This document shows, one piece after another, positions 1 through 64,000 of a stretch of DNA of 64,000 nucleotides (within the stretch, counting starts at the first letter, position 1; every line of letters starts with the position of its first letter). Where the stretch lies: positions 62,001 through 126,000 of the IMG/VR virus record IMGVR_UViG_3300029983_000007; one strand, given 5' to 3'. The notes under the pieces were generated by a model, which did no database searches, was not told the origin of the DNA, and saw nothing but the letters and a program-made list of their open reading frames with translations. Made by a program: the position numbers and the translations under genes.

Positions 1-108
1 ATCGAATAACATTTTTTTAACATCTTCAGCGCATTTAGGTTCCATTGGAAAAATAACTACAAAGCTACTTGATGATGAATTACCAACAAATCCCGTTCTA
101 ATTTTCAT
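1..108 (-). CDS. NSSSSS-leader family protein, N-terminal part (runs off window)
   Basis: Manual translation MKIRTGFVGNSSSSSFVVIFPMEPKCAEDVKKMLFD; not in ORF track. Confidence 0.85.
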   Translation of the reverse strand, partial: MKIRTGFVGNSSSSSFVVIFPMEPKCAEDVKKMLFD

Positions 109-291
109 ATTTTATCTTTTTTATCATTTAAATCTATTGTAATATCAGATTTTCTAAAAATTGCTTTAATTATTTATGTTATTATACCACCAGTAATAGA
201 AATTAATGAAATACAACCTACAAATATCCAAAATCCTGATGTTACATATTTTAAAAATTATAACATATAATTTTATTATTTTTTTTTTTTG

Positions 292-322
292 CAAATTTAC
301 TAAAATTATTTGATAATACAAA
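292..322 (-). promoter_or_regulatory. Bacteroidota-type primary-sigma promoter
   Basis: TTTG-N19-TAAATTTG on minus strand. Confidence 0.65.
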
Positions 323-989
323 AATTTATTGTCAAATAATTATTATGAATTTTTTTTATCTCACACAATTTATCTTTTCTTTTGTATACAGGATTACACA
401 CTAGGCATATAAGACCGTGTTTTTTTGTATTCCACATCATCTGATAATCACCTTTTTGTTTGCATTTAGGACATGATTCGTTACTTTCTGAACCTATAAC
501 TTGATAATCTAATGAATAATAATCATTATCAAAAGAATAAAATTCAGAGTCTCCATCAAGTAAACTGTTTATGCTATACCATCCATCGTCATTATCGTTA
601 TATTTTTGTAGTATAATTTTAAGTTCTGATTTAGCATCTTCTGATAATTTAGTATTATATTTCCATAAATCCCAATCTTCATTATTACATGTTGAAATTA
701 AATAGCAATCTGCAACTTTTTTTATATAAGTATCATAATTGCAACTTTGAAATGTTATTGCCTGATTCTCATCTAAATTTTGTAAAAAATTTAGATATTT
801 ATCGTGCTCATTTTTTCGATATTCATCCTGTTTTTTATCTCCACCTCCATAATCTCCATAATCTCCATATTCATCATATTTTCTATTAATCATATATGTA
901 GCAAGTTCACGTACACTTTTAAAATTCTTATCTGATATTATAAAACTACTTGATGATGAATTACTAACAAATCCAGTTCTTATTTTCAT
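306..989 (-). CDS. NSSSSS-leader family protein with C-terminal Zn ribbon and RxxKL tail
   Basis: MKIRTGFVSNSSSSSF; CPKC...CLVC; KRKDKLCEI. Confidence 0.85.
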   Translation of the reverse strand: MKIRTGFVSNSSSSSFIISDKNFKSVRELATYMINRKYDEYGDYGDYGGGDKKQDEYRKNEHDKYLNFLQNLDENQAITFQSCNYDTYIKKVADCYLISTCNNEDWDLWKYNTKLSEDAKSELKIILQKYNDNDDGWYSINSLLDGDSEFYSFDNDYYSLDYQVIGSESNESCPKCKQKGDYQMMWNTKKHGLICLVCNPVYKRKDKLCEIKKIHNNYLTINFCIIK

Positions 990-1008
990 TTTCTATTATT
1001 TTCTATTA

Positions 1009-1311
1009 TTAACAATATGTCGTACCAGTTATCAATTCAACTTCACTAATATCAACATTTAATGTGTCTGCTACTAATTTAGATTTTTCTATTATATCTG
1101 ATATCGATGTTGCACTATCACTTAACTCTTCACTTCTTGATATTATATAACCAACAATATATTCGTAATTACTATTTTCAACATTAATTACTTCAATATT
1201 ATTGTCAAATCCTTGTTCAATTTCATCTGTAGTGCAATTTGCTCTTTTGATACCAATTACCACAAAGCTACTTGAACTTGAATTACTCACAAATCCTTTT
1301 CTTATTTTCAT
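1009..1311 (-). CDS. NSSSSS-leader family protein
   Basis: MKIRKGFVSNSSSSSF. Confidence 0.85.
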   Translation of the reverse strand: MKIRKGFVSNSSSSSFVVIGIKRANCTTDEIEQGFDNNIEVINVENSNYEYIVGYIISRSEELSDSATSISDIIEKSKLVADTLNVDISEVELITGTTYC

Positions 1312-1324
1312 ATTTTCTTATTTT

Positions 1325-1786
1325 TTATCCATTTCTACCTGCGCCAAAATAAACTTCTGATTTATTTAAGTCTAACCCTGATTTTTCACTATAAAAAGCA
1401 TTATAAACTTTTTTGTCATTATTCTCAAAGAATGACATATCAATATCATAATCAATATCATCATAATCAGATGTCATAAAATCTGAATCACCTTCATTAT
1501 TGCATATATTAACAACTAAAAATAAATCTTCATCTTTACAATCTTTAGTATCTAACGAAGCATTTGTTTGAAATGACTCTACATAAATTTTATTATTGTT
1601 AAAATGTATATCATAATTACCGCTTTCTTTAATATTAGATAACGTTAATACTTTAACATAATAATCCAATTTAATATTATTATCTTTTGTGTATTGTGTA
1701 AATTCGTTGTAATCATTAATCTTGGCTATACCAACAATAAAACTACTTGATGATGAATTACTTACGAAACCATTTCTTATTTTCAT
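1325..1786 (-). CDS. NSSSSS-leader family protein (start corrected to ATG 1786)
   Basis: MKIRNGFVSNSSSSSF begins at 1786; track extension overlaps the upstream gene. Confidence 0.85.
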   Translation of the reverse strand: MKIRNGFVSNSSSSSFIVGIAKINDYNEFTQYTKDNNIKLDYYVKVLTLSNIKESGNYDIHFNNNKIYVESFQTNASLDTKDCKDEDLFLVVNICNNEGDSDFMTSDYDDIDYDIDMSFFENNDKKVYNAFYSEKSGLDLNKSEVYFGAGRNG

Positions 1787-1799
1787 ATTCTTATTTTTT

Positions 1800-2390
1800 T
1801 TACAATAAATGTGGTCTTGCTTCAGCAATTCCAGCATTTGTTACTTGATACCATTTTGGATTGTATTCAGATAGATTGTTAGCTCCTCCATAAGATAATG
1901 CTGAACGAACTCCATAAATTAATCCTTCTATTACAAATCTTACTCCACCTTTGAATGGTATAGTTGTTGACTCTCCTTCTACATTTCTCTCAGCTTGACC
2001 ATGAACAGTTTTAGTTTCCAATGATGCAGAGCCTCTATAGCGTTTATATAAACCATTAGGACTCTCTATAACCTTACCTGGTGATTCTTCTGTTCCTGCT
2101 AATAGAGAACCTAACATGATTGTTGATGATCCTAATGCAAGAGCTTTAGAAATATCTCCACTTGATCTAATTCCACCATCAGCCATAACTGGTACTGTTG
2201 CTACATTTAAAATTTCTATTAAACTTGTCACATTTGGAACACCAAATCCTGTCTTAATCCTTGTTGTACAAAGAGAATTATGAACAACAATACCATTTAT
2301 ATTATACGAATGTGTTTTTTCTACTGTTAAATCATAAACTTTGCCTGTATAATTCTTTTTCTCAATGCTTTTTATTTCTACTAATTTCAT
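1800..2390 (-). CDS. Split intein C-half fused to C-terminal extein of GuaB/GuaC-family (IMPDH/GMP reductase) enzyme
   Basis: VYDLTVEKTHSYNINGIVVHN|SLCTTRIKTGFG; then ADGGI, KALALG, MLGSLLAGTEESPG, YRGSAS. Confidence 0.92.
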   Translation of the reverse strand: MKLVEIKSIEKKNYTGKVYDLTVEKTHSYNINGIVVHNSLCTTRIKTGFGVPNVTSLIEILNVATVPVMADGGIRSSGDISKALALGSSTIMLGSLLAGTEESPGKVIESPNGLYKRYRGSASLETKTVHGQAERNVEGESTTIPFKGGVRFVIEGLIYGVRSALSYGGANNLSEYNPKWYQVTNAGIAEARPHLL

Positions 2391-2512
2391 ATTATATCTT
2401 TTAATTTTTTAATAAAACTTCCATCATTTATCTCATTCTCCCAAATTCTAATTAATTTAAAATTGTGTTCTAATGCAAATTTATTTTTCTTTATATCTTT
2501 TTCAAATTTCAA
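2387..2512 (-). pseudogene. Internally deleted Vsr-like homing endonuclease relic between intein halves
   Basis: 41-aa frame LKFEKDIKKNKFALEHNFKLIRIWENEINDGSFIKKLKDII; overlaps IntN stop and IntC ATG. Confidence 0.7.
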
Positions 2513-3371
2513 CTAAAAAATATTTATCAGTTAAATTTCCTGCTGGTATCCATTCAGCATACTCTTCAATATTTGATGAGTTAACTAAACCTTTATATTT
2601 TATATTTACAACATAAAATTCATGATTTTTTGTGCATTCTATGCCATTTATAATAATAATTTCCTCATTTCTATCAAACTCTAATTTATTTAATACTTTA
2701 TTGAGTTCTCCATTATGACTATAAACTTCATCTCCAATTTTTACATCAATTATATCAATATATCCTTCTGAAGTTTTAACTTTCATGCTAGGTGTAAAAC
2801 AGCCTCCACCAATACCACATCTTAGTCCATCAGCTCCCCAATTTTGTAAATCAATAGCTGCTTCTGATGTAGCAATATTACCTGCAATTATATCCACTCC
2901 TAAATCTAATCCTTTAATTGCTTCGATTGCTTTTTTTACATTTATGTGATGACCATGTGCAACATCAATAAGAATAACATTTACTCCTGCTTCAATTAAT
3001 GATTTGGATCTTTCTAAAAAATCTCCGTTTGAACCTACTGCTGCCATTACTGGAATTTTGTGCCTTATTTTATCTTGATTGAAAGGATCATATGAACTAT
3101 TCTCAATACTTGTAATTAATTTTTTAATTTCATTTGCCTGTTCTTCAATAGACATAAATCTATGAATACATCCTACTCCTCCTAATTGAAACATTTTAAA
3201 TGCCATTTCATGTTCACAAACTGTGTCCATGGGTGATGCTACTAATGGTATCATCAACTCAAAATTTGTCGATAATTTTGTTCTTAAACTAATTTTATTT
3301 CTATGTTTAACTTCACTGTAAAATGGTATGAGTTGAATATCATCATACGTTAACGCTATGTTATTTGTCAT
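2502..3371 (-). CDS. N-terminal extein of GuaB/GuaC-family enzyme fused to split intein N-half
   Basis: LTYDDI, SPMDTV, GGVGCIHR, IDVAHGH, AGNIAT, GIGGG|CFTPSMKV...CTKNHEFYV. Confidence 0.92.
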   Translation of the reverse strand: MTNNIALTYDDIQLIPFYSEVKHRNKISLRTKLSTNFELMIPLVASPMDTVCEHEMAFKMFQLGGVGCIHRFMSIEEQANEIKKLITSIENSSYDPFNQDKIRHKIPVMAAVGSNGDFLERSKSLIEAGVNVILIDVAHGHHINVKKAIEAIKGLDLGVDIIAGNIATSEAAIDLQNWGADGLRCGIGGGCFTPSMKVKTSEGYIDIIDVKIGDEVYSHNGELNKVLNKLEFDRNEEIIIINGIECTKNHEFYVVNIKYKGLVNSSNIEEYAEWIPAGNLTDKYFLVEI

Positions 3372-3390
3372 TCTTTATTTTATTTGTTTT

Positions 3391-3846
3391 TTATTTGTTT
3401 TTTGGTAGTAATAATAACTTTAGATATCTACTATTCAAATCAACACTATTGTTCATGTGTGATAATAATATTGGATGTAATTTATAACTTAAATCTGAAT
3501 CAGATATTACATCAAAGTCACCAATGAATTTTTTAAAGTTTTTCATTACACTTTTACTATCACGTATGTCAGAATTTAATATGAAATTTAGAATATTTAG
3601 AATTTCATATTCATCATTATCAATTTTCCACATTTTACAATATTCTGACCAAAAATCAGCACTATAATCTATTCTTTGTGACCTATATTTATTTTTAACT
3701 TCACTTATAAATTCATTTTTACCCAATTTATTAAAAAAAGATGTAGTCTTTTCTATTAAATAATCAGGTGATGTAGTTATAATTTTATTATCATTTAACA
3801 TAATTCCAAGATAATAAAATACATTATATGCTTGATTTTTAGTCAT
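3391..3846 (-). CDS. hypothetical protein
   Basis: 151 aa ORF in operon-like run. Confidence 0.6.
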   Translation of the reverse strand: MTKNQAYNVFYYLGIMLNDNKIITTSPDYLIEKTTSFFNKLGKNEFISEVKNKYRSQRIDYSADFWSEYCKMWKIDNDEYEILNILNFILNSDIRDSKSVMKNFKKFIGDFDVISDSDLSYKLHPILLSHMNNSVDLNSRYLKLLLLPKNK

Positions 3847-3852
3847 AATTTT

Positions 3853-4245
3853 TTAATAGTTATCGTTACTTACCATTTGAATATATGTGTTAATTACTCC
3901 TGTGATACCATATTTTTCAAATTTTTTACGTAATTCTTCTTCTTGTTCTGATGTACGATCTTTAAATTCAATCACTTCTCCGTCATCTAATCTTCCTAAT
4001 GATTCTCCTACTATAAGAGTATTATAGTCTTTTTCTCCAAAATAATTACCATCTACTTCAACACTAAAATCATTGTCAATTTTATTTGAAAAAAATTCAA
4101 ATTTATCATAATCATCTTCAATGTTATCAAATTCTTCGTCTTTAATGTTTAAGAATTTTGCTAACTCATAAATAGTAAGTTTAATTCCTCTTACAACGAA
4201 AGAAGAACTACTTGAATTGCTTACAAATCCACTTCTAATTTTCAT
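3853..4245 (-). CDS. NSSSSS-leader family protein
   Basis: MKIRSGFVSNSSSSSF. Confidence 0.85.
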   Translation of the reverse strand: MKIRSGFVSNSSSSSFVVRGIKLTIYELAKFLNIKDEEFDNIEDDYDKFEFFSNKIDNDFSVEVDGNYFGEKDYNTLIVGESLGRLDDGEVIEFKDRTSEQEEELRKKFEKYGITGVINTYIQMVSNDNY

Positions 4246-4262
4246 ACTTTTTAATTTATTTT

Positions 4263-4703
4263 TTAATAATTTCCTCCACTTTGTATGTGAATGACATCAT
4301 TGTTTACATTTATTCCTGTTTCACACAAATATCCTTCTAATCCGTCTCCAGAATCATCTGATGCAGAGCCTTCATAATAACGATATTCTTTATTTAATAT
4401 TTTCACTAAATCTTCTCTTGGTATGTGAGGATATCCTTGATCAATTATTTCATCTATCATTTCGTCATCTGATAATTTATTACCTGAATCACAATAATTT
4501 TCAAATATATCTTTAATGCTCATTTCTTTAAGATTTCTAATCATCCAATCTGATAGTCCATTTGCAAAGTCAAATAATATTGAATTTTCATTCAAATCAA
4601 ACAACTTCATAAGAGTATCTTTTGATAATTCTTTTTCATTTTTTACAGTAACAATGAAAGAACTACTACTGCTATTACTAACAAATCCATTTCTTAATTT
4701 CAT
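4263..4703 (-). CDS. NSSSSS-leader family protein
   Basis: MKLRNGFVSNSSSSSF. Confidence 0.85.
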   Translation of the reverse strand: MKLRNGFVSNSSSSSFIVTVKNEKELSKDTLMKLFDLNENSILFDFANGLSDWMIRNLKEMSIKDIFENYCDSGNKLSDDEMIDEIIDQGYPHIPREDLVKILNKEYRYYEGSASDDSGDGLEGYLCETGINVNNDVIHIQSGGNY

Positions 4704-5059
4704 GATTTTTTATTTAATAGTTCTGTTATTTTTTTACTATCAGCGACAACAATTTGACCGTCATCTGGTCCACCTTCTACAGTTGCTATTACATATGCAC
4801 TAATTACATCATTTAAATTATCAAAAAAATCATATTCATGATTTTTATCATACTTTTTTGAATAATCATATATTTCTTCATTGTAGAAACCCCCGTCATC
4901 AACTAGCCTTTTTAACAATTCTTTAAATCCATCTAATGGAAAATCTTCATATTCATCAGTGATCTTTTTATAGTCAACAATATCAAGAAAATTCTCAGGT
5001 AATAGAATTACAAAAGACGAGCTACTTGAGTTGCTAACAAATCCTTTTCTTATTTTCAT
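4700..5059 (-). CDS. NSSSSS-leader family protein
   Basis: MKIRKGFVSNSSSSSF. Confidence 0.85.
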   Translation of the reverse strand: MKIRKGFVSNSSSSSFVILLPENFLDIVDYKKITDEYEDFPLDGFKELLKRLVDDGGFYNEEIYDYSKKYDKNHEYDFFDNLNDVISAYVIATVEGGPDDGQIVVADSKKITELLNKKS

Positions 5060-5098
5060 TTTTCTTATTTTTAATTATTTATATTCAATATTTTATTT

Positions 5099-5740
5099 TT
5101 AGTTTATTAATCTATCTATTCCGATAGCAAATCCAACTCCACCATCATATTCTCCTCCACCACAAATTTGTTTAGATGAACCTAATTTTTCGCAAGTTAT
5201 TTCAAATCCCTTACCATCTTTATAATAATCAAGTCCTCTTCTAACATCGTTATTGACAACATAATCATCAACATTAGTATTGAAATTGTTTGTTAATAAT
5301 TTCATTGCTAAATGTTGCAAGTTTGCTCCATCAGAAAGATAATCATGAGATGGATTTAAAATTTCAACTCCAAGTTGAGTGAATTGCCTATATCTTCCCG
5401 ACTGTGGTTTTTCCCCACGAAAGCATTCACAAACATAGAACAATAATACATCATTTTCATTTTTGTATGTTGTTTTAGATAGTTTTTGCGCTATTGCAGT
5501 ATATTCAGGAGCTAAACACAAATATCTATCTCCTCTATCTTTGAAATTGTACATCATGTTGTTATTTTCTTCTCCTACCTTATCTTTGAATAATTCTTGA
5601 AATTGTATAATAGGAATTTGTATTTCTTCAAAATGATATTCATCAATTAATATTTTAATCATTGAATTTATCAATTCTCTTTTTTCATTACCAACTAAAA
5701 TCCTAGTTCCTTTGTAACAAGTTTCTTTTATTATTTTCAT
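5099..5740 (-). CDS. Histidyl-tRNA synthetase-like catalytic core lacking anticodon-binding domain
   Basis: MYNFKDRG, LAPEYT, FRGEKPQSGRYRQFTQLGVE (motif 2), RGLDYY, GGGEY...GFAIGIDRL (motif 3); only 213 aa. Confidence 0.85.
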   Translation of the reverse strand: MKIIKETCYKGTRILVGNEKRELINSMIKILIDEYHFEEIQIPIIQFQELFKDKVGEENNNMMYNFKDRGDRYLCLAPEYTAIAQKLSKTTYKNENDVLLFYVCECFRGEKPQSGRYRQFTQLGVEILNPSHDYLSDGANLQHLAMKLLTNNFNTNVDDYVVNNDVRRGLDYYKDGKGFEITCEKLGSSKQICGGGEYDGGVGFAIGIDRLIN

Positions 5741-6624
5741 TTATCAATCTCACTCCATTCTTTAAGTAAATTACCATATTTCCAACATTGTACAAGTATT
5801 GATCTAGCTGCATAATACATTGACCCTGATATTCCTAAAAAATCCATTTCAAATGATGTTTTGCTCGCTACTTCTTTAAGTAAATCTAAATCAATTTCTT
5901 TGTTTTTTGATATTGCTTCTGACTGCATTAATTTAGCCCATCCTTCAGCATATTCAAATATACAATTACCATAAGAGTCAGTATTATTGGACTTCCAATC
6001 TTCCCAAGATTTTTCATCTAATAGTTCAATACTAATTCCTTTTATTTTTTCTTTATATTTTCTTTTTGTTTCAACTTCTTTTTTATGTTCTTCAATTCTT
6101 CTTTTTATTGATTCCTCTTCAGATTTTTTTAATTTTTTCTCATAATCATTTTTAGTTTTATCATCATATTCATCATCACATATCGGACCAATTTTAGTCC
6201 ATTTCATAAAATGAGCATCATTATAATACTTATGTAAATTATTGAGATTTGTGTTTTTGTCAATTAAACAAATGATACCATTAAAATCAAAGCTACAAAT
6301 TAAATTGTTTGCAATAGAAAACTTTTTTGCTTCTTTTGAAGTGTAATCAAAATCATATCCTAGCATAACTTGCATTCTCACTCCTGAAGTAGAATTACTA
6401 AGAATTTCTAAAATTTTTTCTTCTTCACTATTGATGATTAAGTTATTAAGAACTTTTAATTTCAATTTTCTATCAATATCATTATTAACACAGAATGTTA
6501 TATACTCTCCATATTCACATTCATAATAACTTGAAAAATTTATATTATTTGATATAAGATATTTAATTAAAATATAATTTTTATCTTTTTTATCTTTTAT
6601 TGTATATGTGAAATATTTATTCAT
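5737..6624 (-). CDS. hypothetical protein; N-domain related to 6912..7355
   Basis: Internal RKLKLKVL...EEKIL shared with neighbour. Confidence 0.7.
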   Translation of the reverse strand: MNKYFTYTIKDKKDKNYILIKYLISNNINFSSYYECEYGEYITFCVNNDIDRKLKLKVLNNLIINSEEEKILEILSNSTSGVRMQVMLGYDFDYTSKEAKKFSIANNLICSFDFNGIICLIDKNTNLNNLHKYYNDAHFMKWTKIGPICDDEYDDKTKNDYEKKLKKSEEESIKRRIEEHKKEVETKRKYKEKIKGISIELLDEKSWEDWKSNNTDSYGNCIFEYAEGWAKLMQSEAISKNKEIDLDLLKEVASKTSFEMDFLGISGSMYYAARSILVQCWKYGNLLKEWSEIDK

Positions 6625-6908
6625 TTAATTTTTGTTTTTATCATTCCTAATGCAGAATCATCATCATTCCATAATTCGTCTTTTAAATTTCTAATACTAA
6701 TAATAGAATCTTTATTGACAATTATATCTTTAATTAAAATATTAATTACATTATCATAAGCATCAGATTGAGCCTTTTTACAAATATAAACTGCATCACT
6801 TCTATCTAAAAATCTTCTATATTCAAAATCATTTTGTAGTAGATTTTTCCAAAATCTACCAGAACCAATTTGTCTAACAAAAACTTCTTTCCATGTATCT
6901 TCTTTCAT
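6621..6908 (-). CDS. hypothetical protein
   Basis: ORF overlapping neighbour by 4 nt. Confidence 0.6.
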   Translation of the reverse strand: MKEDTWKEVFVRQIGSGRFWKNLLQNDFEYRRFLDRSDAVYICKKAQSDAYDNVINILIKDIIVNKDSIISIRNLKDELWNDDDSALGMIKTKIK

Positions 6909-6911
6909 AAA

Positions 6912-7355
6912 TCATTTACGATAGATTCTGTTGTTGTTATATTGTTTTGTCTTTTGACTATACATTTTAGATTGCATCTTATTTGTTATAACTTTACAAT
7001 TCATGTCCATTTCTTTTTTGTATAAATTATCATCAATATTTGTATACCAAAAATAAGAGTCAGGATAATGAAAATCTTTAGTGCTATCAACAATTATAGA
7101 TTTTTCAATAAAACTTAAAATTAATTCTTCTTTACTATTGTGTTTTGTGTTATTAGTTACACTTAATAATTTTAACTTCCTGTATAATTTCTTATCAATA
7201 CTAAAATTTACAATATGTTCATATGAGCTTTTTATGTTCAATCCAGTATAATTCATTTTTATAAACTTACAAATTTCAATATTGTAAAATTTAAGAACTG
7301 CACCATGTTTGCTTGACATATCAAATGTGAATAATATTAAATTATTATCTATCAT
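6912..7355 (-). CDS. hypothetical protein
   Basis: Internal RKLKLLSV...EELIL. Confidence 0.6.
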   Translation of the reverse strand: MIDNNLILFTFDMSSKHGAVLKFYNIEICKFIKMNYTGLNIKSSYEHIVNFSIDKKLYRKLKLLSVTNNTKHNSKEELILSFIEKSIIVDSTKDFHYPDSYFWYTNIDDNLYKKEMDMNCKVITNKMQSKMYSQKTKQYNNNRIYRK

Positions 7356-7654
7356 TTTTCTAAATCTTTTTTAGAAATATATTCAATAACGTCTTTTGAT
7401 TTTTTAATTTCAGAAATAACCAATGAATATAATGAATCTTTAATTATTATTTTGTCATCATTTGAAGAACTTTCTAATATTGCTAATAGATTACTCATAG
7501 GACTTAATTTATTTCTAACATTAGCAAGTTCTTCAATTTGATATTTTTCAATCTCTTTAAGAAGGTCTTGCTTATCATTCCAACTTGATGCTGGTTGTTG
7601 CTCGGAATCAAATTTCCAAAAACTATTTACTAAATTTAAAATTTTGCTTTTCAT
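7352..7654 (-). CDS. hypothetical protein
   Basis: 4-nt overlaps on both sides. Confidence 0.6.
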   Translation of the reverse strand: MKSKILNLVNSFWKFDSEQQPASSWNDKQDLLKEIEKYQIEELANVRNKLSPMSNLLAILESSSNDDKIIIKDSLYSLVISEIKKSKDVIEYISKKDLEK

Positions 7655-7902
7655 AACATTTTCAATTTTTCCAATTTTTCTAATCTTAATATTTTAATTT
7701 TGTAAGTTTTCATTTTATTCAAGAATAAATCTTCATTAGTGAAATCACCTAAGAAAATATCATATCCACCGTAATATAATTTATAATTAGTAAAATATCT
7801 CATTTCTACTTCACGTACCATAAATTTGTGAGTATAACCATACCAAGTACGATCTTCAATATCATATCTAAAATTATTTAATATTAGGGTAGCTTCTGTC
7901 AT
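7651..7902 (-). CDS. RxxKL-tail small protein
   Basis: ends ILRLEKLEKLKML. Confidence 0.65.
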   Translation of the reverse strand: MTEATLILNNFRYDIEDRTWYGYTHKFMVREVEMRYFTNYKLYYGGYDIFLGDFTNEDLFLNKMKTYKIKILRLEKLEKLKML

Positions 7903-7939
7903 TTATATAAAGTTACAAAAATGTTTTGTAATTACCAAA

Positions 7940-8149
7940 TTATTTTTGAATTATTTTAATTTCATAGCCGATATTACTCAATTCCTTGATTATATCTTTC
8001 ACCATCTGTTCAGCTTCTTCAACTTGAAGAACAGCATACATACCTTCACCATTTTCTGTGGTTCTGAATATGTATATTGCCTCCAATAGTGCAAATTTTA
8101 TTTTTTCGTTGTCTTCTTTCAAAGATAATTCTTCTAACTTGTTATCCAT
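7940..8149 (-). CDS. hypothetical protein
   Basis: 69 aa ORF. Confidence 0.55.
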   Translation of the reverse strand: MDNKLEELSLKEDNEKIKFALLEAIYIFRTTENGEGMYAVLQVEEAEQMVKDIIKELSNIGYEIKIIQK

Positions 8150-8151
8150 AT

Positions 8152-8575
8152 TTAATTTAATTCTTTATAGTAACCTTTATATTTTATGTTTGTTGTAGAA
8201 TAGCCAAGTTTTTCCATTTTATCAGGTTTTACTGTTTCAACATAACCATCCAAATAAAGCCAAGTAATACCTATTTCTTTACATTTTTCTTCATAGTGTT
8301 TTAATAATTTAACACCAATTCCAGTATTTTGATATTTAGGTAATACACCAACACTCCATAGCATGGAGCCTTGGCATAATAATTTTTCACCTAATACAAA
8401 TCCAACACATTCTTCATCTAATTCATAGGTGAAAAATAAATCTGTTAGACTTATAAGTTCTAAATACCAATCATAGTAAGATATTCCACCTTCAGTAGAT
8501 GTGTTGCTTAATCCTGGTGCATTTGAAATTTCACAGATTTTTTAATAAATCTTTTTCAATTGTTTTTCTTATCAT
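8152..8575 (-). pseudogene. GNAT acetyltransferase with +1 frameshift in an A6 run
   Basis: MIRKTIEKDLLK then shift at 8538-8543 into ICEISNAPG...CVGFVLG...VGVLPKYQNTGIGVKLL (GNAT motif A). Confidence 0.75.
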
Positions 8576-8594
8576 TTTTAGGTTTAATTATTTA

Positions 8595-8625
8595 CAAATA
8601 TACAAAAAATAATTGACATATCAAA
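8595..8625 (-). promoter_or_regulatory. Bacteroidota-type promoter
   Basis: TTTG-N19-TATATTTG. Confidence 0.75.
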
Positions 8626-8627
8626 AT

Positions 8628-8798
8628 TTATTTGGTTATGTTTTTATCTAAATATTCTTTCCACATCTGTTCAACAAATTCTGAACGATTTATATTGTTA
8701 TCTTTGAGGTATTTATCTATCTTATCAAAAACATCATTATTTATTGATATGCTTATGTTCTTCTTCTTTTCTTCTGTTTCTTTTTTTGGTCTACCCAT
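8628..8798 (-). CDS. Small ribbon-helix-helix DNA-binding protein
   Basis: MGRPKKETEEKKKNISISINNDVFDKIDKYLKDNNINRSEFVEQMW; below track cut-off. Confidence 0.7.
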   Translation of the reverse strand: MGRPKKETEEKKKNISISINNDVFDKIDKYLKDNNINRSEFVEQMWKEYLDKNITK

Positions 8799-8907
8799 GA
8801 TTTATTTTATATTTTACTATTATATATGAAAAAATATTCTTGGTTTAAAAATAGAAAAATATGACTTATTTTTATTTATATATAGATAAAAATGATACAC
8901 AATTATT

Positions 8908-9069
8908 ATGAAAACAGAAAGAAACACAAAAGTAATGTCAATAACTATAGATAAGGATGTATATGACAAAATATCAGAATTAGTTAATAACAAATCCAAA
9001 TTTACTGAATGGCTATTCATTAACTATTTAGATAACATCGGAATTGATGTAAAAAATATAAAATTTTAA
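8908..9069 (+). CDS. Small ribbon-helix-helix protein upstream of homing endonuclease
   Basis: MKTERNTKVMSITIDKDVYDKISELVNNKSKFTEWLF; below track cut-off. Confidence 0.7.
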   Translation: MKTERNTKVMSITIDKDVYDKISELVNNKSKFTEWLFINYLDNIGIDVKNIKF

Positions 9070-9070
9070 A

Positions 9071-9934
9071 ATGGATTATTTAAAAATATATAAAAAATTG
9101 ATAACAAATGCAATAGAAAGGACAATTTCTGATAATGAAGTATATGAAAAACATCATATAATATCAAAATGTATATTCAATGATAACTATTCTATATCAG
9201 TATTTAATGATTATTATAAATTAGTCAAATCAAAATATAGTCTTAGTAATGTAGTTAAATTAACACTAAGAGAGCATTATATTTCACATTTATTGTTGGT
9301 TAGAATTTTTGAAAAAAATAAAAATTGTCATTTTAAATTATTATGTGCTGCAAATTTTTTGACCAACAGAACAAAAAATAATAGGGAATATGAATGGCAA
9401 AAGAAAGAATACATTGAGAAATTAAAAATATCTATGACTGGAAAGCCAAGTAGAGCAAAAGGAAAAAAATGGTCAGAAGAATCAAAGAAAAATAAATCAG
9501 GCACAAATCATTATATGTATAATAAAAATTATGATGAACTTTATGGATTAGAAAAATCTCAAGAGTTGAAAGAAAATAGAAGAAATTCACAATTAGGTAG
9601 AATAAAATCAACTGAAGAAAAAAATAAATTATCTAACAGAATATTCACAGAAGAATGGAAAAATAATATATCAAAAAATAAAAAAGGTAAAAAACTATCA
9701 GAAACAAATAAAGATAATATTAAGAAGTTTATGTTAAATCCAGATTTGAACCCGAATGTGGATCAGACATTATATAAATTTTACCATATAGATGGCAGGG
9801 AAATTATATCAAGAAAAATTGAAATGAAAAAAAATTATAATTGTACAGACATACACAAAATAATAAGCGGTATTAGAAAAATTTCTAAAGGATGGAGGTA
9901 TAAAGGAGAAATAATAAAAAAAAGTGATGAATAA
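9071..9934 (+). CDS. Free-standing HNH homing endonuclease with NUMOD3-like repeats
   Basis: YEKHHII...NVVKLTLREHYISHLLL; KGKKWSEESK and KGKKLSETNK repeats. Confidence 0.8.
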   Translation: MDYLKIYKKLITNAIERTISDNEVYEKHHIISKCIFNDNYSISVFNDYYKLVKSKYSLSNVVKLTLREHYISHLLLVRIFEKNKNCHFKLLCAANFLTNRTKNNREYEWQKKEYIEKLKISMTGKPSRAKGKKWSEESKKNKSGTNHYMYNKNYDELYGLEKSQELKENRRNSQLGRIKSTEEKNKLSNRIFTEEWKNNISKNKKGKKLSETNKDNIKKFMLNPDLNPNVDQTLYKFYHIDGREIISRKIEMKKNYNCTDIHKIISGIRKISKGWRYKGEIIKKSDE

Positions 9935-9951
9935 TCATCACTTTTTAATTT

Positions 9952-11031
9952 TTAAATTTTATATAGAGGACAATCACGATTACAACGAATAAGGTTATTT
10001 CTAAAATTAATAGTCTTTTCGTTATTCCAAATATCATCAATAAAATTACCACATTTTAAAACATTTAGTCCTTCTTTCCAATTTTCTGTATTTGGAGTAA
10101 ATGAGCAAGGAAAATAATTTCCTTTGACATCAATATAGCTACTATAACAACTTGACTCACATGGCTCTACACATTGCTTCATTTTGTTTCTGTATTCATC
10201 TGATAATGAGTTATCTGATTCCAAATATTTTAGAAATTTGTGACTACTGCAACTATCAAATCCTATACTTATTTTTTCATCTAATGCAAATTTGCAAAGT
10301 TCATTAAACTTATCCTGTGGTAAAGGGTGAAATCTATTTTCTGCTCTACCTTTAGTTTTTAAACTTAGTAAAACTAATGCGTTAAGATTTTTTAATCTTT
10401 CATCATTTTTACAATCTTTAATTACTTGCATTGTATAGTCAAAATTTTCCAAGCAAATCATATCGTGAATGTTTACTTGTGTCATTCCTCTATCAGTTAA
10501 TTCTTTTATTGCGTTGTAACTATTGTCTTTATTATAAGATGTACCAACTGATACAGCAACTGCTCCCATTGTTTTTGATAATCTATCATACAATTCTGAT
10601 GTCATTCGTGATCCATTTATTGTTACATTAGGAACAACATCTTGAGAGCGAGTATAATCAAAAATATCCCACATATCTGGATTTGAATCAATGTCTGTTA
10701 TTCCAAATGCTACCTGAGTTACAGTTAAAGGAAGCTTAGAAAAAATGTTTTTATATGTGTCTAATGACATATATTCACCATCTTTATTGTTGCTCTTGTA
10801 GCAAAATGAACAGTTTTGTTTACACGCTGTGTCAATTTCAATATCAGCAATTTCAGGTAATCCTATTTCTAAATCACCATCATCATCTTCTGTTTTACCC
10901 CATCTGGCAAAAAACCCTGTTTTTTTGTTAAATAAGAAATTGTAGTTTTCTGATTTTAAAATTTTAACATCTTTATTATCTACAATTAGTGCTTCTTCAC
11001 CGTTTGAAAGTTTTAATTTAGTTTGTTTCAT
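9952..11031 (-). CDS. Radical SAM enzyme with SPASM/twitch-like C-terminal domain
   Basis: CKQNCSFC (CX3CX2C); C-terminal CES...YIDVKGNYFPCSF...CNRDCP. Confidence 0.9.
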   Translation of the reverse strand: MKQTKLKLSNGEEALIVDNKDVKILKSENYNFLFNKKTGFFARWGKTEDDDGDLEIGLPEIADIEIDTACKQNCSFCYKSNNKDGEYMSLDTYKNIFSKLPLTVTQVAFGITDIDSNPDMWDIFDYTRSQDVVPNVTINGSRMTSELYDRLSKTMGAVAVSVGTSYNKDNSYNAIKELTDRGMTQVNIHDMICLENFDYTMQVIKDCKNDERLKNLNALVLLSLKTKGRAENRFHPLPQDKFNELCKFALDEKISIGFDSCSSHKFLKYLESDNSLSDEYRNKMKQCVEPCESSCYSSYIDVKGNYFPCSFTPNTENWKEGLNVLKCGNFIDDIWNNEKTINFRNNLIRCNRDCPLYKI

Positions 11032-11285
11032 ATTTTGTTTAATTTGTTTAATTTGTCTCTTCTTTCAGATTTTAATGATGATTCAAATAATTCAATATAA
11101 TATAATGTATAGGGTTGTTCTGATATTCCTATACGCAAAATGTCTTTGTTAATAGATGAATATTGTAGTCCATCTACAGTGTAATTTTTATCAAAACTCA
11201 AATCTGATGGTATTCCAATTTGCTCAAATATGTTTGTTGGTTTTTTGAGTATAACTTTATCACCAATTTTCAAGTTTGTTATCAT
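11028..11285 (-). CDS. KIGD-type small protein with RxxKL tail
   Basis: LKIGDKVILK ... ERRDKLNKLNKI. Confidence 0.7.
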   Translation of the reverse strand: MITNLKIGDKVILKKPTNIFEQIGIPSDLSFDKNYTVDGLQYSSINKDILRIGISEQPYTLYYIELFESSLKSERRDKLNKLNKI

Positions 11286-11310
11286 GTTTGATTATTTAAA
11301 ACATTTTAAT

Positions 11311-11565
11311 TTAACACTCAGATATTTCTATTTCATTTGTTTCATTTACATCACAAAAATTCTCATTTAGAATATTCAATGCTTTGTTAAAATTGTTTTC
11401 TGTTGTATCTACAACATCTTTATATTCTGATGAACTATCAGCATATAAAATAGTCCAACCATTTTTTCCTGCTTGAATCGTTACAATTAACTGTCCTGCT
11501 CCAACTCTGAAACTTTTTTCTTTTTCTACCTCACTTGAAGGCATCATCCCACAAAATCTATTCAT
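11311..11565 (-). CDS. hypothetical protein
   Basis: 84 aa ORF. Confidence 0.6.
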   Translation of the reverse strand: MNRFCGMMPSSEVEKEKSFRVGAGQLIVTIQAGKNGWTILYADSSSEYKDVVDTTENNFNKALNILNENFCDVNETNEIEISEC

Positions 11566-11744
11566 ATTATTTTACTGTTATTTTTACTAATTTATTCTTC
11601 TATTTGTTTATCAATCTTTCTTTTTGATGCATTATATAATCCTAATCTTTTAATTTTAATTGTTTTGTTTGTTAACCACCATTTAACAAAATAAGATTTT
11701 TTAATTTTCTTTTTTTGTTTTCTGATGACATAAATTTATTTTTT

Positions 11745-12062
11745 TTAAATAGAATAAACAAAGTCTGCTGACATTCTGTGTTCAACTTGTTCTCCTGAGT
11801 CATTTTGAAAAGTTAAATATAAACTGTGAATATATTCAGTTTTTAGTAATTTGTATGTTTCATCACATACAAATAAGTCATCAACTAGACATGCCTCTTC
11901 TATTAGATGATCAATAACTTCTTTTGACTCTAACTTTTCTTTTATTTCATTATAAGCATCAGAATAAGTGTCTGTATTTTCTACTTTGAAAACAAGTCCA
12001 TTAGATACCCAGTAATCTTCTCTATCCACATTTGAGAATAAAATTGCATTTTTCTTTTTCAT
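11745..12062 (-). CDS. hypothetical protein
   Basis: 105 aa ORF. Confidence 0.6.
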   Translation of the reverse strand: MKKKNAILFSNVDREDYWVSNGLVFKVENTDTYSDAYNEIKEKLESKEVIDHLIEEACLVDDLFVCDETYKLLKTEYIHSLYLTFQNDSGEQVEHRMSADFVYSI

Positions 12063-12074
12063 ATTTTTTATTTT

Positions 12075-12362
12075 TTATTTTTTAAAATCATTCAAAGTTA
12101 TATAGAACACATCAATTAAAAAGTAATAATCTTTATTATATAAATGTTGTTTTGTATAATCGCTATAATTACTTTTCATTGTGCCATACATCATCACACA
12201 AGGATATATTGAAGGCGATTTAAATGTTGATGTTTGGTACTCATATTGTTCTTTTTTTGAACTGTAAATTGCTTTGTTAATATTTTTATTTGGTATAATA
12301 TTATAGATATCATCTAATAATTTATATAAGTATTTTTCAGTTTCTAATAATTGTTTTTTCAT
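12075..12362 (-). CDS. hypothetical protein
   Basis: 95 aa ORF. Confidence 0.55.
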   Translation of the reverse strand: MKKQLLETEKYLYKLLDDIYNIIPNKNINKAIYSSKKEQYEYQTSTFKSPSIYPCVMMYGTMKSNYSDYTKQHLYNKDYYFLIDVFYITLNDFKK

Positions 12363-12364
12363 TT

Positions 12365-12622
12365 TTAAAATAATTTATCTGGAAATATATCTTTATCTAA
12401 TTTATTGAGTCTTTCATTTAACTCATTATATTTATCTATTTTATTTTTGTGAATAATCTTACATACTTTTTCAATTTCTTCTGTTAGATTATTAATAAAT
12501 CCACATTTGATGACTGTTATCGAATCATCATTCTCAATTATTGCTACTATTGAATTTTTTTTATATTTCAATTCAATATCGACATCATATTTATCTATAA
12601 ATTTCAAAATTATACTTTCCAT
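12365..12622 (-). CDS. hypothetical protein
   Basis: 85 aa ORF. Confidence 0.55.
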   Translation of the reverse strand: MESIILKFIDKYDVDIELKYKKNSIVAIIENDDSITVIKCGFINNLTEEIEKVCKIIHKNKIDKYNELNERLNKLDKDIFPDKLF

Positions 12623-12631
12623 TATTATTTT

Positions 12632-13036
12632 TTATTGTATAAATATTTGTTTAATCATATTCAATCTTTCTTCATCTGTCATTGGCTTATTCATTTCATA
12701 TGAATATTTTTCAGATATCAATCTCAATCTTTCACTTTCAGAATAATCAAATAAATTATCTATATTTGAACAATCAGCTATGATATTATCTTTGTCATCA
12801 TAAATTATATAATTATCTTTATTCTGTTCTAATTCATCATATATACTATCAGATATAAAATCATTTATTATATTAGCTGTAGATACACCATAAATAGAAT
12901 TTAATAAAATAATATTAATCTTATTATAAGTTTCTAAAAAATCAAATAAATCTAATCCATTTTCATGAATACACTTCTCTTTTTTTCCTTCTTCTATAGA
13001 AAGTTCAACAAATTTTGTAAATGTGTATTTTTTCAT
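12632..13036 (-). CDS. hypothetical protein (start probably MKKYTF at 13036)
   Basis: ATG directly after upstream stop. Confidence 0.55.
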   Translation of the reverse strand: MKKYTFTKFVELSIEEGKKEKCIHENGLDLFDFLETYNKINIILLNSIYGVSTANIINDFISDSIYDELEQNKDNYIIYDDKDNIIADCSNIDNLFDYSESERLRLISEKYSYEMNKPMTDEERLNMIKQIFIQ

Positions 13037-13037
13037 A

Positions 13038-13841
13038 CTATTTTTTATTTTTGTCAATATCAGGAAATATGTATTCCAAGTAATATCTTGTTAATGAATA
13101 TACATCAGCCCATTCAGATTTGCTACCAGAAAAATTTGTATTGATGAATGACAAACCAGTATTATAAAAATATTCTTTATTTATCTCTTTTTTAACATCT
13201 GTTATTATATAGGCATCACCCAATTTATCACCAACTTTAAAATCAGCTATTTTATTAGCCATATCGTTTTCAGCAAACAATTCACAATGTTTACTGAAAA
13301 CTTCATCACAGGCAAATAATAACAAATCTAAACTGTATATGGTTTCACCTATTTGAGCCATTTTAACCTCAGTGAATTTAGGACGAACAAATGAAAGAGT
13401 ATTCCAAATAGCATGAACGTTATCTTTTTCAATAATTTCAATTAGTGAAGGAAGAATTTGTTTCATTGTTAAAAATTTGTCATCAACATGTGCATCAGAG
13501 GTTTCATCATCCATTTTGTCACGGTCATCACTTATTGTGAAAACAGACATTCTATCTCGATATGAAATTTCTTTATCTTTGTTAATAGATATAAATGTGA
13601 AATGACTACTATATTGTCTTACTAATAGTTGAACATTATCCTTAACTAAGAAAAACCAATCATAGTTTTTTCCCTCACTAAATTTTAAATCGTCAAAGGT
13701 AAATTTATCATCAACAGTATTGATAGGTATATATTTTAACAAATATTCAAAACTATATTTTAATTTTTGTATCAGCTTATTTTCATAAACTATGTGTTGT
13801 TTAAAATTGCTTTCTTCAAACTTGAAAATATCTTTTTCCAT
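13038..13841 (-). CDS. hypothetical protein
   Basis: 267 aa; TATCTTTG promoter element at 13865-13872. Confidence 0.7.
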   Translation of the reverse strand: MEKDIFKFEESNFKQHIVYENKLIQKLKYSFEYLLKYIPINTVDDKFTFDDLKFSEGKNYDWFFLVKDNVQLLVRQYSSHFTFISINKDKEISYRDRMSVFTISDDRDKMDDETSDAHVDDKFLTMKQILPSLIEIIEKDNVHAIWNTLSFVRPKFTEVKMAQIGETIYSLDLLLFACDEVFSKHCELFAENDMANKIADFKVGDKLGDAYIITDVKKEINKEYFYNTGLSFINTNFSGSKSEWADVYSLTRYYLEYIFPDIDKNKK

Positions 13842-14221
13842 ATTGTTTTTATTTTTTAATTACACAAAGATACTAATTAATTTGATGATTATATTAATCA
13901 AGAGCTATTTTTTATTTATTTTTAACTATTTAACTAATATCGTGATTATTAGTTAGTTATAAATAAAAATAAACTATTTGTTTATTTAAGTCTATACAAT
14001 AACATACTAAGTTAATTTATGGTAACTATTTATTACTATATAATAATATAACTAATAATTATAAATCAAATTAGATAATCTAATTTTATAATTAATTGAT
14101 GATTTAATCTGCTGATTTCCTTACTGTGAATCATATCTTATAGGCAGATTTTACTTTTTTACTTTGAATTTATACAATAATTCTACTTTTTAAAATCATC
14201 AATCAAAAACAAATTAAAGAC

Positions 14222-14689
14222 ATGAGAAAAATTATAATAAGCATAATAATTATGCTATTGACTTTTAGTGCTTATACTAATGCACAAAATGAACAAAAAA
14301 AATTCATAAATAAATTTGATGAATTATCTATATCACTAAGTAATGAATTTAAAATACCAGTCAGCGTAATACTTGCTATTTCATTGTGGGAAAGTGGTTC
14401 TGGTACAAGTAGATTAAGTAGAACTAAACATAACTATTTTGGAGTAAAACAAGGAAAAAATTATAAACGTTATGATAATGATTCTGTATCATTTAGACAT
14501 TTTTGTGAATTCATTTCAAAAAGAAAATATTATAAAAAATTAACATCTAACAATGTAACTGATTATCATATATGGGTACTCAATATCAAAAGAGGAGGAT
14601 ATTCAGAAACAAAAACATGGGACAAACATGTTATCTCTATGATTGAAATATATAATTTAACTATGATTGATGATAAATCTGAAGAATAA
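14222..14689 (+). CDS. Secreted GH73 glucosaminidase/muramidase (peptidoglycan hydrolase)
   Basis: Signal peptide; IPVSVILAISLWESGSG, HNYFGVK, GYSE. Confidence 0.85.
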   Translation: MRKIIISIIIMLLTFSAYTNAQNEQKKFINKFDELSISLSNEFKIPVSVILAISLWESGSGTSRLSRTKHNYFGVKQGKNYKRYDNDSVSFRHFCEFISKRKYYKKLTSNNVTDYHIWVLNIKRGGYSETKTWDKHVISMIEIYNLTMIDDKSEE

Positions 14690-14690
14690 T

Positions 14691-14846
14691 TTATAGATTA
14701 TTTAATCTATTTAACTTTTCAGTTCTATCATTTTTTAATTTCTTTCTTTCTTCTTCTCTATCAAATATCATTTTAAATGTATAGTTATAAAATGCAGGAT
14801 TTGCTACTAAGTCGTAGCTGAAAAGTTTACTTGATTTTATTTCCAA
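14691..14846 (-). CDS. Small protein: prohead-protease-like peptide fused to RxxKL tail
   Basis: Manual translation LEIKSSKLFSYDLVANPAFYNYTFKMIFDREEERKKLKNDRTEKLNRLNNL (TTG start). Confidence 0.55.
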   Translation of the reverse strand: MEIKSSKLFSYDLVANPAFYNYTFKMIFDREEERKKLKNDRTEKLNRLNNL

Positions 14847-15138
14847 TTTGCTTCAATTTCTTTTTTCTTAGATGCTTAACATATTCATTAGGAAAGTTAT
14901 CATAGTCCAATACAGGCTTGTTTGAAGCTTCCTTTATGACATCTAATTGCCATTGTATTGACTCAACTGGATCATCACATTCACTTTCATAAGATATTAT
15001 AGTAATTGGATTTTCAGTACAAGCTTCAGGTAAGTCCGTTTCATCGTTATAATATACTTCATAAATACTAAAATGAACATCAGAGTATAAATCTGTTGTT
15101 ATTCTTTTTGCTAAAATTCTATAATTCCAATGTGTCAT
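14827..15138 (-). CDS. hypothetical protein with RxxKL tail
   Basis: WNYRI...IYEVYY; ends HLRKKKLKQI. Confidence 0.7.
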   Translation of the reverse strand: MTHWNYRILAKRITTDLYSDVHFSIYEVYYNDETDLPEACTENPITIISYESECDDPVESIQWQLDVIKEASNKPVLDYDNFPNEYVKHLRKKKLKQIGNKIK

Positions 15139-15172
15139 AATAATTATATATCTATAAGATAAAATAGTTTAT

Positions 15173-15206
15173 AAAAAAAGTCAGAATAATTATTCTGACT
15201 TTTTTT
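15173..15206. terminator. Bidirectional intrinsic terminator
   Basis: A-tract GTCAGAATAATTATTCTGAC T-tract; same core at 20815-20848. Confidence 0.8.
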
Positions 15207-15215
15207 ATTGTTGTG

Positions 15216-15416
15216 TTATATCATAACATTTAACCAATTTGCTATTGGAATCATTACATAAATAGCCAATAAACATATAATCAATACTATTATTGAAGTT
15301 ATTGGATATAATCTCCAATAAAATTTTATTCCAATAATAACAGATGATAAATGACAAAAAGCACACACAATGAGTGAAATTATTTGTAAAAAAATAAGAA
15401 AATTTATATTTACCAT
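15216..15416 (-). CDS. small two-TM membrane protein
   Basis: two hydrophobic stretches. Confidence 0.55.
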   Translation of the reverse strand: MVNINFLIFLQIISLIVCAFCHLSSVIIGIKFYWRLYPITSIIVLIICLLAIYVMIPIANWLNVMI

Positions 15417-15429
15417 GATAATTTTTAAT

Positions 15430-15723
15430 TTATTGAATTGAATTTAATTTGTTTAATTTATTTTTTCTTGATAAATTTTTGATAGCATTATCAATTAGGT
15501 TATCTGTAATTTCTTTTTTATAATATCTGAAATTATAAGAAGACTTCATTATTTCTAATTGATGTTCATTTGCATTCATTAATTTATTTAAAATACCCTC
15601 TTCTAATTCTTTATAGAATAGCATTTGACCTACCACTTGAATATCCTTATATTTTAATGTGAGTTCTGAAATTAATTCTAAGTTATCACAACTTTTTTTT
15701 AATTGTTCAATTAATTCCTCCAT
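15430..15723 (-). CDS. RxxKL-tail small protein
   Basis: ends LSRKNKLNKLNSIQ. Confidence 0.65.
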   Translation of the reverse strand: MEELIEQLKKSCDNLELISELTLKYKDIQVVGQMLFYKELEEGILNKLMNANEHQLEIMKSSYNFRYYKKEITDNLIDNAIKNLSRKNKLNKLNSIQ

Positions 15724-15731
15724 TTAATTAT

Positions 15732-16064
15732 TTAGATTAAACTTATTTTATATCCTAATTTTTTTAGACATCTATAAAAATTGTCAATATCTAAAACTCC
15801 ACTATTTTTTAGTAAAATATTAATATTATCTGTTTCCTTTTTTTCTTCAATTTCAAAATCTAATTGTCCTTTTACAAATCTCTCGACATCTGAATCATTA
15901 GGATAAGAATCTACAATTTCTTGTAAATCTTCAGTAGATAAATCATACCTATTCATCATCTCACCTATTTCTGATAAATAATCTGACATTGTGTAACTAC
16001 AATAATCATCATCATTTACGAATTTTTTCATTTCAATGTAGAATTTCTCTAATTTTGTTTTCAT
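15732..16064 (-). CDS. hypothetical protein
   Basis: 110 aa ORF. Confidence 0.6.
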   Translation of the reverse strand: MKTKLEKFYIEMKKFVNDDDYCSYTMSDYLSEIGEMMNRYDLSTEDLQEIVDSYPNDSDVERFVKGQLDFEIEEKKETDNINILLKNSGVLDIDNFYRCLKKLGYKISLI

Positions 16065-16065
16065 G

Positions 16066-16560
16066 TTACATTATTTTTTTAGTTAATTTATTGAATATTG
16101 GAGCACAGTGTTTTAATTTGCACCACTGGACAGATTTTAATGTTTTTGTGTCATATAAGCTTCCTGTCATTTCTCCATTATATGAAATATCATGATAATA
16201 AACTTTACCCCAATGATACACAAGAACCATATTTCTTTTGTTCTCTGAATTGTGATATGGTACTTCTTTACCAAGAATATAATTATCTGATAATTTATAA
16301 TCCTTATATTCAAAGTTATCTAAGCTTTGATATTCTGTACCATCAAACACCCAAGAATCTTTAATACTATTGAAGTAAATATTCATTAATCTACTGAACT
16401 CTTGAGATTTAATTATAGTAGAGTTAAGAAGAAGAAATTCATTGAATGATATTCTTTTATCTACTAACTTTATATCATTCCTTATAGAAAATGTGTCTGT
16501 ATTTTCATTGTATTGCACTAATTTACCACAATCAGTTTTATAATACACTTTCTTATTCAT
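16066..16560 (-). CDS. hypothetical protein
   Basis: 164 aa ORF. Confidence 0.6.
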   Translation of the reverse strand: MNKKVYYKTDCGKLVQYNENTDTFSIRNDIKLVDKRISFNEFLLLNSTIIKSQEFSRLMNIYFNSIKDSWVFDGTEYQSLDNFEYKDYKLSDNYILGKEVPYHNSENKRNMVLVYHWGKVYYHDISYNGEMTGSLYDTKTLKSVQWCKLKHCAPIFNKLTKKIM

Positions 16561-16563
16561 GAT

Positions 16564-16896
16564 TTATTTTTTAAGAGTAAGTAAATAATATTCATCTTTA
16601 TTTATCATAGATTTATATGATAATTCAGATTTACATTGATAATTACCAGACGGTAACATCATCAATATATCTTGTTCTTCAATAGGTAAATCAAGTTGTC
16701 CATAATCGCCATCTAAGAAACATGGAATATCAAATTCTGCTAATTCCTCAGCATCATCGTGTATATAAGCTCCTTTTCCTATTGGAAGATTAATAAGTTT
16801 ACCTAAATTAATATTCTCAGTGGATATTAATAATTCACTTTGTTCAGAAGAAAACATTCCATGCGGATTTGTTGTAGTAAATCTTAATTGCTTCAT
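16564..16896 (-). CDS. hypothetical protein
   Basis: 110 aa ORF. Confidence 0.6.
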   Translation of the reverse strand: MKQLRFTTTNPHGMFSSEQSELLISTENINLGKLINLPIGKGAYIHDDAEELAEFDIPCFLDGDYGQLDLPIEEQDILMMLPSGNYQCKSELSYKSMINKDEYYLLTLKK

Positions 16897-17014
16897 AATT
16901 ATTTTTAAAATATAAAAAATCTTATAACATTACATAAAGATATCAAAAGACATATTAGTATAAATTTCATTTCTTTTTTCATATGATTTTTTATTAGTAT
17001 ACATTTTTCACATA

Positions 17015-17554
17015 TTATTTAATATCTACAAATTGATGTAAGTTTAAACCAACACTGATTCCTTGTTCTCTTATTCCACACGTATATTTAATGTCAATTT
17101 TTTTGAATGATGAACAGATTATAATGCCTGTATTATAATATGAACTAGAACTACCCAATTTAATATGTCCATATTCCATATCACTATATAATTGTGATTT
17201 AGAAACAAGCCCCACAAATGGTATGACATATAACCATTTGTTTGTTGTAATACAATATCCAACTTTGAAACTTTCAAGTAATTCTTTATCTGTTAAATAT
17301 CCTTCACCATATACATTTTCTGGACTCGAACCATAATTACTACCATATGAAAAATAACAATTAAGAAAAGTAATACCAAATGATAATACGATAGGAGAAG
17401 AATAATTTGTGTTTAAATATGACACTCCTAAATCAAACGTGTTAATACCAAATGGATATTTACCAGTGTATGGTTTTTTAAAACTCCAATCTGATTTAGA
17501 TTGTGAAAACACACTCACAGAAACAATCAACATTAACAATGATATTTTTTTCAT
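17015..17554 (-). CDS. Exported protein, probable small outer-membrane beta-barrel
   Basis: Signal peptide ending VFS|Q; alternating amphipathic strands, YVIPFVG, GISVGLNL. Confidence 0.55.
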   Translation of the reverse strand: MKKISLLMLIVSVSVFSQSKSDWSFKKPYTGKYPFGINTFDLGVSYLNTNYSSPIVLSFGITFLNCYFSYGSNYGSSPENVYGEGYLTDKELLESFKVGYCITTNKWLYVIPFVGLVSKSQLYSDMEYGHIKLGSSSSYYNTGIIICSSFKKIDIKYTCGIREQGISVGLNLHQFVDIK

Positions 17555-17565
17555 ATAATTTTTTA

Positions 17566-17982
17566 TTAGTATACATTTACTTCAGAAAATTTGCAAATAT
17601 TTAGTATTTCTATATCTTTTGATACATCATTACCTATACTTCTATTATATGGTATATCAACAGTGAAAAAATAATCTTTCCTGATGTTCCACATTTTTGA
17701 TTCTCTGTTACCCCAGAATATCACAAAATATGAGCTATCTGATTTCAATTTAATTGTCATGTCAGTATAATAGCTATCTTTGAAGTACATTTTAAATGTT
17801 GTGTCATTAAAACTAGCATACTCACTTAATGACAGATAATCTTTATTCTCGATGATACAATCTTTAAAATTGTCTTTTCTGAAATCTGATTTTTCTGATA
17901 TTTTAATAGCAAATTGATATATTAATGCTGAATATAAACTGAATATCAGTATAAACCATAATGCAACTAATGTTTTTTTCAT
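17566..17982 (-). CDS. membrane-anchored protein, paralog of 18487..18807
   Basis: shared YYT..TIKL...WGNR.S..W....D.FF. Confidence 0.65.
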   Translation of the reverse strand: MKKTLVALWFILIFSLYSALIYQFAIKISEKSDFRKDNFKDCIIENKDYLSLSEYASFNDTTFKMYFKDSYYTDMTIKLKSDSSYFVIFWGNRESKMWNIRKDYFFTVDIPYNRSIGNDVSKDIEILNICKFSEVNVY

Positions 17983-17990
17983 ACTTTTTA

Positions 17991-18506
17991 TTATTCTTCT
18001 ATAAAATTACCAATTAAATTATCACTAAATAGACTATCTGATTTGATAAAAATAGTATAACCATTTTCATATTTTTCTATGAAATTTTCATAATTATCAT
18101 CAATTGTTCCTTTGAGTTCTTTAAGTTCAAGACAATCAAAAACTTTAAATGCATTATAATCATACTCTTTTGATTTTTTACTCAGCCAGTCCTTTCTTTC
18201 TTCTTTTGTTTTAAAAGACTCAACGCCATGCCTATGTTCATATGCAATAAAATCATGCTCTACTATTACCACATTTCCGTCGTCAATTATAATGTATGAT
18301 TTCTCAGATAATTTAGATTTTGTTATACTTTTATCATATTCATATAACAATGAATCAACATCACCCTTATTTTCAACAAAACTGGATAACCAATAGTCAT
18401 TGAATTTATTTTTATCATTAGATTTTTTAAATTCTTCAATGAGTTCTTGCCTAATGGACAAATATCTTGAAATTAAATCATTATCTTTATTTACTATTGG
18501 TTTCAT
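17991..18506 (-). CDS. hypothetical protein
   Basis: 171 aa ORF. Confidence 0.6.
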   Translation of the reverse strand: MKPIVNKDNDLISRYLSIRQELIEEFKKSNDKNKFNDYWLSSFVENKGDVDSLLYEYDKSITKSKLSEKSYIIIDDGNVVIVEHDFIAYEHRHGVESFKTKEERKDWLSKKSKEYDYNAFKVFDCLELKELKGTIDDNYENFIEKYENGYTIFIKSDSLFSDNLIGNFIEE

Positions 18507-18807
18507 AATAATGAGTTTTTGATTTAAGAATGTTCAAAATATGAGTATCAATATCTGTGTGTTTGGTTTTACTGACAATGTTAGCACAAAAAAAGAAATC
18601 TTCTTTAAAATACCATAACCATGATTTTCTATTACCCCAGTAACACACACAATAAAATCTATCATCATTCCCACATTCAGATAGTTTAATAGTTAACATG
18701 GTATAATAACTATTTTTTATAGGCATAAAAAAATGATGATTAATACTATCATATTCAAACTTATCAAAGTTTTTTAGTATGAAATCTTTACATTTTGATT
18801 TTCTCAT
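18487..18807 (-). CDS. paralog of 17566..17982 lacking N-terminal TM
   Basis: WGNRKSWLW motif. Confidence 0.65.
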   Translation of the reverse strand: MRKSKCKDFILKNFDKFEYDSINHHFFMPIKNSYYTMLTIKLSECGNDDRFYCVCYWGNRKSWLWYFKEDFFFCANIVSKTKHTDIDTHILNILKSKTHYYETNSK

Positions 18808-19178
18808 GATTCAATTTTTAAATCACCAAAAATATCTTTATTGTCATTCACCATCTCTTGTAGCTGTTTTGATCTTGGTGCCATTTTAAATACATTTAAA
18901 TAAAGTTGAGCAACATCATTTAAATCTATTATGATCAAGTGAGTATATAACAAGTCGATTGTCATTTCTTCTATGTTCCAACCTTCTTTTTCCCTAATAC
19001 CATCAGATAATTCTTCAATTAATGCAAAATCTCCACAGATTAACTTAATTAATCTTGAAACTTCAGAATTATACTTTTTTTCTTTGTGACATATTGTAAT
19101 TACTTTATCAGATTTTTTTCTAATTTTTTTCAATATTTCCTCAAAATTACCAAGTGGCTTTATATCTTCTATTTTCAT
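18804..19178 (-). CDS. hypothetical protein
   Basis: 4-nt overlaps. Confidence 0.6.
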   Translation of the reverse strand: MKIEDIKPLGNFEEILKKIRKKSDKVITICHKEKKYNSEVSRLIKLICGDFALIEELSDGIREKEGWNIEEMTIDLLYTHLIIIDLNDVAQLYLNVFKMAPRSKQLQEMVNDNKDIFGDLKIES

Positions 19179-19411
19179 ATCTTAGATTCTTCTTTTGTCT
19201 TTTTTAATTCTATTTCTTTGAATTTCTTCTTTGTTTCTTCAATGTTTTTATTCATTTTTCTGATAATTGAACGAATTTCATCTTCTCTTTGTTCAGCTAA
19301 ACTATCTTCACTCCATTGTTCGTACCTAAAATGATATTTTGGATGATAAATTTTAGCAATACTATTCAATGCTTCACTTTTATACTGTCGTATGATTTCA
19401 TTTTTTGTCAT
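19175..19411 (-). CDS. hypothetical protein, tandem paralog A
   Basis: EALNSIAKIYHPKY...EQRE. Confidence 0.65.
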   Translation of the reverse strand: MTKNEIIRQYKSEALNSIAKIYHPKYHFRYEQWSEDSLAEQREDEIRSIIRKMNKNIEETKKKFKEIELKKTKEESKI

Positions 19412-19449
19412 TGCCTTATAATTTAGATTGTTTTATATTTTCTCTTTGT

Positions 19450-19656
19450 TTACTCAATGTCTTTATGCATCTGTTCAATGATAGAACTTATTTTATGCTC
19501 CCTTTGTTCAGAACAACTTACATCATCACCAAAGTCATAGTAATCTCCTATATCATCCCTGTCATAGTAGTCAAACTTATATTTTGGATTATAAATTTTC
19601 GCAATATTATTCAATGCCTCATTTCTAATTTGTTGTAATATTTGATCTCTTGTCAT
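19450..19656 (-). CDS. tandem paralog B, prematurely terminated
   Basis: EALNNIAKIYNPKY...EQRE; reads KDIE*TKRKYKTI vs KNIEETKKKFKEI in paralog A. Confidence 0.6.
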   Translation of the reverse strand: MTRDQILQQIRNEALNNIAKIYNPKYKFDYYDRDDIGDYYDFGDDVSCSEQREHKISSIIEQMHKDIE

Positions 19657-19676
19657 TGAATTATATTTTAGAATGT

Positions 19677-19856
19677 TTATTCATTAAGTCCAGATAGTTC
19701 AATAACAATATCTTCTTTTAATTTACCAGTACAAATTGCAAGAACCTCACTAATTTCAAAAATTGAAATTTGGTTTTCAACGTCTGCTTGATTTTTGTTT
19801 GATCTAACAAATGCTCTTGCATTATTAATCATCATTTGATAATAAGGATTTTCCAT
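19677..19856 (-). CDS. hypothetical 59-aa protein
   Basis: MENPYYQMMINNARAFVRSN...; below track cut-off. Confidence 0.55.
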   Translation of the reverse strand: MENPYYQMMINNARAFVRSNKNQADVENQISIFEISEVLAICTGKLKEDIVIELSGLNE

Positions 19857-19857
19857 T

Positions 19858-20064
19858 TTATTTAGTTTTTATTGATAATTCATTAACTATAGTATTCATG
19901 TCCTCAACTATTGGAACAATCTTGGCTCTTACTTCTTCTGATAGAATATAGTCCTTTACAAATAACAATTGGCACGAAATAGAGTCAAACTCATTCTTCA
20001 ATTTGTTTAGTTCCTCAGATATTTTTCTGTACTTTTCTTTTTGATCTGGATTAAGCTGTTTCAT
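19858..20064 (-). CDS. hypothetical coiled-coil protein (start MKQLN)
   Basis: TATCTTTG promoter element at 20090-20097 lies upstream of this ATG. Confidence 0.55.
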   Translation of the reverse strand: MKQLNPDQKEKYRKISEELNKLKNEFDSISCQLLFVKDYILSEEVRAKIVPIVEDMNTIVNELSIKTK

Positions 20065-20107
20065 TTTATTTAGTTTTATAATTATGATACAAAGATACAA
20101 CTATTTT

Positions 20108-20410
20108 TTATGATTCAAGTAAAATATTATTATTTTTTGTGATTTTTTGTGATTCTTCTATTTGTTTTAATTTTACTTTCCTTTCTTCTTTCTCAGAATA
20201 AAAAAATCTATTAAAATTAGGAAGTTCTTCATAATCTTTTTCTAATGAGAAACAATAATAAGTATATCGATTATTTTCATTAATATTACGCATCTCAACA
20301 AAATATCTAAATAACTCATTCATAACATAATAATTACCTCTAACGAAATCATATATTGATTCTTTACAACAATATTTCCTTTTTGTGTTTTTAATTCTAC
20401 TATCCAACAT
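20108..20410 (-). CDS. RxxKL-tail protein, paralog of 20400..20648
   Basis: KYCCKESIY...FYSEKEERKVKLKQI. Confidence 0.65.
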   Translation of the reverse strand: MLDSRIKNTKRKYCCKESIYDFVRGNYYVMNELFRYFVEMRNINENNRYTYYCFSLEKDYEELPNFNRFFYSEKEERKVKLKQIEESQKITKNNNILLES

Positions 20411-20648
20411 TATTGAGGCTTTCTAATTTTAACATTCTTTCTTCTTTTTCACTGTAAAAATAATCATAAAAATAAAAATAGTAAGTTGTATATTTAAATA
20501 TACAGAAAATTTCATCAAACTCTATTCCATCCACTATCAAACGTAATATAACATCACTGTTGCTACACCAAGTTGTGTAATAACTATGCCCTTTTTCAAA
20601 TCTATATATTGACTTCTTACAAAGATACTTTGTACCTATTTTCAACAT
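20400..20648 (-). CDS. KIG-type RxxKL-tail protein
   Basis: MLKIGTKYLCKKSIY...FYSEKEERMLKLESL. Confidence 0.65.
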   Translation of the reverse strand: MLKIGTKYLCKKSIYRFEKGHSYYTTWCSNSDVILRLIVDGIEFDEIFCIFKYTTYYFYFYDYFYSEKEERMLKLESLNNVG

Positions 20649-20663
20649 TGTTTATATTTTTTA

Positions 20664-20693
20664 CAAAGATAATAAAAATATTTTATATGACAA
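20664..20693 (-). promoter_or_regulatory. Bacteroidota-type promoter
   Basis: TTG-N19-TATCTTTG. Confidence 0.7.
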
Positions 20694-20814
20694 TTTTTTT
20701 ATATAAGAGAAATAAAAAAATTAAATATGAAATATGCAAAAATATTTGAATTGTATCATGAGTATGATATAAATTATGTGGGTACTCGTGGTGGCTCTCC
20801 TAATAATAAAAAAT

Positions 20815-20848
20815 AAAAAAAAGTCAGAATAATTATTCTGACTTTTTT
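20815..20848. terminator. Intrinsic terminator after dnaK
   Basis: Same palindrome as 15173-15206. Confidence 0.8.
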
Positions 20849-20867
20849 ATGTTAATTATGTTAAATA

Positions 20868-22742
20868 TTATTTTATTTCCTCAAAATCCACGTCTGTTAC
20901 ATTTTCAGAATCATCTTTTTTGTCAGATGAATTGCTTTCATTCGTTGACTGATTTTTTGATTCTTCATAAAGTTTACCACTAATGTTTTGCCAAACATCA
21001 TTAAGTTCTTTGGTGTATTTATCAATATTATCAACATTTTGAGTTTTGTGAGCTTCTTTAAGATTATCAAGTTTAGAATTCAATTCAGTTTTGTTTTCTT
21101 CATTCAATTTATCACCAAATTCTTCAATTTGTTTTTCAGTTTGAAAAATCATTGAGTCAGCTTGATTCAACTTATCAACTTTTTCTTTTTCTTTCTTATC
21201 AGCATCAGAATTTTGTTCAGCTTCCATTTTCATTCTTTCAATCTCTTCTTTTGTTAGAGATGAATTACCTTCAATCCTAATGTCATTCTTTTTTCCTGTT
21301 GCTTTATCAACTGCAGTAACTGTCAAAATATTATTTGCATCAATTGAAAACGAAATTTCTATTTGCGGTACTCCTCGTCTGGCTGGCATAATTCCATCTA
21401 AATTAAAAGTTCCCAACATTTTATTATCCTTAAACATACTTCTATTTCCAGTTGAAACATTAATCTGAACACCAGGCTGATTGTCAGTGGCTGTACTGAA
21501 TATTTGTGTCTTAGTTGTAGGAATTGTTGTATTAGCCTCTACCATGACACTGGCTACACCGCCCATACTCTCCAGTGAGAAGTTTAAAGCTGTAACATCG
21601 AGTAATAAGATGTCAGTTGTATCACCAGCAAGAACAGATGCTTGTATAGCTGCACCTGATGCAATTGCAGTATCAGGATTAAGTGACTTATTCGCTTTCT
21701 TACCAAAATATTTTTCAATACTTTCTGACAAATATGGAATTCTAGTGCTACCTCCAACAAGTACAATTTCGTCAATATCTGAAACTTTCTTACCACTTTT
21801 ATTCATTGATGATTGAATCAATGATATTGTTTTATCAACATAGAATTGAATCAATTGTTCAAATTTAGATCTTGTTAATTTTTGAACCAAATGTTTAGGT
21901 TGTCCATCTACAGCAGTGATGTATGGTAAATTTATTTCTGTTTGTGTAGTATTAGACAATTCTATTTTTGCTTTTTCTGATGCTTCTGTAACACGTTGTA
22001 GAGCCATTGGATCTTTACGAATATCAACGCCTGTTTCTTTTAAAAATTCATCAGATATAAAATTCACAAGTGCGTCATCAATTAAATTACCACCTAAATC
22101 TAAATCACCATCAGTTCCAATAACTTCAAATAATCCGTCCTCTATATCTAAAACTGAAAAATCACTTGTACACCCACCACTATCAACTATCATATAAAGT
22201 TTACCAGTTTTATCTTTAATATTTAATGATGCTGCTGTTGGTTCAGATATAATTCTATCAACAGTAAATCCTGCTATTTCACCTGCAACTTTTGTACTGC
22301 TTCTTTCATCTGAATTGAAATATGCTGGAGTTGTTATGACCGCATTGGTTACATTTGTTCCAAGGTAATCTTCTGCTGTTTTTTTCATTTTTTGAAGGAT
22401 CATTGCAGAAATTTCTTCTGGTGAATATATTCTTTCACCAATTTTTACACCAGCCTTACCATTATTATCAACTATATCATAAGGACGTTTAAGATGTTTA
22501 ACTTCCTCATAAGTTCTACCAATAAGTCTTTTGATATTAAAAATTGTGTTTTTTGGATTTAATGCTGCTTGTCTTTTTGCAGATTCACCAACTTTAATTT
22601 CTCCTGTTTTTTCATCAAATGATACAATTGAAGGAGTTGATAGCGATCCTTCTGAATTAGGTATGACAATTGTTTGTCCACCTTCTACTATAGATACGGC
22701 TGAATTGTATGAACCTAAATCTATTCCAATAATTTTTCCCAT
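20868..22742 (-). CDS. dnaK: Hsp70 chaperone DnaK
   Basis: IIGIDLG, TPAYF, LVGGSTRIP, GVPQIEISF, C-terminal DVDFEEIK. Confidence 0.97.
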   Translation of the reverse strand: MGKIIGIDLGSYNSAVSIVEGGQTIVIPNSEGSLSTPSIVSFDEKTGEIKVGESAKRQAALNPKNTIFNIKRLIGRTYEEVKHLKRPYDIVDNNGKAGVKIGERIYSPEEISAMILQKMKKTAEDYLGTNVTNAVITTPAYFNSDERSSTKVAGEIAGFTVDRIISEPTAASLNIKDKTGKLYMIVDSGGCTSDFSVLDIEDGLFEVIGTDGDLDLGGNLIDDALVNFISDEFLKETGVDIRKDPMALQRVTEASEKAKIELSNTTQTEINLPYITAVDGQPKHLVQKLTRSKFEQLIQFYVDKTISLIQSSMNKSGKKVSDIDEIVLVGGSTRIPYLSESIEKYFGKKANKSLNPDTAIASGAAIQASVLAGDTTDILLLDVTALNFSLESMGGVASVMVEANTTIPTTKTQIFSTATDNQPGVQINVSTGNRSMFKDNKMLGTFNLDGIMPARRGVPQIEISFSIDANNILTVTAVDKATGKKNDIRIEGNSSLTKEEIERMKMEAEQNSDADKKEKEKVDKLNQADSMIFQTEKQIEEFGDKLNEENKTELNSKLDNLKEAHKTQNVDNIDKYTKELNDVWQNISGKLYEESKNQSTNESNSSDKKDDSENVTDVDFEEIK

Positions 22743-22760
22743 AATTTTTTAATTTATTTT

Positions 22761-22994
22761 TTATTTTTTATTAATTTTTATTAATTGTAATTTTCTATAT
22801 TCTTTTAGTGATATGAATCTGTTAGCATCAAATCTACCTTTTATATTAGTTAATCCTACACTATTAACATTATAACTATAACAATACTCATCTATGACAT
22901 ACGTAGAATATTTTTTTAAATTCTTATATGGTTCAAAAGTAGTAGCATCATCACCATCATCAATACAAACAACTATATCTCCTATTTTAAACAT
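22761..22994 (-). CDS. KIGD-type RxxKL-tail protein
   Basis: MFKIGDIVVCIDD...RFISLKEYRKLQLIKI. Confidence 0.7.
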   Translation of the reverse strand: MFKIGDIVVCIDDGDDATTFEPYKNLKKYSTYVIDEYCYSYNVNSVGLTNIKGRFDANRFISLKEYRKLQLIKINKK

Positions 22995-23019
22995 ATAATA
23001 TTTAATTACTTATTATTAA

Positions 23020-23084
23020 TCAATAGTCATGCCAAAACAATGATAGTGTCATTGAGTCATAATATATGACAAATTGACACTATC
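23020..23084 (-). promoter_or_regulatory. Putative sigma54-like promoter with upstream TGTCA/TGACA inverted repeat
   Basis: TGGCATG-ACTA-TTGA at 23034-23020; GATAGTGTCA...TGACACTATC at 23042-23084. Confidence 0.5.
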
Positions 23085-23093
23085 TTTATTTTT

Positions 23094-23372
23094 TTAACTG
23101 TCAAACACGATCATCATTTTATTTATCCAAGGATGTGCTTCAAAAAAAGCTAATATCCAATAATATGCTTCTGGATCATAATCATCTTTATTTTCTTCAA
23201 TTAATTCTGATTTTCTCCAATGAGATTTACCTTCGACTGATGATATATGATGTTCTCTTATATAATCACAACATTTGTTCCATTCCATATTAGAATTTAT
23301 TGTTATAAATTCTATAATATCACATTCATCCACATAATGTATCTGTTGAGTTTCGTCTAATACTTGTTTCAT
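23094..23372 (-). CDS. hypothetical protein
   Basis: 92 aa ORF. Confidence 0.6.
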   Translation of the reverse strand: MKQVLDETQQIHYVDECDIIEFITINSNMEWNKCCDYIREHHISSVEGKSHWRKSELIEENKDDYDPEAYYWILAFFEAHPWINKMMIVFDS

Positions 23373-23381
23373 ATTTTATAT

Positions 23382-23564
23382 TTAATAATACCAACAATTT
23401 AAACAAGCTTCAACATTATCATCAATTTGAACTAATGATTCTAAATCTTGACTTCCATGTGGAAAATCCTCATTGCTTGAAATCTTTTCTCTCAAATCAT
23501 CAATATGTTTTAATAGATTTTCTCTAAGAGTTACTTCATATTTTTTTCTATCTTCTTCTGTCAT
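23382..23564 (-). CDS. hypothetical protein
   Basis: 60 aa; promoter directly upstream. Confidence 0.6.
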   Translation of the reverse strand: MTEEDRKKYEVTLRENLLKHIDDLREKISSNEDFPHGSQDLESLVQIDDNVEACLNCWYY

Positions 23565-23578
23565 TTTTATATTTTGTG

Positions 23579-23610
23579 CAAAGATAATAAAAATATTTGT
23601 ATCTTACAAA
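23579..23610 (-). promoter_or_regulatory. Bacteroidota-type promoter
   Basis: TTTG-N20-TATCTTTG. Confidence 0.7.
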
Positions 23611-23617
23611 TTTTCGC

Positions 23618-23653
23618 AAAAAAAGGATGAAAATAATTTTTTCATCCTTTTTT
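23618..23653. terminator. Intrinsic terminator after rtcB
   Basis: AAAAAAGGATGAAAA...TTTTCATCCTTTTTT. Confidence 0.75.
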
Positions 23654-23655
23654 AA

Positions 23656-24528
23656 TTAAAACTTTTTCATTTTTTGGTAAGAAATTTCATTTCTTTCGTT
23701 ACTACGTTGCTTATCTTTCTTTTTTTGTTCTTTCTTGTCCTTCCAAGATGTACCTTCAGATTTATCTTTGATATTTAAGATTGGTTTGATTTTATCAAGA
23801 ATCAAAGCAGTAGGTCCAATTGCTTTTTCAATCATTTCAGAGTTTTTGTAAGCAAATGGTGATTCATCAATTGTACTTTTACATACAGAAGTTGAATATA
23901 TACCTTTCATTACTCTCTGAAAGTCTTTTAAATCAACTGACTCTTTTGCTTTTGATCTTGACATCAAACGACCAGAACCATGTGGAGCTGAGTTATTCCA
24001 ATCTTCATTTGATTTACCTTCACATATAAGTATTCCATCTCTCATATTGAATGGTATAATCATTTTTTCTCCAACATATGAAGATATAGCACCTTTTCTT
24101 ATGATAAAGTCTTTGAAATCCACATAGTTATGTATTGAATGAATTTCTTCATCAAATTTTTTGATATTCAATGCTTTTTTTATCAAAGACAACATAGTTT
24201 TTCTGCTCCATAGAGCATATTGTTGAGCAAAAATCATATCAAATAGATAACCAATAAGATATTCTCCGTCTAAATATTCTTTGCCAATATTAAGACTGTA
24301 TCTTGTTCTCAATTCTTTTATTTTTTTATCAATATCAGATTTTGGATAAGTATTCATAGTAATGTCATCCAATTCCATGTTATATTCTTTGGTTGCAACA
24401 AATACTTTACCATTTGCTACTTTAGTCCAGTGTTCAGCTATTTTCAAACCAAAGTTTCTTGAGCCAGAGTGAACTGTTACCCAATAATCATTAGTCTTAT
24501 CTGACTTACCAAGTTCAATAAAGTGATT
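23656..24528 (-). CDS. rtcB: RtcB RNA ligase, 3' exon
   Basis: NHFIE, VHSGSRNFG, HNY, RKGA, SAPHGSGR, IDESPFAYK. Confidence 0.93.
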   Translation of the reverse strand, partial: NHFIELGKSDKTNDYWVTVHSGSRNFGLKIAEHWTKVANGKVFVATKEYNMELDDITMNTYPKSDIDKKIKELRTRYSLNIGKEYLDGEYLIGYLFDMIFAQQYALWSRKTMLSLIKKALNIKKFDEEIHSIHNYVDFKDFIIRKGAISSYVGEKMIIPFNMRDGILICEGKSNEDWNNSAPHGSGRLMSRSKAKESVDLKDFQRVMKGIYSTSVCKSTIDESPFAYKNSEMIEKAIGPTALILDKIKPILNIKDKSEGTSWKDKKEQKKKDKQRSNERNEISYQKMKKF

Positions 24529-25622
24529 CAATTTTGTTACTATTATTTTAATTTCAATCTAAATAACCTCATTTTTATAGATTGCTTTGTTCTTTTAAGA
24601 TTTTCTATTGATTCAGATATATCATTATTTATAATATAATTATCTTCATAGTCTGTCCATATTTTACGTTCAAAATCTATTTTTTTGATATTAATTGGTC
24701 TTTCCCAATTTAATATTTTTTGAGCAGAATCATATTTTCTATTTATACTCATACAATCTTTATAATATAATATTTCAATTATTTTTTGAGAATTTTCATT
24801 CATCACCATTATATTATATAAGTTATCTCTTTTATTTTTATTTGTTATTTTTTTATATCCAATAATGTTAGATAAAAAAACAACAAATTGTTCAGCAAGT
24901 TTACTAGAACATGTAACTAAAGATATGAAAGGTAATCCTTTTTTTGTAAATCCTAATGATCCATCGCCATCTATAACTCCTCTCCAGTAATCAATTTCTA
25001 TTATATTATCTGGTTTCTGAATTGTGTGTGATTTTTTACCAACAGGTAAATACTTTTTAAATTCATTTCTTGTTTCTAATTCAAATATTTTTAATGCTGA
25101 TGTATTTGAAATATATTTGTATTCTTTAATATTAATATTTCTTGTTCTTTCAGTTATTGAAACATTACAATTAAGAATAGATTTTATATATTTTAATATA
25201 TTATCATCACTTTTATTTATTTCAAGTGTGATTCTTCCTCTATTTCTAGTTGATTCGTATAAATTACCATCAGTTTGTAATAAACCTATAATGTATGCAT
25301 GTTTCTTATTTAAAATGTCTATTTTCATAATGTGTTTTTATTTGTATATATAATTTCACTTTATTGAAAATTTACATTTCATTGAAATTGTAATAACGAG
25401 ATAGACATTTCTGCTATCTTCAATATCTTCTTATTAAATATTGTTCAGAATGTACCTTTTACCTTTGTGTATTACAGTGAGATAAAACAAGTCCCTCCAT
25501 TCGTTACAGGGTGTTATCTAAAATGACAGAGCACTTCCCTCGGTATTAGCATCACAGCCGTCCACCGATTTGGACGATTTTAACTACTATTAGCTATTAA
25601 CTAATACGGTGGCAATCAATTC
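24529..25622 (-). mobile_element. Group I intron in rtcB carrying a LAGLIDADG endonuclease
   Basis: Interrupts GGG|NHF; exon GGTGGT pairs with IGS GCCACC (U.G at splice site); TGATT/AATCA P10; AAATCGGT/ATACCGAG P4; GAATG/CATTC P7; terminal G. Confidence 0.9.
24543..25328 (-). CDS. Intron-encoded double-motif LAGLIDADG homing endonuclease
   Basis: YIIGLLQTDGNL and YWRGVIDGDGSL; own late-type promoter at 25345-25353. Confidence 0.9.
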   Translation of the reverse strand: MKIDILNKKHAYIIGLLQTDGNLYESTRNRGRITLEINKSDDNILKYIKSILNCNVSITERTRNINIKEYKYISNTSALKIFELETRNEFKKYLPVGKKSHTIQKPDNIIEIDYWRGVIDGDGSLGFTKKGLPFISLVTCSSKLAEQFVVFLSNIIGYKKITNKNKRDNLYNIMVMNENSQKIIEILYYKDCMSINRKYDSAQKILNWERPINIKKIDFERKIWTDYEDNYIINNDISESIENLKRTKQSIKMRLFRLKLK

Positions 25623-26144
25623 ACCACCGCCTAACGTTCCAATTGATTTATAAAATTTACCTTCGTCAATACCTATATCTTTCAATTTTGATGTTAGCCA
25701 TTTTTCATTGTATGTAGGTGATTCATAAGAAGTTCCAAATTTTTCATTAAATTTTACAATGAAATTATCCGCAATTACTTGAACATCGCCAAACGGTATA
25801 TTTTTAAATTTAATATCTTCGTGCATACCAAATCCCATAGGAACATTTTCACGTATAAGATTGTCAATTTTCTCTAAATCTAATGAAGTCTTACCTGAAA
25901 AACTTGCGCTAAGCATCCCGCAGCCCAAATCTACTCCGATCGTCGACGGCTTAATGTATTTACCTAATTCTTGTGTATATCCGATTACGCATCCCGATCC
26001 AACATGTGTATCTGGCATTATTCTGATTTTCAATCCTTTAGATGTCTCAGAATTAATACTATCATATATTTGAGTATATACTCCTTCTTCAACTTCATCG
26101 ATAAATATTTTAGCGTCAGTATATTTACCTTTTAATTCAATCAT
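25623..26144 (-). CDS. rtcB: RtcB RNA ligase, 5' exon
   Basis: IMPDTHVG, IGVDLGCGM, SIGTLGGG; spliced product 464 aa. Confidence 0.93.
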
Positions 26145-26195
26145 AATTTACCTCCTTTTTTTAATTGATTTTAATTATTATTTTAATATATTTTG

Positions 26196-26226
26196 CAAAT
26201 GTACTACATTTATTTTGATTGACAAA
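26196..26226 (-). promoter_or_regulatory. Bacteroidota-type promoter for rtcB
   Basis: TTTG-N19-TACATTTG. Confidence 0.7.
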
Positions 26227-26467
26227 ATATTTCATTCAATTTATTTATTTTATTTATTTTATTCATTCTTAAAACTCTTTTACTAATGAAAAATGATCCA
26301 TAACTTATATAACATATAACTCCAGCATCTGTCATTATTGATATAGCTCCAAGCATTATTTCTAATACTTTATAATCTTTGCCTACTGAAATAAGGTGAT
26401 CATTTGTGTTATCAATTTTGATGCAAGTAACAATTTCACCAATTTTATATTTATTTATTTTTTTCAT
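26210..26467 (-). CDS. KIG-type RxxK-tail protein
   Basis: YKIGEIVTCI...VLRMNKINKI. Confidence 0.65.
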   Translation of the reverse strand: MKKINKYKIGEIVTCIKIDNTNDHLISVGKDYKVLEIMLGAISIMTDAGVICYISYGSFFISKRVLRMNKINKINKLNEIFCQSK

Positions 26468-26789
26468 TTATTTTATTAAGTTTCAATGTTCTATATTCTT
26501 TTACCCCAATGAATCTTTTCATATCAAAAACAGTATGTCCATGTATCTTTTCAACTTCATCTAATATATATGATGTGTTTTCATATGTACTACTGGTATT
26601 ATCAATTTTGTCTCCACAATTTCCATCATCTCCCCAATATGTATGAATTTCTTTAATTGTATAATATTTATACTTTTCTAATGGATTTATTTTATGATAT
26701 TCTAAAATACAAGAAGAATAATCATAAAATATTTCCTTTGAGTAAGGTTTATCATCAATACAAACCATAATATCACCTACTTTGTACAT
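26451..26789 (-). CDS. KVGD-type RxxKL-tail protein
   Basis: MYKVGDIMVCIDD...KEYRTLKLNKI. Confidence 0.7.
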   Translation of the reverse strand: MYKVGDIMVCIDDKPYSKEIFYDYSSCILEYHKINPLEKYKYYTIKEIHTYWGDDGNCGDKIDNTSSTYENTSYILDEVEKIHGHTVFDMKRFIGVKEYRTLKLNKINEKNK

Positions 26790-27017
26790 ATCTTATTAAG
26801 TTTTTCTAATTTCATTTTTCTATAATAAGAAGTTTTAATAAAATATGATGATTTAAACCATAATACAATATTTCTTGTTTCAATACGAATGTAGATTGAA
26901 TAAAAAAGATGATTTGTTGATTTTATTTTATATCTTTCTCATTTTTTTTAGATATTCACGAGAAAGGTAATCTCCATCATCATTAATAAAAGTAACAGAA
27001 TCACCTACTTTGAACAT
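26777..27017 (-). pseudogene. Disrupted KVGD-type RxxKL-tail gene
   Basis: MFKVGDSVTFINDD...; break at A8 run near 26942-26949; resumes to YYRKMKLEKLNKICTK. Confidence 0.65.
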
Positions 27018-27274
27018 ATTTTATTGAGTTTTTCTAATTTCATTTTTCTAATTGATTGATCATCTGTGAAAAATTCTATCGGTATAAATTGGGAAAATCT
27101 TTTTGTGTCAGTTTTTATACAAATTTTATTAAAAAAATGATAATCTAAATCATTGATTTTATATTTTTTGCCTATTGTTAAATGTTGTTCCCAGTAATCA
27201 TCATTGTCATATTTTACGCAAGTAACAACTTGTCCAATTTTAAAATCTTGATAAGTCAATTCTTTATTTTGCAT
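27005..27274 (-). CDS. KIG-type RxxKL-tail protein
   Basis: FKIGQVVTCV...SIRKMKLEKLNKICSK. Confidence 0.7.
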   Translation of the reverse strand: MQNKELTYQDFKIGQVVTCVKYDNDDYWEQHLTIGKKYKINDLDYHFFNKICIKTDTKRFSQFIPIEFFTDDQSIRKMKLEKLNKICSK

Positions 27275-27543
27275 AATTTATTGAGTTTTATTTTTCTTAA
27301 AATTGAAATCAATTCTCTTTCAGTTATAAAATGATTACTTATTGATTGTCTGCATATATTTCCATTGATATTAGATTTAATAATTATTCCATATTTTGAA
27401 TTATTATTGTTATAACTTATTGAAAGTATATCTACATCATGTGAAATATTTAAATTAAATTTTTTGTTATAATATTGTCTTAATTCTCTTAATAAGAGTA
27501 AATATGATTTAATGTCTAAGTTTGAAACTATATTGTCTGACAT
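27256..27543 (-). CDS. RxxKL-tail protein
   Basis: ends ILRKIKLNKLCKIKN. Confidence 0.6.
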   Translation of the reverse strand: MSDNIVSNLDIKSYLLLLRELRQYYNKKFNLNISHDVDILSISYNNNNSKYGIIIKSNINGNICRQSISNHFITERELISILRKIKLNKLCKIKN

Positions 27544-27866
27544 AATTTTACAAGTTTTTGTTTTCTCAAAAAAATATTATGTTCTTTATCATCAACAAAT
27601 TGATATAGCACATCACCTATAACTTCATGATTAGAATACATAAGTGTATATATTTTGTGTTCAAACCTAATAGAAAAAGATGTTTCGCATGAATAGAAAA
27701 TTTCAAACCTTCTATTGTATCTTTCATTAAGTAATGTTATTGCAGCAGACCTAATTATTTCTTTTCTTTCATCTTTTGTAATAAAATTATCCATTTGATA
27801 ACAATTACGAGGCATACCCCATAATCCATTATCTTGTTTTTTTGATTTTATTGGTATTATATCCAT
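27528..27866 (-). CDS. RxxKL-tail protein
   Basis: ends FLRKQKLVKLCQTI. Confidence 0.65.
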   Translation of the reverse strand: MDIIPIKSKKQDNGLWGMPRNCYQMDNFITKDERKEIIRSAAITLLNERYNRRFEIFYSCETSFSIRFEHKIYTLMYSNHEVIGDVLYQFVDDKEHNIFLRKQKLVKLCQTI

Positions 27867-27876
27867 GATAATTTAA

Positions 27877-28383
27877 TTATAATTTGCCTAAACTATTCAG
27901 TTCATTATTCAGTTTAGATCCAAGCAGTTCCAAATTTTTCAGTTGATTTTTTACTTGATTTATACTATCATTAAAATCTTCTTTGATATTATTATTAAAT
28001 TCTTCTATATCATCTTTATTTATTAACTCATCTAATTTTTTATACAATTCTTCACGTTCCATATTGTTTGCATTATAATCAAATTCATCATTTTCAGTAT
28101 CTTTTTCATATTGAGATTCATTTTCAGATATCTTTTTGTTTACAGATAGTATATCATCTTTTGTTTTATTAGATAATTCTTTAAATTTGAAAGTATATTC
28201 TTCAGTTATAAGAGGACACCATTTTGGTTTATATTCATTCTCATCTAACTCGATATAATGTTCATTTAATTTTAAATAATTTGATAATACGCATATATTT
28301 GTGTCTGGATTTACTGTTGCATCATAGTCATATTCTGTGTGACAAAAAGGGCAATTCAAGCAACCATTTACTGTTTTTTTCAT
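27877..28383 (-). CDS. Cys-rich N-domain plus coiled-coil protein
   Basis: CLNCPFC...C...PKWCPL. Confidence 0.65.
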   Translation of the reverse strand: MKKTVNGCLNCPFCHTEYDYDATVNPDTNICVLSNYLKLNEHYIELDENEYKPKWCPLITEEYTFKFKELSNKTKDDILSVNKKISENESQYEKDTENDEFDYNANNMEREELYKKLDELINKDDIEEFNNNIKEDFNDSINQVKNQLKNLELLGSKLNNELNSLGKL

Positions 28384-28550
28384 TTTAAGTTATTTATTTT
28401 TTCTATCTTTTTCTTTCTTTCTATTTTTGTTATTTTTCTTTTTAGTTCAGCAGCTAATTTTTCATCTATATCAAAAGATTCTGGATATAAACTTGCATAA
28501 TCAAAATTAGATATACTATATAAATCTTCAAATTTCAGATTCTTCTTCAC
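28380..28550 (-). CDS. Small protein: PolB motif-A-like peptide fused to RxxKI tail
   Basis: Manual translation (GTG) MKKNLKFEDLYSISNFDYASLYPESFDIDEKLAAELKRKITKIERKKKIEKINNLK; ATGA-coupled to next gene. Confidence 0.6.
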   Translation of the reverse strand: MKKNLKFEDLYSISNFDYASLYPESFDIDEKLAAELKRKITKIERKKKIEKINNLK

Positions 28551-29187
28551 TACAATTTATTTTATTTAATTTTATTTTTCTATTGAATTTTATCAATAGT
28601 TCAGTATCCTTATATCTTAATATAGACAATTCAAATCCGTTATTATTATAATGATTTTCTAATTTAGATATAAATAATTCAAAATTTTCAGATAGAACTC
28701 CATTTTTTTCAAATATTTTTGGCTTGTTATTTTTATTTTCATATATTCCTCTAATTAGAACCTTATTTATACGTGTTGAAAAATTTATATAATCTTGGTC
28801 ATTGCATAATTTCCAATTTTGATTTAATATTAATTTTTTAATTTTTTTATATTGTTCATCTATGATACCCCAATAGTGATATTCATTTTCACTGTCAGCT
28901 CCTTTGTTATAGCTACTTATAAATATTACATATGGAGTATCTTTATATAAAGTTTTGAATAATTCATATTTAGATTTGCAATCTAAATCAAACACTGGAT
29001 AAATAACATTTTTAAATTTTGACTCAATTAAAACTTCACAATATCTATCAATATTAATCATAGTTCTGAAGTATTTCATTATACTACCAATAGATTTATA
29101 TTTTAGTTTTGATGTTGTATCATAACTTCCATAATGTGTTGTTTGATGTAGATATATTAATTCATTTTTATTTTTAAATAAAATCAT
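28528..29187 (-). CDS. hypothetical protein, possible AEP primase-like fold, RxxKL tail
   Basis: VFDLD, SS...HYW, D.DY; ends FNRKIKLNKI. Confidence 0.55.
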   Translation of the reverse strand: MILFKNKNELIYLHQTTHYGSYDTTSKLKYKSIGSIMKYFRTMINIDRYCEVLIESKFKNVIYPVFDLDCKSKYELFKTLYKDTPYVIFISSYNKGADSENEYHYWGIIDEQYKKIKKLILNQNWKLCNDQDYINFSTRINKVLIRGIYENKNNKPKIFEKNGVLSENFELFISKLENHYNNNGFELSILRYKDTELLIKFNRKIKLNKINCSEEESEI

Positions 29188-29199
29188 ATTATTTTTTAA

Positions 29200-29418
29200 T
29201 TATTTATACTGATGATTTCTGTTATGTTTCCAAGTTTTATACATTCTTATTTGGTACATTAACAATTGTTTCTTTTTATATTTCCTTGTTAATCTTGAGC
29301 ATTCTGGATAAAAGTGTAAACCCTCATCCCAATAAGGATCAGTATTATCGTTAGTTATAATATTGTAGGTTTTGTTGTCAGTTACTACTTCTGATTTCGG
29401 ACATTTTATTCTTTTCAT
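29200..29418 (-). CDS. small basic protein
   Basis: ends YKTWKHNRNHQYK. Confidence 0.6.
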   Translation of the reverse strand: MKRIKCPKSEVVTDNKTYNIITNDNTDPYWDEGLHFYPECSRLTRKYKKKQLLMYQIRMYKTWKHNRNHQYK

Positions 29419-29606
29419 TTCTATTTGATTATTTTTTAATAATCTAATAGTTATCTAATTTTTTCTTCATTTTGTATATTATGTCATCTTTAAATTTTAT
29501 ATATATGTTTTTTAATTAAATGTTTTTTAAAAATATAAAACTTTTTTTATTTATATGATATAAGTGATATAATTTTAAATTGATTCTATACTCAAATAGA
29601 TTTTTA

Positions 29607-29636
29607 CAAAGATAACAAAAATATTCAATAAAACAA
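29607..29636 (-). promoter_or_regulatory. Bacteroidota-type promoter
   Basis: TTG-N19-TATCTTTG. Confidence 0.7.
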
Positions 29637-29643
29637 TTTTTAT

Positions 29644-29934
29644 ATGGTAAATAATAAAGTTGAAAGACTTTTAGCAGGAGAAACAATTATTAGTAAAGAA
29701 CCTGGTAACTCAATGCTTCCATTAATTAAATCAAAACAACCTGTAACATTAGAACCAGCAACTTGGGAATCAGTTGAAGTAGGTGATATAGTTTATGCTA
29801 AATATCACGGAAAATTATACACTCACATAGTAAAATCAAAAAATTCAGAACAAGGAGTTCAAATTGGAAACAATAAAGGACATATCAATGGATGGACAAA
29901 GAATGTCTATGGAAAAGTCATAAATATATCATAA
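29644..29934 (+). CDS. S24/S26 peptidase-like protein
   Basis: GNSMLPLI...VGDIVY. Confidence 0.6.
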   Translation: MVNNKVERLLAGETIISKEPGNSMLPLIKSKQPVTLEPATWESVEVGDIVYAKYHGKLYTHIVKSKNSEQGVQIGNNKGHINGWTKNVYGKVINIS

Positions 29935-29953
29935 AAAATAAATAACAAAATAT

Positions 29954-30142
29954 ATGAGAGCTACATGCAAGCTAGATTACGGACAGTTTGAAAACAACAA
30001 AACCTACAATTATTCATACACTAAAGACAACAAATACCACGTCGATGGACAATATGGAAAAACAGAATTCAATAAAAGACAATTTGGTGCACTATTCACA
30101 TCAGAAAAAATAAAAAACCCAAACAAATCATTTAATTTTTAA
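29954..30142 (+). CDS. hypothetical protein
   Basis: 62 aa ORF. Confidence 0.55.
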   Translation: MRATCKLDYGQFENNKTYNYSYTKDNKYHVDGQYGKTEFNKRQFGALFTSEKIKNPNKSFNF

Positions 30143-30152
30143 TATCTAAGAA

Positions 30153-30410
30153 ATGAAATATCATGTCGGTGATAACGTTGTGTTCATAAATAATTCCAAA
30201 AATGCTTACGATTGGAACATAACTGAGTATAAAATCTATAAAATTTATGGATATTCAATTCATAAATCTCAAATTGTATATTCTGTCAAATTTGGAACAA
30301 CTATTCAAAGTTGGTACAGTGAATGTGACTTCATGTCATTAAAAGAATATAGAAAATTGAAAATAGAAAAAATAAATAAACTAAAAAATGGGTATATTGG
30401 AGATAGATAG
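30153..30410 (+). CDS. VGD-type RxxKI-tail protein
   Basis: YHVGDNVVFI...FMSLKEYRKLKIEKI. Confidence 0.65.
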   Translation: MKYHVGDNVVFINNSKNAYDWNITEYKIYKIYGYSIHKSQIVYSVKFGTTIQSWYSECDFMSLKEYRKLKIEKINKLKNGYIGDR

Positions 30411-30623
30411 TGAATATATACAGAAAGAAGAATTGACTACATTAGGATTAGTTTGTCACTGAGTAAAGACAGTCAATAATAAATTTTATTATCACATTAT
30501 GAATATTGGTGATAGTAAAAAAATAGACATTTATGTTACACAGCAAGAACTTAATAATATTGAAGAATATATGAAAAATTATTATAAAGAAATTAGATTA
30601 AAAAATTAAAAAAATTAAAATGA
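30388..30623 (+). pseudogene. Disrupted RxxKL-tail gene
   Basis: MGILEID...VCH*VKT... in-frame TGA, plus a missing A in the IRLKKLKKLK tail. Confidence 0.5.
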
Positions 30624-30937
30624 AAAAAATTAAAAAAATAATAATTTTTTTAAATAAGTCATTTAATCCATATTATGAATTAAATAAACAGGCAAAAACA
30701 ATTGAAAATATATATGAAAAACTTATATCAAGTCAATTAGATAGTAGACTGAATGAACTTGAAAGACTTAGAAATATGAGTGAAGAAGATATAAAAAATG
30801 AGAAAGAAAAAATCTTAAATATAGAGGCAACTAAAATATTAACTCAGTTAGAATGTAATCCAGAATTATATAGAGTATTTAATAATATATTAAGAATAAA
30901 TAAATTTAAAAAAATAGAAGATAGTAAAAATGAGTAA
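30620..30937 (+). CDS. RxxK-tail protein
   Basis: ends ILRINKFKKIEDSKNE. Confidence 0.6.
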   Translation: MKKIKKIIIFLNKSFNPYYELNKQAKTIENIYEKLISSQLDSRLNELERLRNMSEEDIKNEKEKILNIEATKILTQLECNPELYRVFNNILRINKFKKIEDSKNE

Positions 30938-31514
30938 TTTAATAGAACATGCAAAAAAAGAATTTATAGCATTAGGATATAAACCAGTTGATGAATGTGA
31001 AGAAGGACCAAATAGATGGGTACAAGAAAATGTATTGGAATTACTTGAGATGTTTTCTAAACAAGGACATTCAGGATTTTCAGCAAAAATTGTTATTGAC
31101 TATTTTAAAAAATTAGCAAATTTTAAACCAATTGCGCCAATTATGTGTACTGATGATGAATGGATCGATGTTTCTATATATAATAATGATGTGACTTATC
31201 AAAATACTCGTTGTTCTGCTGTTTTTAAAAATTCAATAAATGACTCACCATATTATTTGGATGCAATAGTTTTTGTTGAAGATGGAAATTCATCTTATAC
31301 TGGAGGTGCTTTTAATAAGAAGCATGAACGTATCACAAGTAGTCAAGAAATAAAAATTCCGTTTATTCCAAAATCTTTTTATGTCGATGTTGTAGATATT
31401 GATGGAGAACATCACATTAAAGATGAATCTCAATTAAAGGAAATTTGGGAATATTATGAGCATCAAGAAACAAAATCATTTATTAGATTACAAAAATTAA
31501 AAGCATTAAAATGA
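30930..31514 (+). CDS. phage protein with RxxKL tail
   Basis: QGHSGFSA motif; ends FIRLQKLKALK. Confidence 0.7.
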   Translation: MSNLIEHAKKEFIALGYKPVDECEEGPNRWVQENVLELLEMFSKQGHSGFSAKIVIDYFKKLANFKPIAPIMCTDDEWIDVSIYNNDVTYQNTRCSAVFKNSINDSPYYLDAIVFVEDGNSSYTGGAFNKKHERITSSQEIKIPFIPKSFYVDVVDIDGEHHIKDESQLKEIWEYYEHQETKSFIRLQKLKALK

Positions 31515-31729
31515 AAATAACAATAGATGAATCACAATTTGATGTCAAATGGGATTTTGGAGATTTACCAGATAATCCCAGTAAAAGTTTGACTATTGAT
31601 ATGTTAAATAGGTGGCAAGAATTTATAAATTATGACAAAATAAATGAAGCAAGAAAAGAAGCAAGAAAATTAAGAATTGATAAATTAAATGAAATAATTT
31701 CAAAATCAAATGACAATACAGAATTATAA
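31511..31729 (+). CDS. RxxKL-tail protein
   Basis: KLRIDKLNEI. Confidence 0.6.
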   Translation: MKITIDESQFDVKWDFGDLPDNPSKSLTIDMLNRWQEFINYDKINEARKEARKLRIDKLNEIISKSNDNTEL

Positions 31730-32030
31730 GAAGAAATATTTAATATGTAAAGATGACTTTTATAAAAATATATATGCTGGCGATACAGTTGAATTGTATT
31801 GTCCAACGGAAATATCAACTACATGGAATTCAATAGTTTATTGGAATATGTTAGATGGTGCTTTTATTCATTCTCATCAGGTTGGTAAACTGTTGTATGG
31901 AGAAAATAGTATGACTAAATTATCTTCAATGATTAATCAACAAGAATTGAATATTTGTGATGTTGGAAGTGATATTCCAATCAAATATAAGGGATATTGT
32001 AAAAAAATTAAATCTTTTTATCAAGAATAA
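31710..32030 (+). CDS. hypothetical (YopX C-terminus-like) protein
   Basis: KD...KNIYAGDTV. Confidence 0.5.
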   Translation: MTIQNYKKKYLICKDDFYKNIYAGDTVELYCPTEISTTWNSIVYWNMLDGAFIHSHQVGKLLYGENSMTKLSSMINQQELNICDVGSDIPIKYKGYCKKIKSFYQE

Positions 32031-32080
32031 CATATAAAATAATATAAAATAATAGAATAATATAAAATAATAGAATAAGA

Positions 32081-32824
32081 ATGTTAAATATAAATGAAAT
32101 TTATTTAGGAGATTGCCTTGATGTTATGAAAGACATTGATGACAAATCTGTTGATATGATATTAGCGGATTTACCTTATGGTACAACAAAATGTAAATGG
32201 GATTCTCAGATTGATTTAGATAAATTATGGGTTCAATATAATAGAATAATTAAAGATCATGGAGTAATTGTATTGTTTTCTCAAACTCCTTTTGATAAAG
32301 TTCTTGGAAGTAGTAATTTAAAAATGTTAAGATATGAATGGATATGGGAAAAATCTCAATCAACTGGACATCTAAACGCAAAAAAAATGCCAATGAAGTC
32401 TCATGAAAATTTGCTAGTATTTTATAAAAAGTTACCAACATTTAATCCTCAAAAAACATTTAATCATAAAAGAAAAATTTCTACAGCTTTTCACAAAAGA
32501 AATACAAATACAGGAGAAATATATGGTAAATGTGATGTATTTTCTGATTATGATTCAACAGAAAGATATCCTAGAAGTATTCAGTTGTTTCCTAGTGATA
32601 AACAAAAATTAAATCTACATAGCACACAGAAACCTTTGTCCTTATGTGAATATTTGATAAAAACTTACACGAACGAAAATGATTTAGTTCTTGATAATGT
32701 TTGTGGAAGTGGAACCACTGGGGTAGCTTGCTCAAAATTAAATAGAAATTTTATCATGATAGAAAAAGATTTGACTTTTTTTAATACCTCTACAGAAAGA
32801 TTAAAAAAATTTCCTTTGGAATAA
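32081..32824 (+). CDS. Orphan N6A/N4C DNA methyltransferase (beta class)
   Basis: GDCL, DLPY, HSTQKP, VLDNVCGSGTT. Confidence 0.9.
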   Translation: MLNINEIYLGDCLDVMKDIDDKSVDMILADLPYGTTKCKWDSQIDLDKLWVQYNRIIKDHGVIVLFSQTPFDKVLGSSNLKMLRYEWIWEKSQSTGHLNAKKMPMKSHENLLVFYKKLPTFNPQKTFNHKRKISTAFHKRNTNTGEIYGKCDVFSDYDSTERYPRSIQLFPSDKQKLNLHSTQKPLSLCEYLIKTYTNENDLVLDNVCGSGTTGVACSKLNRNFIMIEKDLTFFNTSTERLKKFPLE

Positions 32825-32853
32825 AAAAAGCTTCATTAAAAATGAAGCTTTTT
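32823..32853. terminator. Bidirectional terminator between convergent genes
   Basis: AAAAAGCTTCATT-AA-AATGAAGCTTTTT. Confidence 0.8.
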
Positions 32854-32858
32854 TGTTT

Positions 32859-33236
32859 TTAATTTATAGTTGGATCAGTAGTACCAGGATCTCCAGTAGA
32901 ATTAGTTTTAGTTGTTATGATGTCTGTTTTATTATCATTGGAATCAATTGCACTAATATTTGTTGTATTTGTTTGAGTTTTCTCTTTTTGAATTTGAAAA
33001 AGAATAAATCCAGCCAGTGTAAATTGTATACCAGCCCAAATTGCGAAATCTCCAGCAGAGATTTTACTAATATTCACAATTAAAAAATAAATCATACCCC
33101 ATTGTCCTATAACAAATGCGAAAAATTCTTCAATTCTTTTTCTAGAAAAAAATGAACTTTTATCTGAGAATGTTTTTAACAATTCAGTAATGAATTTTTT
33201 TATATTTGTCCAGCCAAAAAAATAATTCTTTCTCAT
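32859..33236 (-). CDS. Membrane protein, holin-like
   Basis: SRKRI followed by two TM helices. Confidence 0.5.
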   Translation of the reverse strand: MRKNYFFGWTNIKKFITELLKTFSDKSSFFSRKRIEEFFAFVIGQWGMIYFLIVNISKISAGDFAIWAGIQFTLAGFILFQIQKEKTQTNTTNISAIDSNDNKTDIITTKTNSTGDPGTTDPTIN

Positions 33237-33239
33237 AAT

Positions 33240-33782
33240 TTATTTACCTTGTCTTTTTAAAATAGCTTTTTGTAAGCCTTCTGGTAATTTTTTTTGAGAT
33301 GCGGACAATCCTTTTTTGTCTTCTTCATCATCTTCATCATCATCATCATCATCATCTTTTTTAGATTTGCTCATTGGTTTTTTCTTTTCATCTTTATCTT
33401 TCTTATCATCATCTTTCATCTTTTTTACAACTTTGCCTTTCTTTTCACTCTTTTCATCATCGTCATCATCGTCTTCATCTTTGATGTTTTTGAATTCTTT
33501 AAGAATATCTTTTGCTACATCAGTACGTTTAGTTGGTCCTGATTTTTTAAACAAGTCTTTTTCAGAAAAATCATTAAGACAACAAAGATTGTTTAATTTA
33601 CCATATGAGTTTTCTTCTTTGCTCTTTGATTTTTCTGTGATGTTTTTTCCGCCAGATTCTTCTTTGTTTTCAAAAATATCTTTTGCAACTTCAGTTCTTT
33701 TCGTAACTTTTGCGTTTTTGAATACTTCTTTTTCTGAAAAATTATCCATGCTAAGTAGATTATTTAATTTAGTATCTTTCAT
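33240..33782 (-). CDS. Late, highly charged protein with two TKRT(D/E)VAKD repeats; probable prohead core/internal protein
   Basis: internal duplication; D/K-rich tail; late-type promoter at 33808-33817. Confidence 0.6.
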   Translation of the reverse strand: MKDTKLNNLLSMDNFSEKEVFKNAKVTKRTEVAKDIFENKEESGGKNITEKSKSKEENSYGKLNNLCCLNDFSEKDLFKKSGPTKRTDVAKDILKEFKNIKDEDDDDDDEKSEKKGKVVKKMKDDDKKDKDEKKKPMSKSKKDDDDDDDEDDEEDKKGLSASQKKLPEGLQKAILKRQGK

Positions 33783-33815
33783 GTGTTTTTATTTTATTTT
33801 TATATTGTATATATA

Positions 33816-34082
33816 TTATTTTTTATTTACTTTTTCTTCACCGCAAATGTCAATTTTTATTTTATCTAAATCTTTCGTTGCACCTTTTCCTTTAGTCCAA
33901 TATTTGTTTATATTATCAAAAAATTCACTTTTCTTTTCATCTGATAATTTTGCAGGAGATTTAACATCATAGCAATCAAGTATAAATTTAAAATATTCTC
34001 TATACTCTATTTGTAAATCTGATAATTTTTCATTTAAAGATAAACTTTCATTATATTGTTTAAAATCTTTGATTTTATTCAT
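33816..34082 (-). CDS. Late protein, prohead-core-like
   Basis: MNKIKDFKQYNESL; EYREYFK..L..YDVKSPAKLSDEKKSEFF. Confidence 0.6.
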   Translation of the reverse strand: MNKIKDFKQYNESLSLNEKLSDLQIEYREYFKFILDCYDVKSPAKLSDEKKSEFFDNINKYWTKGKGATKDLDKIKIDICGEEKVNKK

Positions 34083-34102
34083 GCGTATATTTTCTTTTTT
34101 TG

Positions 34103-34129
34103 TATATATTAAATAATAAAAATCATTTT
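34103..34129 (-). promoter_or_regulatory. Putative late promoter
   Basis: AAAATGA-N10-TTAATATATA. Confidence 0.65.
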
Positions 34130-34335
34130 TATTTTAATGTAAATTGTCTTTTGATTAAATTACCTTTTAACTTAACTATTTTCTTAGATCCATCTTCAAA
34201 ATATATAGTAATCTCAAAATTATCAAATATTAAGCCAAAATCTTGATATTCAATATTATCATATGAATTTGATATAATAATTACATTTTTGTTGTGATAA
34301 AAACCTTTTCTTCCTACATAATATTCTTTAAACAT
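34129..34335 (-). CDS. hypothetical protein
   Basis: 68 aa ORF. Confidence 0.5.
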   Translation of the reverse strand: MFKEYYVGRKGFYHNKNVIIISNSYDNIEYQDFGLIFDNFEITIYFEDGSKKIVKLKGNLIKRQFTLK

Positions 34336-34361
34336 TTATATATTAAATTTTTGATATTTTT

Positions 34362-34850
34362 TCATCTTGGATTAATTCTATTTGCAACCTGCATCATTGA
34401 ATTGTATCTTGCCTTTTCAAACATTTCTAAAGATATATAATCAGAATTTGAGAAATCAATATTTTCATTTAATCTTTGACGTTCCTGAGTTTGTTTTATT
34501 TCATTTAATCTTTCGTCACGAAGTTTTTGCATAACTTCATTTAACTTATTTTCTCTTTCTTCTTGTTTAACTTCATTGATAATCTGTCCATTTACTCTTT
34601 TCTCAATGTTAAATTCATTAATGTTAAAATCTTGTGAGTATTCTTGTCTTCTTACTTCATTTATATTTTGAGTTTTAAAATTACTATAATTATCGTTATA
34701 ATTAGTATAGTCAGTAGTTTCTTTTAACATTTGAGTGTTGTATGAGTTGTCGTTACCTCGTAATTGCTCATATGCATAATTTGTTGATTCTGATTTTTGT
34801 GTATTTACTTGTTTAAACAAGTCTAAATACGATTGATCGTAATATTCCAT
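34362..34850 (-). CDS. hypothetical protein rich in (I/L)NE/LKE sites
   Basis: 162 aa; repeated INE/LNE. Confidence 0.6.
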   Translation of the reverse strand: MEYYDQSYLDLFKQVNTQKSESTNYAYEQLRGNDNSYNTQMLKETTDYTNYNDNYSNFKTQNINEVRRQEYSQDFNINEFNIEKRVNGQIINEVKQEERENKLNEVMQKLRDERLNEIKQTQERQRLNENIDFSNSDYISLEMFEKARYNSMMQVANRINPR

Positions 34851-34900
34851 TCTATTGTATTGTTTTTGTTATATATTATTATGATGAGTATATATTAATA

Positions 34901-35848
34901 TTACAAGTTAAATTTGGTTATATCTTCATAAAATGGATTTTCCTTTATAAAATCAGCAAATCTCTCATAAAAAAGTTCTCCATTATTCTTTTTTAACATA
35001 TTATAAAATTTAGGATATGCACCCAATCTCAATAATTTTGTTGATATGTCAATACCTCCTAATCCAGATTCATAATATAATCTATTGTATATTAAAATAA
35101 CAAAATCATCATACATATATTTTTTAAGTGGAGTCATAAAATCATCTATTATATTAAAATTTTTCTCAATCATTGGTAACATATTTGAAAATGTTTTCAT
35201 ATCTTGAATTATCACACCATTATCAAATAGAGTTTTAAATATATTTATTACTATATTTTTACTTTTATCACTATAATGTCTTAGTTGATAAGTCAAAGGA
35301 TATAAATAACTTACTTGGTCCTTACCATTTAAATTTACATTGTTTTTTATTAATAATTCTAATATTTTTTTATTTAATATGGATCCTGTGAGAACTGATT
35401 GAGAATTGATATCTATTTTATTTATATCTACTCCATCGTTAATTATTTTTTGATATAACTCAACATTGAACAACTTCTTTATTGCTAATGTAATTAGTGT
35501 TGTTCTATTAATTTTGGTTACTTGATTAATATTAGCTCCTAAATCATACAATTTTTTGAATACTTTAAGACTCTTGCAAAAAAATAACACATTCTCGCCT
35601 GTAGATTTTACTACTTGATTTAAGTCAACTTTAAATTTTAAAATATAATCAATCAAATCTTCATTATTAGATGAAACTACACTCATTAATACGTTTTTAC
35701 CACTTTTATCACTATAATTAACTAATCTATTAATTAATGCTGAGTTTTTGTTGTCTTCTGTTTCTAATGATTTTAATATTTCAATTATATCTTCATTAGA
35801 CATTGATATGTTTTCATTTAATAGAAACATGTTATATTTTTTTATCAT
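34901..35848 (-). CDS. Ankyrin-repeat protein with CTS-like N-terminus and KFNL end
   Basis: GKNVLM, GENVLF, GANIN, GVDIN repeats; MIKKYNMFLLNE...ITKFNL. Confidence 0.75.
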   Translation of the reverse strand: MIKKYNMFLLNENISMSNEDIIEILKSLETEDNKNSALINRLVNYSDKSGKNVLMSVVSSNNEDLIDYILKFKVDLNQVVKSTGENVLFFCKSLKVFKKLYDLGANINQVTKINRTTLITLAIKKLFNVELYQKIINDGVDINKIDINSQSVLTGSILNKKILELLIKNNVNLNGKDQVSYLYPLTYQLRHYSDKSKNIVINIFKTLFDNGVIIQDMKTFSNMLPMIEKNFNIIDDFMTPLKKYMYDDFVILIYNRLYYESGLGGIDISTKLLRLGAYPKFYNMLKKNNGELFYERFADFIKENPFYEDITKFNL

Positions 35849-35849
35849 A

Positions 35850-36236
35850 TTATATATTGAATTTATTTGAGTTTTTATAAAATTCTAAGTTTTCTGGATG
35901 TTCTAAAAAAGAAACATTGTTATATCCTATAATTATTCCATAATCGTCTATTAATAATCCACAATTTTTTGCATATTTCTCAGCCTCAATATCATCTTTA
36001 ATTAAAATTGAGTCATCATCTTTTTGTATTTGCCAATAATCTCCATATTTATTTGTATATGGTACATTATATTCATTTGGAATATTCAATCCTGATGCAT
36101 GTGAAATAAGCCAACCTTCTTTTTTCATTATATCATCATAAAGATTACAAAACCATTCAATGAAGGGCTGAAATAAATCTATTGGATATATTTTCTTATT
36201 ATCTTTAATATTTTCATATTTTTTGATATATTTCAT
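35850..36236 (-). CDS. Putative internal head protein
   Basis: MKYIKKYE...YKNSNKFNI; late promoter at 36257-36283. Confidence 0.65.
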   Translation of the reverse strand: MKYIKKYENIKDNKKIYPIDLFQPFIEWFCNLYDDIMKKEGWLISHASGLNIPNEYNVPYTNKYGDYWQIQKDDDSILIKDDIEAEKYAKNCGLLIDDYGIIIGYNNVSFLEHPENLEFYKNSNKFNI

Positions 36237-36284
36237 TTATAACATATATTTATTTATATATATTAAAAAATTAAAGTTATTTTT

Positions 36285-36911
36285 ATGAGCAAAAGTGAAA
36301 CACCAACAGAGAAAGATTATAGAGAATCATTTCAATCAAATATAGACAAATTAAAAACTGAAATTGAAGATGCACAAGAAGAATTGGATTTTGATCCATC
36401 AGAATTTTTTCCAGTTAATAATAACATAGATTTAAATTTCAAAATTGAAATGCATGATTATGAAAAAGATTTGGAAGTAATAAGAGAAGAATCTAAAGAA
36501 ACACTTGAATGCATAGCAAATTTATATTTATCAGAAGATATTATGTTAAATAAAAATATAAATAACATAATAAAAAATGATGCACTTGCAATTTCTGATT
36601 TAAAATTTTCAATTTCATGTTCAAAAAGAGGATTAATAAATCTGATGAAGCAAATAGATAATGGCAGTTCAGACGCTGATTTATTTCAGGCTGTTTCTAT
36701 GTTTCAAAGAGAAATGAAAGATTGTATTGAAACTTTATATAAATTACAAAAAAGTATGAAAGAATTTTTTAAAGATTTAAAAGAAGAATTAAAGGAAATA
36801 AACATAGGTGATAGTGAAGTAGAAATACACGATAAGTATAAAGATATGAGAATTTCAGATAGAGATATTAACAAATCAATTGATATTATATTAGCATCTA
36901 AAAAGAAATAA
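36285..36911 (+). CDS. hypothetical helical protein
   Basis: 208 aa ORF. Confidence 0.7.
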   Translation: MSKSETPTEKDYRESFQSNIDKLKTEIEDAQEELDFDPSEFFPVNNNIDLNFKIEMHDYEKDLEVIREESKETLECIANLYLSEDIMLNKNINNIIKNDALAISDLKFSISCSKRGLINLMKQIDNGSSDADLFQAVSMFQREMKDCIETLYKLQKSMKEFFKDLKEELKEINIGDSEVEIHDKYKDMRISDRDINKSIDIILASKKK

Positions 36912-36943
36912 AAAAATCAGTAGATATTCTACTGATTTTTTTT
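36910..36943. terminator. Bidirectional terminator
   Basis: AAAAAAATCAGTAGA-TAT-TCTACTGATTTTTTT. Confidence 0.8.
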
Positions 36944-37213
36944 AAATGTTTCTGATTTAATTTTTTCTATTGCTACTATCACTATGCTAACGTACACTTT
37001 CTTTTTTTCATCTAAAAGTTCACACATATGCTTTGTACTATCAGACAATCCTTTTAATTTATCATATTCTTCATCAGTTAAATAAACAGTTTTATTATTA
37101 TTTCTTCTTGTTGAATATTCCTGAGTTTTAGTTAACTCTCCATTTTCACTCAACTCATAAGGATTTCTAAATTTATCCTTATCAACTTCTTCATTAAATT
37201 TTTCTATTTTCAT
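36929..37213 (-). CDS. Putative internal head protein, paralog of 37228..37512
   Basis: MKIEKFNEE; NGEL...LTDEEY. Confidence 0.65.
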   Translation of the reverse strand: MKIEKFNEEVDKDKFRNPYELSENGELTKTQEYSTRRNNNKTVYLTDEEYDKLKGLSDSTKHMCELLDEKKKVYVSIVIVAIEKIKSETFKKNQ

Positions 37214-37227
37214 ATTACTTTTTATTT

Positions 37228-37512
37228 TTATAAATTAAATTTATTAGTTGTTCTCATAAATTCAGAGTCATCTTTAACTTTTGATATTGCAGTTCTTAGT
37301 CTTAATATCTGTGTTTCTTTCATTGCATTATAATTCTCACAAGATTTTTTTATATTATCAGCTAAATCTTTTATTCTACTATACTCATCATCAGTTAAGA
37401 AAATATTAGAACTCATGGTGTTGCCAAGTTTCAATTCTCCATTTTTAGGTTCAATAAAATATCCTTTTTCTCTTGAACTTTCGTTTATTTCTTCAAATTT
37501 ATTCACCTTCAT
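37228..37512 (-). CDS. Putative internal head protein
   Basis: MKVNKFEEINE...TNKFNL. Confidence 0.65.
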   Translation of the reverse strand: MKVNKFEEINESSREKGYFIEPKNGELKLGNTMSSNIFLTDDEYSRIKDLADNIKKSCENYNAMKETQILRLRTAISKVKDDSEFMRTTNKFNL

Positions 37513-37513
37513 A

Positions 37514-37855
37514 TTATATGTTAAATTTTTTTGAATTTTTATACACCTCAGGATTGTCTACAAATTTCATTATATCATCAAATTCACTTTGATTTATAAT
37601 ATCACAATATTTTTTTTTAGAACTAGATTCTATAATAATCATAACAGAATAAAAATATCCGTTATTTTCAAAATCTTTCTCAATAGTCTTTTCTATACTA
37701 ATTGCTTTAACTTTTTTAAGTCCATATCCATAATGATTTATTCTAAATTGATCATTGAAATTATAATAATCACTTATGAGATTCATAATATCTAACCTTA
37801 TTCTTTCACACTCATGGTTTAATTTTAAATATTCATCATATTTATTTACCTTCAT
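37514..37855 (-). CDS. Putative internal head protein (start corrected), paralog of 37857..38186
   Basis: MKVNKYDEYL...NPEVYKNSKKFNI. Confidence 0.7.
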   Translation of the reverse strand: MKVNKYDEYLKLNHECERIRLDIMNLISDYYNFNDQFRINHYGYGLKKVKAISIEKTIEKDFENNGYFYSVMIIIESSSKKKYCDIINQSEFDDIMKFVDNPEVYKNSKKFNI

Positions 37856-37856
37856 A

Positions 37857-38186
37857 TTATATGTTAAATTTTTTTGAGTTTTTATATACATCAGGATTTT
37901 CTATAAATTTAATCATATCATCATATTCACTTTGAGTTAACTTATCATAATTTCTACCTCCTGGTACATAATATTCTATCCAATAAAAATATTCTCCTGA
38001 ATCATAATCTATTTCATCAGACTTACTAACATTTAAGACAATTTTAATATTATTATCTCCAATATGAGTTATTCTGAAATCATCATTCAAATTATAATAA
38101 TCTTGAATTAGACTCATAATATTACTTCTTTCGATATCGTATTTATCTTTCAACTTTAAAAATTGTTCATATCTAGTTACTTTCAT
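37857..38186 (-). CDS. Putative internal head protein
   Basis: MKVTRYEQFL...NPDVYKNSKKFNI. Confidence 0.7.
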   Translation of the reverse strand: MKVTRYEQFLKLKDKYDIERSNIMSLIQDYYNLNDDFRITHIGDNNIKIVLNVSKSDEIDYDSGEYFYWIEYYVPGGRNYDKLTQSEYDDMIKFIENPDVYKNSKKFNI

Positions 38187-38192
38187 GCCAAT

Positions 38193-38498
38193 TTAATTCA
38201 TTTTGAAATATTTATCATAAACAAACTCAGCGGTATATTCTTTTCTTTTATCTTTAAGATTATTTATTTCTTCTAATATTTCTGGATTGTTATCAAACAT
38301 ATTTTTTAGATAAGATTCCGCTTCATCTAATTGATTAAAAGACTTTTCACTTATATGTTTTTCATTACAATATATGTGTGATATGTGATCAAATACATCA
38401 TCAACATAATTTCTTACTGGAAATTTCCATCCAAATGAATTTATTTCATATTCTGGATTTTTATTGTACATTTCCGTTATTAATTTAACGTGATTCAT
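38193..38498 (-). CDS. Late hypothetical protein
   Basis: MNHVKLITEMY; TTTATATATA at 38520-38529. Confidence 0.6.
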   Translation of the reverse strand: MNHVKLITEMYNKNPEYEINSFGWKFPVRNYVDDVFDHISHIYCNEKHISEKSFNQLDEAESYLKNMFDNNPEILEEINNLKDKRKEYTAEFVYDKYFKMN

Positions 38499-38540
38499 TT
38501 AAATATATTTATTTTTCAGTATATATAAAAAAAAATACAC

Positions 38541-40400
38541 TTAAATAAGTGTATTTTTTAATAATATTTCAAACTTTATATTTGTATCATTTTTAATATA
38601 TACTCTATTCATTATATTGAAAATATATTTAAATATTCTTTTAAGTTCTTTTCTTTGAGTTTTTCTTGCATCTATTAGAGTGCTACTGTAAATATCATTC
38701 AATTCAAATTTTGTATAAATTTTTTCAAATAGTATACTATTTTCAATGTCTTTATTTCTTTTGAAATATATTTTTTCTAAATCATTTGATTTTACTGTTC
38801 TACATTTAATTTCATTAAAGTCTGTATCTAGCCAAATATCATATATTTTTCTGATAGTATCATTTTTGAATTTTGAAATTATATTTTCATCTTTAATACT
38901 ATTTGTAATAATATAATTTAATATTTCTATTTCATCATTTTCAACTTTAATATCATTTTCACTACTAATATTATTAATATCCATTAATTTTTTATTGACT
39001 TCATCAGGTGCAAAAACTTTGCCTTTTTCATCTGATTCATTCCAAGCCATTGTGATACCCCACTTAACTCCTGAAATATCATTAATAATTTTATTTCTTA
39101 ATAAATCTAAAAATTTAATATTTTTATAATTTTCTTTTTTGCATTTTTTGAAAATATTAGATATTGAACCAATACCAGTATGTCCACCTGCAACTGTTCT
39201 ATCATCATCATATTCTAAATGTTGTTTGAAGTTTTTTAATAAACCATCCATATATGAACCTAAATTATCAATTGGTATACCATTCTTATCTTTTGGTAAA
39301 TCATCTGGCGACATATCAGACATTTTAGTTGTCAAATTTGCAATTTGAAGTGTATTACCATATTGTAACAGAACGAAATTTAATTTAGTATTATACTGAA
39401 TAATACCTGATTCAACATCTTGTGAAAAAATAGCCTTAGCTCTTAATGCATTCGCCCAAGTTCCTGACGGTACATACATTAAATTTCCTATTATTTGATA
39501 TACAACAGGCTTAACTTGCCATTTTAATTCATCAGTATTTATTACATTACCTTCATCATCATGATCTATGTATGGAATTTTTTGTGCAAATTTTTTCCAA
39601 AATTCATCTTGTGATGAAAATATTATTTTTTTACCATCTTCTGTGAACCCTTGTGATTCATTTCCAATACCTTTTGTTTTTGATTTCATTTGTTCTAATC
39701 TTAAATATGCATCAGATACAAATTCAGGTTCATCACCATTTTTGAAATTAGGATTATTTTTAGGATAGAATATTTTAAATAATCTGAAAATGTTATATAT
39801 TGATGGTTCTTGAGATGCATTTATAACTTCAATAAATGTTTTATGGTCAGAACGCTTGAGCATTTGATTAAATGATGCTGCAAAATTTAACTTTGCATTA
39901 TCACTATTGATAATATTATTTAAATCAAAATCTAATATACCTTTGATGTCTACATGATACTCATCATATTTTGCAGAATCAATCATGTCTATCCAATCTT
40001 TTGTGTCATTTGAAAATGGTATGCCTAATTGTTGAGCTAAACCTTCAGCTGCAGAACCAGTATTTGTTTTTATACTACCTTTCTTTTGTGCTATTATTTT
40101 CTCTTCTTCAGAAAAAATTCCATGGTGGTCGACATAATAATTAAATGACTCATCATCCGAAGAAAAATCTAATGTTATATTAATCAGTGAGTTATCTAAT
40201 TTGAATGCATCAACACCTTCTTGGTAATCAATCAAACCATATCTAAGAATTTTAAAATCATGATTAATTAAATAATTCTTCATTATTATTGCGGAAACTA
40301 TTCCGTCTAAATCATTGTGTGTAATTAAACATACATTTTTTCCAGATTTGCCTTTTTTTAGCCAATAATTTATATCATTTGGAAGTCTTGGTGCAGCCAT
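38541..40400 (-). CDS. DHH-family phosphoesterase
   Basis: HNDLDG, LDFS, VDHH, AGGH. Confidence 0.8.
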   Translation of the reverse strand: MAAPRLPNDINYWLKKGKSGKNVCLITHNDLDGIVSAIIMKNYLINHDFKILRYGLIDYQEGVDAFKLDNSLINITLDFSSDDESFNYYVDHHGIFSEEEKIIAQKKGSIKTNTGSAAEGLAQQLGIPFSNDTKDWIDMIDSAKYDEYHVDIKGILDFDLNNIINSDNAKLNFAASFNQMLKRSDHKTFIEVINASQEPSIYNIFRLFKIFYPKNNPNFKNGDEPEFVSDAYLRLEQMKSKTKGIGNESQGFTEDGKKIIFSSQDEFWKKFAQKIPYIDHDDEGNVINTDELKWQVKPVVYQIIGNLMYVPSGTWANALRAKAIFSQDVESGIIQYNTKLNFVLLQYGNTLQIANLTTKMSDMSPDDLPKDKNGIPIDNLGSYMDGLLKNFKQHLEYDDDRTVAGGHTGIGSISNIFKKCKKENYKNIKFLDLLRNKIINDISGVKWGITMAWNESDEKGKVFAPDEVNKKLMDINNISSENDIKVENDEIEILNYIITNSIKDENIISKFKNDTIRKIYDIWLDTDFNEIKCRTVKSNDLEKIYFKRNKDIENSILFEKIYTKFELNDIYSSTLIDARKTQRKELKRIFKYIFNIMNRVYIKNDTNIKFEILLKNTLI

Positions 40401-40425
40401 ATTTTTTATTTTTATAATTAGATTA

Positions 40426-40455
40426 CAAAGATAACAAAATATTTCTAATATACAA
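40426..40455 (-). promoter_or_regulatory. Bacteroidota-type promoter
   Basis: TTG-N19-TATCTTTG. Confidence 0.7.
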
Positions 40456-40467
40456 CCATTTGACTGT

Positions 40468-40953
40468 TTAATTTTTCTTGGAGAGTAGAGATGTTATATC
40501 ACTAATAAACTTATCAGAATGTTTTGGATTCATATTTTCAACAATTGAAAAATTACCATTCCCTTTTACTTTTATTCCTTCTGTGATTTTTCTAAGTTCT
40601 GGCTTAGTTGAATAGTATTTCAATAAACTATTAACAAATTCATTAATATTCATTTTTAATTTTTCATTGTACTTAACAATGTGTAATTGATTATCTTTCT
40701 TTCTGATAAAATAATCAGTATCAGAATATTTATTTTTAATTGTTTCAAGTATATCAGTTATATTACCGTTATTGAATTTGATAATTCTTTCTTCTAATAT
40801 TTCAATTGTTGAAGTAGAATCATCTTTAGGAGTCAATAAAACTTCTTCTTTTATAGGTTCATCTTCAATATAAGTATTAATTGAAATTTTAGATTCAGTA
40901 GGTATGTTTTGTACATTTAATGTATCAAAATCACTATAGCGTTTTATTGGCAT
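40468..40953 (-). CDS. Late protein, paralog of 54902..55306
   Basis: KYN.K...N...F...L..Y...GN..FSI shared. Confidence 0.65.
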   Translation of the reverse strand: MPIKRYSDFDTLNVQNIPTESKISINTYIEDEPIKEEVLLTPKDDSTSTIEILEERIIKFNNGNITDILETIKNKYSDTDYFIRKKDNQLHIVKYNEKLKMNINEFVNSLLKYYSTKPELRKITEGIKVKGNGNFSIVENMNPKHSDKFISDITSLLSKKN

Positions 40954-40984
40954 ATTTTTTTATTAATTTTATATTAATTTATAT

Positions 40985-41011
40985 TATATATTAATAAATT
41001 AAAGTCATTTT
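40985..41011 (-). promoter_or_regulatory. Putative late promoter
   Basis: AAAATGA-N10-TTAATATATA. Confidence 0.65.
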
Positions 41012-41073
41012 ATTTTTATTGACAAATAAATGTTATTTGTAGTTAAATAAATACCTTATTCATTCAAATTGTA

Positions 41074-41103
41074 TTGTATATTTATGATAATGTTGTATCT
41101 TTG
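41074..41103 (+). promoter_or_regulatory. Bacteroidota-type promoter
   Basis: TTG-N19-TATCTTTG. Confidence 0.7.
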
Positions 41104-41213
41104 TATTCAAATTAATTGAAATGATGAAAGAATAAATTAAAATAGACTGAATTTGCACTACAATATGACGGAGATTATTCATTTAAAGTATTTAAAATTT
41201 AATAAAAAACATT

Positions 41214-41528
41214 ATGAACTTGGAACAAATCGAATTTAAAACAATTGAAGATTTTGATAGTATTAAAAATTCAAAATTTTATGACATTCTTAAAGATTTT
41301 GATATTCTCAAAATGACATCTGAACAGGAAGAAGAACTTAAGATTTTTATTCTTAGTTTATCTGATGAAGAAATTGACTCTGTTATGATTAAAATTATTG
41401 ATGATGATTATTGTAATTGTTCCACTATTTATGAGCACAAAAAAAATAAAAAGATGAAAGAATTCTTATCAGATTTAAGATTTGAAAAAATTTTAGAAAG
41501 AATATTATATGTACCTAAGAATTATTAA
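41214..41528 (+). CDS. hypothetical acidic protein
   Basis: 104 aa ORF between promoter and terminator. Confidence 0.6.
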   Translation: MNLEQIEFKTIEDFDSIKNSKFYDILKDFDILKMTSEQEEELKIFILSLSDEEIDSVMIKIIDDDYCNCSTIYEHKKNKKMKEFLSDLRFEKILERILYVPKNY

Positions 41529-41544
41529 ATATTAATAAATTCGC

Positions 41545-41584
41545 AAAAAAAAAGATTATTACTATTAAGTAATAATCTTTTTTT
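41545..41584. terminator. Bidirectional terminator
   Basis: AAAAAAAGATTATTACT...AGTAATAATCTTTTTTT. Confidence 0.8.
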
Positions 41585-41597
41585 GTTTAAAAATTAA

Positions 41598-42110
41598 TTA
41601 GATTTCTTGTGCTGGAACTTGTGCAGCAGCAGATTGAGCACTTGGTTGAATAGTTGCCTGAACTTGTGCCTGAGCACTACCTGCAGGTTGAGCTTGTGCT
41701 GTACCTGGCTGAACTTGTGCTTGTGCCTGTGCTCCTTGTGCTGGCTGAACTTGTGATTCATCACCATACTCATCTTGTGCACCTTGTGCCTGTGGTTGTG
41801 CTTGAACTGGTCCTTTATCAGATCCTGTTACTATTTCAACTGGAAGATTTTCAATATTCAAATAGTTTTCATTAGCCCATTGTACTAATCTTTCAGCTAA
41901 TCTTTTTTCACCCATTTCTGCTCTCAAATCTTTTCCTGTACTTTCTTTAACTTTCTTAATGAATGAGCCAACTAAAGATTTTGGAAGATCGACATCAACA
42001 CTTACACGATAAAAATCGTCAATTGCGTCTACCATTTCATTTACTGCTGATACTTGTGTTGTAGATTTCTTACCTTTGAAATCATTTAAACTTAAAATAT
42101 TTTTTGTCAT
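41598..42110 (-). CDS. Late protein with Q/A/P low-complexity tail
   Basis: MTKNILSLNDF; AQAQ repeats. Confidence 0.7.
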   Translation of the reverse strand: MTKNILSLNDFKGKKSTTQVSAVNEMVDAIDDFYRVSVDVDLPKSLVGSFIKKVKESTGKDLRAEMGEKRLAERLVQWANENYLNIENLPVEIVTGSDKGPVQAQPQAQGAQDEYGDESQVQPAQGAQAQAQVQPGTAQAQPAGSAQAQVQATIQPSAQSAAAQVPAQEI

Positions 42111-42150
42111 TTTTTCAATATTATTTTTTTTGTATATTAATTTTGTATAT

Positions 42151-42178
42151 TATATATTAAAATTCATATGTTCATTTT
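42151..42178 (-). promoter_or_regulatory. Putative late promoter
   Basis: AAAATGA-N11-TTAATATATA. Confidence 0.65.
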
Positions 42179-42291
42179 TATTCAATCATATATATTAAAT
42201 AAAAAATATGAATTTTTGTATTTTTACTAATTATTATTTATTAAACTTTAAATGAAAATTTTTATAAATAAATTAAATTAAATTAGAAAAC

Positions 42292-42795
42292 ATGAAAATA
42301 AATATAATTGTAGCAGTATCAGAAAATTGGGTAATTGGAAAAGATAATAAATTATTATGGAGATTGAGTAACGATCTTAAAAAATTCAAAGAATTAACAT
42401 TAAATAAGCCTATTATTATGGGTGACAAAACTTTTTATTCTTTACCAAAAGGAGCATTACCAAATAGAACTAACATTATTTTGACATTAGACAAGAGTTT
42501 TAATGAACCTGATACTATTCCAGTATATTCAATAGAAGATGCTTTAAAAACAGCCGAGATGTATGGTGATGATGTGTTTATAACAGGAGGAGGAAGTATA
42601 TATAAACAATTCTTAGATATATCAGATACTGTGTATTTAACTGTAGTTCATACAATTATAGATGGAGATACTATATTTCCAGAACTTGATGATAAATGGA
42701 TTTGTATATCAGAAGAATTTAAATCAAAAGATGAAAAGAATGATTATGACCATACTTATAAAATATATAATAAAAAATATGATAATGTTAAATAA
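42292..42795 (+). CDS. folA: Dihydrofolate reductase
   Basis: IVAVSENWVIG, LLWRLSNDL, IIMG, LPNRTN, GGGSIY. Confidence 0.95.
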   Translation: MKINIIVAVSENWVIGKDNKLLWRLSNDLKKFKELTLNKPIIMGDKTFYSLPKGALPNRTNIILTLDKSFNEPDTIPVYSIEDALKTAEMYGDDVFITGGGSIYKQFLDISDTVYLTVVHTIIDGDTIFPELDDKWICISEEFKSKDEKNDYDHTYKIYNKKYDNVK

Positions 42796-42850
42796 TATAT
42801 AAAATAACAAATCATAAAATTAACAATCAAACAAAAAATAATTAAAATAA

Positions 42851-44191
42851 ATGGCTAAAAAAGAAAAAAGTGATAAAATATTTGTACTTGATACAAGTGT
42901 AATACTTTATGATCACAATGCAATTTACAATTTTGAAGAAAATGATGTTGCAATTCCTATTACAGTATTCGAAGAATTAGATGATTTCAAAAAGGGTAAT
43001 GACACAATTAATTATGAGGCAAGAGAATTTATTAGAAAAACAGATAAATTAGCATCTAAATGTAATTTGAGCGATTGGATTCCTATTGGTAAAGGAAAAG
43101 GTAGAGTTAAGGTTGTGATGAATGAAACAACTGGAACAACTGATGCTTGTTTAGTTTTTAAATCTACAAAGCCAGATCATTTAATTTTAAATACTGCGTT
43201 GTCATTGGTAGAAGAATATCCTGACAAAAAGATTATACTTGTATCAAAAGATATAAATTTAAGATTGAAAGCTAAATCTTTAAATGTTAATTCTGAAGAT
43301 TATTTAACAGGTAAAATTAAAGATACTGATAAATTATTTACAGGTAGATCAACAATTGAATTAGATACAGATGATATAATTACTAAACTATATCAAGATA
43401 ATGTTTGTACACCACAAGAACTTGGTATTACAGATTTATTAAATAATAAATATTTAATTATTAAATCATCTATTTCTGCTGCATCAGCTTTAGCATATTA
43501 TAATTCATCAAAACAGCAAGTGGAAAGAATAGATAAAGAAACATGTTATAAAATAACACCAAGAAATTCTGAACAAGTATTTGCGTTACATGCATTATTA
43601 AATCCTGATGTTAAATTAGTATCATTACAAGGAGTTGCAGGAACAGGAAAAACATTGTTAGCTTTGGCTGCTGCACTTAGTCAGAAGAGAAATTTTAAAC
43701 AAATATTTTTGGCGAGACCAATTGTGCCATTAAGTGGAAAAGACATAGGCTATCTTCCTGGCGATGTTGATCAGAAGACATCAGTGTACATGATGCCTCT
43801 GTTCGATAATCTAAAATTTATACAAAGTCAGTTTAAAGATACTGATAAGGAATATAAATTCATTCAAGATTGTATTAAAGACGAAAAAGTAATAATAACT
43901 CCTTTGACATATATTCGTGGACGTAGTATTTCAAATGTTTTTTTTATTGTTGACGAATCTCAGAACCTTACTCCTCATGAAATAAAAACTATTATAACAA
44001 GAGCAGGAGAAGGTACAAAGATTGTGTTCACTGGAGATATAAATCAGATCGACACACCTTATTTAGATGCTCAAAGTAATGGATTATCACATTTAATTGC
44101 TAAAATAAAAGGACAACCTATTTATTCTCATGTGACTCTTGAAAAAGGAGAACGTTCTGAATTAGCAAATATTGCAAATGAATTACTTTAA
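42851..44191 (+). CDS. phoH: PIN-PhoH (PhoH2/YlaK-like) protein
   Basis: N-terminal VLDTSV PIN domain; GVAGTGKT, YIRGRS, DESQN, GDINQID. Confidence 0.92.
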   Translation: MAKKEKSDKIFVLDTSVILYDHNAIYNFEENDVAIPITVFEELDDFKKGNDTINYEAREFIRKTDKLASKCNLSDWIPIGKGKGRVKVVMNETTGTTDACLVFKSTKPDHLILNTALSLVEEYPDKKIILVSKDINLRLKAKSLNVNSEDYLTGKIKDTDKLFTGRSTIELDTDDIITKLYQDNVCTPQELGITDLLNNKYLIIKSSISAASALAYYNSSKQQVERIDKETCYKITPRNSEQVFALHALLNPDVKLVSLQGVAGTGKTLLALAAALSQKRNFKQIFLARPIVPLSGKDIGYLPGDVDQKTSVYMMPLFDNLKFIQSQFKDTDKEYKFIQDCIKDEKVIITPLTYIRGRSISNVFFIVDESQNLTPHEIKTIITRAGEGTKIVFTGDINQIDTPYLDAQSNGLSHLIAKIKGQPIYSHVTLEKGERSELANIANELL

Positions 44192-44219
44192 TCTATCCCT
44201 TTTAAAATTATTATAAACT

Positions 44220-44251
44220 AAAAAAGCTACTCATTATGAGTAGCTTTTTTT
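44220..44251. terminator. Bidirectional terminator
   Basis: AAAAAGCTACTCAT-T-ATGAGTAGCTTTTT. Confidence 0.8.
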
Positions 44252-44924
44252 ATTCCTTTTTTTCTTTTTTAAGTTTAACTGCATCTTTTATGCTAAATTT
44301 CTTTATTACCATTGGTTCATCTACTGATTCTACATAAACATCTCTACCATTTATTCTATTGACATATCCTTTAACTATATCATTATCAATAAATACACCA
44401 GCATTTAGTATAGGTCTTTCTTTTGGTGTTTGTGGGTCAATAATATTAAAGTCTGAAATCTTCTTTATTTCTTGTGCTTTAACTGCTCCAATACCAAAAA
44501 GAGGATTTGATTTGTATTCTTTTTCTTGACCTAACATTGTATATTTAGGCATTTCATTAGACTCTTTTACCACATCTTTTGCAACATCTGTTCTTTTAGT
44601 TTTTGTAGATTCTAAATCTTTCCAATTTTCATCAAAATCTTTAAATTTCAAAACATTTTTTATATCTTTCATATTACTATATTTATTTTCTTTTACTGTT
44701 TTATTTACTAATTTAGATTTGAATGCTATAGTTTGTAGTTTACTATCTTTAGCAGCAAATTCTTCCCAACTACTGATATGATTATCAACAGGATTTCCTA
44801 TATATTGAAGATTTGGTATACCTTTATTCAATCTATCATTTGTTGTTAAATCTCCAATGTCTTTTCCTTTTGTTTCTTTTCTTAACTTTTTTAATTGTTT
44901 AATTGTAGTATCTCTGGGTAACAT
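44250..44924 (-). CDS. Late protein with TKRTDVAKD motif
   Basis: NVLKFKDFDE...TKRTDVAKDVVKE; TTAATATATA at 44946-44955. Confidence 0.65.
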   Translation of the reverse strand: MLPRDTTIKQLKKLRKETKGKDIGDLTTNDRLNKGIPNLQYIGNPVDNHISSWEEFAAKDSKLQTIAFKSKLVNKTVKENKYSNMKDIKNVLKFKDFDENWKDLESTKTKRTDVAKDVVKESNEMPKYTMLGQEKEYKSNPLFGIGAVKAQEIKKISDFNIIDPQTPKERPILNAGVFIDNDIVKGYVNRINGRDVYVESVDEPMVIKKFSIKDAVKLKKEKKE

Positions 44925-44997
44925 ATTAATTAGTTATTTTTTATGTATATATTAAATATCATTTTCCGTTTTTTTATATAAAAAAATGTTGTGAAAA

Positions 44998-45501
44998 TTA
45001 ATCCACAACATTTTTATTTTCTTTATTCATTTTTTCTAATAATTCAAGAATTTTTGTTTTCTCTGTGAAGGTTTGAATTTTTTCATCTGAAATTTCTAAC
45101 GGTATAAAATGTAAAACTATTTCACCTCCTGCCAATTTATGTAATTTACCTTCAACAGTATGCCAATCTAAAATTCTATGTATTCCTTTTATAGGTGGAA
45201 TAACATTAACATTTTTTGAAATTTTAATAGCATGTTTTTTGAGTCTTTTATAAATTTCAATGCTAGGTGTTCCTTGATTGCTAATAACTCCAATCTCTTT
45301 ACCATTCTCATCAAATAGTTTAGAATAAACAGTAAAATCAATATTACAACGTGTTACTGTATATCCAAGTTCTATACATATATCTTCCATGAATCCAACA
45401 TTAAATATATCGCTTATTACATAGTAAGCTATTATACCATATTTTTCAATTATTGGATTTTTAATGTTGTTGTTTTTTTCTATGAATTCTTCTTTTGTCA
45501 T
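44998..45501 (-). CDS. hypothetical protein (start probably MTKEEF)
   Basis: long ORF. Confidence 0.55.
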   Translation of the reverse strand: MTKEEFIEKNNNIKNPIIEKYGIIAYYVISDIFNVGFMEDICIELGYTVTRCNIDFTVYSKLFDENGKEIGVISNQGTPSIEIYKRLKKHAIKISKNVNVIPPIKGIHRILDWHTVEGKLHKLAGGEIVLHFIPLEISDEKIQTFTEKTKILELLEKMNKENKNVVD

Positions 45502-45511
45502 TTTGATATTT

Positions 45512-45730
45512 TTACCAACAGTCATAATCAGTTATATTTTTTTCTTCTTTAAGATAATTATCTATTATAGTTACTGCTGTTGCTATTCCTGTTGGAGTAA
45601 ATCTATAACTAAATCTACCACCTATTCCTGTTTGTGGAGATTTTTTTATTTTTTTTTGTTTTTCCATCCACTCATTTGCGGATTTTTCTTCTTTCTCTGT
45701 TAAATCAAATTTAATCATATTTTTAATCAT
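45512..45730 (-). CDS. small phage protein
   Basis: IGGRFSYRFTPTGI...ITDYDCW. Confidence 0.65.
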   Translation of the reverse strand: MIKNMIKFDLTEKEEKSANEWMEKQKKIKKSPQTGIGGRFSYRFTPTGIATAVTIIDNYLKEEKNITDYDCW

Positions 45731-46592
45731 TTGGTTCTATGTGAATATAAATTTCACTTCTCTTTATTTTATTTTTTATTTCATTCTCAATTTTATCACA
45801 GACAGAATGAGCTTCTAATAAAGTTAATTCAGAATTTAAATGTAAGTCAAATTTTATAAATGTATCTGCACCTGAGCTTCTAACTTTTAAATCATGAAAT
45901 AGTTTTACATCTTCACAACTATTTAATATATCTACTATAATATCACTCACACCTACTGGTGCTTTATCTAACAGAACATCAATTGCATTTTTAGCTAATC
46001 TATAAGAAACTAATATAATTATAAAGGCAACACCTAATGCAGCAACAGAATCAGCCCAATAAACATTAAAATTTATAAGAATCAAACCAACTAATACAAC
46101 ACATGAACTCCATATATCTGTTTTAAAATGAATAGAATCTGCTTCTAATGCTTGACTGTTATATTTTTTTGCTACTTTTTTTAACATTCTTGAACGATTT
46201 ATATCAATTATAATAGATGATATAATAACCACATAACTCCATATAGTTACTTCAACATCAAAATCGTTAGAAATTAATTTTGATAATGATTCTGAAATTA
46301 TCCAAATGCTTGTAACACCTAATAACATTGCTTCTGCAAATGCTGATAAATTCTCTACTTTACCGTGCCCATAATTATGTTTATAATCTGCAGGTTTATC
46401 TGATACTCTAACAGAAAAATATGTAATAATAGCAGCAACCATATCCAATGTTGAATGTAATGCTTCTGATAATATTCCTAAACTGCCTGTCATCAATCCA
46501 ATTATAAGCTTGAATAATGTCAATGCTCCTGATGCAATAACAGATAAAAAAGCTGCTTTCTTTTTTTCAGTTGTGTCTAATTTTTGTTCCAT
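45723..46592 (-). CDS. Cation diffusion facilitator (FieF/YiiP-like) metal transporter
   Basis: SEALHSTLD, KPADYKHNYGHGKVE, ADSIHFKTD, IHIEP. Confidence 0.92.
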   Translation of the reverse strand: MEQKLDTTEKKKAAFLSVIASGALTLFKLIIGLMTGSLGILSEALHSTLDMVAAIITYFSVRVSDKPADYKHNYGHGKVENLSAFAEAMLLGVTSIWIISESLSKLISNDFDVEVTIWSYVVIISSIIIDINRSRMLKKVAKKYNSQALEADSIHFKTDIWSSCVVLVGLILINFNVYWADSVAALGVAFIIILVSYRLAKNAIDVLLDKAPVGVSDIIVDILNSCEDVKLFHDLKVRSSGADTFIKFDLHLNSELTLLEAHSVCDKIENEIKNKIKRSEIYIHIEPND

Positions 46593-46603
46593 TTTTCTTA
46601 TAA

Positions 46604-46846
46604 TTAATTTACTTCACTAAGAGTTTTGAGTTTTTGTTTACGAATCATTTTTTTTACAAATAAATGATAATCATATAGTTTTATTGATATTTTAATATTT
46701 CTATATTTTGCCAATTCCATATCAAAATACTTTACTGTGTAGCAAGCTACTTCATCAGAGTAAGAGTGTATTTTTATATCTTCTATTGTATTTTCCCCTA
46801 ATGCATTTATAGATAATAAATAACTCTTTACTGTTGGATTTTTCAT
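46604..46846 (-). CDS. RxxKL-tail protein
   Basis: ends MIRKQKLKTLSEVN. Confidence 0.65.
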   Translation of the reverse strand: MKNPTVKSYLLSINALGENTIEDIKIHSYSDEVACYTVKYFDMELAKYRNIKISIKLYDYHLFVKKMIRKQKLKTLSEVN

Positions 46847-47259
46847 GGTTTTAGTTTACCTATTGTTTCAATTTTTATATTAATTAATGATACTAATCTA
46901 TTTATTTCTTGTGAATGTATACCTCCCTGTGACATAGTCCACATTTTTTTTATTTCTACATCAAACAAATCTTTCAATTCTTTAACTGTATCAGTATCAT
47001 TTATCAAAGATTCAACTTTATCACGATAATCAAAAAATACATCACTTTTTCTACTTATATTAAATGAAAATGTTATTAAAATTGAAAACATAAATGACAA
47101 ACCAACAGAGAATTTCAACATAACATTATGAATCCTAATATCATCATTAGGAATAACATAATAGAATAATAGATAACAAAAACTAACAAAAAATACAAAT
47201 GATAACACAAAAACAATCCATAAAGAACATGTATCAAAATACTTACTTAATGTTTTCAT
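46843..47259 (-). CDS. two-TM membrane protein (start MKTLSK)
   Basis: two hydrophobic helices. Confidence 0.55.
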   Translation of the reverse strand: MKTLSKYFDTCSLWIVFVLSFVFFVSFCYLLFYYVIPNDDIRIHNVMLKFSVGLSFMFSILITFSFNISRKSDVFFDYRDKVESLINDTDTVKELKDLFDVEIKKMWTMSQGGIHSQEINRLVSLINIKIETIGKLKP

Positions 47260-47317
47260 AATTTTTATTTTTATAAGTGTAAATAATAAAGAATTGACCA
47301 CAATAAAATTGATATTT

Positions 47318-47650
47318 TCATAATCCTATGCTTATAAATAACATTATACAATTACTTTTAAAAATGCTAGAAAAAATACAATATGCATTTAAAAATTCAG
47401 CAAATTCAGATGTGATTTCCCTATATTTTATGTCAGCATCTTTTTGAGATATTTTTTTATCAAGTAATTTATTTTTTATATCAATCATTCTGATAGCAAG
47501 GCTAAATACTTTTTTAACCAATTTATCTGAAAAAACTCCAACAAATTCAAAAGTTTCCATTAATTTATTGAATGCTTTATAATTATCAATATTATTCTCG
47601 TTTATCCAAGAATTTTCTAAGTCATATCCATATTCTGATTTCATGCTCAT
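47318..47650 (-). CDS. hypothetical protein (start MSMKSE)
   Basis: TATCTTTG at 47678-47685 upstream. Confidence 0.55.
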   Translation of the reverse strand: MSMKSEYGYDLENSWINENNIDNYKAFNKLMETFEFVGVFSDKLVKKVFSLAIRMIDIKNKLLDKKISQKDADIKYREITSEFAEFLNAYCIFSSIFKSNCIMLFISIGL

Positions 47651-47734
47651 TTTATTTAGTTTTTTATAATTATTGTACAAAGATAATAAAAAAATGAGCT
47701 ATAATAATCTATAGCTCATTTTATTTTTAATGAT

Positions 47735-48025
47735 TTAATGTTTTTTGTGTTTATAATATAATTTTTTACTATATTTTTCTTCTTGTTTTTTTCTTTCTTC
47801 TAATTTTTTATTAATTTCATTATAAGTGTTATTGGATAATTTTTCCAAGTATTTCAACTTTTTCTTTCTATCTTCTTTTTTCCTTACTTGTGATTCGTAT
47901 TTTTCTATTATTTTAGCAGTAATAGAATCAATAATTACATAATTACCAGATCCGTTCAAATTTTTCTGGTGAATAATATTCGCAGCATTTAGTATTTTTT
48001 GATATAGTTCACTGTTTTTTGACAT
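47735..48025 (-). CDS. Small protein: major-capsid-like segment fused to RxxKL tail
   Basis: LYQKILNAANIIHQKNLNGSGNYVIIDSITAKII then EDRKKKLKYLEKL. Confidence 0.6.
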   Translation of the reverse strand: MSKNSELYQKILNAANIIHQKNLNGSGNYVIIDSITAKIIEKYESQVRKKEDRKKKLKYLEKLSNNTYNEINKKLEERKKQEEKYSKKLYYKHKKH

Positions 48026-48068
48026 GTTACATTTTTAATAAAAAAAGTCTCATAAAGAGACTTTTTAT

Positions 48069-48140
48069 TTGAGCAAGAGGTCTGATTTGAACAGAATCTT
48101 TTTACTGGAAGTAAAAAGCATTAACATATGCTACCTCTGC
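48069..48140 (-). tRNA. Degenerate tRNA-Gly(TCC)-like gene
   Basis: GCAGAGG/CCTCTTGC bulged acceptor; GCAT/ATGC D-stem; TTTTA-CTTCCAG-TAAAA anticodon arm; TCTG-TTCAAAT-CAGA T-arm; ends TCAA; terminator follows. Confidence 0.6.
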
Positions 48141-48311
48141 ATTTTAATAATATAGTAATAAAAAAAATTATAGTTTATAAATTATATATAAATTTTAAAT
48201 TACCAGAATCAAAAATTCTATATATTTTTCTATCTAACATAATTTGTCAATTAATTGGTATCAAAAAATTAATAAATACCACCTTTTTATTTTTATATAT
48301 AAAAATAAAAA

Positions 48312-48464
48312 ATGAAAAACAAATCAAAAATTTCGATATCATTAAAAAATGAATTGATAGATTATTTAAATGACTTGAGTTTAAATAAATCTAAATTTAT
48401 AGAAAAATTAATAGAAGAGTATAAAATAATAAAAATAAATAATGATAATAACAAAAAAAGTTAA
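48312..48464 (+). CDS. Small ribbon-helix-helix protein upstream of endonuclease
   Basis: MKNKSKISISLKNELIDYLNDLSLNKSKFIEKLIEEY; below track cut-off. Confidence 0.7.
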   Translation: MKNKSKISISLKNELIDYLNDLSLNKSKFIEKLIEEYKIIKINNDNNKKS

Positions 48465-49431
48465 AATTCATATTAAAGGAATATCAATAAAAAGATATAA
48501 AAAATTAGGTTATAATGTTGATACTAAAGGATTAAATACTATTAATGTTGAAGATCTTCCTAAATGTAGTAATATTAAAGTCATGGTGAAATGTGATAAT
48601 TGTGATTATGAAAAAGAATTAAAGATTCAAGATTATTATTTATCTTTTAAAAATAATAAATATTGTTGTAATAAATGCTCATATGAAAATTATAAAAAAA
48701 CAATGTTAGAAAGATATGGAGTTGAAAATGGATTTCAATATAAAGACATAAAAGAAAAATCTAATAGCACTAAAATAAAATTATATGGAGATGAAAATTA
48801 CAATAATAGAGAAAAAGCGATAGAAACATGTTTAGATAAATATGGTGTTGAAAATCCTAATCAAAATTATAAAATAAAAAAAAAATCTAATAATACTTGC
48901 TTAGAAAAATATGGATTTGAAACAGCATCTAAAAATGAAAAAGTAAAGGAAAAAATAAAAAAAACAAATTTGAAAAGATGGAACAGTACATGTACATTAC
49001 ATTCAGAAAAACAAATTGATAAAATTAAACAAATATTTATTGATAAATATGGAGTTGATAATCCTATGAAGAATTTAGAAATATTTTTAAAAGCCCAAAA
49101 AACAGCTCTAAATCGTAAAAAATTTAAAGAAACTGAATTATTATATCAAGGTACATATGAATTAGATTTTTTAAATAATTATTATGAAAAAATTAATATT
49201 GAAAATGGTAAATCAATAAAAATAATTTATAATAATAATAAAACTGTGTATCATTCTGATTTTTTTTTATCTGAAAAAAATTTAATTATAGAAATAAAAT
49301 CATCATATTGGTATAATAGATATTATGATAAAAATATAATTAAACAAAAAGAATGTGAAAAATTAGGATATAATTATATCATAATAATAGATAAAAATTA
49401 TAATGATTTTAATAAATTAATAATGATTTAA
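48442..49431 (+). CDS. Putative homing endonuclease: Zn-finger, KYGVEN repeats, PD-(D/E)XK nuclease
   Basis: CDNC/CNKC; several (K/R)YGV(E/D)N repeats; YHSDFFL...IIEIKS. Confidence 0.75.
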   Translation: MIITKKVKIHIKGISIKRYKKLGYNVDTKGLNTINVEDLPKCSNIKVMVKCDNCDYEKELKIQDYYLSFKNNKYCCNKCSYENYKKTMLERYGVENGFQYKDIKEKSNSTKIKLYGDENYNNREKAIETCLDKYGVENPNQNYKIKKKSNNTCLEKYGFETASKNEKVKEKIKKTNLKRWNSTCTLHSEKQIDKIKQIFIDKYGVDNPMKNLEIFLKAQKTALNRKKFKETELLYQGTYELDFLNNYYEKINIENGKSIKIIYNNNKTVYHSDFFLSEKNLIIEIKSSYWYNRYYDKNIIKQKECEKLGYNYIIIIDKNYNDFNKLIMI

Positions 49432-49432
49432 A

Positions 49433-49470
49433 ATAAAACAACTTAGATTTTAATCTAAGTTGTTTTATTT
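49433..49470. terminator. Bidirectional terminator
   Basis: AATAAAACAACTTAGATT-TT-AATCTAAGTTGTTTTATT. Confidence 0.8.
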
Positions 49471-50952
49471 TTATATATTTGTTTCTTCTAATTTTTTTAA
49501 TTCATCTTTTAACTTTTCAAGTTCTTCGTGTTTTTGATTCATTACTTTCTTCCATTTTTTTCTATCAGAATAAACTTCTCCCATTACTTGAGTAACAACA
49601 CCATCTTCATTCTTAAATACTGATCCATTGAGAGTTACAATATCATCAGGTTCAATTGTTAATTGATGTCCATTAAATAATGAGTAATCTTTACCTTTTA
49701 CTTTTTGTCCTTTATATGAGTCTGCTGATATGTTAAATTCTCTCATTGTGGTAGGATACAGGGATGCGAAGTCAAAACAACAAGTCCATGTTGCCATTCC
49801 TCTCACTGGATCTTTAACCCATCCACCTTTAATAGATTCAGATTCAGAATCACTATATTCACTATCTTCATTTCTTACAAGTACAATATTCTTTTGATCT
49901 CTTAATTTTTCTCTTAAAATTCCTTCTGTCAGTGCAAGTGTTGAAATTGCATCTTTAATTTTAATTTTACCTAATACAGCCATACCATAAAGAATATCTA
50001 CATATTTCATTTTAACGTGAATTCTTTGTACCAGACAACTATCTACAGCATTATAAAAAACGAATTTCTTAAAATCTTCTCTATGTAATCTTTTTAAATC
50101 TCCATCATAGTTAATTTTCTTGACTTCTTTACCAAGAATTTTTTCTGATGCAAAATCAAGAGATAAACTTTCTTTAACTTTAACAGATTGATCCCATTTC
50201 TTAAATAATTCCATATAATCCACTATAACTCTATGAGCTGGTAATTCAGCATAATCTAAATGTATTGCATTAGGAGGATTGAATGGTTTGTTAAGTTTCT
50301 TTGTGAAAGATGCTACTTCAGGTTCTAGTCCTAATTTTCTTGCCCTTGCAACTAAGAATGTCCAGTCATATGCAATAAAATTCCAGCCAGTCATTACTGG
50401 CATTTTTGGAACTAATTTATTGAAAAATGCATGAAGCATATCAAATTCAGTTTTATAATGAACATATTTAAATTTATAATCAGTATCAAATTTTTTGAAG
50501 TGAGTATTTAAATCTGATTCAATGTTTTCAATTTGTTTTGAATCCAGTGATTCTGTTCCAATTACTAACACTTTATTCTTATTTACAATTGATATTGTTT
50601 GAATCGCACTTTCTGCTAAATGAGGTTCAGGTTTTTTATCTAATATTTCATTTTCAATATCGACAAAGAATATATCTGGTTCATTATAACTATATATTTC
50701 ATTTTTTTCATCTTCATCAAAACTATCAATAAAATCATAAATAGAATATCTATTAGGATATTTTGTGAATATTTCTTTTACAGCACTACCATCCCATGTA
50801 ACATATCTACCAGATTTTTCTGAATCATCATCAGTAGTTTTTATGAATTTTGTACATCTTGCCCAAGGTTTATATTTTAATTTTATTTGACCTGATTTAT
50901 CTATGTAACTTATTATAAGGTTATTATTTCTGTATTCTGTGTCTATAAGCAT
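49471..50952 (-). CDS. Family B DNA polymerase, N-terminal subunit (exonuclease plus motif A) of a split gene
   Basis: FVDIE, TGWNFIAYD, YNAVDS, GGWV, FDFASLYP; ends in the fingers helix; no KxxxNSxYG or DTDS. Confidence 0.88.
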   Translation of the reverse strand: MLIDTEYRNNNLIISYIDKSGQIKLKYKPWARCTKFIKTTDDDSEKSGRYVTWDGSAVKEIFTKYPNRYSIYDFIDSFDEDEKNEIYSYNEPDIFFVDIENEILDKKPEPHLAESAIQTISIVNKNKVLVIGTESLDSKQIENIESDLNTHFKKFDTDYKFKYVHYKTEFDMLHAFFNKLVPKMPVMTGWNFIAYDWTFLVARARKLGLEPEVASFTKKLNKPFNPPNAIHLDYAELPAHRVIVDYMELFKKWDQSVKVKESLSLDFASEKILGKEVKKINYDGDLKRLHREDFKKFVFYNAVDSCLVQRIHVKMKYVDILYGMAVLGKIKIKDAISTLALTEGILREKLRDQKNIVLVRNEDSEYSDSESESIKGGWVKDPVRGMATWTCCFDFASLYPTTMREFNISADSYKGQKVKGKDYSLFNGHQLTIEPDDIVTLNGSVFKNEDGVVTQVMGEVYSDRKKWKKVMNQKHEELEKLKDELKKLEETNI

Positions 50953-51060
50953 ATATTATATATTTTTATTTTATTATCTAATAAAGTTTCAATGAACTTT
51001 TACTTATTTAGTCCAATTCATATTAAAGGTTTAATAAAAATATCATAAAAAATATCATAA

Positions 51061-51090
51061 AAAATGTGCATCGTTTAACGATGCACATTT
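51061..51090. terminator. Intrinsic terminator
   Basis: AAAATGTGCATCGTT-T-AACGATGCACATTTT. Confidence 0.8.
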
Positions 51091-51111
51091 ATATTTTAAT
51101 TGTCAATTTAT

Positions 51112-54687
<3,576 letters not shown>

Positions 54688-54849
54688 TGTTATTTAATTG
54701 TTTTTTTGATATTATATAGAATTATCATTTTTATTTATGATATATATTAAAATAAAAATGTATTTAAGACTAATCAGAAGCATTTTTTGATAAAATGTCA
54801 AGTTTTAACTTTTTTTAACTTCAAAATAAAAATAAATATATTTTAATCA

Positions 54850-54877
54850 AAAATGAACCATTTAATGTTAATATATA
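54850..54877 (+). promoter_or_regulatory. Putative late promoter
   Basis: AAAATGA-N11-TTAATATATA. Confidence 0.65.
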
Positions 54878-54901
54878 GATGTATAAAAATAAATATATTT
54901 A

Positions 54902-55306
54902 ATGATAAATAATCAAGAGAATGATAACGATAAAATTGTTCAATTTACTGGAAAAGTAGCTAAAATGCCAAGAAACACTAAAGCTAAAAGTGCATATACT
55001 TTTTTGGAAAATATAAAAGTGAGTAAAAGCAAGTTGTGGTATATTCTCATTGAAAAGGATGAGAATGAACTTCAGTGCATTAAATATAATAATAAGATGG
55101 GTGTAAATTTGAAAGTTTTTATTGAAGAATTGATGGAATATCATAAGAAAGACGATAAGCTATCTGAATATATGAAAAAACTCACGATTGAAGGTAATCA
55201 GATTTTTTCAATAATAAAGGGTATATCCGATGTAGAAGTTAAAGATGGTAAGAAAATGATTACATTTTTAACAGAAGAACTTATACAACTACTAAAAGAT
55301 AAATAA
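54902..55306 (+). CDS. Late protein, paralog of 40468..40953
   Basis: see paralog. Confidence 0.7.
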   Translation: MINNQENDNDKIVQFTGKVAKMPRNTKAKSAYTFLENIKVSKSKLWYILIEKDENELQCIKYNNKMGVNLKVFIEELMEYHKKDDKLSEYMKKLTIEGNQIFSIIKGISDVEVKDGKKMITFLTEELIQLLKDK

Positions 55307-55310
55307 TATT

Positions 55311-56009
55311 ATGAGAATAAATAAAGTAGATAATAACAAATATGCAAAAGAATATAGAAATAAAAATTCTGAAAAAATAAAAGAGTATAGAAATAAAAAT
55401 TCTGAAAAAAATAAAGAATATCAAAAAAAATATTTCAATGATAACAAAGAAATAATTAAAGAGAAACAAAATAAATATAATATTGAGAATAAAGAAAAAA
55501 TAAAAGATACCAAAAAATTATATTCAGAAAGCAACAGAGAAACAATATTAGAAAAAAAGAAAGAATATTATAATAACAATAAAGAAAAAATCAAAGAATA
55601 TAATAAAGAATATTTTAAAAATAATAAACCTGAACTAAATAAAAAAAGAAATATTTATTTGAAAAATAAAATATCAACTGATGATTTATTCAAATTGAAA
55701 ATAAAGATAAGAACAATAATTTATAAATCTTTAAAAAAAAAGAAATATATTAAAAAAGAAAGTACTGAAGAAATACTTGGTTGTTCGTTTGAAATTTTTA
55801 AAAATTATATTGAATATCAATTCGAATCTTGGATGAATTGGGCTAATTATGTGAAATATAATGGAAATTATAAATATGGTTGGGATATTGACCATATAAT
55901 AGAACTAAAAATAGCAGAAACAGATAGTGATATATTAAAATTAAATTATTATACAAATCTAAGAACATTAGATTCTAAAATAAATAGGGTGGATAGAAAT
56001 TTTCTGTAA
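55311..56009 (+). CDS. HNH/EndoVII-like homing endonuclease with KEY repeats
   Basis: EILGCS, MNWANY, WDIDHII, YTNLR. Confidence 0.75.
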   Translation: MRINKVDNNKYAKEYRNKNSEKIKEYRNKNSEKNKEYQKKYFNDNKEIIKEKQNKYNIENKEKIKDTKKLYSESNRETILEKKKEYYNNNKEKIKEYNKEYFKNNKPELNKKRNIYLKNKISTDDLFKLKIKIRTIIYKSLKKKKYIKKESTEEILGCSFEIFKNYIEYQFESWMNWANYVKYNGNYKYGWDIDHIIELKIAETDSDILKLNYYTNLRTLDSKINRVDRNFL

Positions 56010-56087
56010 TAAAAAATATACCTGATGTAGAAATAACTCCAGGTAAATCTAATTAAGTTCATATTTTTAAATATGAACATTTTTAAT

Positions 56088-56705
56088 TTATTTTAAAACC
56101 TCTATAATTTTATCTATCCATAAAAATTTAGTAACATCAGATGTGTAATCATTTTGAAAAAAATATGGACCATCCTTAGGAGTTAAAAAAATATTTTCGT
56201 TAGAAGATAATGCTAAATATATATCACTAAACTCAGATTTTTCTATTGATTTTTTCATTATAGTTATATATAATTTTGCATTTTTTAGATTAGTAATTAG
56301 AATTGAGTGAGATGATAGCATATTATAAACTCTATAATAATTTTCATTATAATTTTCAATATACATATCATATTTTATGCCTCCACAATTATATAAGCTA
56401 CCTCCTAAATATATAAGATCAGATTCATCTGGAATATCAAAAAATTCTGGAAAATCATTTATTAAAGTTGCATCATCTTCAAATATAATAAATGGAAAAT
56501 TATTATCACTTATAGCATTTTCAACCGCTGCTATGTGAGCATTGGCTATTGTTTCAGTTCTAATTGTAGATATATCATCAAATGTAATACGAGTAAATGA
56601 TGATAAATTAAGACTTTTTAATGTATTTGTGATATCATTTAACCTATGAGAAAATTTTTCAGGATTAATAAAATATCCATGAATGTCGGTATTTTTAAAT
56701 TTCAT
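56088..56705 (-). CDS. Glycosyltransferase, GT25-like
   Basis: FINP..R, AH, IIFEDDA, LIYLG. Confidence 0.7.
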   Translation of the reverse strand: MKFKNTDIHGYFINPEKFSHRLNDITNTLKSLNLSSFTRITFDDISTIRTETIANAHIAAVENAISDNNFPFIIFEDDATLINDFPEFFDIPDESDLIYLGGSLYNCGGIKYDMYIENYNENYYRVYNMLSSHSILITNLKNAKLYITIMKKSIEKSEFSDIYLALSSNENIFLTPKDGPYFFQNDYTSDVTKFLWIDKIIEVLK

Positions 56706-56719
56706 ATTTTTTTATTTTT

Positions 56720-57451
56720 TTAATAATATTTTAATCTAGATTTATTTAAACTTATATTTCTCACTAAAGTAGAATAAGTTAAATTTAAATCTTTTGAGGC
56801 TTGTCCTATGGTATCATAAATTTTAGAAGTTAATGTATCAATAACTTTTTTTAATTTTTTGTGATTTTTACCAGATCTTTTTTCAATTTGATCAAAAGAT
56901 TGAGTTATTCCAAAAAAATGAGAAGTTGTTCCTGTTTTTCCATACCAATAATTATTTTCTCCACTAGTTTTTAATTTCCTTTCTATGCTTTGTTTTTTTC
57001 CAAAATTAGGATTTTTTTCTCCTTTATTGCCAAAATTTGCATTGCCTTCACCTTTAATTTTTTCACAAAATTCTTTAGATCTTTTTTTACCATAAGAAGG
57101 ATGCAATGTTCCTTTTATTTTTCTTAATTTTTCTTTAGTTTCTTCACTATGTTTACCTTTACTACCACCTGATGCTAAATTCATCATTTCAAATCCATTT
57201 TTTTTATACTCATTTATATAAAAAATTTCTTTTTGATCTAATATATCTTGTGTAACATCATCACAATTAAATTCGCATATTATTTCTATTGTGTGATTGT
57301 CAAAACCATATTTTACTAAAGAATTAAATATTTTTGGTTGACGTTCACATTTTAAATTTTTATATTTTCTAAAACGTTTTTTTAAATCCCAACTTTGTCC
57401 TATATAAATTTTATCAGATGGACTTGTTATTTTATATATTCCAATATTCAT
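56720..57451 (-). CDS. GIY-YIG homing endonuclease with NUMOD3 repeats
   Basis: GIYKIT...IYIGQS...R; KHSEETKEKL. Confidence 0.88.
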   Translation of the reverse strand: MNIGIYKITSPSDKIYIGQSWDLKKRFRKYKNLKCERQPKIFNSLVKYGFDNHTIEIICEFNCDDVTQDILDQKEIFYINEYKKNGFEMMNLASGGSKGKHSEETKEKLRKIKGTLHPSYGKKRSKEFCEKIKGEGNANFGNKGEKNPNFGKKQSIERKLKTSGENNYWYGKTGTTSHFFGITQSFDQIEKRSGKNHKKLKKVIDTLTSKIYDTIGQASKDLNLTYSTLVRNISLNKSRLKYY

Positions 57452-58202
57452 AAGTTAATTTGTTGTTTTGTATATTTATTGAATTGTTTTTATGTATTAA
57501 CAATTCATTTTTTATATCATTAACATCTAAATCAGTGTATCTAGTTTCGCCTATACCACCTTTATCACTAATCGCAAATGCAAAATCTTTACATGAAACT
57601 ACTTTTGTAGGTGGATTGAAATGAAAATAACCATTAATATAACTTTCGTCATTTACGCCGGGCTCATATGGTATTTTTTTATCTTCAAGTTGATAAAATA
57701 ACATAATATTACAAAATTTTATCATGTTTTCAGAATTACCTCCAAAAAATGCACCGTAGTAATACATTTGAGGTAATTTAGTATCAAGTGGTACATATGC
57801 TTTTGATAATGGATTTCTATCGAATCCTTTTTCATTTTTCATCCAATCTTGATCTGCATAATGTTGTCCTCCAACCAAATCACCAACAAACCATTCTTCT
57901 GTAAAATCAGTATTTACATTAGTATCAGCATCAAAATAAAACAAGTAATCACTTTTTAATTTATTTTTTATTGATAATATTGATGTAAATTTCAAATTAG
58001 TACCATCAACCCAATTGCTATTAGATGCATAAAAATATTCTACATCTATATCATCAGGAATATAATCTTTTGGATTATTATCAGAGAAAAAATAAAATGT
58101 TATATTTTTATCTCCTTTATAAAAATTCATAAATCTTTTAATAAATCTCACACCCAATACAAAATATGCATTTGTTGCTAATACTACTATTCCTATATTC
58201 AT
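57432..58202 (-). CDS. GT6 (ABO-type) glycosyltransferase
   Basis: IGIVVLATNAY, FYFFSD, YFDAD, YYYGAFFGG, NDESYIN. Confidence 0.8.
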   Translation of the reverse strand: MNIGIVVLATNAYFVLGVRFIKRFMNFYKGDKNITFYFFSDNNPKDYIPDDIDVEYFYASNSNWVDGTNLKFTSILSIKNKLKSDYLFYFDADTNVNTDFTEEWFVGDLVGGQHYADQDWMKNEKGFDRNPLSKAYVPLDTKLPQMYYYGAFFGGNSENMIKFCNIMLFYQLEDKKIPYEPGVNDESYINGYFHFNPPTKVVSCKDFAFAISDKGGIGETRYTDLDVNDIKNELLIHKNNSINIQNNKLTYEYWNI

Positions 58203-58220
58203 TTAATTATATTTAATTTT

Positions 58221-59132
58221 TTACCAGATGATATCTTTGAAATTCTCTTCTGTTTCTTTTATTTCTTGTACATAATTATATGTACAATTATCAGTATCAA
58301 CTTTTATATCTTTATTAAATGGTGAAACTTGATATTCAATTTTACTAAAGTGAGTATCACTTTTACCTACTATTCCTGCATTATGAAAAATATAAGTTTC
58401 ATCCCATCTGTTTATATTATCAGTAGCCCAACTAAATTCTAACTCTTTGTTAATCTCAACTTCATGATTAAAATAAACTGCATTCCATAGAACTGCCCAC
58501 ATATCAGACGTCCATGATTGAATAGGATGCTCAGGATTATATATACTTTCTGTGCTTTTCATATGAGAATATAATTTTTCACAATCATTATACACTTTTT
58601 TCCAATATTCAGAATTTATTCCTTTCATTAGATATTGTGCTCCTCCTGCATTTTCATCAATTGCTACTATATCTTCTGGTTTTACTTTAGATATTTCACA
58701 CATCTCATTAAATAATTTTTCACTTTTACTTTTTATATACACTGTATCAATATAAGATCTAGTGTCACTCAAATGCCATTTATTGTCGTTTTCCATTTCA
58801 GTGAAATCTATTTTTTTAGTAAAAATCATATCTGGATCACAATAAAAAAATGTTTCATTATTATACTCAGGATGTTCTAAAAACATTTTTTCTAATATGT
58901 GAGGTCTTAATGAAGATGGATATTTTGGATTTATTCTTTCATCTTTATAGATGAAAAATTTAGATTTAATTTTATCATTATTCATTATTGATTTTAGAAC
59001 TGGACTAGGACTTGAAGTTGATATTACATATATTGTATCATCGTCATATCCGTATTTCATAAAATTGTTAATTTGTACAAGAACTTGCCACAAATAATAA
59101 TTATGATCAAAAGTTGCTACTAATATTTTCAT
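58221..59132 (-). CDS. GT-A glycosyltransferase resembling peptidyl-Ser/Hyp O-glycosyltransferases (GT96/GT95-like)
   Basis: YYLWQ, YP...RP, YCDPDMIF, GGAQY, WTSDMWA. Confidence 0.55.
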   Translation of the reverse strand: MKILVATFDHNYYLWQVLVQINNFMKYGYDDDTIYVISTSSPSPVLKSIMNNDKIKSKFFIYKDERINPKYPSSLRPHILEKMFLEHPEYNNETFFYCDPDMIFTKKIDFTEMENDNKWHLSDTRSYIDTVYIKSKSEKLFNEMCEISKVKPEDIVAIDENAGGAQYLMKGINSEYWKKVYNDCEKLYSHMKSTESIYNPEHPIQSWTSDMWAVLWNAVYFNHEVEINKELEFSWATDNINRWDETYIFHNAGIVGKSDTHFSKIEYQVSPFNKDIKVDTDNCTYNYVQEIKETEENFKDIIW

Positions 59133-59191
59133 TTTTATATTTTTTATTTGATTATTGTATATAAAAAATATCTAAATGTTTATAATTTATA

Positions 59192-59228
59192 AAAAAATAA
59201 CTGATTACATTGATAATCAGTTATTTTT
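59192..59228. terminator. Intrinsic terminator
   Basis: AAAAATAACTGATTA...TAATCAGTTATTTTT. Confidence 0.75.
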
Positions 59229-59246
59229 AATCATATACTTAATGAA

Positions 59247-61277
59247 TTATGGATAAACATATAAATTCGGTTCTTGATCAATTCCAGCAGATGTTACAAC
59301 TTTAATACTAGAAGGACCAGTATATCCAAGAGTATTAGGAATGATTCCTTTTATTTCTGACTCAGATACATATTCTTGTGAATCTAAATATATATATTCT
59401 ACATTACCTGTATTTCCAGATGGTATTACACTAATGTAAGCATCTGTATAATATTTAACAAAATTTTGTCCTGATATAGTAATTAAAGATCCTTCTGAAT
59501 AAGTAGAACCTGTTACATAAGTTATAGGATATGATAGTAATGATGGTGGCAAAGATGCTTGAATATAAGATTCAAATGGAGAATGTGATATGGTTCCATT
59601 TAATGTAGTAGCATAAATATTCATAATTTCATTCGTACCAGAATGTGTTATTCCAGATGGTACAATCACTCTCAAATGATTGTTATTTATAGTCGTTGTT
59701 GTGCCATAAGTACCTGGATAAGATACACCAAAACTAATTGTACCTCCAGATAGAAGACTACCATATATGTTAATAACATCGCCATATTTTCCAAATATAG
59801 GACTTATTTTTGATATTATAGGTTCATTTACAGAATCAACAGTAAATCCGCTCATAGTATAATTACCATTTGTACTTTCTACTCTAATATCAACATCACC
59901 TGTAGGTATGATATCAGTTGTTGATGCTGCATTTAATATTTGTACAGTTAATCCTGATGCGCTGTTATATGAAAATCTAGACAACACATTTCCGACATAT
60001 ACACTCATTGAAGGATTGGTTATAAATCCAGTACCATATAAACCTATTGAATGTAGTCCTCTTTGTGAATGAGTAGTACTAAAACTTGTTATAGATAATG
60101 GTTTGTTAGATAGTACGTCGTAAGAATAAGATAATGATGAGCCATATTTATTTATTACTATTACAGTATTTTTACCTGGTATTACATCATTTCCTATATG
60201 AATATCGCAAGTTGTTGAACTAATTATAGTATAATCACATATTACTCCACTAAATGTAATTGTTAAAGGTATATTAAAATTTGTACCTATCATTGTTACT
60301 GTGTTTCCTGGATAAACTGACGGACTTATACTTGATATTGTTGGAATTATACTATTAGTAACTCCGCAAACTGTGAATCCAGATAATGATGTATCATCTA
60401 CTTTTATTGATGTGTCTCCTATTGGTGTTTCATTTGAAATAACTGCTGTCATATAACCAGAATTGTGTACAGTTACATTTGTTGATTGAGTTGGACCAAA
60501 ACGTATTAATGTTGTGCCAGTATTAAAATTTGCACCAAATATATCAATTGTGTCTCCTATATTGGCATATGTAGGATTAAAACTATCAAATAATGGAATT
60601 AAGCCATTATCAATAGTTATATTTTTGAATAAACTTTGACCAATATTTGTTTGTATATATAATTGAGTAGGTCCAAGTGCCAATAAAGGTACCTTTGCAG
60701 TCAATTTAGTTGAGCTAATTACAGTTGTAACAACCTCAATTGATGGTACAAAATATAATTTTGTTTTTCCAGCTATGAAATATAATCCTTCTATAGTTAT
60801 TGTAGAATTAATACTTGCAATAGAAGGACATATTGTTATTATTGGTTTATTAATTTGATTATAAACTCTATATTTTACTGCTGGCCCAAATCCAAATGGT
60901 GATGTTAATATGACATCAACTTCATTGTCATAATTTGATAGTTCAGGTATTATAACTGTTAATTGATTTGGTGAAAATATTGTTGTTACTCCTGTTACTC
61001 CACTAAATGATGCTACAGTATCATTAACAAAATTTATTCCATATATTGTTATAGAATCTCCATTATATGCACTAGTTGGATTGAAGTTTAATATGGTTGG
61101 TACATTTGAATATCCTGCTAATAAATATGTAGAATCACTACCATTATCATCTTTTATCCAAAATCCTTTAGTATCTCCACTACTTACAGTAGAATCATCA
61201 TAACCAAAATAAACATAACCTTTTTCAGGCGTTTCAACCTCTTCTTTAAGTATTTTTTTAATTTTAATATAACTCAT
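59247..61277 (-). CDS. Virion protein with tandem IPT/TIG (Ig-like) repeats
   Basis: about 7 P.I..F.P...G..ITI.G.NF repeats; late promoter at 61300-61309. Confidence 0.8.
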   Translation of the reverse strand: MSYIKIKKILKEEVETPEKGYVYFGYDDSTVSSGDTKGFWIKDDNGSDSTYLLAGYSNVPTILNFNPTSAYNGDSITIYGINFVNDTVASFSGVTGVTTIFSPNQLTVIIPELSNYDNEVDVILTSPFGFGPAVKYRVYNQINKPIITICPSIASINSTITIEGLYFIAGKTKLYFVPSIEVVTTVISSTKLTAKVPLLALGPTQLYIQTNIGQSLFKNITIDNGLIPLFDSFNPTYANIGDTIDIFGANFNTGTTLIRFGPTQSTNVTVHNSGYMTAVISNETPIGDTSIKVDDTSLSGFTVCGVTNSIIPTISSISPSVYPGNTVTMIGTNFNIPLTITFSGVICDYTIISSTTCDIHIGNDVIPGKNTVIVINKYGSSLSYSYDVLSNKPLSITSFSTTHSQRGLHSIGLYGTGFITNPSMSVYVGNVLSRFSYNSASGLTVQILNAASTTDIIPTGDVDIRVESTNGNYTMSGFTVDSVNEPIISKISPIFGKYGDVINIYGSLLSGGTISFGVSYPGTYGTTTTINNNHLRVIVPSGITHSGTNEIMNIYATTLNGTISHSPFESYIQASLPPSLLSYPITYVTGSTYSEGSLITISGQNFVKYYTDAYISVIPSGNTGNVEYIYLDSQEYVSESEIKGIIPNTLGYTGPSSIKVVTSAGIDQEPNLYVYP

Positions 61278-61312
61278 ATATAACGATTTTTCTTTTCGTT
61301 ATATATAAATAT

Positions 61313-63775
61313 TTAAATTTCATATTGTATTTCCAATATTTTATTTCTTTCATAAAATACTATTAGCAATTTGTTTGTATCTTCAAATAATTTTATTTTC
61401 GGAATACACCAACTTACACTATTTTTATTTAAAGATATTTCAGATATTGTGTAATATGTTTTATTAGTATTTAAATCTTTAATGTCAATATTTAATGACT
61501 GCAAATCATCACCATTATAATATATCATCAATTTATTTTCATTTCTATCATAACTTATTTTTATGTTATTTTTATCTAAATTGTAATCAATTATATATTT
61601 TTTAAAATCAAATAATTTAGGATTTTCTACCAATTTTGATTCAATTATTCTATCAGTTATCATTTCAGGAGTTATGTTAATAGAACATTCAAATTGTTTA
61701 TCTGTATCTTTATGCATAGGACACCAATTCCAATCACCTGGATCAAATTTATGAGTATTAAAACATCCATTACAAACATTAAAATTGTGTATATTTATGT
61801 TATTAGTTTTAAACTCACAAAAAGGATTAGAAAAACCTGACATCATTACTACTTTTTTACCTACAGCCCATGCCAACCAACTCAATCCTGAACCAATTCC
61901 AATATAGAATTCACACCATTTTAATTGATTTATTCTGTGCTCAATAGGAAAATCACCAGTGTTATCTATAATATTTTTTAGATTTGTTGATTGCTTACTT
62001 ATTGTCATAACTTTATACCCTTGCGTATTAAGCCAATCAACTAAAATTTGCCATCCTTTATTACTATCTTTACAAGGATAATGCCAATGTTTAGAGTTCG
62101 CAGTTGAGAATTGCCCAATACAAATATATTTTTCTTTAATTGGTCTAACGCCTTCAGGAATTTCAATCTTTGGTATTATTTCTTCATATTCTAATCCAAG
62201 AATATCACTTGCTGTTTTTTGTAATGGTATGGTTTTATAATCAATCGGATTTTTATTACTATCAAATGGTGAATACCATCCAATTTTATATTTAGCATAT
62301 AAATTTTCTGTGTTTGCTTTTCCTGGATCAACAAATGTTATTTCTGGGTATTGTTTTATAAACCAACTATTCCAAAATGTTGAGCACTGAATATTACAAT
62401 TATGTTTTTTTCTAAATTCTTCTACATATGGAAACCATGCTAATGTATCTCCAATTGATTTACTTTCTATTGTTATTAAAACATTTCTATTTGTTAAATC
62501 AAAATCATGTGTAATTAATTCGTTATTATGAAATATATTAATTTTATACTCCTTATAACATTCATTATTTGTACGACACCAATTATTGTTATTTAATGTT
62601 TTTTTGTATATAATTTCTTTTGTATTTTTATCTATTATTTCAACATCAAACTCAGATTTTACATCTCCAAGAATTTCTACATTTGCACCGTTAATAAAAC
62701 TAATATTATAATCATATTGTGGTTCTATTAATTTTTGAATTGTTTTATTAAGATTAAGTGTGTCATTATATTCTGTTGTTAATCTTGATTCAAATGTTAC
62801 ATTATTATCTATTCTTTTAATATTAAAATTATCCAAAATTCTTTTAGAATCTTTATCAACATTCATTGTTAAATATTTAATATTTTTGCATGAATCATAA
62901 GTATCTAAATATGTATTAAGATTATTTAAATAAATAGGCATATTATATGATGTTGCTTCTTTAACAGCTAACGGGTTCAACTCTAATATAGAAGAATGAA
63001 TTAACAAATCAGATGCTTGGTAAAATGTATCAACGTCACTTCTTTCTCCATGTATTATACAATTAATTGGTTTATTATTTAACAAAGGTTTCCAATAATC
63101 TTCAAAATTTTCTGCTTGATTACCAACAAAGTGAAATTGTATTTTATAGTCTTTTAATTTTTCAGCTATTTCAAATACATATCCTTGATTTTTTCCTTTT
63201 GTGAATAACCCAACATTTAAAACATGAAAATACTCAGAATCAAATTTTAATTCGTCAATAGCTAATCCTTTATTTGCTATTAATTTTTCAGATGGATATT
63301 CAATAATAGAAGATGGAATATTGAATTTGTTATATTGTAGTTGTGAATATTTTGATACAAATAAAAATTTATCTGGGAAATATTTTTTTTTGCTAATATC
63401 AAAAGTTGAAGTATGAGTAGTTTCTATTATTTTATATGGTCTGTCATTTCTATATAACCAATTTATATGCTCATTTCTCATTCCAAAAATAAATATTTCT
63501 GGTATTTCTTCCATATGAATAATATCAGGATTGATATTATTAATTATATCTTCAAACAAATCACGCTTTGTTTCATTTTCATTATCTCCAAGCGAAATGA
63601 ATTTATCTCCTAATAACTCAATAAGTCTATTCCTCTGCACAACAAAACTCCAAGAAATTTGTCTATATTCAATAAGATATACATCATTTGTTTTTATTAA
63701 ATATTCTACTCTTTTAAGAGCTACCATCGGAAGTCCTCCTGTAGATCCGTGAGGAATTATTATAAGTATTTTCAT
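61313..63775 (-). CDS. Bifunctional GT4 plus autotransporter O-heptosyltransferase-like (TibC/Aah) glycosyltransferase
   Basis: NVGLFTKGKNQ, ELNPLAVKEA (GT4); SIGDTLAWFPY, SGLSWLAW, CNGCF...WCP...FECS. Confidence 0.8.
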   Translation of the reverse strand: MKILIIIPHGSTGGLPMVALKRVEYLIKTNDVYLIEYRQISWSFVVQRNRLIELLGDKFISLGDNENETKRDLFEDIINNINPDIIHMEEIPEIFIFGMRNEHINWLYRNDRPYKIIETTHTSTFDISKKKYFPDKFLFVSKYSQLQYNKFNIPSSIIEYPSEKLIANKGLAIDELKFDSEYFHVLNVGLFTKGKNQGYVFEIAEKLKDYKIQFHFVGNQAENFEDYWKPLLNNKPINCIIHGERSDVDTFYQASDLLIHSSILELNPLAVKEATSYNMPIYLNNLNTYLDTYDSCKNIKYLTMNVDKDSKRILDNFNIKRIDNNVTFESRLTTEYNDTLNLNKTIQKLIEPQYDYNISFINGANVEILGDVKSEFDVEIIDKNTKEIIYKKTLNNNNWCRTNNECYKEYKINIFHNNELITHDFDLTNRNVLITIESKSIGDTLAWFPYVEEFRKKHNCNIQCSTFWNSWFIKQYPEITFVDPGKANTENLYAKYKIGWYSPFDSNKNPIDYKTIPLQKTASDILGLEYEEIIPKIEIPEGVRPIKEKYICIGQFSTANSKHWHYPCKDSNKGWQILVDWLNTQGYKVMTISKQSTNLKNIIDNTGDFPIEHRINQLKWCEFYIGIGSGLSWLAWAVGKKVVMMSGFSNPFCEFKTNNINIHNFNVCNGCFNTHKFDPGDWNWCPMHKDTDKQFECSINITPEMITDRIIESKLVENPKLFDFKKYIIDYNLDKNNIKISYDRNENKLMIYYNGDDLQSLNIDIKDLNTNKTYYTISEISLNKNSVSWCIPKIKLFEDTNKLLIVFYERNKILEIQYEI

Positions 63776-63835
63776 TGTACATTATTTATTTTTAATTTTT
63801 ATTCTAACTTTTATGATAAGTTTATAATTTTAATA

Positions 63836-63872
63836 AAAAAAGCATCATTGACAAATCAATGATGCTTTTTTT
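63836..63872. terminator. Intrinsic terminator
   Basis: AAAAAAGCATCATTGA-CAAA-TCAATGATGCTTTTTT. Confidence 0.8.
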
Positions 63873-63886
63873 AAAAATTTAATATA

Positions 63887-64000
63887 TTAATCAATTGAAA
63901 CGTTATTAACAGGCTTGTATTTGTTAATTAATGTTTCTCTATTACTAAATCCTCTGCTTCTTGGACTCATGATAACAATAGGAGAACTTTGAGCAGCTTT
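63887..64000 (-). CDS. C-terminal end of a gene starting beyond the window
   Basis: KAAQSSPIVIMSPRSRGFSNRETLINKYKPVNNVSID*. Confidence 0.6.
   Translation of the reverse strand, partial: KAAQSSPIVIMSPRSRGFSNRETLINKYKPVNNVSID

Follow-up and report, generated by a model that had tools for sequence, protein, structure and literature searches.

A conserved N-terminal tag of variable phage proteins paired with a radical SAM enzyme

Radical SAM enzymes with SPASM or twitch domains, in which a C-terminal Cys-rich region binds two (SPASM, 7 Cys) or one (twitch) auxiliary clusters, mature peptides and proteins, and several of them are paired with precursor families, e.g., SkfB-SkfA, AlbA-SboA, MftC-MftA and PqqE-PqqA. 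In such RiPP or leader-peptide systems the precursor is short (typically under 100 aa), with a leader that is recognised and a separate core that is modified, and the cluster may carry an RRE (PqqD-like) domain, a leader protease or an exporter. The anaerobic sulfatase-maturating enzyme (anSME), on the other hand, is a radical SAM/SPASM enzyme that modifies a serine in a short conserved motif near the N-terminus of full-size proteins. A conserved N-terminus in front of variable bodies is also found in the internal proteins of phage T4, hypervariable proteins behind a capsid-targeting sequence of about 10 residues that ends in an L/I-x-E prohead-protease site. Here we describe a locus of a giant bacteriophage in which seven small proteins, most of them clearly acidic, share the same 16 N-terminal amino acids, and show that this tag is frequently encoded close to a radical SAM enzyme, which we propose as its maturase.

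We have analysed a window of 64,000 nucleotides (positions 62,001 to 126,000 of the IMG/VR record IMGVR_UViG_3300029983_000007). A first-pass annotation made from the sequence alone had noticed seven otherwise unrelated proteins beginning with MK(I/L)RxGFV(S/G)NSSSSSF, and this observation proved to be real. All seven genes exist and are located on the minus strand, so that the positions given as their starts (108, 989, 1311, 1786, 4245, 4703, and 5059) are the highest coordinate of each gene. A degenerate DNA pattern for GFVxNSSSSSF found exactly these seven sites and nothing else in the 64 kb, against no match at all in 100 dinucleotide-preserving shuffles. Tag gene 1 (1..108) is cut by the window edge, with only its 36 N-terminal codons visible (MKIRTGFVGNSSSSSF...), and encodes 172 aa in the full contig. 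Tag gene 2 (306..989) encodes 227 aa and has a C-terminal CxxC...CxxC zinc-ribbon-like end, while tag gene 3 (1009..1311) encodes only 100 aa. Tag gene 4 (1325..1786, 153 aa) belongs to the most widely conserved tag family and is homologous over its full length to RB16p106 / the KP15-like 156-aa protein (hhalign 99%, 140 columns). Its ORF has an upstream in-frame ATG at 1837, but more than 100 homologues start at the tag Met and are about 153 aa long. The others are tag gene 5 (3853..4245, 130 aa), tag gene 6 (4263..4703, 146 aa) and tag gene 7 (4700..5059, 119 aa), the stop of the latter overlapping the start of gene 6. Five of the six complete proteins are acidic (pI 4.3 for tag gene 3, 4.4 for tag genes 4, 5, and 6, and 4.5 for tag gene 7), whereas the 227-aa protein is only mildly so (pI 5.5).

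The claim that selection acts on the peptide and not on a DNA repeat also held. The 48-nt tag region has a mean pairwise nucleotide identity of 75%, 39% of the codon pairs encoding the same residue use different codons, and the serines switch between TCN and AGY. Likewise, the bodies do diverge almost completely: a MAFFT alignment had invariant columns only in residues 1-16, and the profile-profile alignment of two paralogue families stopped at column 20. Clustering by BLASTP of the bodies alone (69 components), jackhmmer, and hhalign among the 13 largest families detected no homology across families, with one pair reaching 59% probability. Pfam and NCBIfam scans of the six paralogues gave nothing above noise, a search of the PDB sequences with the profile of the 153-aa family gave only chance nanobody hits, and megablast of the first 12 kb found nothing. 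Neither did tblastn of the 153-aa paralogue against 50,697 phage records, probably because the serine run is masked.

A single fold common to the bodies, with the motif as a mere structural strand or loop, had been named in advance as an outcome that would speak against a tag, and AlphaFold2 models of two of the proteins were examined. Both are confidently predicted (pLDDT 90 for the 153-aa protein and 85 for the 146-aa protein) but differ in secondary structure, one being beta-rich and the other, that of the 146-aa protein, mostly helical. In both, the beginning of the tag is predicted to be disordered (pLDDT below 50 for residues 1-10 and 1-11, respectively), whereas the second half (about S11 to V18) is predicted to be beta-strand 1 of the body, so that the motif is partly structural. 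Foldseek searches of both models against PDB, and of the 153-aa model against BFVD, found no match at E <= 0.001, the best being PII-like at E 0.03 and TM 0.3. A DNA-mimic or known anti-defence fold could therefore not be assigned.

A profile search with the tag, along the lines that the first-pass annotation had suggested, found 24,458 protein clusters at 50% identity. About 97% of the bodies are acidic, against 50% of the neighbouring proteins, and the C-terminal residue is enriched in Gly (21%). The median length in 230 relatives was 132 aa. Over 500 unique tags, R4 was found in 498, N10 in 499, S11 in 500, and S12 in 499, and conservation was also near-absolute at K2 and G6. Position 7 was F, H, Y, or W, while S13 and S14 tolerated T, A, or C. 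A scan of genome contigs returned only metagenome-assembled bins of very mixed taxonomy, most likely mis-binned viral contigs, and so gave no host inference.

The main new result is a radical SAM enzyme of 359 aa encoded at 9952..11031, upstream of the tag genes and on the same strand. It has the C70-x3-C74-x2-C77 motif for the SAM-binding [4Fe-4S] cluster, followed by Y-K, and scores 31.1 bits against Pfam PF04055 (cut-off 29.5), which places it in the radical SAM superfamily; in relatives the first spacing of the motif varies from 3 to about 14 residues. The N-terminal ca. 45 aa are conserved (YNYxFNKxTGxFxRWG). Assignment to the SPASM/twitch subgroup is less secure, as the evidence pointed both ways: the window protein scores 20.0 bits against Pfam SPASM, just under the cut-off of 21.5, although 25 of 39 aligned proteins match (3 of the 39 were RNA ligases brought in by single linkage, which we removed), and only C261, C291, C309, and C354 are invariant across the 36 enzymes, enough for one cluster, while the window protein has 8 Cys in this region. 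The nearest NCBIfam models are MftC, SkfB, and the tungsten-cofactor maturase, and the only PDB sequence hit is SkfB, but these matches to characterised maturases are weak and far below the family cut-offs, so the substrate class of the enzyme is not proven. HisRS-like, Tad4-domain, and intein-split IMPDH genes lie between the tag genes and the enzyme, but they are not conserved with the module and we do not count them as parts of it.

The association between tag and enzyme was examined from both sides. Starting from the tag, in IMG/VR and MAG loci, a strict radical SAM profile hit 47 of 65 dereplicated locus groups within +-10 kb (49 before removal of the RNA ligases). It lies on the same strand in 47 of 48, the median gap is 582 bp, and the enzyme is upstream in 36. 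The remaining 18 of the 65 show no enzyme within 10 kb, including one with 11 tag genes. Starting from the enzyme, 75 of 80 loci carry tag genes and 5 show none; of the tag genes, 287 of 288 are on the strand of the enzyme, with a density that peaks 1-4 kb after its start. Three further ENA contigs of 180-400 kb show 3, 9, and 10 tag genes downstream, whereas random tag proteins retrieved by the representative search were on contigs too short (1-5 kb) to test linkage. The coupling appears specific, since no other non-tag family occurs in more than 7 of 65 or 9 of 69 locus groups, and no conserved small partner ORF flanks the enzyme. Among cultured T4-like phages (RB16, KP15 and relatives), the enzyme is present in 172 records and the RB16p106-like tag protein in 174, with the same genus distribution. 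However, in KP15/RB16-type phages the partners are about 20 kb apart, and a KP15-like genome has the enzyme plus two tag genes about 20 kb apart on one strand. Literature searches for the motif string and for phage radical SAM systems found nothing relevant, we found no description of the system in Pfam or NCBIfam, and the papers on KP15/KP27 and phiEap-3 do not mention the enzyme.

We believe that the best explanation for these data, which we hold with moderate confidence, is that the 16-18-residue N-terminus M-K-[ITV]-R-x-G-F-V-S-N-S-S-[ST]-[STA]-S-F-[IV]-[IV] is the docking and modification site of the co-encoded radical SAM enzyme, acting as a maturase of many variable proteins. What the analysis itself demonstrates is that tag and enzyme form a specific module of two gene families, in which one enzyme gene is usually followed on the same strand by 1-13 tag genes, conserved from T4-like enterobacterial phages to phages of more than 700 kb; that the tag is held constant at the peptide level while the bodies diverge beyond recognition; and that its first ca. 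10 residues are predicted flexible, and hence accessible, with the rest forming strand 1. The remainder is inference. In this view, the enzyme would bind the exposed N-terminal arm, cleave SAM to a 5'-deoxyadenosyl radical and abstract a hydrogen atom from one of the near-invariant residues, R4 and N10-S11-S12 being the most constrained and position 7 staying aromatic. The product might be a formylglycine-type aldehyde by oxidation of a serine C-beta, an aromatic-to-C-beta crosslink (F7 to S9/N10) or an epimerisation, and we cannot tell which. No modification has been observed, all the evidence being genomic association plus predicted structure, and residues 11-18, as a predicted buried core strand, would be inaccessible after folding. 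The biological role is unknown as well. The variable acidic bodies would be the working parts, probably early host-takeover or anti-defence proteins that diversify in an arms race, and the modified N-terminus would give all of them one shared property, such as stability, reactivity, or a handle. The numbers, 24,458 tag clusters at 50% identity against about 2,300 enzyme clusters at 90% identity, fit one enzyme serving many substrates.

The interpretation offered in the first-pass annotation was partly supported. Its core inference, a recognition or modification tag that sends a variable cargo set through one pathway, now has a concrete candidate enzyme that is co-located with tag genes across very divergent phages, and its statement that no function has been characterised still holds. 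The comparison with RiPP leaders fails in the size and predicted folding of the substrates and in the absence of accessory genes (see below), and the suggestion of an autoproteolytic N-S/S-S site was not supported. The latter, including pyruvoyl formation, has in its favour that Asn-Ser and Ser-Ser bonds are the chemistry used by intein C-terminal cleavage and by pyruvoyl enzymes, and that N10, S11, and S12 are the most invariant positions. However, self-processing needs a conserved surrounding fold that strains the bond, and here the bodies are unrelated and the preceding residues predicted disordered; it does not explain the linkage to the radical SAM enzyme either, and we regard it as very unlikely.

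Other alternatives appear unlikely but deserve consideration. The tag could be mainly a structural or assembly element of one very old, hyper-divergent superfamily, its second half being strand 1 of a small conserved core (strand 1, a central strand with an acidic loop, a helix, a C-terminal strand) and its first half an arm that pairs with another subunit or a common partner, with the radical SAM enzyme linked functionally, for example as partner or regulator, but not modifying the tag. Indeed, both models start their first strand inside the tag and have a late strand, a helix at about residues 122-130 and a C-terminal strand, several paralogues end in strand + G-x-N-Y/G, and the acidic bodies and C-terminal Gly would also fit. 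Yet no sequence or profile homology extends beyond residue 20, the two models differ, the predicted disorder of the invariant first 10 residues is unusual for a purely structural element, and a purely structural strand would not explain the near-absolute conservation of the tag or the specific coupling to a radical SAM gene. About as unlikely is a targeting signal, like the capsid-targeting sequence of the phage T4 internal proteins, that would send diverse proteins into the prohead, for co-injection with the DNA, or out of the cell. The system does occur in T4-like phages, and PHROG places the RB16p106-like protein in phrog_132 "head-tail adaptor", a label without Pfam or Foldseek support. 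However, there is no hydrophobic signal-peptide core and the conserved neighbour is a radical SAM enzyme, not a protease, portal, or secretion gene. Least likely of all is a prepilin-like leader (MK-x-R-x-G|F) cut by a host type IV prepilin peptidase: the six-residue basic leader ending in Gly followed by Phe resembles type IVa prepilins, but +5 is Ser instead of Glu, a polar serine run takes the place of the ca. 20-residue hydrophobic helix, the proteins are acidic, soluble, and predicted globular, and nothing would link them to the radical SAM enzyme.

If the enzyme does modify the tag, this would be one of the largest substrate families known for a single radical SAM maturase lineage, and a rare case of radical SAM maturation of whole folded proteins rather than peptides, in phages. 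It would provide a function-related handle to tens of thousands of phage ORFans, mark a class of probable host-takeover or anti-defence proteins by a simple sequence signature, and could reveal new enzyme chemistry on a 16-residue tag that might be portable for protein engineering. A more far-reaching possibility, which we put forward only tentatively as somewhat less likely than not, is a phage-wide, previously unrecognised protein-maturation system in which one radical SAM enzyme installs a new post-translational modification (a reactive aldehyde, crosslink, or D-residue cap) on the invariant N-terminus of an enormous, fast-evolving repertoire of acidic effectors, more than 24,000 clusters at 50% identity, in effect a shared chemical warhead or handle joined to a variable targeting body and used in host takeover or counter-defence. 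The reading is testable now, as the E. coli phages RB16/RB43 and Klebsiella phage KP15 carry both partners.

Compared with described families, the tag proteins and the enzyme are not new to databases: PHROG 7397 is the 171-aa KP15-type tag protein family (E 1e-115) and matches the tag of all six window paralogues, and PHROG 7293 is the enzyme (E 4e-82). Both are of unknown function, and neither the link between them nor the size of the tag superfamily is recorded there. The T4 internal proteins share the phage background and the hypervariable set of small proteins behind a short conserved N-terminus, but the sequence is different, the prohead-protease site is absent (no Glu in positions 1-18 of 500 tags, apart from E at position 14 in 2 of them), the bodies are acidic instead of basic, and the genes are linked to a radical SAM gene and lie in early/middle-type blocks; packaging in the head was not examined. 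In RB16 the tag gene lies in a block of small ORFs on the strand opposite the baseplate genes, and in KP15 the enzyme follows predicted middle promoters. Glycyl radical proteins carry an R-V-x-G-[FWY] glycine loop, usually C-terminal, and have a PflA-type activase, whereas the tag has R-x-G-F, one residue shorter and at the N-terminus, and the matches of the enzyme are SPASM-type maturases, not PflA or NrdG. The peptide maturases SkfB, AlbA, MftC, and PqqE resemble the present enzyme in having a radical SAM core with an auxiliary Fe-S Cys domain (with the reservation on the SPASM/twitch assignment given above) and in being encoded beside several genes whose products share a conserved N-terminal segment and vary elsewhere, and the best database matches of the enzyme are to these families. 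Here, however, the substrates are acidic proteins of 100-230 aa predicted to fold, the conserved segment is only 16-18 residues at the very N-terminus, and the system is phage-encoded with up to 13 substrates per enzyme. No RRE, leader protease, or exporter was found, there being no PqqD/RRE Pfam hit in the aligned enzymes, although a cryptic RRE in their conserved N-terminal ca. 45 aa cannot be excluded, and no other conserved neighbour family. As for anSME, the sulfatase motif (C/S)-x-(P/A)-x-R is absent from the tag, the bodies are not sulfatases, and the enzyme gave no anSME hit in NCBIfam, but in modifying full-size proteins it is the closest precedent for maturation at the level of the protein rather than the peptide.

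The window is AT-rich (22-33% GC in 2-kb windows, mostly ca. 25%) and densely packed with short genes, most of them on the minus strand. Among its products are a full-length Hsp70 (DnaK-like, 20868-22742), a 1191-aa collagen-repeat protein (51112-54687), a PIN-PhoH fusion (42851-44191), glycosyltransferases, a fragment of a family-B DNA polymerase (49471-50952) and several homing endonucleases. The polymerase fragment is 55% identical to an uncultured 735-kb phage record and is distantly related to the T4-type gp43, and proteins of the window were found on contigs of up to 711 kb. The window matches IMG/VR contig 3300029983_000007. It therefore comes from a huge phage related to the T4 superfamily. 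Homing or HNH endonuclease genes (9071-9934, plus strand; 48442-49431, plus strand; 24543-25328, minus strand) sit directly beside a radical SAM gene, the polymerase fragment and a C-terminal fragment of RtcB (23656-24531). Several genes of this phage look split or invaded by mobile elements.

Seven minus-strand genes begin with MK(I/L)RxGFV(S/G)NSSSSSF, and the observation made in the first-pass annotation thus holds. A degenerate DNA pattern for the motif hit exactly these seven places, with zero hits in 100 shuffled sequences, and no more tag genes lie in the ca. 8 kb beyond the window start. The 48-nt regions encoding the tag are only 75% identical on average and, of the codon pairs for identical residues, 39% differ, including TCN/AGY switches of serine. 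Conservation is therefore on the peptide. Five of the six complete proteins have a pI of 4.3-4.5, while the 227-aa one (306-989, minus strand) has a pI of 5.5. This last paralogue also carries a C-terminal CxxC...CxxC zinc-ribbon-like end (a weak YnfU-family hit), which indicates that some tag bodies include recognisable small modules.

At the sequence level the bodies behind the tag are unrelated. The alignment of the seven proteins has invariant columns only in residues 1-16. From 66 IMG/VR loci we extracted 230 unique tag proteins, and their bodies (residue 21 onward) fell into 69 BLASTP components. Comparison by hhalign among the 13 largest components gave probabilities below 5% for all but two pairs (59 and 16%), jackhmmer did not join them, and a profile-profile comparison of the 153-aa and 146-aa families aligned columns 1-20 and nothing more. 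Each paralogue is nonetheless a real conserved family. The 153-aa one has more than 100 full-length homologues at 28-93% identity, and is homologous over 140 columns to the 156-aa protein of cultured T4-like phages.

Two AlphaFold models are confident, with a pLDDT of 90 for the 153-aa protein and 85 for the 146-aa protein, but they differ, one being beta-rich and the other mostly helical. Neither matched anything in PDB, and the 153-aa model matched nothing in BFVD. In both models residues 1-10/11 have a pLDDT below 50 and the first strand starts inside the tag. Both also have a late strand, a helix near residues 122-130 and a C-terminal strand, and the C-termini across the family are enriched in Gly, so a small shared core cannot be excluded. 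The bodies share one clear property, namely that 97% are net acidic, against 50% of the neighbouring non-tag proteins.

When all the ORFs in the tag-seeded loci were clustered, one non-tag family was present in most of them, the homologue of the window gene at 9952-11031. This protein is a radical SAM enzyme. It has the motif C70-x3-C74-x2-C77 and a C-terminal Cys-rich domain that matches SPASM only weakly. Four C-terminal Cys are invariant across 36 aligned enzymes, suggesting at least one auxiliary cluster, and an N-terminal segment of ca. 45 residues is also conserved. Its nearest characterised relatives are peptide and cofactor maturases (MftC, SkfB and the tungsten-cofactor maturase, SkfB being the only PDB hit), although all the scores are far below the family cut-offs. 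In related loci (for example those designated L014, L035 and L066 in our set) the radical SAM gene is itself often in 2-3 pieces.

After removal of three mis-clustered RNA ligases, a strict profile found the enzyme in 47 of 65 dereplicated tag-seeded locus groups. It is on the same strand in 47 of 48, with a median gap of 582 bp, and it is upstream in 36. In the reverse direction, 75 of 80 enzyme-seeded IMG/VR loci contain tag genes, 287 of 288 of these genes being on the strand of the enzyme and concentrated 1-4 kb after its start. Three further enzyme-seeded ENA contigs (180-400 kb) have 3, 9, and 10 tag genes downstream. These loci are deeply diverged (enzyme identity 36-58%) and synteny is otherwise eroded. 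No other non-tag family appears in more than 7 of 65 or 9 of 69 groups, and the ORFs flanking the enzyme are not conserved. The module is therefore two-component, with one enzyme and a variable number of tagged proteins.

In the window, the enzyme lies 4.9 kb upstream of the nearest tag gene on the same strand. A homing endonuclease, a HisRS-like core, a Tad4-domain protein and an intein-split IMPDH have been inserted in between, none of which is conserved with the module. The HisRS-like protein (5099-5740, minus strand, 213 aa) consists only of a histidyl-tRNA-synthetase-like class II catalytic core, with no anticodon-binding domain. The 295-aa protein at 5737-6624 (minus strand) has a C-terminal Tad4 (Thoeris inhibitor) domain (Pfam E 3e-21). 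The IMPDH/GMP-reductase-like gene (1800-3371, minus strand) is interrupted by an intein and broken by stops, and reads as three pieces, i.e., 2502-3371 (N part plus intein start), 2387-2512 (41 aa) and 1800-2390 (intein end ...VVHNS plus C part).

A database search with a profile of the tag had been proposed beforehand as a way to probe the motif. Our 32-column profile found 24,458 representatives (clusters at 50% identity) at E <= 0.001 among 1.84 billion proteins. The tag is almost always at residue 1, lengths are mostly 80-130 aa, and 99% of the top 150 are acidic. Some database proteins (P0114-P0120 in our listing) contain the tag twice, with the second copy again preceded by Met, and may be fused neighbouring genes, tandem duplications or read-through of a stop. 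The enzyme family has about 2,300 clusters at 90% identity. Among one genome per prokaryotic species only metagenome bins matched, and the system looks viral.

The system also exists in cultured phages. The enzyme (40% identity, full length) is in 172 records (Slopekvirus KP15, Pseudotevenvirus RB16/RB43, Margaery, Cronobacter phages and others), and the 156-aa tag protein is in 174 records with the same genus distribution. A complete KP15-like genome has exactly two strong tag genes (MKIRSGFVSNSSSSSF...), about 19-23 kb from the enzyme and on the same strand. In KP15 the enzyme follows predicted middle promoters, and in RB16 the tag gene sits among small ORFs on the strand opposite the baseplate genes, which suggests pre-late expression. 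PHROG already holds the tag family (7397) and the enzyme (7293), both as "unknown function". It also assigns the tag protein at 30459-30926 of the KP15-like phage (sequence L163) and RB16p106 to phrog_132, "head-tail adaptor" (E 8e-10), a label copied by some GenBank records. However, there is no Pfam support for it and the gene lies in an early-type block. The label is probably wrong.

The constraint on individual residues was examined in 500 unique tags, collected with the profile rather than with a regular expression. The consensus residue was found in 490 of the 500 for K2, 498 for R4, 488 for G6, 487 for F7 (the rest being H, Y, W, or M), 474 for V8 (the rest I), 490 for S9, 499 for N10, 500 for S11, 499 for S12, 480 for S15 and 473 for F16 (25 are Y). 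Positions S13 and S14 accept T, A, or C. The chemical core is therefore likely N10-S12, with R4, G6 and the aromatic residue at position 7 as further determinants.

The best-supported reading is that the tag is the recognition and modification site of the radical SAM enzyme. What the analysis itself shows is that the two are linked, whereas the steps from linkage to modification are inferred, and the nature of the modification (serine oxidation, an aromatic-C-beta crosslink or epimerisation) is a guess from what this class of enzymes is known to do. The acidic, fast-diverging, early-type bodies suggest roles in host takeover or anti-defence, but no fold match supports a specific activity. The interpretation offered in the first-pass annotation, a recognition, modification or processing tag such as a RiPP-like leader or an autoproteolytic site, is partly supported. 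Self-processing ranks lower than modification by the enzyme, and so do the other alternatives considered, i.e., a structural or assembly arm of one divergent superfamily, a T4-like capsid-targeting or export signal, and a prepilin-like leader.

We found no paper containing the motif or describing a phage radical SAM system of this type, and no curated Pfam or NCBIfam family covers it. A radical SAM maturase acting together with tagged substrates is an arrangement already known, and what sets the present case, found also in the E. coli phages RB16/RB43, apart are its unusual substrates and its scale. In the reading that we favor, the logic resembles that of RiPP leaders and of sulfatase maturation by anSME, but it is applied to many unrelated, folded, acidic phage proteins.

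Follow-up and report, generated by a model that had tools for sequence, protein, structure and literature searches.

A predicted helical tag shared by the C-termini of unrelated small proteins in a clade of huge phages

Why should some twenty small and for the most part unrelated proteins of one phage genome end in nearly the same few residues? The question is raised by a stretch of 64,000 nucleotides (the window; positions 62,001 to 126,000 of the IMG/VR record IMGVR_UViG_3300029983_000007) from a very AT-rich (25% GC) huge phage. A reading of its sequence alone had proposed that about two dozen accessory proteins share an R-x-x-K-L/I-x-x-L/I tail, and that this tail is a portable basic amphipathic helix (a docking, localisation or degron signal) tying diverse early proteins to one hub. 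We asked whether the tail is more than a by-product of composition, how it has spread, and what it might do.

The observation itself is confirmed and lies far beyond chance. A six-frame scan of the window for R..K[LI]..[LI] gave 29 matches, and about 21 of them lie 1-16 residues before the stop of a real ORF. Of 115 called genes, 20 carry the motif in their last 25 residues, whereas shuffling the last 35 residues of each protein gives a mean of 0.41 (maximum 4 in 2000 shuffles). The rate in the tails is 81 times the internal rate (20 tail hits against 2 internal hits). Furthermore, a profile trained on 85 tails from other contigs only finds 19 window proteins scoring >=8 bits, all with the motif ending 0-14 residues from the C-terminus, whereas shuffled proteomes give 0.07 such hits. 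The tail is found mainly on small proteins: 18 of 60 genes of <=120 aa carry it, against 2 of 55 longer ones. The individual features are as follows (scores in bits are those of the profile).

7651-7902, minus strand: 83-aa ORF ending in the tail; core RLEKLEKL at 7663-7686 (11.0 bits, ends at the C-terminus).
11028-11285, minus strand: 85-aa ORF; core RRDKLNKL at 11040-11063 (16.1 bits).
14691-14846, minus strand: 51-aa ORF; core RTEKLNRL at 14703-14726 (9.9 bits).
14827-15138, minus strand: 103-aa ORF with a phrog_21321 head; core RKKKLKQI at 14845-14868 (12.4 bits); in this family the tail is an appended module.
15430-15723, minus strand: 97-aa ORF; core RKNKLNKL at 15445-15468 (13.0 bits).
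20108-20410, minus strand: 100-aa ORF, second gene downstream of dnaK; core RKVKLKQI at 20159-20182, 16 aa before the stop (15.3 bits).
20400-20648, minus strand: 82-aa ORF next downstream of dnaK (about 220 nt away), paralogue of 20108; core RMLKLESL at 20415-20438 (15.8 bits).
20868-22742, minus strand: phage DnaK (Hsp70), without a tail, listed because tailed genes flank it on both sides.
22761-22994, minus strand: 77-aa SH3-like ORF directly upstream of dnaK; variant core RKLQLIKI (Q instead of K) at 22773-22796 (4.6 bits, but a clear family member, FISLKEYRKLQL).
26210-26467, minus strand: 85-aa SH3-like ORF; core RMNKINKI at 26246-26269 (14.5 bits).
26451-26789, minus strand: 112-aa SH3-like ORF; core RTLKLNKI at 26469-26492 (19.3 bits).
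26777-27017, minus strand: frameshifted SH3-like paralogue (pseudogene) that starts MFKVGDSVTF and ends, in another frame, with the tail (YYRKMKLEKLNKICTK); core RKMKLEKL at 26798-26821.
27005-27274, minus strand: 89-aa SH3-like ORF; core RKMKLEKL at 27026-27049 (14.6 bits).
27256-27543, minus strand: 95-aa ORF; core RKIKLNKL at 27274-27297 (12.5 bits).
27528-27866, minus strand: 112-aa ORF; core RKQKLVKL at 27543-27566 (11.5 bits).
28380-28550, minus strand: 56-aa ORF; core RKKKIEKI at 28395-28418 (13.1 bits).
28528-29187, minus strand: 219-aa ORF; core RKIKLNKI at 28558-28581 (9.4 bits); orthologues in the related loci L003, L006 and L009 keep R, K, L and L/I while the other positions vary.
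30153-30410, plus strand: 85-aa SH3-like ORF; core RKLKIEKI at 30351-30374 (20.8 bits).
30620-30937, plus strand: 105-aa ORF; variant core RINKFKKI (F instead of L) at 30893-30916 (9.0 bits).
30930-31514, plus strand: 194-aa protein of the Tad3 family (Thoeris inhibitor) with an appended linker and tail; core RLQKLKAL at 31485-31508 (8.8 bits).
31511-31729, plus strand: 72-aa ORF; core RIDKLNEI at 31673-31696 (8.4 bits).
46604-46846, minus strand: 80-aa ORF; core RKQKLKTL at 46619-46642 (9.8 bits), written with CGT, CTC and CTT codons rather than the usual AGA and TTA.
306-989, minus strand: 227-aa ORF, a borderline case; RKDKLCEI at 357-380, 16 aa before the stop (3.8 bits only).
6448-6471, minus strand: weak internal copy (RKLKLKVL, residue 52; 5.6 bits) in the 295-aa ORF 5737-6624, whose residues 201-292 are a Tad4 domain; not a C-terminal tail.
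7167-7196, minus strand: weak internal copy (YRKLKLLSV, about residue 58; 5.4 bits) in ORF 6912-7355; not a C-terminal tail.

Most of the proteins named in the sequence-only reading are therefore confirmed, ORF 22761 by family membership. However, the match in the ORF at 47735 is not C-terminal (36 aa from the end, 3.9 bits), and a second proposed pseudogene, at 30388, could not be confirmed, as only EIRLKN followed by a stop is present there. The claimed absence of the tail from DnaK, RtcB, PhoH, DHFR, the glycosyltransferase and the structural genes is confirmed, with no tails among the 13 genes beyond 48.1 kb.

Is the motif a property of the protein or of the DNA? Selection acts on the protein. 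Codons at the L, I, R and K positions vary and match genome-wide usage, and within families 24% of pairwise differences at key positions are synonymous. The distance from the motif to its own stop codon has an sd of 12 nt, against 184 nt for the distance to the start of the next gene. In related contigs the motif persists over 21-47% GC, the highest value being that of the related locus L038.

The 20 proteins fall into 15 BLAST families, the related loci hold about 99 tailed families, and in related huge phages the add-on tail is carried by more than a hundred protein families. The heads are, however, not all unrelated, as had been proposed: five proteins and the pseudogene belong to one SH3-like family, and two more proteins form a pair. 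Two natural experiments show that the tail, of roughly 20 residues, was appended. In the Tad3-like family, 71 of the 72 closest homologues carry ...YYEHQETPSY[IL]R.xKL..[IL], whereas the more distant ones end at ...YYxx, where the body ends. The same holds for the family of ORF 14827. Furthermore, SH3-like heads occur without the helix in tandem-repeat proteins. AlphaFold2 puts the motif in a terminal helix after a short loop in two unrelated proteins, the Tad3-like protein (residues 182-193, pLDDT about 94) and F178, a tailed protein of the related loci (residues 153-166).

The tail is conserved across a clade of huge phages that encode DnaK. The clade of the window is dense in tails, whereas distant members use a variant, R[DE]xK[IL]xx[IL][LIF], which is carried by the related locus L020 and one large clade. 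The published 642-kb genome LR756502 has it, with 11/76, 5/69 and 3/63 tailed genes in three 50-kb pieces. The tail is absent from control phages, AT-rich ones among them, and from the 735-kb genome LR756501; LR756501 and several DnaK subclades have DnaK but no tails nearby.

We consider the tail to be a portable, self-contained C-terminal alpha-helix of about 16 residues, predicted from structure models, that has been grafted onto many unrelated small accessory proteins (probability about 0.6 for this reading, including docking to a common partner). Its typical form in this clade is F-x-[ST]-[LI]-K-E-[YLI]-R-K-x-K-[LI]-x-K-[LI]-N; it begins with an S/T-x-x-E capping box and ends 0-14 residues (up to 16 in ORF 20108) before the stop. 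On the helix, the invariant Arg (position 0), the invariant Lys (+3) and the aliphatic residues at +4 and +7 (and +8 in distant relatives) lie on one face. R and K are never exchanged for each other, while the neighbouring positions vary freely, which speaks for specific recognition. In this view, the face would dock into a groove with acidic pockets on one common partner protein, so that dozens of different heads would be tied to the same machine, and the tail would represent a hitherto undescribed address or docking tag. The enrichment, the constraint at the protein level, the portability, the prediction of a helix and the conservation across a clade rest on the present analysis, whereas binding to one shared partner is inferred from the pattern of conservation, and no such partner was found. 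The interpretation offered by the sequence-only reading is thus supported only in part. The portable helix on mostly unrelated heads is borne out. However, "basic" holds only for this clade, as distant relatives have D or E at +1 and a near-neutral tail, and "amphipathic" is not supported, as the Eisenberg hydrophobic moment is 0.27 against a background of 0.28, the invariant R and K lying on the same face as the two aliphatic residues. That the carriers are early proteins, and that the tail acts through a hub, as a localisation signal or as a degron, likewise remains inference.

Which machine could this be? The only lead is the phage-encoded Hsp70 system, and our best single guess, with a probability of only about 0.2-0.25, is a component of it (DnaK, DnaJ or GrpE), the tail serving as a recruitment handle for clients or co-factors; the next guess is a protease or adaptor, which would make the tail a degron. 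In about 25 loci the gene order is GrpE, F178, F104 (a further tailed protein) where present, and DnaJ, and in several of them the tailed F60 follows DnaJ. In LR756502 a tailed 65-aa gene follows GrpE and DnaJ, and in the window tailed genes flank dnaK, although adjacency to any particular gene is only weak evidence when 5-45% of small genes carry the tail. Moreover, the substrate-binding residues of DnaK are canonical and identical in tail-rich and tail-free clades, DnaK also occurs without tails nearby (see above), and F178 was not found on the contig of the window and has no known fold. The motif, with only two or three aliphatic residues separated by polar ones and an acidic residue in the distant variant, fits poorly to the classical DnaK client motif, a contiguous hydrophobic core of 4-5 residues with basic flanks in which acidic residues are disfavoured. 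It should also be noted that the largest family, SH3-like plus tail, has 2400 representative clusters; the helix may have begun there as a structural element and only later been co-opted.

Other explanations appear less likely. The tail could be a degron or timer recognised by a host or phage protease or its adaptor, so that a whole class of accessory proteins is cleared together or host proteins bound by the heads are dragged to the protease. Its position near the C-terminus, like that of the ssrA and MuA-type ClpX signals, its occurrence on small accessory proteins (one of them a relative of a Thoeris inhibitor) and its absence from enzymes and structural proteins would fit. However, its distance to the carboxyl end varies, the last residues are not conserved, a stable capped helix rather than a disordered tag is predicted, no protease gene was seen in the window, and conserved operon members such as F178 and F159 (another tailed protein) carry it, which is odd for proteins meant to be short-lived. 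We regard self-association as equally unlikely. Here the carriers would dimerise, oligomerise or pair with one another without a separate hub, which would raise avidity as in many anti-defence proteins. Tad3 indeed acts as a homodimer (PMC13728456), the motif presents one aliphatic stripe, and E at -2 or -1, or D/E at +1, could pair with R or K of a second helix. But the helix spans only about two heptads, the spacing of its hydrophobic residues (-4, -1, +4, +7) breaks the heptad pattern around the invariant R and K, an Arg in the middle of the stripe is unusual for a homotypic zipper, and Tad3 homologues without the tail exist, including the crystallised one.

Still more doubtful is a virion-loading signal that would direct proteins into the capsid for injection with the DNA. 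Huge phages package many proteins, the T4 protein IPI* is a precedent for an injected anti-defence protein, a Tad3-like inhibitor carries the tail, and tails occur across the whole genome of LR756502. However, up to 45% of the genes in some loci carry the tail, which seems too many for cargo, and tailed genes sit in chaperone and nucleotide-metabolism operons rather than in structural modules, with none in the structural part of the window. Common descent alone, with the tail simply the best-conserved last helix of one family and no shared partner, is improbable as well. It could draw on the tandem SH3-like paralogues of the window, on the size of that family (115 of its 120 small members are tailed) and on the rapid divergence of small phage proteins, owing to which BLAST can miss real kinship. 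Yet the Tad3-like protein has a solved-structure relative that ends without the tail, its more distant homologues and those of ORF 14827 stop at the end of the body, SH3-like repeats exist without the helix, and the carriers range from 44 to 319 aa and include all-helical (F178) and beta-barrel heads, different folds having been seen for three heads in structure predictions. Finally, an artefact of composition or at the level of the DNA, with K/N/I/L-rich ends arising from A-rich sequence upstream of the next gene or from a promoter, ribosome-binding or recombination site, could be suspected from the low GC content and the tight packing of the genes (median distance from the motif to the next start, 34 nt). 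In our view it is refuted by the shuffles, the codon usage, the link of the motif to its own stop, its retention at 47% GC and its absence from AT-rich controls.

Among known systems, helical short linear motifs of the LxxLL or BH3 type (eukaryotic docking helices) are comparable: a short helix with few fixed positions, in which hydrophobic residues at i, i+3 and i+4 plus flanking charges form one face, occurs on unrelated proteins and binds one groove. The tail has four fixed positions in 8 residues, is over-represented against a composition-matched null and is gained and lost independently of the domain, and the distant variant K[IL]xx[IL][LIF] literally contains an LxxLL-like core. Those motifs, however, are eukaryotic, usually internal and located in disordered regions, whereas the phage motif is always near the C-terminus and has an invariant Arg and Lys, its docking being inferred. 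Encapsulin cargo-loading peptides and the T4 capsid targeting sequence are likewise short portable terminal tags sending unrelated proteins to one destination, but there is no sequence resemblance, the T4 signal is N-terminal and cleaved, and the context here is accessory and chaperone operons, not head genes. The C-terminal ClpX signals (ssrA LAA, MuA-type RRKKAI) and the ClpX-binding tail of SspB are basic or hydrophobic peptides near the C-terminus that recruit one machine; they depend on the extreme C-terminus and are unstructured, whereas the tail sits at a variable distance from the end and is predicted to be helical. Specialised Hsp70 client motifs (LPPVK of IscU for HscA; EEVD for TPR co-chaperones) provide a precedent for a defined short motif that ties proteins to an Hsp70 machine, and tailed genes here lie inside a grpE–dnaJ operon and flank dnaK, although the tail is helical by prediction and poor in hydrophobic residues, the DnaK binding cleft is canonical and the co-occurrence with DnaK is imperfect. 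No conserved Gln or aromatic residue, as in sliding-clamp binding motifs (QL[SD]LF or PIP box), is present in the logo. The membrane-targeting amphipathic helices of MinD and FtsA share the C-terminal position, the basic plus aliphatic residues and a length of 10-15 residues, but the hydrophobic moment of the tail is no higher than background, its R and K are not interchangeable, and the distant variant is near neutral and carries an acidic residue. As for the heads, the body of ORF 30930-31514 is a member of the Tad3 family of type I Thoeris inhibitors (PF25185), with a Pfam match of E 3.3e-34 (117.7 bits against a cut-off of 27) and a Foldseek match to PDB 9b7d, the ThsB-Tad3 complex (chains B and D, E 6e-16, TM about 0.7). 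Binding and inhibition of ThsB are known only for the characterised Tad3 (PMC13728456) and are inferred here by analogy; what distinguishes the window protein and its closest relatives from more distant Tad3 homologues is the linker and tail added after the conserved ...YYE end.

The 64-kb window, which is part of the 330-kb IMG/VR contig IMGVR_UViG_3300029983_000007, has a GC content of 25% throughout. Exact copies of two of its proteins, the products of ORFs 30930 and 30153, are recorded on 11-12 contigs, the longest of 711,471 bp (the samples include several JGI metagenomes and an ENA assembly), and the phage genome may therefore be much larger than 330 kb. DNA searches revealed no close relative among annotated phages. 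The nearest DnaK sequences in that collection (53-57% identity) belong to the 634-735 kb uncultured "huge phage" genomes LR756501-4 and LR745206. Besides PhoH, DHFR and a collagen-like tail fibre, the window encodes the following features:

1800-3371, an IMPDH-like gene in two ORFs; the product of the downstream ORF (1800-2390) also hits Pfam Intein_splicing
5099-5740, a 213-aa ORF hitting the HisRS-type class II tRNA-synthetase families (tRNA-synt_His, tRNA-synt_2b), much shorter than a full synthetase
5737-6624, a 295-aa protein whose last 90 residues (201-292) are a Tad4 (Thoeris inhibitor) domain
20868-22742, DnaK
23656-26144, RtcB split into two ORFs (23656-24531 and 25590-26144) by a LAGLIDADG-type ORF (24543-25328)
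30930-31514, a protein with a Tad3 (Thoeris inhibitor) domain
34901-38186, minus strand, five neighbouring ORFs (34901, 35850, 37228, 37514, 37857) with different heads, one of them an ankyrin-repeat protein of 315 aa, sharing a different C-terminal ending, NP(E/D)xYKNSxKFN(I/L), and possibly representing a second portable tail in the same phage
48442-50952, a family B DNA polymerase ORF of only 493 aa next to a homing-endonuclease-like ORF (DUF7487, 48442-49431)
56720-57451, a GIY-YIG endonuclease ORF

The sequence-only reading had reported that about two dozen small proteins of this window end in a common R-x-x-K-(L/I)-x-x-(L/I) tail, and this observation proved to be real. A six-frame scan for R..K[LI]..[LI] gave 29 matches, about 21 of which lie 1-16 residues before the stop of a plausible gene. 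Of 115 genes called as a greedy non-overlapping ORF set, 20 have the motif in their last 25 residues. Shuffled sequence and internal positions had been named beforehand as the comparisons that could refute the motif: shuffling of the last 35 residues of each protein gave a mean of 0.41 genes (maximum 4 in 2000), and the rate per position is 81 times the internal rate. In order not to judge the motif with the regular expression that defined it, we trained a profile on 85 tails from other contigs and scanned the window proteome with it. Nineteen proteins score 8 bits or more, all ending 0-14 residues from the C-terminus, whereas shuffled proteomes give 0.07 such hits.

Not every member of the original list was confirmed. 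ORF 22761 is a clear family member with Q in place of K, ORF 306 is borderline, and the copy in ORF 47735 is weak and lies 36 residues from the end. The internal copies in ORFs 5737-6624 and 6912-7355 exist, but are weak. In both proteins the first 60 residues end in this copy, which may be a relic of a fused small tailed gene. The pseudogene at 26777-27017 is a frameshifted paralogue that keeps the tail, whereas the pseudogene suggested at 30388 is not convincing. ORF 3391 matches the regular expression (RYLKLLLL) but not the profile and is probably a chance hit. Another hit, a class II aminoacyl-tRNA-synthetase-like protein in locus L054, is a false positive, as its ending is part of the enzyme's own motif 3. 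Tails are concentrated in small genes (18 of 60 genes of 120 aa or less, against 2 of 55 longer ones). No tail lies beyond 48.1 kb, and 11 of the 17 genes between 26.2 and 31.7 kb carry one.

The constraint is on the protein rather than on the DNA. At the conserved aliphatic positions the codons TTA, TTG, CTT, CTC, CTA, ATA and ATT are used in roughly the genome-wide proportions, and Arg is encoded by AGA in 20 of 22 cases, against 79% genome-wide. The distance from the motif to its own stop has an sd of 12 nt, while that to the next start has an sd of 184 nt. Within families, 24% of pairwise comparisons at the four key positions differ synonymously (note that this test is partly circular for non-synonymous changes, because the regular expression defines the set). 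Furthermore, the motif survives in relatives with 21-47% GC and is absent from AT-rich controls.

In the window's clade the sequence logo reads F(-7), S/T(-5), L/I(-4), K(-3), E(-2), L/I/Y(-1), R(0), K(+1), x, K(+3), L/I(+4), x, K(+6), I/L(+7), N(+8). The S/T-x-x-E element resembles a helix capping box. AlphaFold2 places the motif in a terminal helix after a short loop in two unrelated proteins, namely the Tad3-like protein (predicted helix 182-193, mean pLDDT 94) and F178 (predicted helix 153-166), a protein of about 175 aa encoded between grpE and dnaJ in distant huge phages. On a helical wheel R0, K3, L4 and L7 fall on one face, and as a result the classical hydrophobic moment is no higher than background (0.27 against 0.28). 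R and K are never exchanged for each other. In the tails of ORFs 26210, 27005, 27256, 27528 and 28528 a cysteine recurs 1-6 residues after the motif (KLNKICSK, KLCQTI, KINCSEE), and many metagenomic SH3-like relatives (P0187-P0301 in our homologue numbering) end in KICSKLEIK or ICLNQEIK.

The 20 carriers in the window were grouped by BLAST into 15 families, including one SH3-like family with five members and a pseudogene, and one pair. Two families provide clean natural experiments. Among 120 homologues of the Tad3-like protein, 71 of the 72 closest continue after the conserved EVWKYYE with a Pro/Ser/Thr-containing linker and the tail, whereas the more distant ones stop at the end of the body. 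The model of this protein matches the crystal structure of Tad3 bound to ThsB (PDB 9b7d, E 6e-16). Likewise, 31 of 35 homologues of ORF 14827 carry the tail after DYDNFPNEY. Three of the most distant end right there, and a fourth has a degenerate basic ending that matches the looser regular expression only by chance. The SH3-like family is very large (2400 clusters at 50% identity), and 115 of the 120 small members inspected carry the tail. Large proteins of up to 2865 aa with 37 matched stretches (P0160, P0161, P0164, P0169, P0189) are built from tandem copies of the same SH3-like barrel that heads this largest tailed family, and such tandem-repeat proteins lack the helix between units.

To assess the distribution of the tail, 10 kb on each side of 80 phage DnaK genes were examined. 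The tail is dense in the window's clade (up to 24 of 53 genes) and in one further locus, L020. In one large clade it is present at 5-20% of genes in the variant form K(-4)...R-[DE]-x-K-[IL]-x-x-[IL]-[LIF], usually 2-3 residues from the end, and it is absent from several subclades. About 99 BLAST families in these loci have tailed members. The published 642-kb genome LR756502 has 11/76, 5/69 and 3/63 tailed genes in three separate 50-kb pieces, against 0.14-0.27 in shuffles. In contrast, no tails were found in 127 kb of the 735-kb LR756501, in 50 kb of cyanophage P-SSM2 or in a 42-kb AT-rich control. An expected similarity to an LGI ending of T4-like cyanophage proteins was thus not borne out in the P-SSM2 sequence. 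Among the 45 longer carriers scanned against Pfam, almost none has a known domain.

A fixed Arg and Lys embedded in a narrow aliphatic stripe, free variation elsewhere and a position near but not at the end look like a docking helix for a specific groove, and we take this as the best explanation (probability about 0.6). While the enrichment, the protein-level constraint, the portability and the conservation across a clade are shown by the sequence data, and the helix is predicted by structural models, docking to one common, as yet unidentified partner is our inference, as would be any inhibition of Thoeris by the Tad3-like protein. The sequence-only reading, which proposed a portable basic amphipathic helix acting as a docking, localisation or degron signal that ties diverse early proteins to one hub, is thus partly supported: portability and helix are upheld, whereas amphipathicity is not supported and the distant variant is near neutral. 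The near-neutral variant and the ordinary hydrophobic moment argue against membrane or nucleic-acid binding, and the pattern also argues against a carboxyl-terminal degron of the ssrA type. A degron, self-association, capsid loading and pure common descent remain as rival explanations. A likeness to J-domain helix II and to the eukaryotic D-box (RxxLxxxxN) was considered by eye and rejected as superficial, since the register of the invariant K and L does not fit.

The only contextual lead to a partner is the chaperone system. In about 25 distant loci (among L011, L019, L021, L023-L045 and L056-L073, e.g., L056:3199-5815) the gene order of a conserved operon is GrpE, F178 (tail variant), a 104-aa protein F104 (tail) where present, and DnaJ. 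In several of them a 60-aa protein F60 (tail) follows. F178 has a confident all-helical model, but no fold match in the PDB (best E 3.7), and a pattern scan requiring exact peptide words, a weak test for this purpose, did not find it on the window's contig. In LR756502, GrpE and DnaJ are adjacent and followed by a tailed 65-aa gene. In the window, dnaK has a tailed gene directly upstream, and the next two genes downstream are tailed. However, no signs of a specialised DnaK binding cleft were found, the substrate-binding residues being canonical and identical in tail-rich and tail-free clades. Some DnaK phages lack tails, and with so many tailed genes adjacency is weak evidence. Tailed genes also sit in a block of NusG, a deaminase and a 4HBT thioesterase. 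Within the docking reading, the Hsp70 system as the partner is therefore the best single guess, but only a tentative and rather unlikely one.

A more far-reaching possibility, which we regard as unlikely although it is compatible with the data, is that the tail is a proteome-wide address tag specific to one lineage of huge phages. It would couple a hundred or more fast-evolving accessory protein families, anti-defence proteins among them, to the phage's own Hsp70 machine or to a proteolytic adaptor. The phage could then fold, hold, deliver or destroy a whole class of proteins, and perhaps the host proteins they bind, through one interface.

If the partner is the phage-encoded Hsp70 system, that would explain why huge phages carry their own DnaK, DnaJ and GrpE. 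Phage accessory genes are mostly small ORFans, and nothing links them to one another. The shared tail marks a functional class, which in this window comprises 30% of the genes of 120 aa or less and includes a Tad3-family protein, provides a peptide handle for fishing out the inferred common partner experimentally or by co-folding, and gives a simple sequence signature for recognising this class in metagenomes.

Short docking motifs shared across a viral proteome are well known in eukaryotic viruses, but we found no description of one in phages in Pfam, PHROGs or the searched literature. Searches of the tailed proteins against Pfam and PHROGs matched only Tad3 and phrog_21321, with no family model covering the tail, and literature searches for a shared C-terminal motif in phage proteins and for huge-phage chaperones gave nothing relevant. 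Where the sequence-level defining features of membrane-targeting helices, ssrA/MuA degrons, clamp-binding motifs and classical DnaK client motifs could be tested, the tail did not show them. Functionally, the closest kinds are helical short linear motifs and portable terminal targeting peptides, and we therefore classify the tail as an apparently undescribed form of a putative portable terminal docking or address peptide.

Follow-up and report, generated by a model that had tools for sequence, protein, structure and literature searches.

A naturally split intein of the IMPDH-1 type is predicted to interrupt the active-site loop of a GMP reductase-like enzyme in an AT-rich megaphage

The window analysed here, a stretch of 64,000 nt (positions 62,001 to 126,000 of IMG/VR record IMGVR_UViG_3300029983_000007), carries a gene for an enzyme of the IMPDH/GMPR fold that is broken over two ORFs. 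The best explanation, to which we assign a probability of roughly 80%, is that this enzyme has its active-site loop interrupted by a class-1 intein that is naturally split (trans-splicing), that this intein is allelic with the published intein IMPDH-1 and that the spacer between its halves is the relic of a homing endonuclease gene. The source is a phage of roughly 0.7 Mb with a GC content of 25%, found in peat and lake water; matches to T4-like PolB, PhoH and a tail fibre in the record point to a phage. A search for NCLDV capsid proteins gave no match, and its control matched nowhere either, so this search is uninformative.

As described in the initial annotation, the intein halves lie on two separate ORFs, both on the minus strand. 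The N-ORF (2502–3371, 289 aa) ends in ...LRCGIGGG/CFTPS...YFLVEI, while the C-ORF (1800–2390, 196 aa) starts with MKLVEIKSIEKK and runs through ...IVVHN/SLCTTR. Residues 1–190 of the enzyme, the last of which are GIGGG, make up the N-extein (2802–3371, PF00478 match). They are followed by the 99 residues of IntN, from Cys1 (2799–2801) to Ile99, with a TGA stop at 2502–2504 (2502–2801 in total). The C-ORF opens at its ATG (2388–2390) with the 38 residues of IntC (2277–2390; MKLVEIKSIEKKNYTGKVYDLTVEKTHSYNINGIVVHN), closing on a His-Asn pair, and continues into a C-extein of 158 residues and a stop (1800–2276, PF00478 match), which begins with Ser+1-Leu-Cys, the catalytic Cys, and TTR. The Pfam model PF00478 (IMPDH) is matched from position 1 to 179 by the N-ORF (E 1.5e-51) and from position 178 to 345 by the C-ORF (E 4e-41), so the enzyme pieces abut exactly. 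The gene is thus broken inside the active-site loop GIGGG/SLCTTR, two residues before the catalytic Cys. The start of the C-ORF matches the intein C-terminal models TIGR01443 (E 1e-7, above the cut-off) and PF14890 (E 5e-8), and the tail of the N-ORF gives weak matches to Hint models; this is the single intein match across the 330-kb record. The N-extein is collinear with, and about 79% identical to, an uninterrupted orthologue (L005:4001-5032). The ORFs are separated by a spacer of 114 nt, lie on one strand and have no terminator-like site between them in a terminator scan, and are therefore probably transcribed together. A promoter scan was uninformative, with 17 sites against 14.6 expected.

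All residues expected of a class-1 intein are present in the sequence. Cys1 directly follows the N-extein, as residue 191 of the N-ORF, and block B reads T57-K-N-H60 (CTKNHEF), both being conserved in 32 of 32 clusters. On the C-ORF, the terminal H37-N38 and the nucleophile Ser+1 are found at residues 35–39 (...VVHN/S), and both parts stand on separate ORFs of a real genome. In a modelled complex, IntN contacts IntC with an ipSAE of 0.81, compared to 0.01 for the best of three controls; among solved complexes, 51 of 78 reach the mark used, as do 2 of 108 mismatched pairs, although the score may be high through memory of solved inteins. The runs share at least 93% of the contacts, and the pLDDT of the partner is 80. 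The splice junction can be read from syntenic phages (L004–L009 and L012), in which the site is uninterrupted and reads GIGGGSLCTTR or GIGNGALCTTR. These intein-less orthologues confirm the junction that had been predicted for trans-splicing, GIGGGSLCTTR, which closely related phages carry exactly. Reads also show a joint from which a net 525 nt is removed, exactly the intein and the spacer, and its letters match the L005 junction GGC GGA AGT. Intein-less and intein-bearing alleles were found together in the same peat samples. Taken with independent assemblies and signs of selection, these data bear out the proposal of a naturally split intein beside the catalytic Cys.

Since chimeras can arise when AT-rich repeats are assembled from metagenomes and an intein-less form does co-occur in the same samples, the stop and start could have been produced by misassembly or gene calling in a gene that truly has a contiguous intein or none. 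The initial annotation had raised this prospect as well. However, an independent IMG/VR contig from another metagenome (L003) matches at 100% identity and has both ORFs, and in two runs (X1 and X2), which come from different samples and studies, a 669-nt Logan contig covering 2167–2835 crosses the entire break with 0 differences, all keeping the split. Moreover, a database search found the N-half protein on 13 contigs, the same split recurs in thirty other clusters, and the intein-less joint belongs to another phage, the approximately 79% identical L005. The split arrangement is genuine, and an assembly error, which is hardly credible at this point, has been refuted as far as contigs can show. 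It is also improbable that the locus is dead, i.e. that splicing ceased after loss of the endonuclease and that the ORFs are decaying fragments of an unneeded gene. The endonuclease has indeed decayed, the gene is an accessory metabolic one and, in a close relative, an uninterrupted copy suffices. Nevertheless, both ORFs are intact and retain all catalytic residues of intein and enzyme, and the split form is kept in variants P0122 and P0123, which are 95–99% identical. Compared to relatives, dN/dS is 0.19–0.24 for IntN and 0.03–0.05 for IntC, as low as the 0.09–0.14 of the C-extein, which indicates that both intein halves are evolving under purifying selection. RNA runs were searched for the locus, and none of them holds it.

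A further alternative is that the intein parts merely hold the enzyme halves together in an active, non-covalent complex. Split proteins joined via intein halves can be active and the break falls in a loop, yet this loop binds phosphate in the active site. Furthermore, Cys1, Asn38 and Ser+1, which only splicing requires, are strictly conserved across the 32 clusters, and in vitro splicing by the allelic IMPDH-1 intein is fast (PMC11168065), making this alternative highly unlikely. Under the preferred reading of a trans-splicing intein, the two ORFs would be co-transcribed but separately translated, after which IntN (99 aa) and IntC (38 aa) would associate into a HINT fold, as modelled. Cys1, the Thr-x-x-His block, the terminal His-Asn and Ser+1 would then perform the standard four-step splicing, joining ...GIGGG to SLCTTR... 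and giving, by comparison, a 348-residue enzyme like the one-piece form of the relatives. The element was presumably once moved by a free-standing NUMOD3/Vsr-like homing endonuclease, of which the spacer would be the remnant. The intein should no longer be able to home, while splicing would still be required for the enzyme to work.

The identity of the spacer came solely from comparison with the endonucleases of related loci, as scans of its 41-aa ORF against Pfam, NCBIfam and PHROG gave no match. By BLASTP, relic residues 6–37 align to residues 255–286 of a 292-aa endonuclease (L010; E 3e-8), and the relic shares 89% identity with the C-terminal end of a 289-aa endonuclease that is intact in a close relative (L017). 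Both endonucleases match NUMOD3, with Vsr/DUF559 matches below the curated cut-offs, and an intact endonuclease lies between the intein halves in L017, L010, L101 and L102. Judged by these alignments, the spacer is a decayed homing endonuclease gene of the free-standing NUMOD3/Vsr-like type (2387–2501, minus strand), reduced to its final 38 or so codons (EKDIKKNKFALEHNFKLIRIWENEINDGSFIKKLKDII, then a stop) and intact in relatives. Compared to the free-standing Vsr-like/NUMOD3 endonucleases of Dassa et al. (2009), the alignment to the L010/L017 C-terminus includes ...FKLIRIWE..., and the TGA stop of the relic overlaps the ATG of the C-ORF, as likewise seen at many such loci. About 250 of about 289 codons are missing from the relic, among them those for the NUMOD3 repeats and for the catalytic core (...ILIEIDGDYWHG...). 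Nuclease activity can be excluded for what is left. The relic is bracketed by an 11-nt direct repeat (AAAAGATATAA), with copies at 2392–2402 (the downstream one, minus strand) and 2491–2501 whose starts are 99 nt apart. This repeat may be the scar of a deletion or serve as the substrate of a further one. Were a deletion to occur between the copies, IntN and IntC would be 15 nt apart and in frame, the TGA stop being the sole obstacle. A contiguous relative (L015) has exactly 15 nt at the corresponding place, starting with TCA.

The IMPDH-1 split intein was described from the GOS metagenome (Dassa et al. 2009, PMC2677866; Pinto et al. 2020, PMC7090010; see also Carvajal-Vallejos et al. 2012, cited in PMC11168065). 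Its native junction is GGG/SIC (supplement of PMC7090010), against GGG/SLC here. The likeness to IMPDH-1 claimed in the initial annotation is supported by this shared insertion site (GGG/S-I/L-C), the same host gene family, similar half sizes (about 99–101 and 38–40 aa), the same catalytic set (Cys1, Ser+1 and terminal His-Asn) and the common motifs CF.P..., FDR.EEI..ING..CTKNHEFYV and ...HSYN..G.VVHN. Identity is approximately 46% for the N-part and 68% for the C-part, as counted by hand against a machine-read table with errors. IMPDH-1 itself is absent from the database matches to the intein, and searching the literature for an 'IMPDH intein' described under another name gave no result. The two differ in that IMPDH-1 has an intact endonuclease gene between its halves where about 38 codons remain here, and in that IMPDH-1 stems from Lake Gatun or Delaware Bay reads and the present copy from a phage of about 0.7 Mb in peat and lake water. 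The two inteins appear to be allelic, and the locus is a further member of the known IMPDH-1-type intein family.

Of the natural split inteins that serve in protein ligation, IMPDH-1 is one of the four fastest. The present copy and some 30 split relatives, 46–99% identical, form a panel of natural variants for speed, junction tolerance and cross-reactivity. The suggestion of a new protein engineering tool holds in a reduced form: dozens of allelic variants in public data lower that value and, given the strong likeness, orthogonality to IMPDH-1 is doubtful. Most split relatives are probably not orthogonal to IMPDH-1 or to one another.

In a fractured gene in the strict sense of Dassa et al. (2009), an endonuclease gene lies between the halves; here, a 38-codon 3' relic is found in its place. 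In terms of gene content, the locus is at the endonuclease-lost stage of the fractured-gene model, step III, in which the split intein has lost its free-standing endonuclease, as at locus gp41-7 (Dassa et al. 2009, PMC2677866). Both loci have adjacent, co-oriented IntN and IntC ORFs with no working endonuclease between them, although host gene and intein differ. Here, the 3' part of the endonuclease gene can still be recognised in place as a relic, a direct sign of loss, and relatives of the present locus show the full endonuclease, a pseudogene of about 405 nt, a 157-nt gap, a fused mini-intein and an empty site.

The same intein is found at the same site in at least 32 database clusters, with a split form in 30 and a contiguous one in 2. 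Since the deepest branch of the intein tree has split inteins with a NUMOD3/Vsr-like endonuclease on either side, this state is probably ancestral. Decay of the endonuclease appears stepwise, with the approximately 405-nt pseudogene in L018, 114 nt here and 157 nt at the P0135 locus. In two separate lineages (P0017 and P0126), a contiguous mini-intein of 139–142 residues still holds the start Met of IntC inside it. Whether the locus represents a single frame in a natural series in which gene fracture by a split intein is reversible, the halves having been re-fused in P0017 and P0126, stands at even odds on these comparisons.

The nature of the spliced enzyme was assessed using the one-piece orthologue L005:4001-5032 as a proxy, with the exteins of the window searched half by half. 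The enzyme has no CBS domain, its Cys-x-Thr motif lies in SLCTTR, and the flap is short and ends in Glu-Gly. The stretch from YRGxxS to EG is 14 residues long in 120 of 120 homologues; R-N-V-E-G occurs in 117 of them and the Arg-Tyr dyad in none. In E. coli, the GuaC flap reads R-A-A-E-G (...YRAAEG, with which ...ERNVEG aligns), whereas GuaB has DRYFQ followed by a longer insert. Three Bacteroidota genomes with orthologues of 65–67% identity each have a canonical GuaB (614–632 bits) and no canonical GuaC. The missing CBS domain, the missing Arg-Tyr dyad of IMPDH and the GMP reductase-like flap make a GMP reductase (GMP + NADPH -> IMP + NH3) somewhat the likelier activity. The suggestion that the enzyme is more a GMP reductase than an IMPDH is hence supported, together with the genomes holding both GuaB and an orthologue, but unproven. 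The flap, the loop and the missing CBS domain and dyad are also compatible with an uncharacterised third activity.

It is possible, though less likely, that the split intein is as described and the spliced enzyme is an IMP dehydrogenase. The IMPDH model scores best, with L005 reaching 294 bits on TIGR01302 (GuaB), and the enzyme is 41% identical to E. coli GuaB and less so to GuaC. In addition, CBS-less IMPDHs are among the solved structures (3ffs and 1eep), JGI calls relatives IMP dehydrogenase and the name IMPDH-1 implies the same. On the other hand, 294 bits is below the IMPDH cut-off of 481.5, neither a CBS pair nor an Arg-Tyr dyad on a long flap is present, the short flap has the R-x-x-E-G spacing of GMP reductases, the bacterial genomes with an orthologue already have a canonical GuaB, and NCBI names the orthologues guanosine monophosphate reductase; both database names are automatic. 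Among the GMP reductase models (TIGR01305, TIGR01306, PRK05458 and PRK05096), PRK05458 was best with 211 bits against a cut-off of 344, on which a control (L013) reaches 414 bits. L005 therefore scores below every curated cut-off. Among solved structures, the best relative is 3r2g, a short IMPDH-like protein without a CBS domain. Like 3r2g and the CBS-less Bacteroidota proteins of the IMPDH/GMPR fold, the enzyme has about 345–350 residues, no CBS domain and a G(I/V)GGGSLCTTR loop. It also shares with the Bacteroidota proteins the 14-residue flap ending in RNV-EG, with 65–68% identity to Chitinophagaceae orthologues, whereas the phage copy in the window is interrupted by the split intein. To our knowledge, no member of this short CBS-less Bacteroidota-type subfamily has been assayed. 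A GuaB-like protein, GuaB1, has been shown to be a GMP reductase (PMC9790621).

A literature search for a phage GMP reductase found nothing, and the present data suggest that a very AT-rich megaphage carries a GMP reductase-like enzyme. Such an enzyme might shift guanine nucleotides towards the adenine pool. Since purA was not found in the 330-kb record, which covers about 46% of the genome, a rerouting from GMP to AMP has no support from neighbouring genes. With regard to the intein, all stages through which a fractured gene passes in its homing cycle can be seen in a single gene across this locus and its relatives: the empty site, the full element, the decaying endonuclease, the split intein alone and the contiguous mini-intein.

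The enzyme gene is divided over two open reading frames on the minus strand. The N-ORF (2502–3371, 289 aa) covers positions 1–179 of the Pfam IMPDH/GMP-reductase barrel model (E 1.5e-51) and continues past ...LRCGIGGG as CFTPSMKVKT...YFLVEI until a TGA stop, with weak Hint matches in this tail. The C-ORF (1800–2390, 196 aa) has the N-terminus MKLVEIKSIEKKNYTGKVYDLTVEKTHSYNINGIVVHN, then SLCTTRIKTGFG..., and takes up the same barrel model at positions 178–345 (E 4e-41), and its residues 1–38 match two models of intein C-termini, TIGR01443 (E 1e-7, above cut-off) and PF14890. Based on these barrel halves and intein matches on two ORFs, the enzyme is interrupted after the glycines and before the Ser-Leu-Cys of the active-site loop, two residues ahead of the catalytic cysteine, as the initial annotation had claimed. 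On the minus strand, the N-extein (2802–3371) is followed by IntN (2505–2801, stop at 2502–2504), a spacer (2391–2501), IntC (2277–2390) and the C-extein (1803–2276, stop at 1800–1802). The extein halves were searched separately; for the spliced enzyme as a whole, the one-piece gene L005:4001-5032, from a phage with about 79% identity, was used as a natural stand-in.

The split arrangement is real and no assembly error, a concern raised at the outset. Another metagenome yielded an IMG/VR contig (L003) that has both ORFs at 100% identity, and the stretch occurs in lake water and peat metagenomes of many studies. A contig of 669 nt spans 2167–2835 with zero differences in two peat runs (X1 and X2, different samples and studies), running from C-extein through IntC, spacer and IntN to N-extein. 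These runs also contain a junction that links 2274 to 2806 through six intervening letters, a net removal of 525 nt, exactly IntN, spacer and IntC. As the six letters match the junction GGC GGA AGT of L005, this empty allele belongs to the ~79% identical relative in the same samples, which rules out a misassembly of the window genome. The L005-type allele has a contig depth similar to that of the intein-bearing form; since both are found in the same peat samples, they coexist even though the endonuclease is dead. In five syntenic contigs (L004–L008), sharing an upstream 151-aa gene and MKIR.GFVSNSSSSSF paralogues with the window, the predicted junction is read in one piece, in a single uninterrupted 344-residue protein (...GIGGGSLCTTRIKTGFGVPN...); the L009 and L012 genes are likewise uninterrupted. 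Such proteins correspond to the product expected if the window ORFs were spliced (190 + 158 = 348 residues).

The evidence points to a functional intein. The class-1 splicing residues are complete (Cys1, Thr57-x-x-His60, IntC His37-Asn38 and Ser+1) and are retained in 32 of 32 related clusters. Compared to three relatives, dN/dS is 0.19–0.24 for IntN, 0.03–0.05 for IntC and 0.09–0.14 for the C-extein; constraint on the intein halves is as strong as on the enzyme. When N-ORF residues 186–289 and C-ORF residues 1–44 were modelled as a complex, the ipSAE was 0.81 (best of three controls, 0.01), with contact agreement of at least 93% between runs and a partner pLDDT of 80. Among solved complexes 51 of 78 attain this ipSAE mark, as do 2 of 108 mismatched pairs, but passing it shows likeness rather than binding and may partly be memory, because inteins have already been solved. 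A scan found no terminator-like site between the two ORFs, and a search of RNA runs for the stretch retrieved the locus in none.

The one-piece orthologue of the enzyme scores 294 bits against TIGR01302 (IMPDH, cut-off 481.5) and 211 bits against PRK05458 (GMP reductase, cut-off 344), and lies under every curated cut-off tested; with the same models, the unrelated viral gene L013 qualifies as a true GMP reductase. No CBS pair was found in the enzyme, which proves little alone since CBS-less IMPDHs exist. The flap is more telling: in each of the 120 homologues it spans 14 residues between YRGxxS and EG and lacks an Arg-Tyr dyad, and 117 of them carry R-N-V-E-G. E. coli GuaC has R-A-A-E-G at equal spacing; in E. 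coli GuaB, DRYFQ precedes a longer insert. The hydrolysis step of IMPDH relies on water activated by the Arg-Tyr dyad (Hedstrom's work). The closest cellular orthologues (65–68% identical) come from MAGs of Chitinophagaceae and further Bacteroidota, some of them on contigs of megabase size, and three such genomes each contain a canonical GuaB (614–632 bits) and this short paralogue, with no canonical GuaC found in them. These proteins are automatically named guanosine monophosphate reductase by NCBI and IMP dehydrogenase by JGI. Mycobacterial GuaB1, also GuaB-like, has already proved to have GMP reductase activity (PMC9790621).

Based on the flap, the genomes with GuaB but without GuaC, the NCBI name and the GuaB1 precedent, the enzyme is probably a GMP reductase (roughly 0.6). 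The original preference for this activity keeps its GuaC-like flap and missing CBS domains, but TIGR01302 scores highest and every cut-off is missed. An IMPDH, which that score would favour and the flap would not, is rather unlikely, and another activity altogether would be a long shot. For a GMP reductase, conversion of GMP to IMP would make sense in a phage with 24.9% G+C, a role that we only infer, as purA was not found in the 46% complete 330-kb record. One homologue, P0011 (458 aa), has about 110 barrel residues duplicated internally, active-site loop included, which may be a tandem duplication or an assembly artefact.

The split gene belongs to a very large phage. The source record is a linear 330-kb IMG/VR sequence (CheckV completeness 46%), and the same N-half protein recurs on a 711,471-bp contig. 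Phage affiliation is marked in the window by a T4-like family-B polymerase N-part, a PIN-PhoH fusion (42851–44191, plus) and a 1191-aa collagen-repeat tail-fibre-like protein (51112–54687, minus). An Hsp70/DnaK (20868–22742, minus, 666 bits), a radical-SAM protein, an ankyrin protein and one tRNA-Gly(TCC) (48071–48140, minus) are also encoded. Chitinophagaceae/Bacteroidota are a possible host lineage, judging from the enzyme's nearest cellular relatives. At least six MKIR.GFVSNSSSSSF paralogues flank the split gene on the minus strand (306–989, 1009–1311, 1325–1837, 3853–4245, 4263–4703 and 4700–5059), are also present in L004–L009 and match only phrog_7397, of unknown function. The family-B DNA polymerase is encoded by two genes separated by about 87 kb, at 49471–50952 (minus; 493 aa, matching phrog_2062, a family of N-parts) and at about 23,600–25,000 of the full record (G000:C1, plus). 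No intein motif was found at this break, and the split intein was the only intein found in a scan of the 330-kb record. Adjoining the N-part is a possible homing-endonuclease-like gene, a 329-aa ORF (48442–49431, plus) that matches DUF7487 and, weakly, a zinc finger. A 213-aa ORF (5099–5740, minus), conserved in the relative L017 (L017:760-1425), matches the histidyl-tRNA synthetase catalytic core only (HisZ-like or truncated HisRS).

A fractured-gene intein at the IMPDH site was already known, and the window contains another member of that kind. The likeness to the published fast split intein IMPDH-1 holds: the junction position is the same, with GGG/SIC there (Pinto et al., PMC7090010) and GGG/SLC here, long motifs are shared, and identity is ~46% for IntN and ~68% for IntC by hand count on a machine-read table with errors. 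As one of about 30 natural IMPDH-1 variants, probably not orthogonal to IMPDH-1, it is incremental as the protein-engineering tool initially envisaged. According to Dassa et al. (PMC2677866), three IMPDH loci each have an intervening endonuclease, and one gp41 locus, gp41-7, has lost it (step III in the model they propose). At the IMPDH site, the window is the equivalent of this gp41-7 stage, with the relic still visible.

This relic makes up the spacer and stems from a homing-endonuclease gene. A mechanical 41-aa ORF (2387–2512) has no match in family scans, and its residues 6–37 align with the C-terminus (255–286, E 3e-8) of a 292-aa free-standing gene between the halves in L010/L011. With the end of the 289-aa gene found in L017, a closer relative, it shares 89% identity (...EKDIKKTEFALKHNFKLIRIWENEINDGSFIEKLKDIL and stop). 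Both genes have NUMOD3 repeats and a Vsr/DUF559-like core, under curated cut-offs, and belong to the Vsr-like family described in fractured genes (Dassa et al., PMC2677866). The relic begins directly after the IntN stop, its TGA overlaps the C-ORF ATG, and about 250 codons are gone, catalytic core included. It is flanked by an 11-nt direct repeat, AAAAGATATAA (2491–2501 and 2392–2402, minus, starts 99 nt apart). Deletion between the copies would leave 15 nt joining IntN and IntC in frame, the linker length of the contiguous relative L015.

A search restricted to IntN, limited by query length and shared words, identified 32 clusters, every one at the same site; 30 are split N-halves (219–297 aa) and two are contiguous (P0017, P0126). 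A full endonuclease lies between the halves in L017, L010/L011, L101 and L102, and a ~405-nt pseudogene with stops in L018 (1972–2373). In P0129 the IntN ORF reads into an endonuclease fragment (...ILIEMDGDY), the P0135 locus has a gap of 157 nt without any called gene, and L015 (linker SDMNI) and L016 (linker TN) are contiguous mini-inteins. Each contiguous form still has the start Met of IntC within its intein. In a tree of the IntN parts, the two are nested in a well-supported clade (95/92) of otherwise split forms and never pair in bootstrap trees, and the split state with endonuclease is found to either side of the midpoint root. The simplest reading would be that the split state with its endonuclease is ancestral, that the endonuclease was lost several times and that the halves re-fused twice. 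The odds on this are about even, given a tree of some 100 columns, a midpoint root only, the limited search and the rival possibility of a contiguous ancestor repeatedly invaded by the endonuclease. The main interest of the locus is evolutionary, as a clear endonuclease-lost stage whose relatives cover every other stage, perhaps re-fusion too.

What the first reader, a model, noticed from the sequence alone, without database searches (positions are those of the whole stretch)
5099..5740. Minimal HisRS with intact catalytic motifs but no anticodon-binding domain
Seen: 213 aa with motif 2, RGLDYY and motif 3 intact. The insertion domain is collapsed and the protein ends right after motif 3. It lies immediately upstream of the NSSSSS-leader genes. 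Established: HisRS identity relies mainly on G-1 of the acceptor stem, and truncated class II paralogs such as EpmA modify proteins. Inference: it may charge anticodon-damaged tRNA-His (fitting with RtcB) or histidylate a non-tRNA acceptor such as the Ser-rich leaders.
Basis: partly seen in the sequence, partly recalled or inferred. Interest (0 to 1): 0.6.

Follow-up and report, generated by a model that had tools for sequence, protein, structure and literature searches.

The report
Core-only histidyl-tRNA synthetase of huge phages
A huge bacteriophage encodes a 213-residue histidyl-tRNA synthetase reduced to its bare catalytic core, one of over a thousand similar phage proteins that often sit beside phage tRNA-His genes, so it most likely charges tRNA-His by reading only the acceptor end.

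Summary
Window 5099-5740 (-) encodes a 213-aa protein that is the HisRS class II catalytic core. Motifs 1, 2 and 3, RGLDYY and the histidine pocket are intact. About 29 residues replace the roughly 115-residue insertion domain. The chain ends 3 residues after the motif-3 arginine, and there is no anticodon-binding domain.

It is not a decayed hisS. It belongs to a large family (1745 hits, 202-239 aa among the best 120, 66-91% identity). The architecture is the same throughout, all catalytic residues are invariant, and dN/dS is about 0.1. The family sits almost only on phage-like contigs. The window itself is a Mahaphage-like huge phage.

In more distant relatives the gene lies inside tRNA arrays. 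It is often 5-17 nt from tRNA-His(GTG) genes that carry an encoded G-1 and C73, within tRNA-repair islands. Five complete or near-complete carrier genomes have no full-length HisRS, and none shows a separate gene for the missing domain.

Best reading: an anticodon-blind mini-HisRS that charges tRNA-His through the acceptor stem.

The link to the Ser-rich "leader" genes is confined to the closest relatives, and those genes encode small globular proteins.

Activity is untested, and no published description was found.

The parts
5099..5740 (-). Mini-HisRS coding sequence, 213 aa (P0001). It is the class II catalytic core only.
   Evidence: The AF2 model has pLDDT 86.8 and its best fold match is E. 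coli HisRS, TMq 0.76-0.80.
5600..5635 (-). Motif 1 region (residues 36-47, HFEEIQIPIIQF), with invariant E39 and P43. This is the predicted dimer interface.
   Evidence: Alignment A1. The predicted homodimer interface includes residues 38-47.
5495..5515 (-). LAPEYTA loop (residues 76-82). E79 and T81 correspond to E. coli E83 and T85, which contact histidine.
   Evidence: both residues invariant.
5357..5449 (-). Motif 2 and its loop (residues 98-128). R108, E110, K111, Q113, R116, R118, Q122 and E126 correspond to E. coli R113, E115, R116, Q118, R121, R123, Q127 and E131. They bind ATP, the adenylate and the tRNA acceptor end.
   Evidence: Roles are taken from PMC4357726.
5270..5356 (-). Short linker (residues 129-157, one helix) that replaces the roughly 115-residue HisRS insertion domain. 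It is the most variable part of the family.
5222..5239 (-). HisA motif RGLDYY (residues 168-173). R168 corresponds to the catalytic Arg259 of E. coli HisRS.
5144..5161 (-). HisB-like motif GGGEYD (residues 194-199). The canonical Arg is replaced by Glu, and this position varies in the family.
5102..5140 (-). Motif 3 (residues 201-213, GVGFAIGIDRLIN). R210 corresponds to E. coli R311. The protein ends 3 residues later.
5737..6624 (-). Context only. The upstream gene (295 aa) has a C-terminal Tad4 (Thoeris inhibitor) domain, and its stop overlaps the mini-HisRS start (ATGA). It is a lineage-specific insertion, not a conserved partner.
306..5059 (-). Context only. A cluster of MKIRxGFVSNSSSSSF paralogues (306-989, 1009-1311, 1325-1837, 3853-4245, 4263-4703, 4700-5059), interleaved with an intein-interrupted IMPDH-like gene. 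It lies next to the mini-HisRS only in the closest relatives.

Best explanation
The gene encodes a working minimal histidyl-tRNA synthetase of a huge (Mahaphage-like) bacteriophage.

Proposed mechanism:
- It forms a class II homodimer through motif 1.
- It binds histidine and ATP in an unaltered HisRS active site and makes histidyl-adenylate.
- It transfers histidine to tRNA-His, which it recognises only at the acceptor end (G-1, C73, the first base pairs and CCA), using the motif-2 loop and the N-terminal KGTR segment.
- Lacking both the anticodon-binding and insertion domains, it should be blind to the anticodon loop and to the tRNA body. It could therefore serve host tRNA-His and the phage's own tRNA-His variants, including long-variable-arm forms.
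- This would keep His decoding going during infection, alongside the phage's tRNA genes, CCA-adding enzyme and RNA-repair enzymes.

What is shown: the architecture, the conservation of catalytic and acceptor-contact residues, purifying selection, the family's size and restriction to phages, genomic linkage to tRNA-His in relatives, and the absence of a trans-encoded missing domain.

What is inferred: adenylation activity (very likely), tRNA-His as the acceptor (likely), and the biological purpose (speculative).
For: 1. Sequence and fold. HisRS is the best hit in Pfam, NCBIfam and PDB. The AF2 model (pLDDT 86.8) superposes best on E. coli HisRS.

2. Conservation. In a 44-member alignment the following are invariant: E79, T81, R108, R116, R118, E126, R168, Y172, Y173, G194-196, Y198 and R210. 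E110, Q122 and F204 are nearly so. These are the histidine, ATP and catalytic residues of HisRS.

3. tRNA contacts. These T. thermophilus residues contact G-1 and C70-A76 in the HisRS-tRNA-His complex: R7, E114, R115, Q117, R120 and R122 (PMC4357726). Here they correspond to K10, E110, K111, Q113, R116 and R118, all invariant or nearly so. The same paper reports that insertion-domain contacts (R197A, K209A) are largely dispensable.

4. Selection. dN/dS is 0.08-0.13 between relatives.

5. Family size. There are 1745 homologues at E<=0.001. The best 120 are 202-239 aa apart from one 279-aa member, and 66-91% identical. Only 3 mini-type hits turned up in 185,579 species-representative genomes, all on MAG contigs.

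6. Linkage to tRNA-His.
- In 11 distinct loci with 4 or more nearby tRNA genes, 9 contain tRNA-His(GTG).
- In 5 of those 11, tRNA-His is the nearest tRNA (5-275 nt away, same strand). The expected share is 9%, binomial p about 0.002.
- Of 15 distinct tRNA-His genes, 14 have G at -1, and the 15th has it inside the ARAGORN call. Only 2 of roughly 135 other tRNAs have G there. All but one atypical gene (L036) end in the acceptor strand plus C73.

7. Genomic setting. The neighbourhoods hold a CCA-adding enzyme, a PNK-like gene, RNA ligase 1, PTH2 and an RF-1 domain gene.

8. No alternative HisRS.
- Five complete or near-complete carrier genomes have no HisRS above the TIGR00442 cut-off.
- Three of the five have no HGTP_anticodon domain at all. 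The other two have it only inside open frames of 395 and 665 aa.
- All three of the five that were checked for tRNA genes carry a tRNA-His gene.

9. Homodimer. The prediction scored 0.86 against a best control of 0.00. That mark was reached by 20 of 30 solved pairs and 1 of 23 single chains. Runs agree in at least 98% of contacts, and partner pLDDT is at least 87.

10. Precedent, from my own knowledge and from reference lists seen. E. coli HisRS charges an acceptor microhelix that depends on G-1:C73 (Francklyn & Schimmel 1990). An engineered catalytic-domain fragment is active at reduced efficiency (Augustine & Francklyn 1997).
Against: No biochemistry exists for any member.

In one study the E. 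coli HisRS catalytic domain alone gave only background aminoacylation and very low suppression (PMC7308279). A core-only enzyme may therefore be a poor tRNA charger unless the family has compensated.

This mini form lacks even the insertion domain, which clamps the acceptor stem in the solved complex.

The window's own 330-kb record holds no tRNA-His gene. The record is only about 46% complete, and a close relative (G002) carries a tRNA-His gene.

In this lineage the gene is not next to tRNA genes; the nearest array is about 8 kb away. Over half of the related loci have no tRNA within 6 kb.

The linkage statistic ignores the relatedness of the loci.

The equivalent of T. thermophilus Glu64, reported as essential for aminoacylation, aligns to Met or Leu.

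The homodimer prediction may simply recall solved HisRS dimers.
Confidence: 0.6

Rival explanations
1. It is a histidine-activating ligase for a non-tRNA acceptor. It would make His-AMP and pass histidine to a protein, peptide, carrier protein or metabolite, as EpmA, AsnA and the SerRS-like amino acid:carrier-protein ligases do with their own substrates. The first reader's version names the neighbouring Ser-rich proteins as acceptors.
For: The architecture, a class II core without tRNA-body-binding domains, is that of known non-tRNA paralogues (established knowledge; table in PMC9437257). In this lineage the gene sits directly upstream of seven MKIRxGFVSNSSSSSF genes. A radical SAM/SPASM gene lies 4 kb away.
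Against: The adjacency to the Ser-rich genes is limited to relatives with 83% identity or more, and is absent in about 30 more distant loci. Those proteins are predicted to be globular over their full length and resemble other small phage proteins. No protein-coding neighbour is conserved family-wide except mobile homing endonucleases. No carrier-protein or EF-P-like gene appears in the Pfam-annotated neighbourhoods. The motif-2 loop residues that read the tRNA acceptor end are invariant, which a non-tRNA ligase would not need. Linkage to tRNA-His genes is seen in relatives.
Confidence: 0.12
2. It charges tRNA-His, but the product is used outside translation. Examples would be as an aminoacyl donor for DNA, cell-wall or protein modification, or as a way to change the charged-tRNA pool for regulation.
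For: There is a precedent: phage Mu Mom uses Gly-tRNA-Gly to hypermodify DNA (PMC13219725). The gene neighbourhoods are rich in nucleic-acid-modifying and ADP-ribosyl-related genes such as ART-PolyVal, NADAR and NUDIX.
Against: No aminoacyl-transferase (Fem/GNAT/L-F-transferase type) is consistently linked to the gene. The simplest use for a synthetase that sits among about 15 tRNA genes, a CCA-adding enzyme and PTH2 is translation.
Confidence: 0.08
3. It is a regulator or signal maker rather than a synthetase. One version is a HisZ-like partner of the host ATP-phosphoribosyltransferase. Another is a producer of His-AMP-derived Ap4A-type nucleotides.
For: HisZ is the known HisRS paralogue without an anticodon-binding domain. 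The protein gives sub-threshold HisZ matches (TIGR00443, 83 bits) and 3od1 matches structurally. Class II synthetases can make Ap4A (established knowledge), and NUDIX genes lie nearby in relatives.
Against: The HisRS models score far better than HisZ (140.6 against 83 bits; PDB 2.9e-22 against 1.8e-3). Invariant catalytic and tRNA-contact residues argue for full chemistry. There is no hisG in the record.
Confidence: 0.06
4. It is a decayed remnant of a full-length hisS picked up from a host, that is, a pseudogene or fragment.
For: The lengths of both HisRS-model matches fall short of the curated cut-offs. One relative (L053) carries a copy with an internal deletion and a frameshift.
Against: Hundreds of family members share the same end points and length. 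Catalytic residues are invariant. dN/dS is about 0.1. The start overlaps the upstream gene's stop, suggesting translational coupling. The fold is confidently predicted and compact.
Confidence: 0.01

Closest known systems
Bacterial histidyl-tRNA synthetase (HisRS, TIGR00442; E. coli 1KMM/1HTT, T. thermophilus 4RDX)
   Same: Both share the class II core with motifs 1-3, the RGLDYY catalytic arginine, the histidine pocket, the motif-2 loop residues that contact G-1 and C70-A76, and a predicted motif-1 homodimer.
   Different: The mini form is half the size. It has no C-terminal anticodon-binding domain, and the insertion domain is replaced by about 29 residues. It ends 3 residues after the motif-3 Arg. 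The HisB Arg is not conserved. It scores below the curated family cut-off.
HisZ (regulatory subunit of ATP-phosphoribosyltransferase; TIGR00443, PDB 3OD1)
   Same: Both are HisRS paralogues without an anticodon-binding domain.
   Different: HisZ is about 300-390 aa, works with the short form of HisG, and does not aminoacylate tRNA (established knowledge). Here the catalytic residues are invariant, no hisG is present, and the HisZ models score much lower.
Engineered HisRS fragments (the catalytic-domain fragment of Augustine & Francklyn 1997; Carter-lab HisRS urzymes)
   Same: Both show that a HisRS core without the anticodon-binding domain can activate histidine and, weakly, acylate tRNA or a minihelix. 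This rests on established knowledge and on references seen.
   Different: Those fragments are laboratory constructs with reduced or background activity. This protein is natural, strongly conserved and abundant, and it also lacks the insertion domain.
Catalytic-domain-only pyrrolysyl-tRNA synthetases (e.g. Methanomethylophilus alvus PylRS, about 275 aa)
   Same: Both are natural class II synthetases consisting of little more than the catalytic core and not reading the anticodon. The fold similarity is TMq about 0.64.
   Different: It is a different amino acid and family. PylRS recognises the compact tRNA-Pyl body, whereas here recognition is expected at G-1:C73.
Truncated class II paralogues with non-tRNA acceptors (EpmA/PoxA, AsnA, SerRS-like amino acid:carrier-protein ligases)
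   Same: All are class II cores stripped of tRNA-body-binding domains.
   Different: They derive from LysRS, AspRS or SerRS, have altered acceptor-binding surfaces, and have conserved partner genes. Here the tRNA-acceptor contact residues are retained and no partner gene is conserved.
Aminoacyl-tRNA synthetases of huge phages (Al-Shayeb et al. 2020, PMC7162821)
   Same: Both are phage-encoded synthetases accompanying large phage tRNA sets, proposed to charge phage tRNA variants. The 642-kb and 635-kb genomes from that collection carry this mini-HisRS at 56% identity.
   Different: That paper does not mention a histidyl enzyme or a core-only architecture.

Membership tests
Histidyl-tRNA synthetase (HisRS) | Class II motifs 1, 2 and 3 with the ATP-binding arginines (E. 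coli R113, R121, R311) | tested here: met
   P43, R108, R116 and R210 are invariant in 44 sequences.
Histidyl-tRNA synthetase (HisRS) | HisA motif RGLDYY with the HisRS-specific catalytic Arg259 | tested here: met
   R168, G169, L170, Y172 and Y173 are invariant.
Histidyl-tRNA synthetase (HisRS) | HisB motif GGRYD | tested here: inconclusive
   The motif reads GGG-x-YD. The Arg position is E here and E/S/A/C in the family. G194-196 and Y198 are invariant.
Histidyl-tRNA synthetase (HisRS) | Histidine-pocket residues (E. coli E83, T85, E131, Y264; T. thermophilus G304/F305) | tested here: met
   E79, T81, E126, Y173 and G203 are invariant, and F204 nearly so.
Histidyl-tRNA synthetase (HisRS) | Residues contacting G-1 and the 3' acceptor strand (T. 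thermophilus R7, E114, R115, Q117, R120, R122) | tested here: met
   The equivalents are K10, E110, K111, Q113, R116 and R118, invariant or at least 90% conserved. Two Arg positions are Lys.
Histidyl-tRNA synthetase (HisRS) | Helical insertion domain between motif 2 and HisA | tested here: not met
   About 29 residues with one short helix replace about 115.
Histidyl-tRNA synthetase (HisRS) | C-terminal HGTP-type anticodon-binding domain | tested here: not met
   There is no PF03129 match in the protein or in the record. None is supplied as a separate small gene in five complete or near-complete relatives.
Histidyl-tRNA synthetase (HisRS) | Score above the curated TIGR00442 cut-off | tested here: not met
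   140.6 bits against a cut-off of 286.75.
Histidyl-tRNA synthetase (HisRS) | Homodimer through motif 1 | tested here: met
   In silico only. The score was 0.86 against a best control of 0.00, and the interface includes residues 38-47.
Histidyl-tRNA synthetase (HisRS) | Histidylation of tRNA-His | not testable with these tools
   Only genomic linkage to G-1/C73 tRNA-His genes in relatives is available.
HisZ | Works with a short-form HisG encoded in the same genome | tested here: not met
   There is no PF01634 match in the 330-kb record, though the record is incomplete.
HisZ | Score above the TIGR00443 cut-off, and a closer match to HisZ than to HisRS | tested here: not met
   83 bits against a cut-off of 271.65. 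The HisRS models and structures score far better.
Class II paralogues with non-tRNA acceptors (EpmA, aa:carrier-protein ligases) | A conserved gene for the acceptor (EF-P, carrier protein) in the neighbourhood | tested here: not met
   No protein-coding neighbour is conserved across 35 loci apart from homing endonucleases. There are no PP-binding or EF-P families in the annotated neighbourhoods.

The most novel reading that the evidence does not exclude
The roughly 205-aa core-only HisRS would be the smallest free-standing natural aminoacyl-tRNA synthetase, working by the acceptor-stem 'operational code' alone. Together with phage-encoded G-1 tRNA-His genes, including an unusual class-II-like form of 86-90 nt with a long variable arm, it would form a phage-private, anticodon-blind charging system. 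That system would keep His codons readable when the host's tRNA-His or HisRS is disabled by defence systems or by the phage itself.
Probability: 0.2. Interest if true: 0.85.

Novelty: new variant of a known kind. Interest (0 to 1): 0.62.

Why it matters
If active, this would be a natural aminoacyl-tRNA synthetase pared down to about 205 residues, close to what has so far been made only in the laboratory (catalytic-domain fragments, urzymes).

It would provide a natural test of whether the acceptor-stem code alone can sustain specific tRNA charging in vivo.

It would also be a compact, possibly anticodon-blind HisRS/tRNA pair for genetic-code engineering.

For phage biology, it points to histidine decoding as a specific pressure point in infections by huge phages. 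It also links a widespread but unstudied gene family to the tRNA and RNA-repair islands of these phages.

Tried and rejected
- Giant virus of eukaryotes. This was my first guess, from 25% GC, Hsp70, collagen and ankyrin genes. I rejected it for these reasons:
  - The family B DNA polymerase (PolB) matches phage family phrog_2062 (8e-73). Its best hits are the 735-kb and 634-642-kb huge phages, followed by Chryseobacterium phages.
  - The tRNA-His genes in relatives are of the bacterial type.
  - The NCLDV capsid search found nothing, but its control was silent, so that search is uninformative.
- Missing domain encoded elsewhere. There is no PF03129 match in the record. In five complete or near-complete relatives it occurs only inside large open frames of 395 and 665 aa.
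- HisZ role. There is no hisG.
- tRNA-His in the own record. It was not found by:
  - ARAGORN at default and relaxed settings;
  - Rfam tRNA;
  - a tRNA-His covariance model.

  One relaxed ARAGORN call, at genome 112271-112345, lies inside the PolB ORF, and I treated it as false.
- Homology of a relative's tRNA-His region to the own record. There is none.
- Conserved protein partner. All-against-all clustering of neighbouring ORFs found none.
- Promoter and terminator scan. It gave no more than chance.
- Literature. Eight searches and several papers gave no description of a core-only phage HisRS.
- Sequencing-run search for expression.
- The large representative protein search was not run. 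The word search and family scans had already settled the protein's identity.
Full report
**What is there**

Window 5099-5740 on the minus strand is an ATG-initiated ORF of 213 codons. Its start overlaps the stop of the upstream gene by four bases (ATGA). It ends 39 nt before the next gene.

The product matches Pfam tRNA-synt_His (1.8e-15) and tRNA-synt_2b. It matches NCBIfam hisS (TIGR00442) at 6.7e-41, well below the curated cut-off (140.6 against 286.75 bits), because the match is in two stretches: model positions 15-132 and 237-312 of 406. Against solved structures the best sequence match is E. coli HisRS (2.9e-22). Residues 24-128 align to E. coli 24-132, and residues 158-202 to E. coli 248-291.

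So about 29 residues replace the roughly 115-residue insertion domain. The chain stops three residues after the motif-3 arginine, and nothing corresponds to the C-terminal anticodon-binding domain.

An AlphaFold2 model built on a 44-sequence family alignment is confident (pLDDT 86.8, pTM 0.85). Its best structural matches are E. coli HisRS chains (E about 1e-15, TMq 0.76-0.80). Catalytic-domain-only PylRS enzymes appear lower in the list.

**What genome this is**

The window is bases 62001-126000 of a 330-kb IMG/VR virus record, estimated 46% complete. GC content is about 25%.

The family B DNA polymerase (PolB, 49471-50952) matches phage family phrog_2062 (8e-73). Its best hits in the phage collection are:
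- the 735-kb huge phage genome, at 55.5% identity;
- the 634-642-kb huge phages;
- Chryseobacterium phages, at 29%.

The window also has PhoH/PIN, Hsp70, collagen-like and TIG-domain proteins, homing endonucleases and a Tad4 (anti-Thoeris) domain. I take it to be a Mahaphage-like huge phage, probably of a Bacteroidota host. The host assignment is an inference.

**It is a family, not a wreck**

The word-based protein search returned 1745 proteins at E<=0.001. The best 120 are 202-239 aa apart from one 279-aa member, and 66-91% identical. They lie on contigs of up to 376 kb.

IMG/VR gave 38 loci, including contigs of 482 kb and 676 kb. The public phage collection holds full-length copies in two huge phages (56% identity). 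It also holds a 43% copy covering three-quarters of the query in the cultured Sinorhizobium phage Phosso, where it is annotated as histidyl-tRNA synthetase. A pattern scan of 185,579 species-representative prokaryote genomes found only three mini-type copies, all on MAG contigs.

Nearly all members end 2-7 residues after the motif-3 Arg, and the only variable stretch is the short linker that replaces the insertion domain. Pairwise dN/dS is 0.08-0.13. The 'decayed hisS' refutation condition is therefore not met.

One relative (L053) does carry a copy with an internal deletion and a frameshift.

**Active site and tRNA-contact residues**

I mapped residues through the HMMER alignment to E. coli HisRS. 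The family alignment shows these residues invariant or nearly so (E. coli equivalents in brackets):
- E79 and T81 (E83, T85)
- R108, E110, R116, Q122 and E126 (R113, E115, R121, Q127, E131)
- R168 with Y172 and Y173 in RGLDYY (R259, Y263, Y264)
- G194-196 and Y198 (the HisB motif)
- G203, F204 and R210 in motif 3 (R311)

The canonical Arg of GGRYD is not conserved; it is E here.

The T. thermophilus HisRS-tRNA-His structure paper (PMC4357726) reports the following:
- G-1 is held by R7, R115 and R122.
- C70-A76 are held by E114, Q117, K118 and R120.
- Insertion-domain contacts are mostly backbone salt bridges, and mutating them costs little.

The equivalents here (K10, K111, R118, E110, Q113, R116) are all conserved. 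A ligase that had given up tRNA would have no reason to keep them. The equivalent of their essential Glu64 aligns to Met or Leu, which is a point against.

A homodimer is predicted through the N-terminal segment and motif 1. The score was 0.86 against a best control of 0.00. That mark was reached by 20 of 30 solved pairs and 1 of 23 single chains. Runs agree in at least 98% of contacts, and partner pLDDT is at least 87. This may partly reflect the model's memory of solved HisRS dimers.

**Genomic company**

In relatives at about 60-75% identity the gene lies inside tRNA gene arrays on the same strand.
- Two tRNA-His(GTG) genes begin 5-7 nt after its stop in three contigs. One or two end 12-17 nt before its start in two others.
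- Phage Phosso has tRNA-His 275 nt upstream, and the 642-kb phage has it 5.5 kb upstream.
- Among 11 distinct loci with four or more nearby tRNAs, nine contain tRNA-His. In five of them it is the nearest tRNA, against a 9% share of all tRNAs (binomial p about 0.002; relatedness of the loci is ignored).

Of 15 distinct tRNA-His genes, 14 have G at position -1, and the 15th has it within the called gene. Only 2 of roughly 135 other tRNAs do. All but one atypical gene (L036) carry C73. In the long-arm forms, G-1:C73, G1:C72, U2:A71 and G3:C70 are 8 of 8. These are exactly the bacterial HisRS identity elements.

The same islands carry a CCA-adding enzyme about 2.5 kb upstream. They also hold a PNK-like kinase with a tRNA-ligase CPD domain, RNA ligase 1, NUDIX and NADAR, and sometimes PTH2 or an RF-1 domain.

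No protein-coding neighbour is conserved across 35 loci except mobile homing endonucleases.

Five complete or near-complete carrier genomes have no HisRS-like gene above the family cut-off other than the mini form. Three of the five have no HGTP anticodon domain at all, and in the other two it lies inside open frames of 395 and 665 aa. All three of the five that were checked for tRNA genes carry tRNA-His.

**This lineage in particular**

In the window and its closest relatives (83-100% identity) the gene has moved out of the tRNA array. The nearest array, at genome 54.9-58.9 kb, is about 8 kb away on the same strand. The gene sits upstream of a cluster of MKIRxGFVSNSSSSSF genes and an intein-interrupted IMPDH-like gene.

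No tRNA-His was found in the 330 kb available. A close relative (G002) has a long-arm tRNA-His with G-1 about 80 kb from its mini-HisRS, in a region with no counterpart in the present record. Whether this phage carries its own tRNA-His is therefore open. If it does not, the substrate would be the host's.

**The Ser-rich genes**

All seven copies in the record lie within genome 62.0-67.0 kb. They match phrog_7397 only over the N-terminal 22-35 residues.

One of them (146 aa) has a stored model covering its whole length (pTM 0.68). That model resembles other small phage proteins of unknown function. The conserved N-terminus therefore looks like the first strand of a small domain, not a cleavable leader.

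Their adjacency to the mini-HisRS disappears outside the closest sub-clade. I see no support for histidylation of these proteins.

**Mechanism and rivals**

The best-supported reading is an anticodon-blind, acceptor-stem-reading HisRS that serves tRNA-His during infection (confidence 0.6). I consider adenylate formation alone very likely (about 0.85). The main caveat is experimental: in one study the isolated E. coli catalytic domain showed only background charging (PMC7308279).

The rivals, with my confidence in each, are:
- a non-tRNA acceptor (0.12);
- non-translational use of His-tRNA-His, with Mu Mom as precedent (PMC13219725) (0.08);
- a HisZ-like or Ap4A-type regulatory role (0.06);
- a pseudogene (0.01).

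**Novelty**

Databases already label some members 'histidyl-tRNA synthetase'. I found no paper that notes the core-only architecture, its abundance or its linkage to tRNA-His. The huge-phage paper does not mention a histidyl enzyme, and a jumbo-phage comparative review does not mention it either. I rate it a new variant of a known kind.

**Limits**

No biochemistry exists for any member. The record is incomplete. The linkage statistics do not account for the relatedness of loci.

Noticed in passing
Related loci L003:8718-8806, L005:6187-6276, L006:8712-8798, L027:4025-4113, L036:5819-5909, L040:3689-3775, L055:1501-1588; own record outside the window, e.g. genome 57990-58078 (Asn, 89 nt), 217599-217684 (Gln, 86 nt), 57751-57838 (Met, 88 nt): These phages carry class-II-like tRNAs with a long variable arm (82-91 nt) for amino acids that normally have short-arm tRNAs: His, Asn, Gln, Met, Glu, Ile, Trp and Cys. 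They often sit next to a normal-length isoacceptor. The long tRNA-His forms keep G-1, G1:C72, U2:A71, G3:C70 and C73. I could not tell whether the mini-HisRS is linked to this form. The purpose of the long arm is unexplained.
   Followed up: partly
window 306-989, 1009-1311, 1325-1837, 3853-4245, 4263-4703, 4700-5059 (all -), plus one copy running off the window start: Seven paralogues share a nearly invariant N-terminus, MKIRxGFVSNSSSSSF, followed by divergent bodies of 100-227 aa (phrog_7397). They are predicted to be globular and to resemble other small phage and Bacteroidota proteins of unknown function. A shared N-terminal tag on diverse bodies recalls the capsid-targeting sequences of T4 internal proteins, but that is only a thought from memory.
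   Followed up: partly
window 5737-6624 (-): A 295-aa protein whose C-terminal 90 residues match Tad4, a Type I Thoeris inhibitor (PF25186, 2.7e-21; phrog_9822). Its stop overlaps the mini-HisRS start. It is present in the sub-lineage of the window, L017 and L019, but not in L013, L014 or L053.
   Followed up: partly
window 23656-24531 and 25590-26144 (-), with ORF 24543-25328 between them: RtcB RNA ligase is split into two ORFs, covering model positions 15-154 and 154-425. They are separated by a 261-aa ORF, probably a mobile element.
   Followed up: no
window 1800-3371 (-): An IMPDH/GMP-reductase-like gene is interrupted by an intein-like insert (Hint-type ends). It is read as two ORFs of 289 and 196 aa with a small ORF between them. 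The relative L013 has the same arrangement with a NUMOD3 endonuclease.
   Followed up: no
window 49471-50952 (-), 48442-49431 (+), 48071-48140 (-): The family B DNA polymerase ORF covers only the N-terminal half of T4-type polymerases (phrog_262 positions 81-502 of 856) and matches a 502-aa split-polymerase family. Next to it are a DUF7487 gene on the other strand and the window's only tRNA (Gly-TCC).
   Followed up: partly
window 9952-11031 (-): A radical SAM enzyme with a SPASM domain lies 4 kb from the mini-HisRS. Its substrate is unknown, and it is not conserved next to the mini-HisRS in distant relatives.
   Followed up: no
L053:6001-6511 (record G002): In this 87%-identical relative the mini-HisRS has lost residues about 64-105 and is frameshifted. 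The copy in L014, with otherwise near-identical surroundings, is intact. This could be a real defective variant or an assembly error.
   Followed up: partly
Own record outside the window, genome 56420-56498, 56515-56591, 54948-55027 (-): The Rfam tRNA model hits these elements at 29-31 bits inside the tRNA array, but ARAGORN does not call them, and they have odd D-arm and anticodon regions.
   Followed up: no
Related loci L013, L024, L045, L049, L050 and others: GIY-YIG/NUMOD-type homing endonuclease genes lie directly beside or overlapping the mini-HisRS in about 10 of 35 loci. This is as expected for a highly conserved phage gene used as a homing target.
   Followed up: partly
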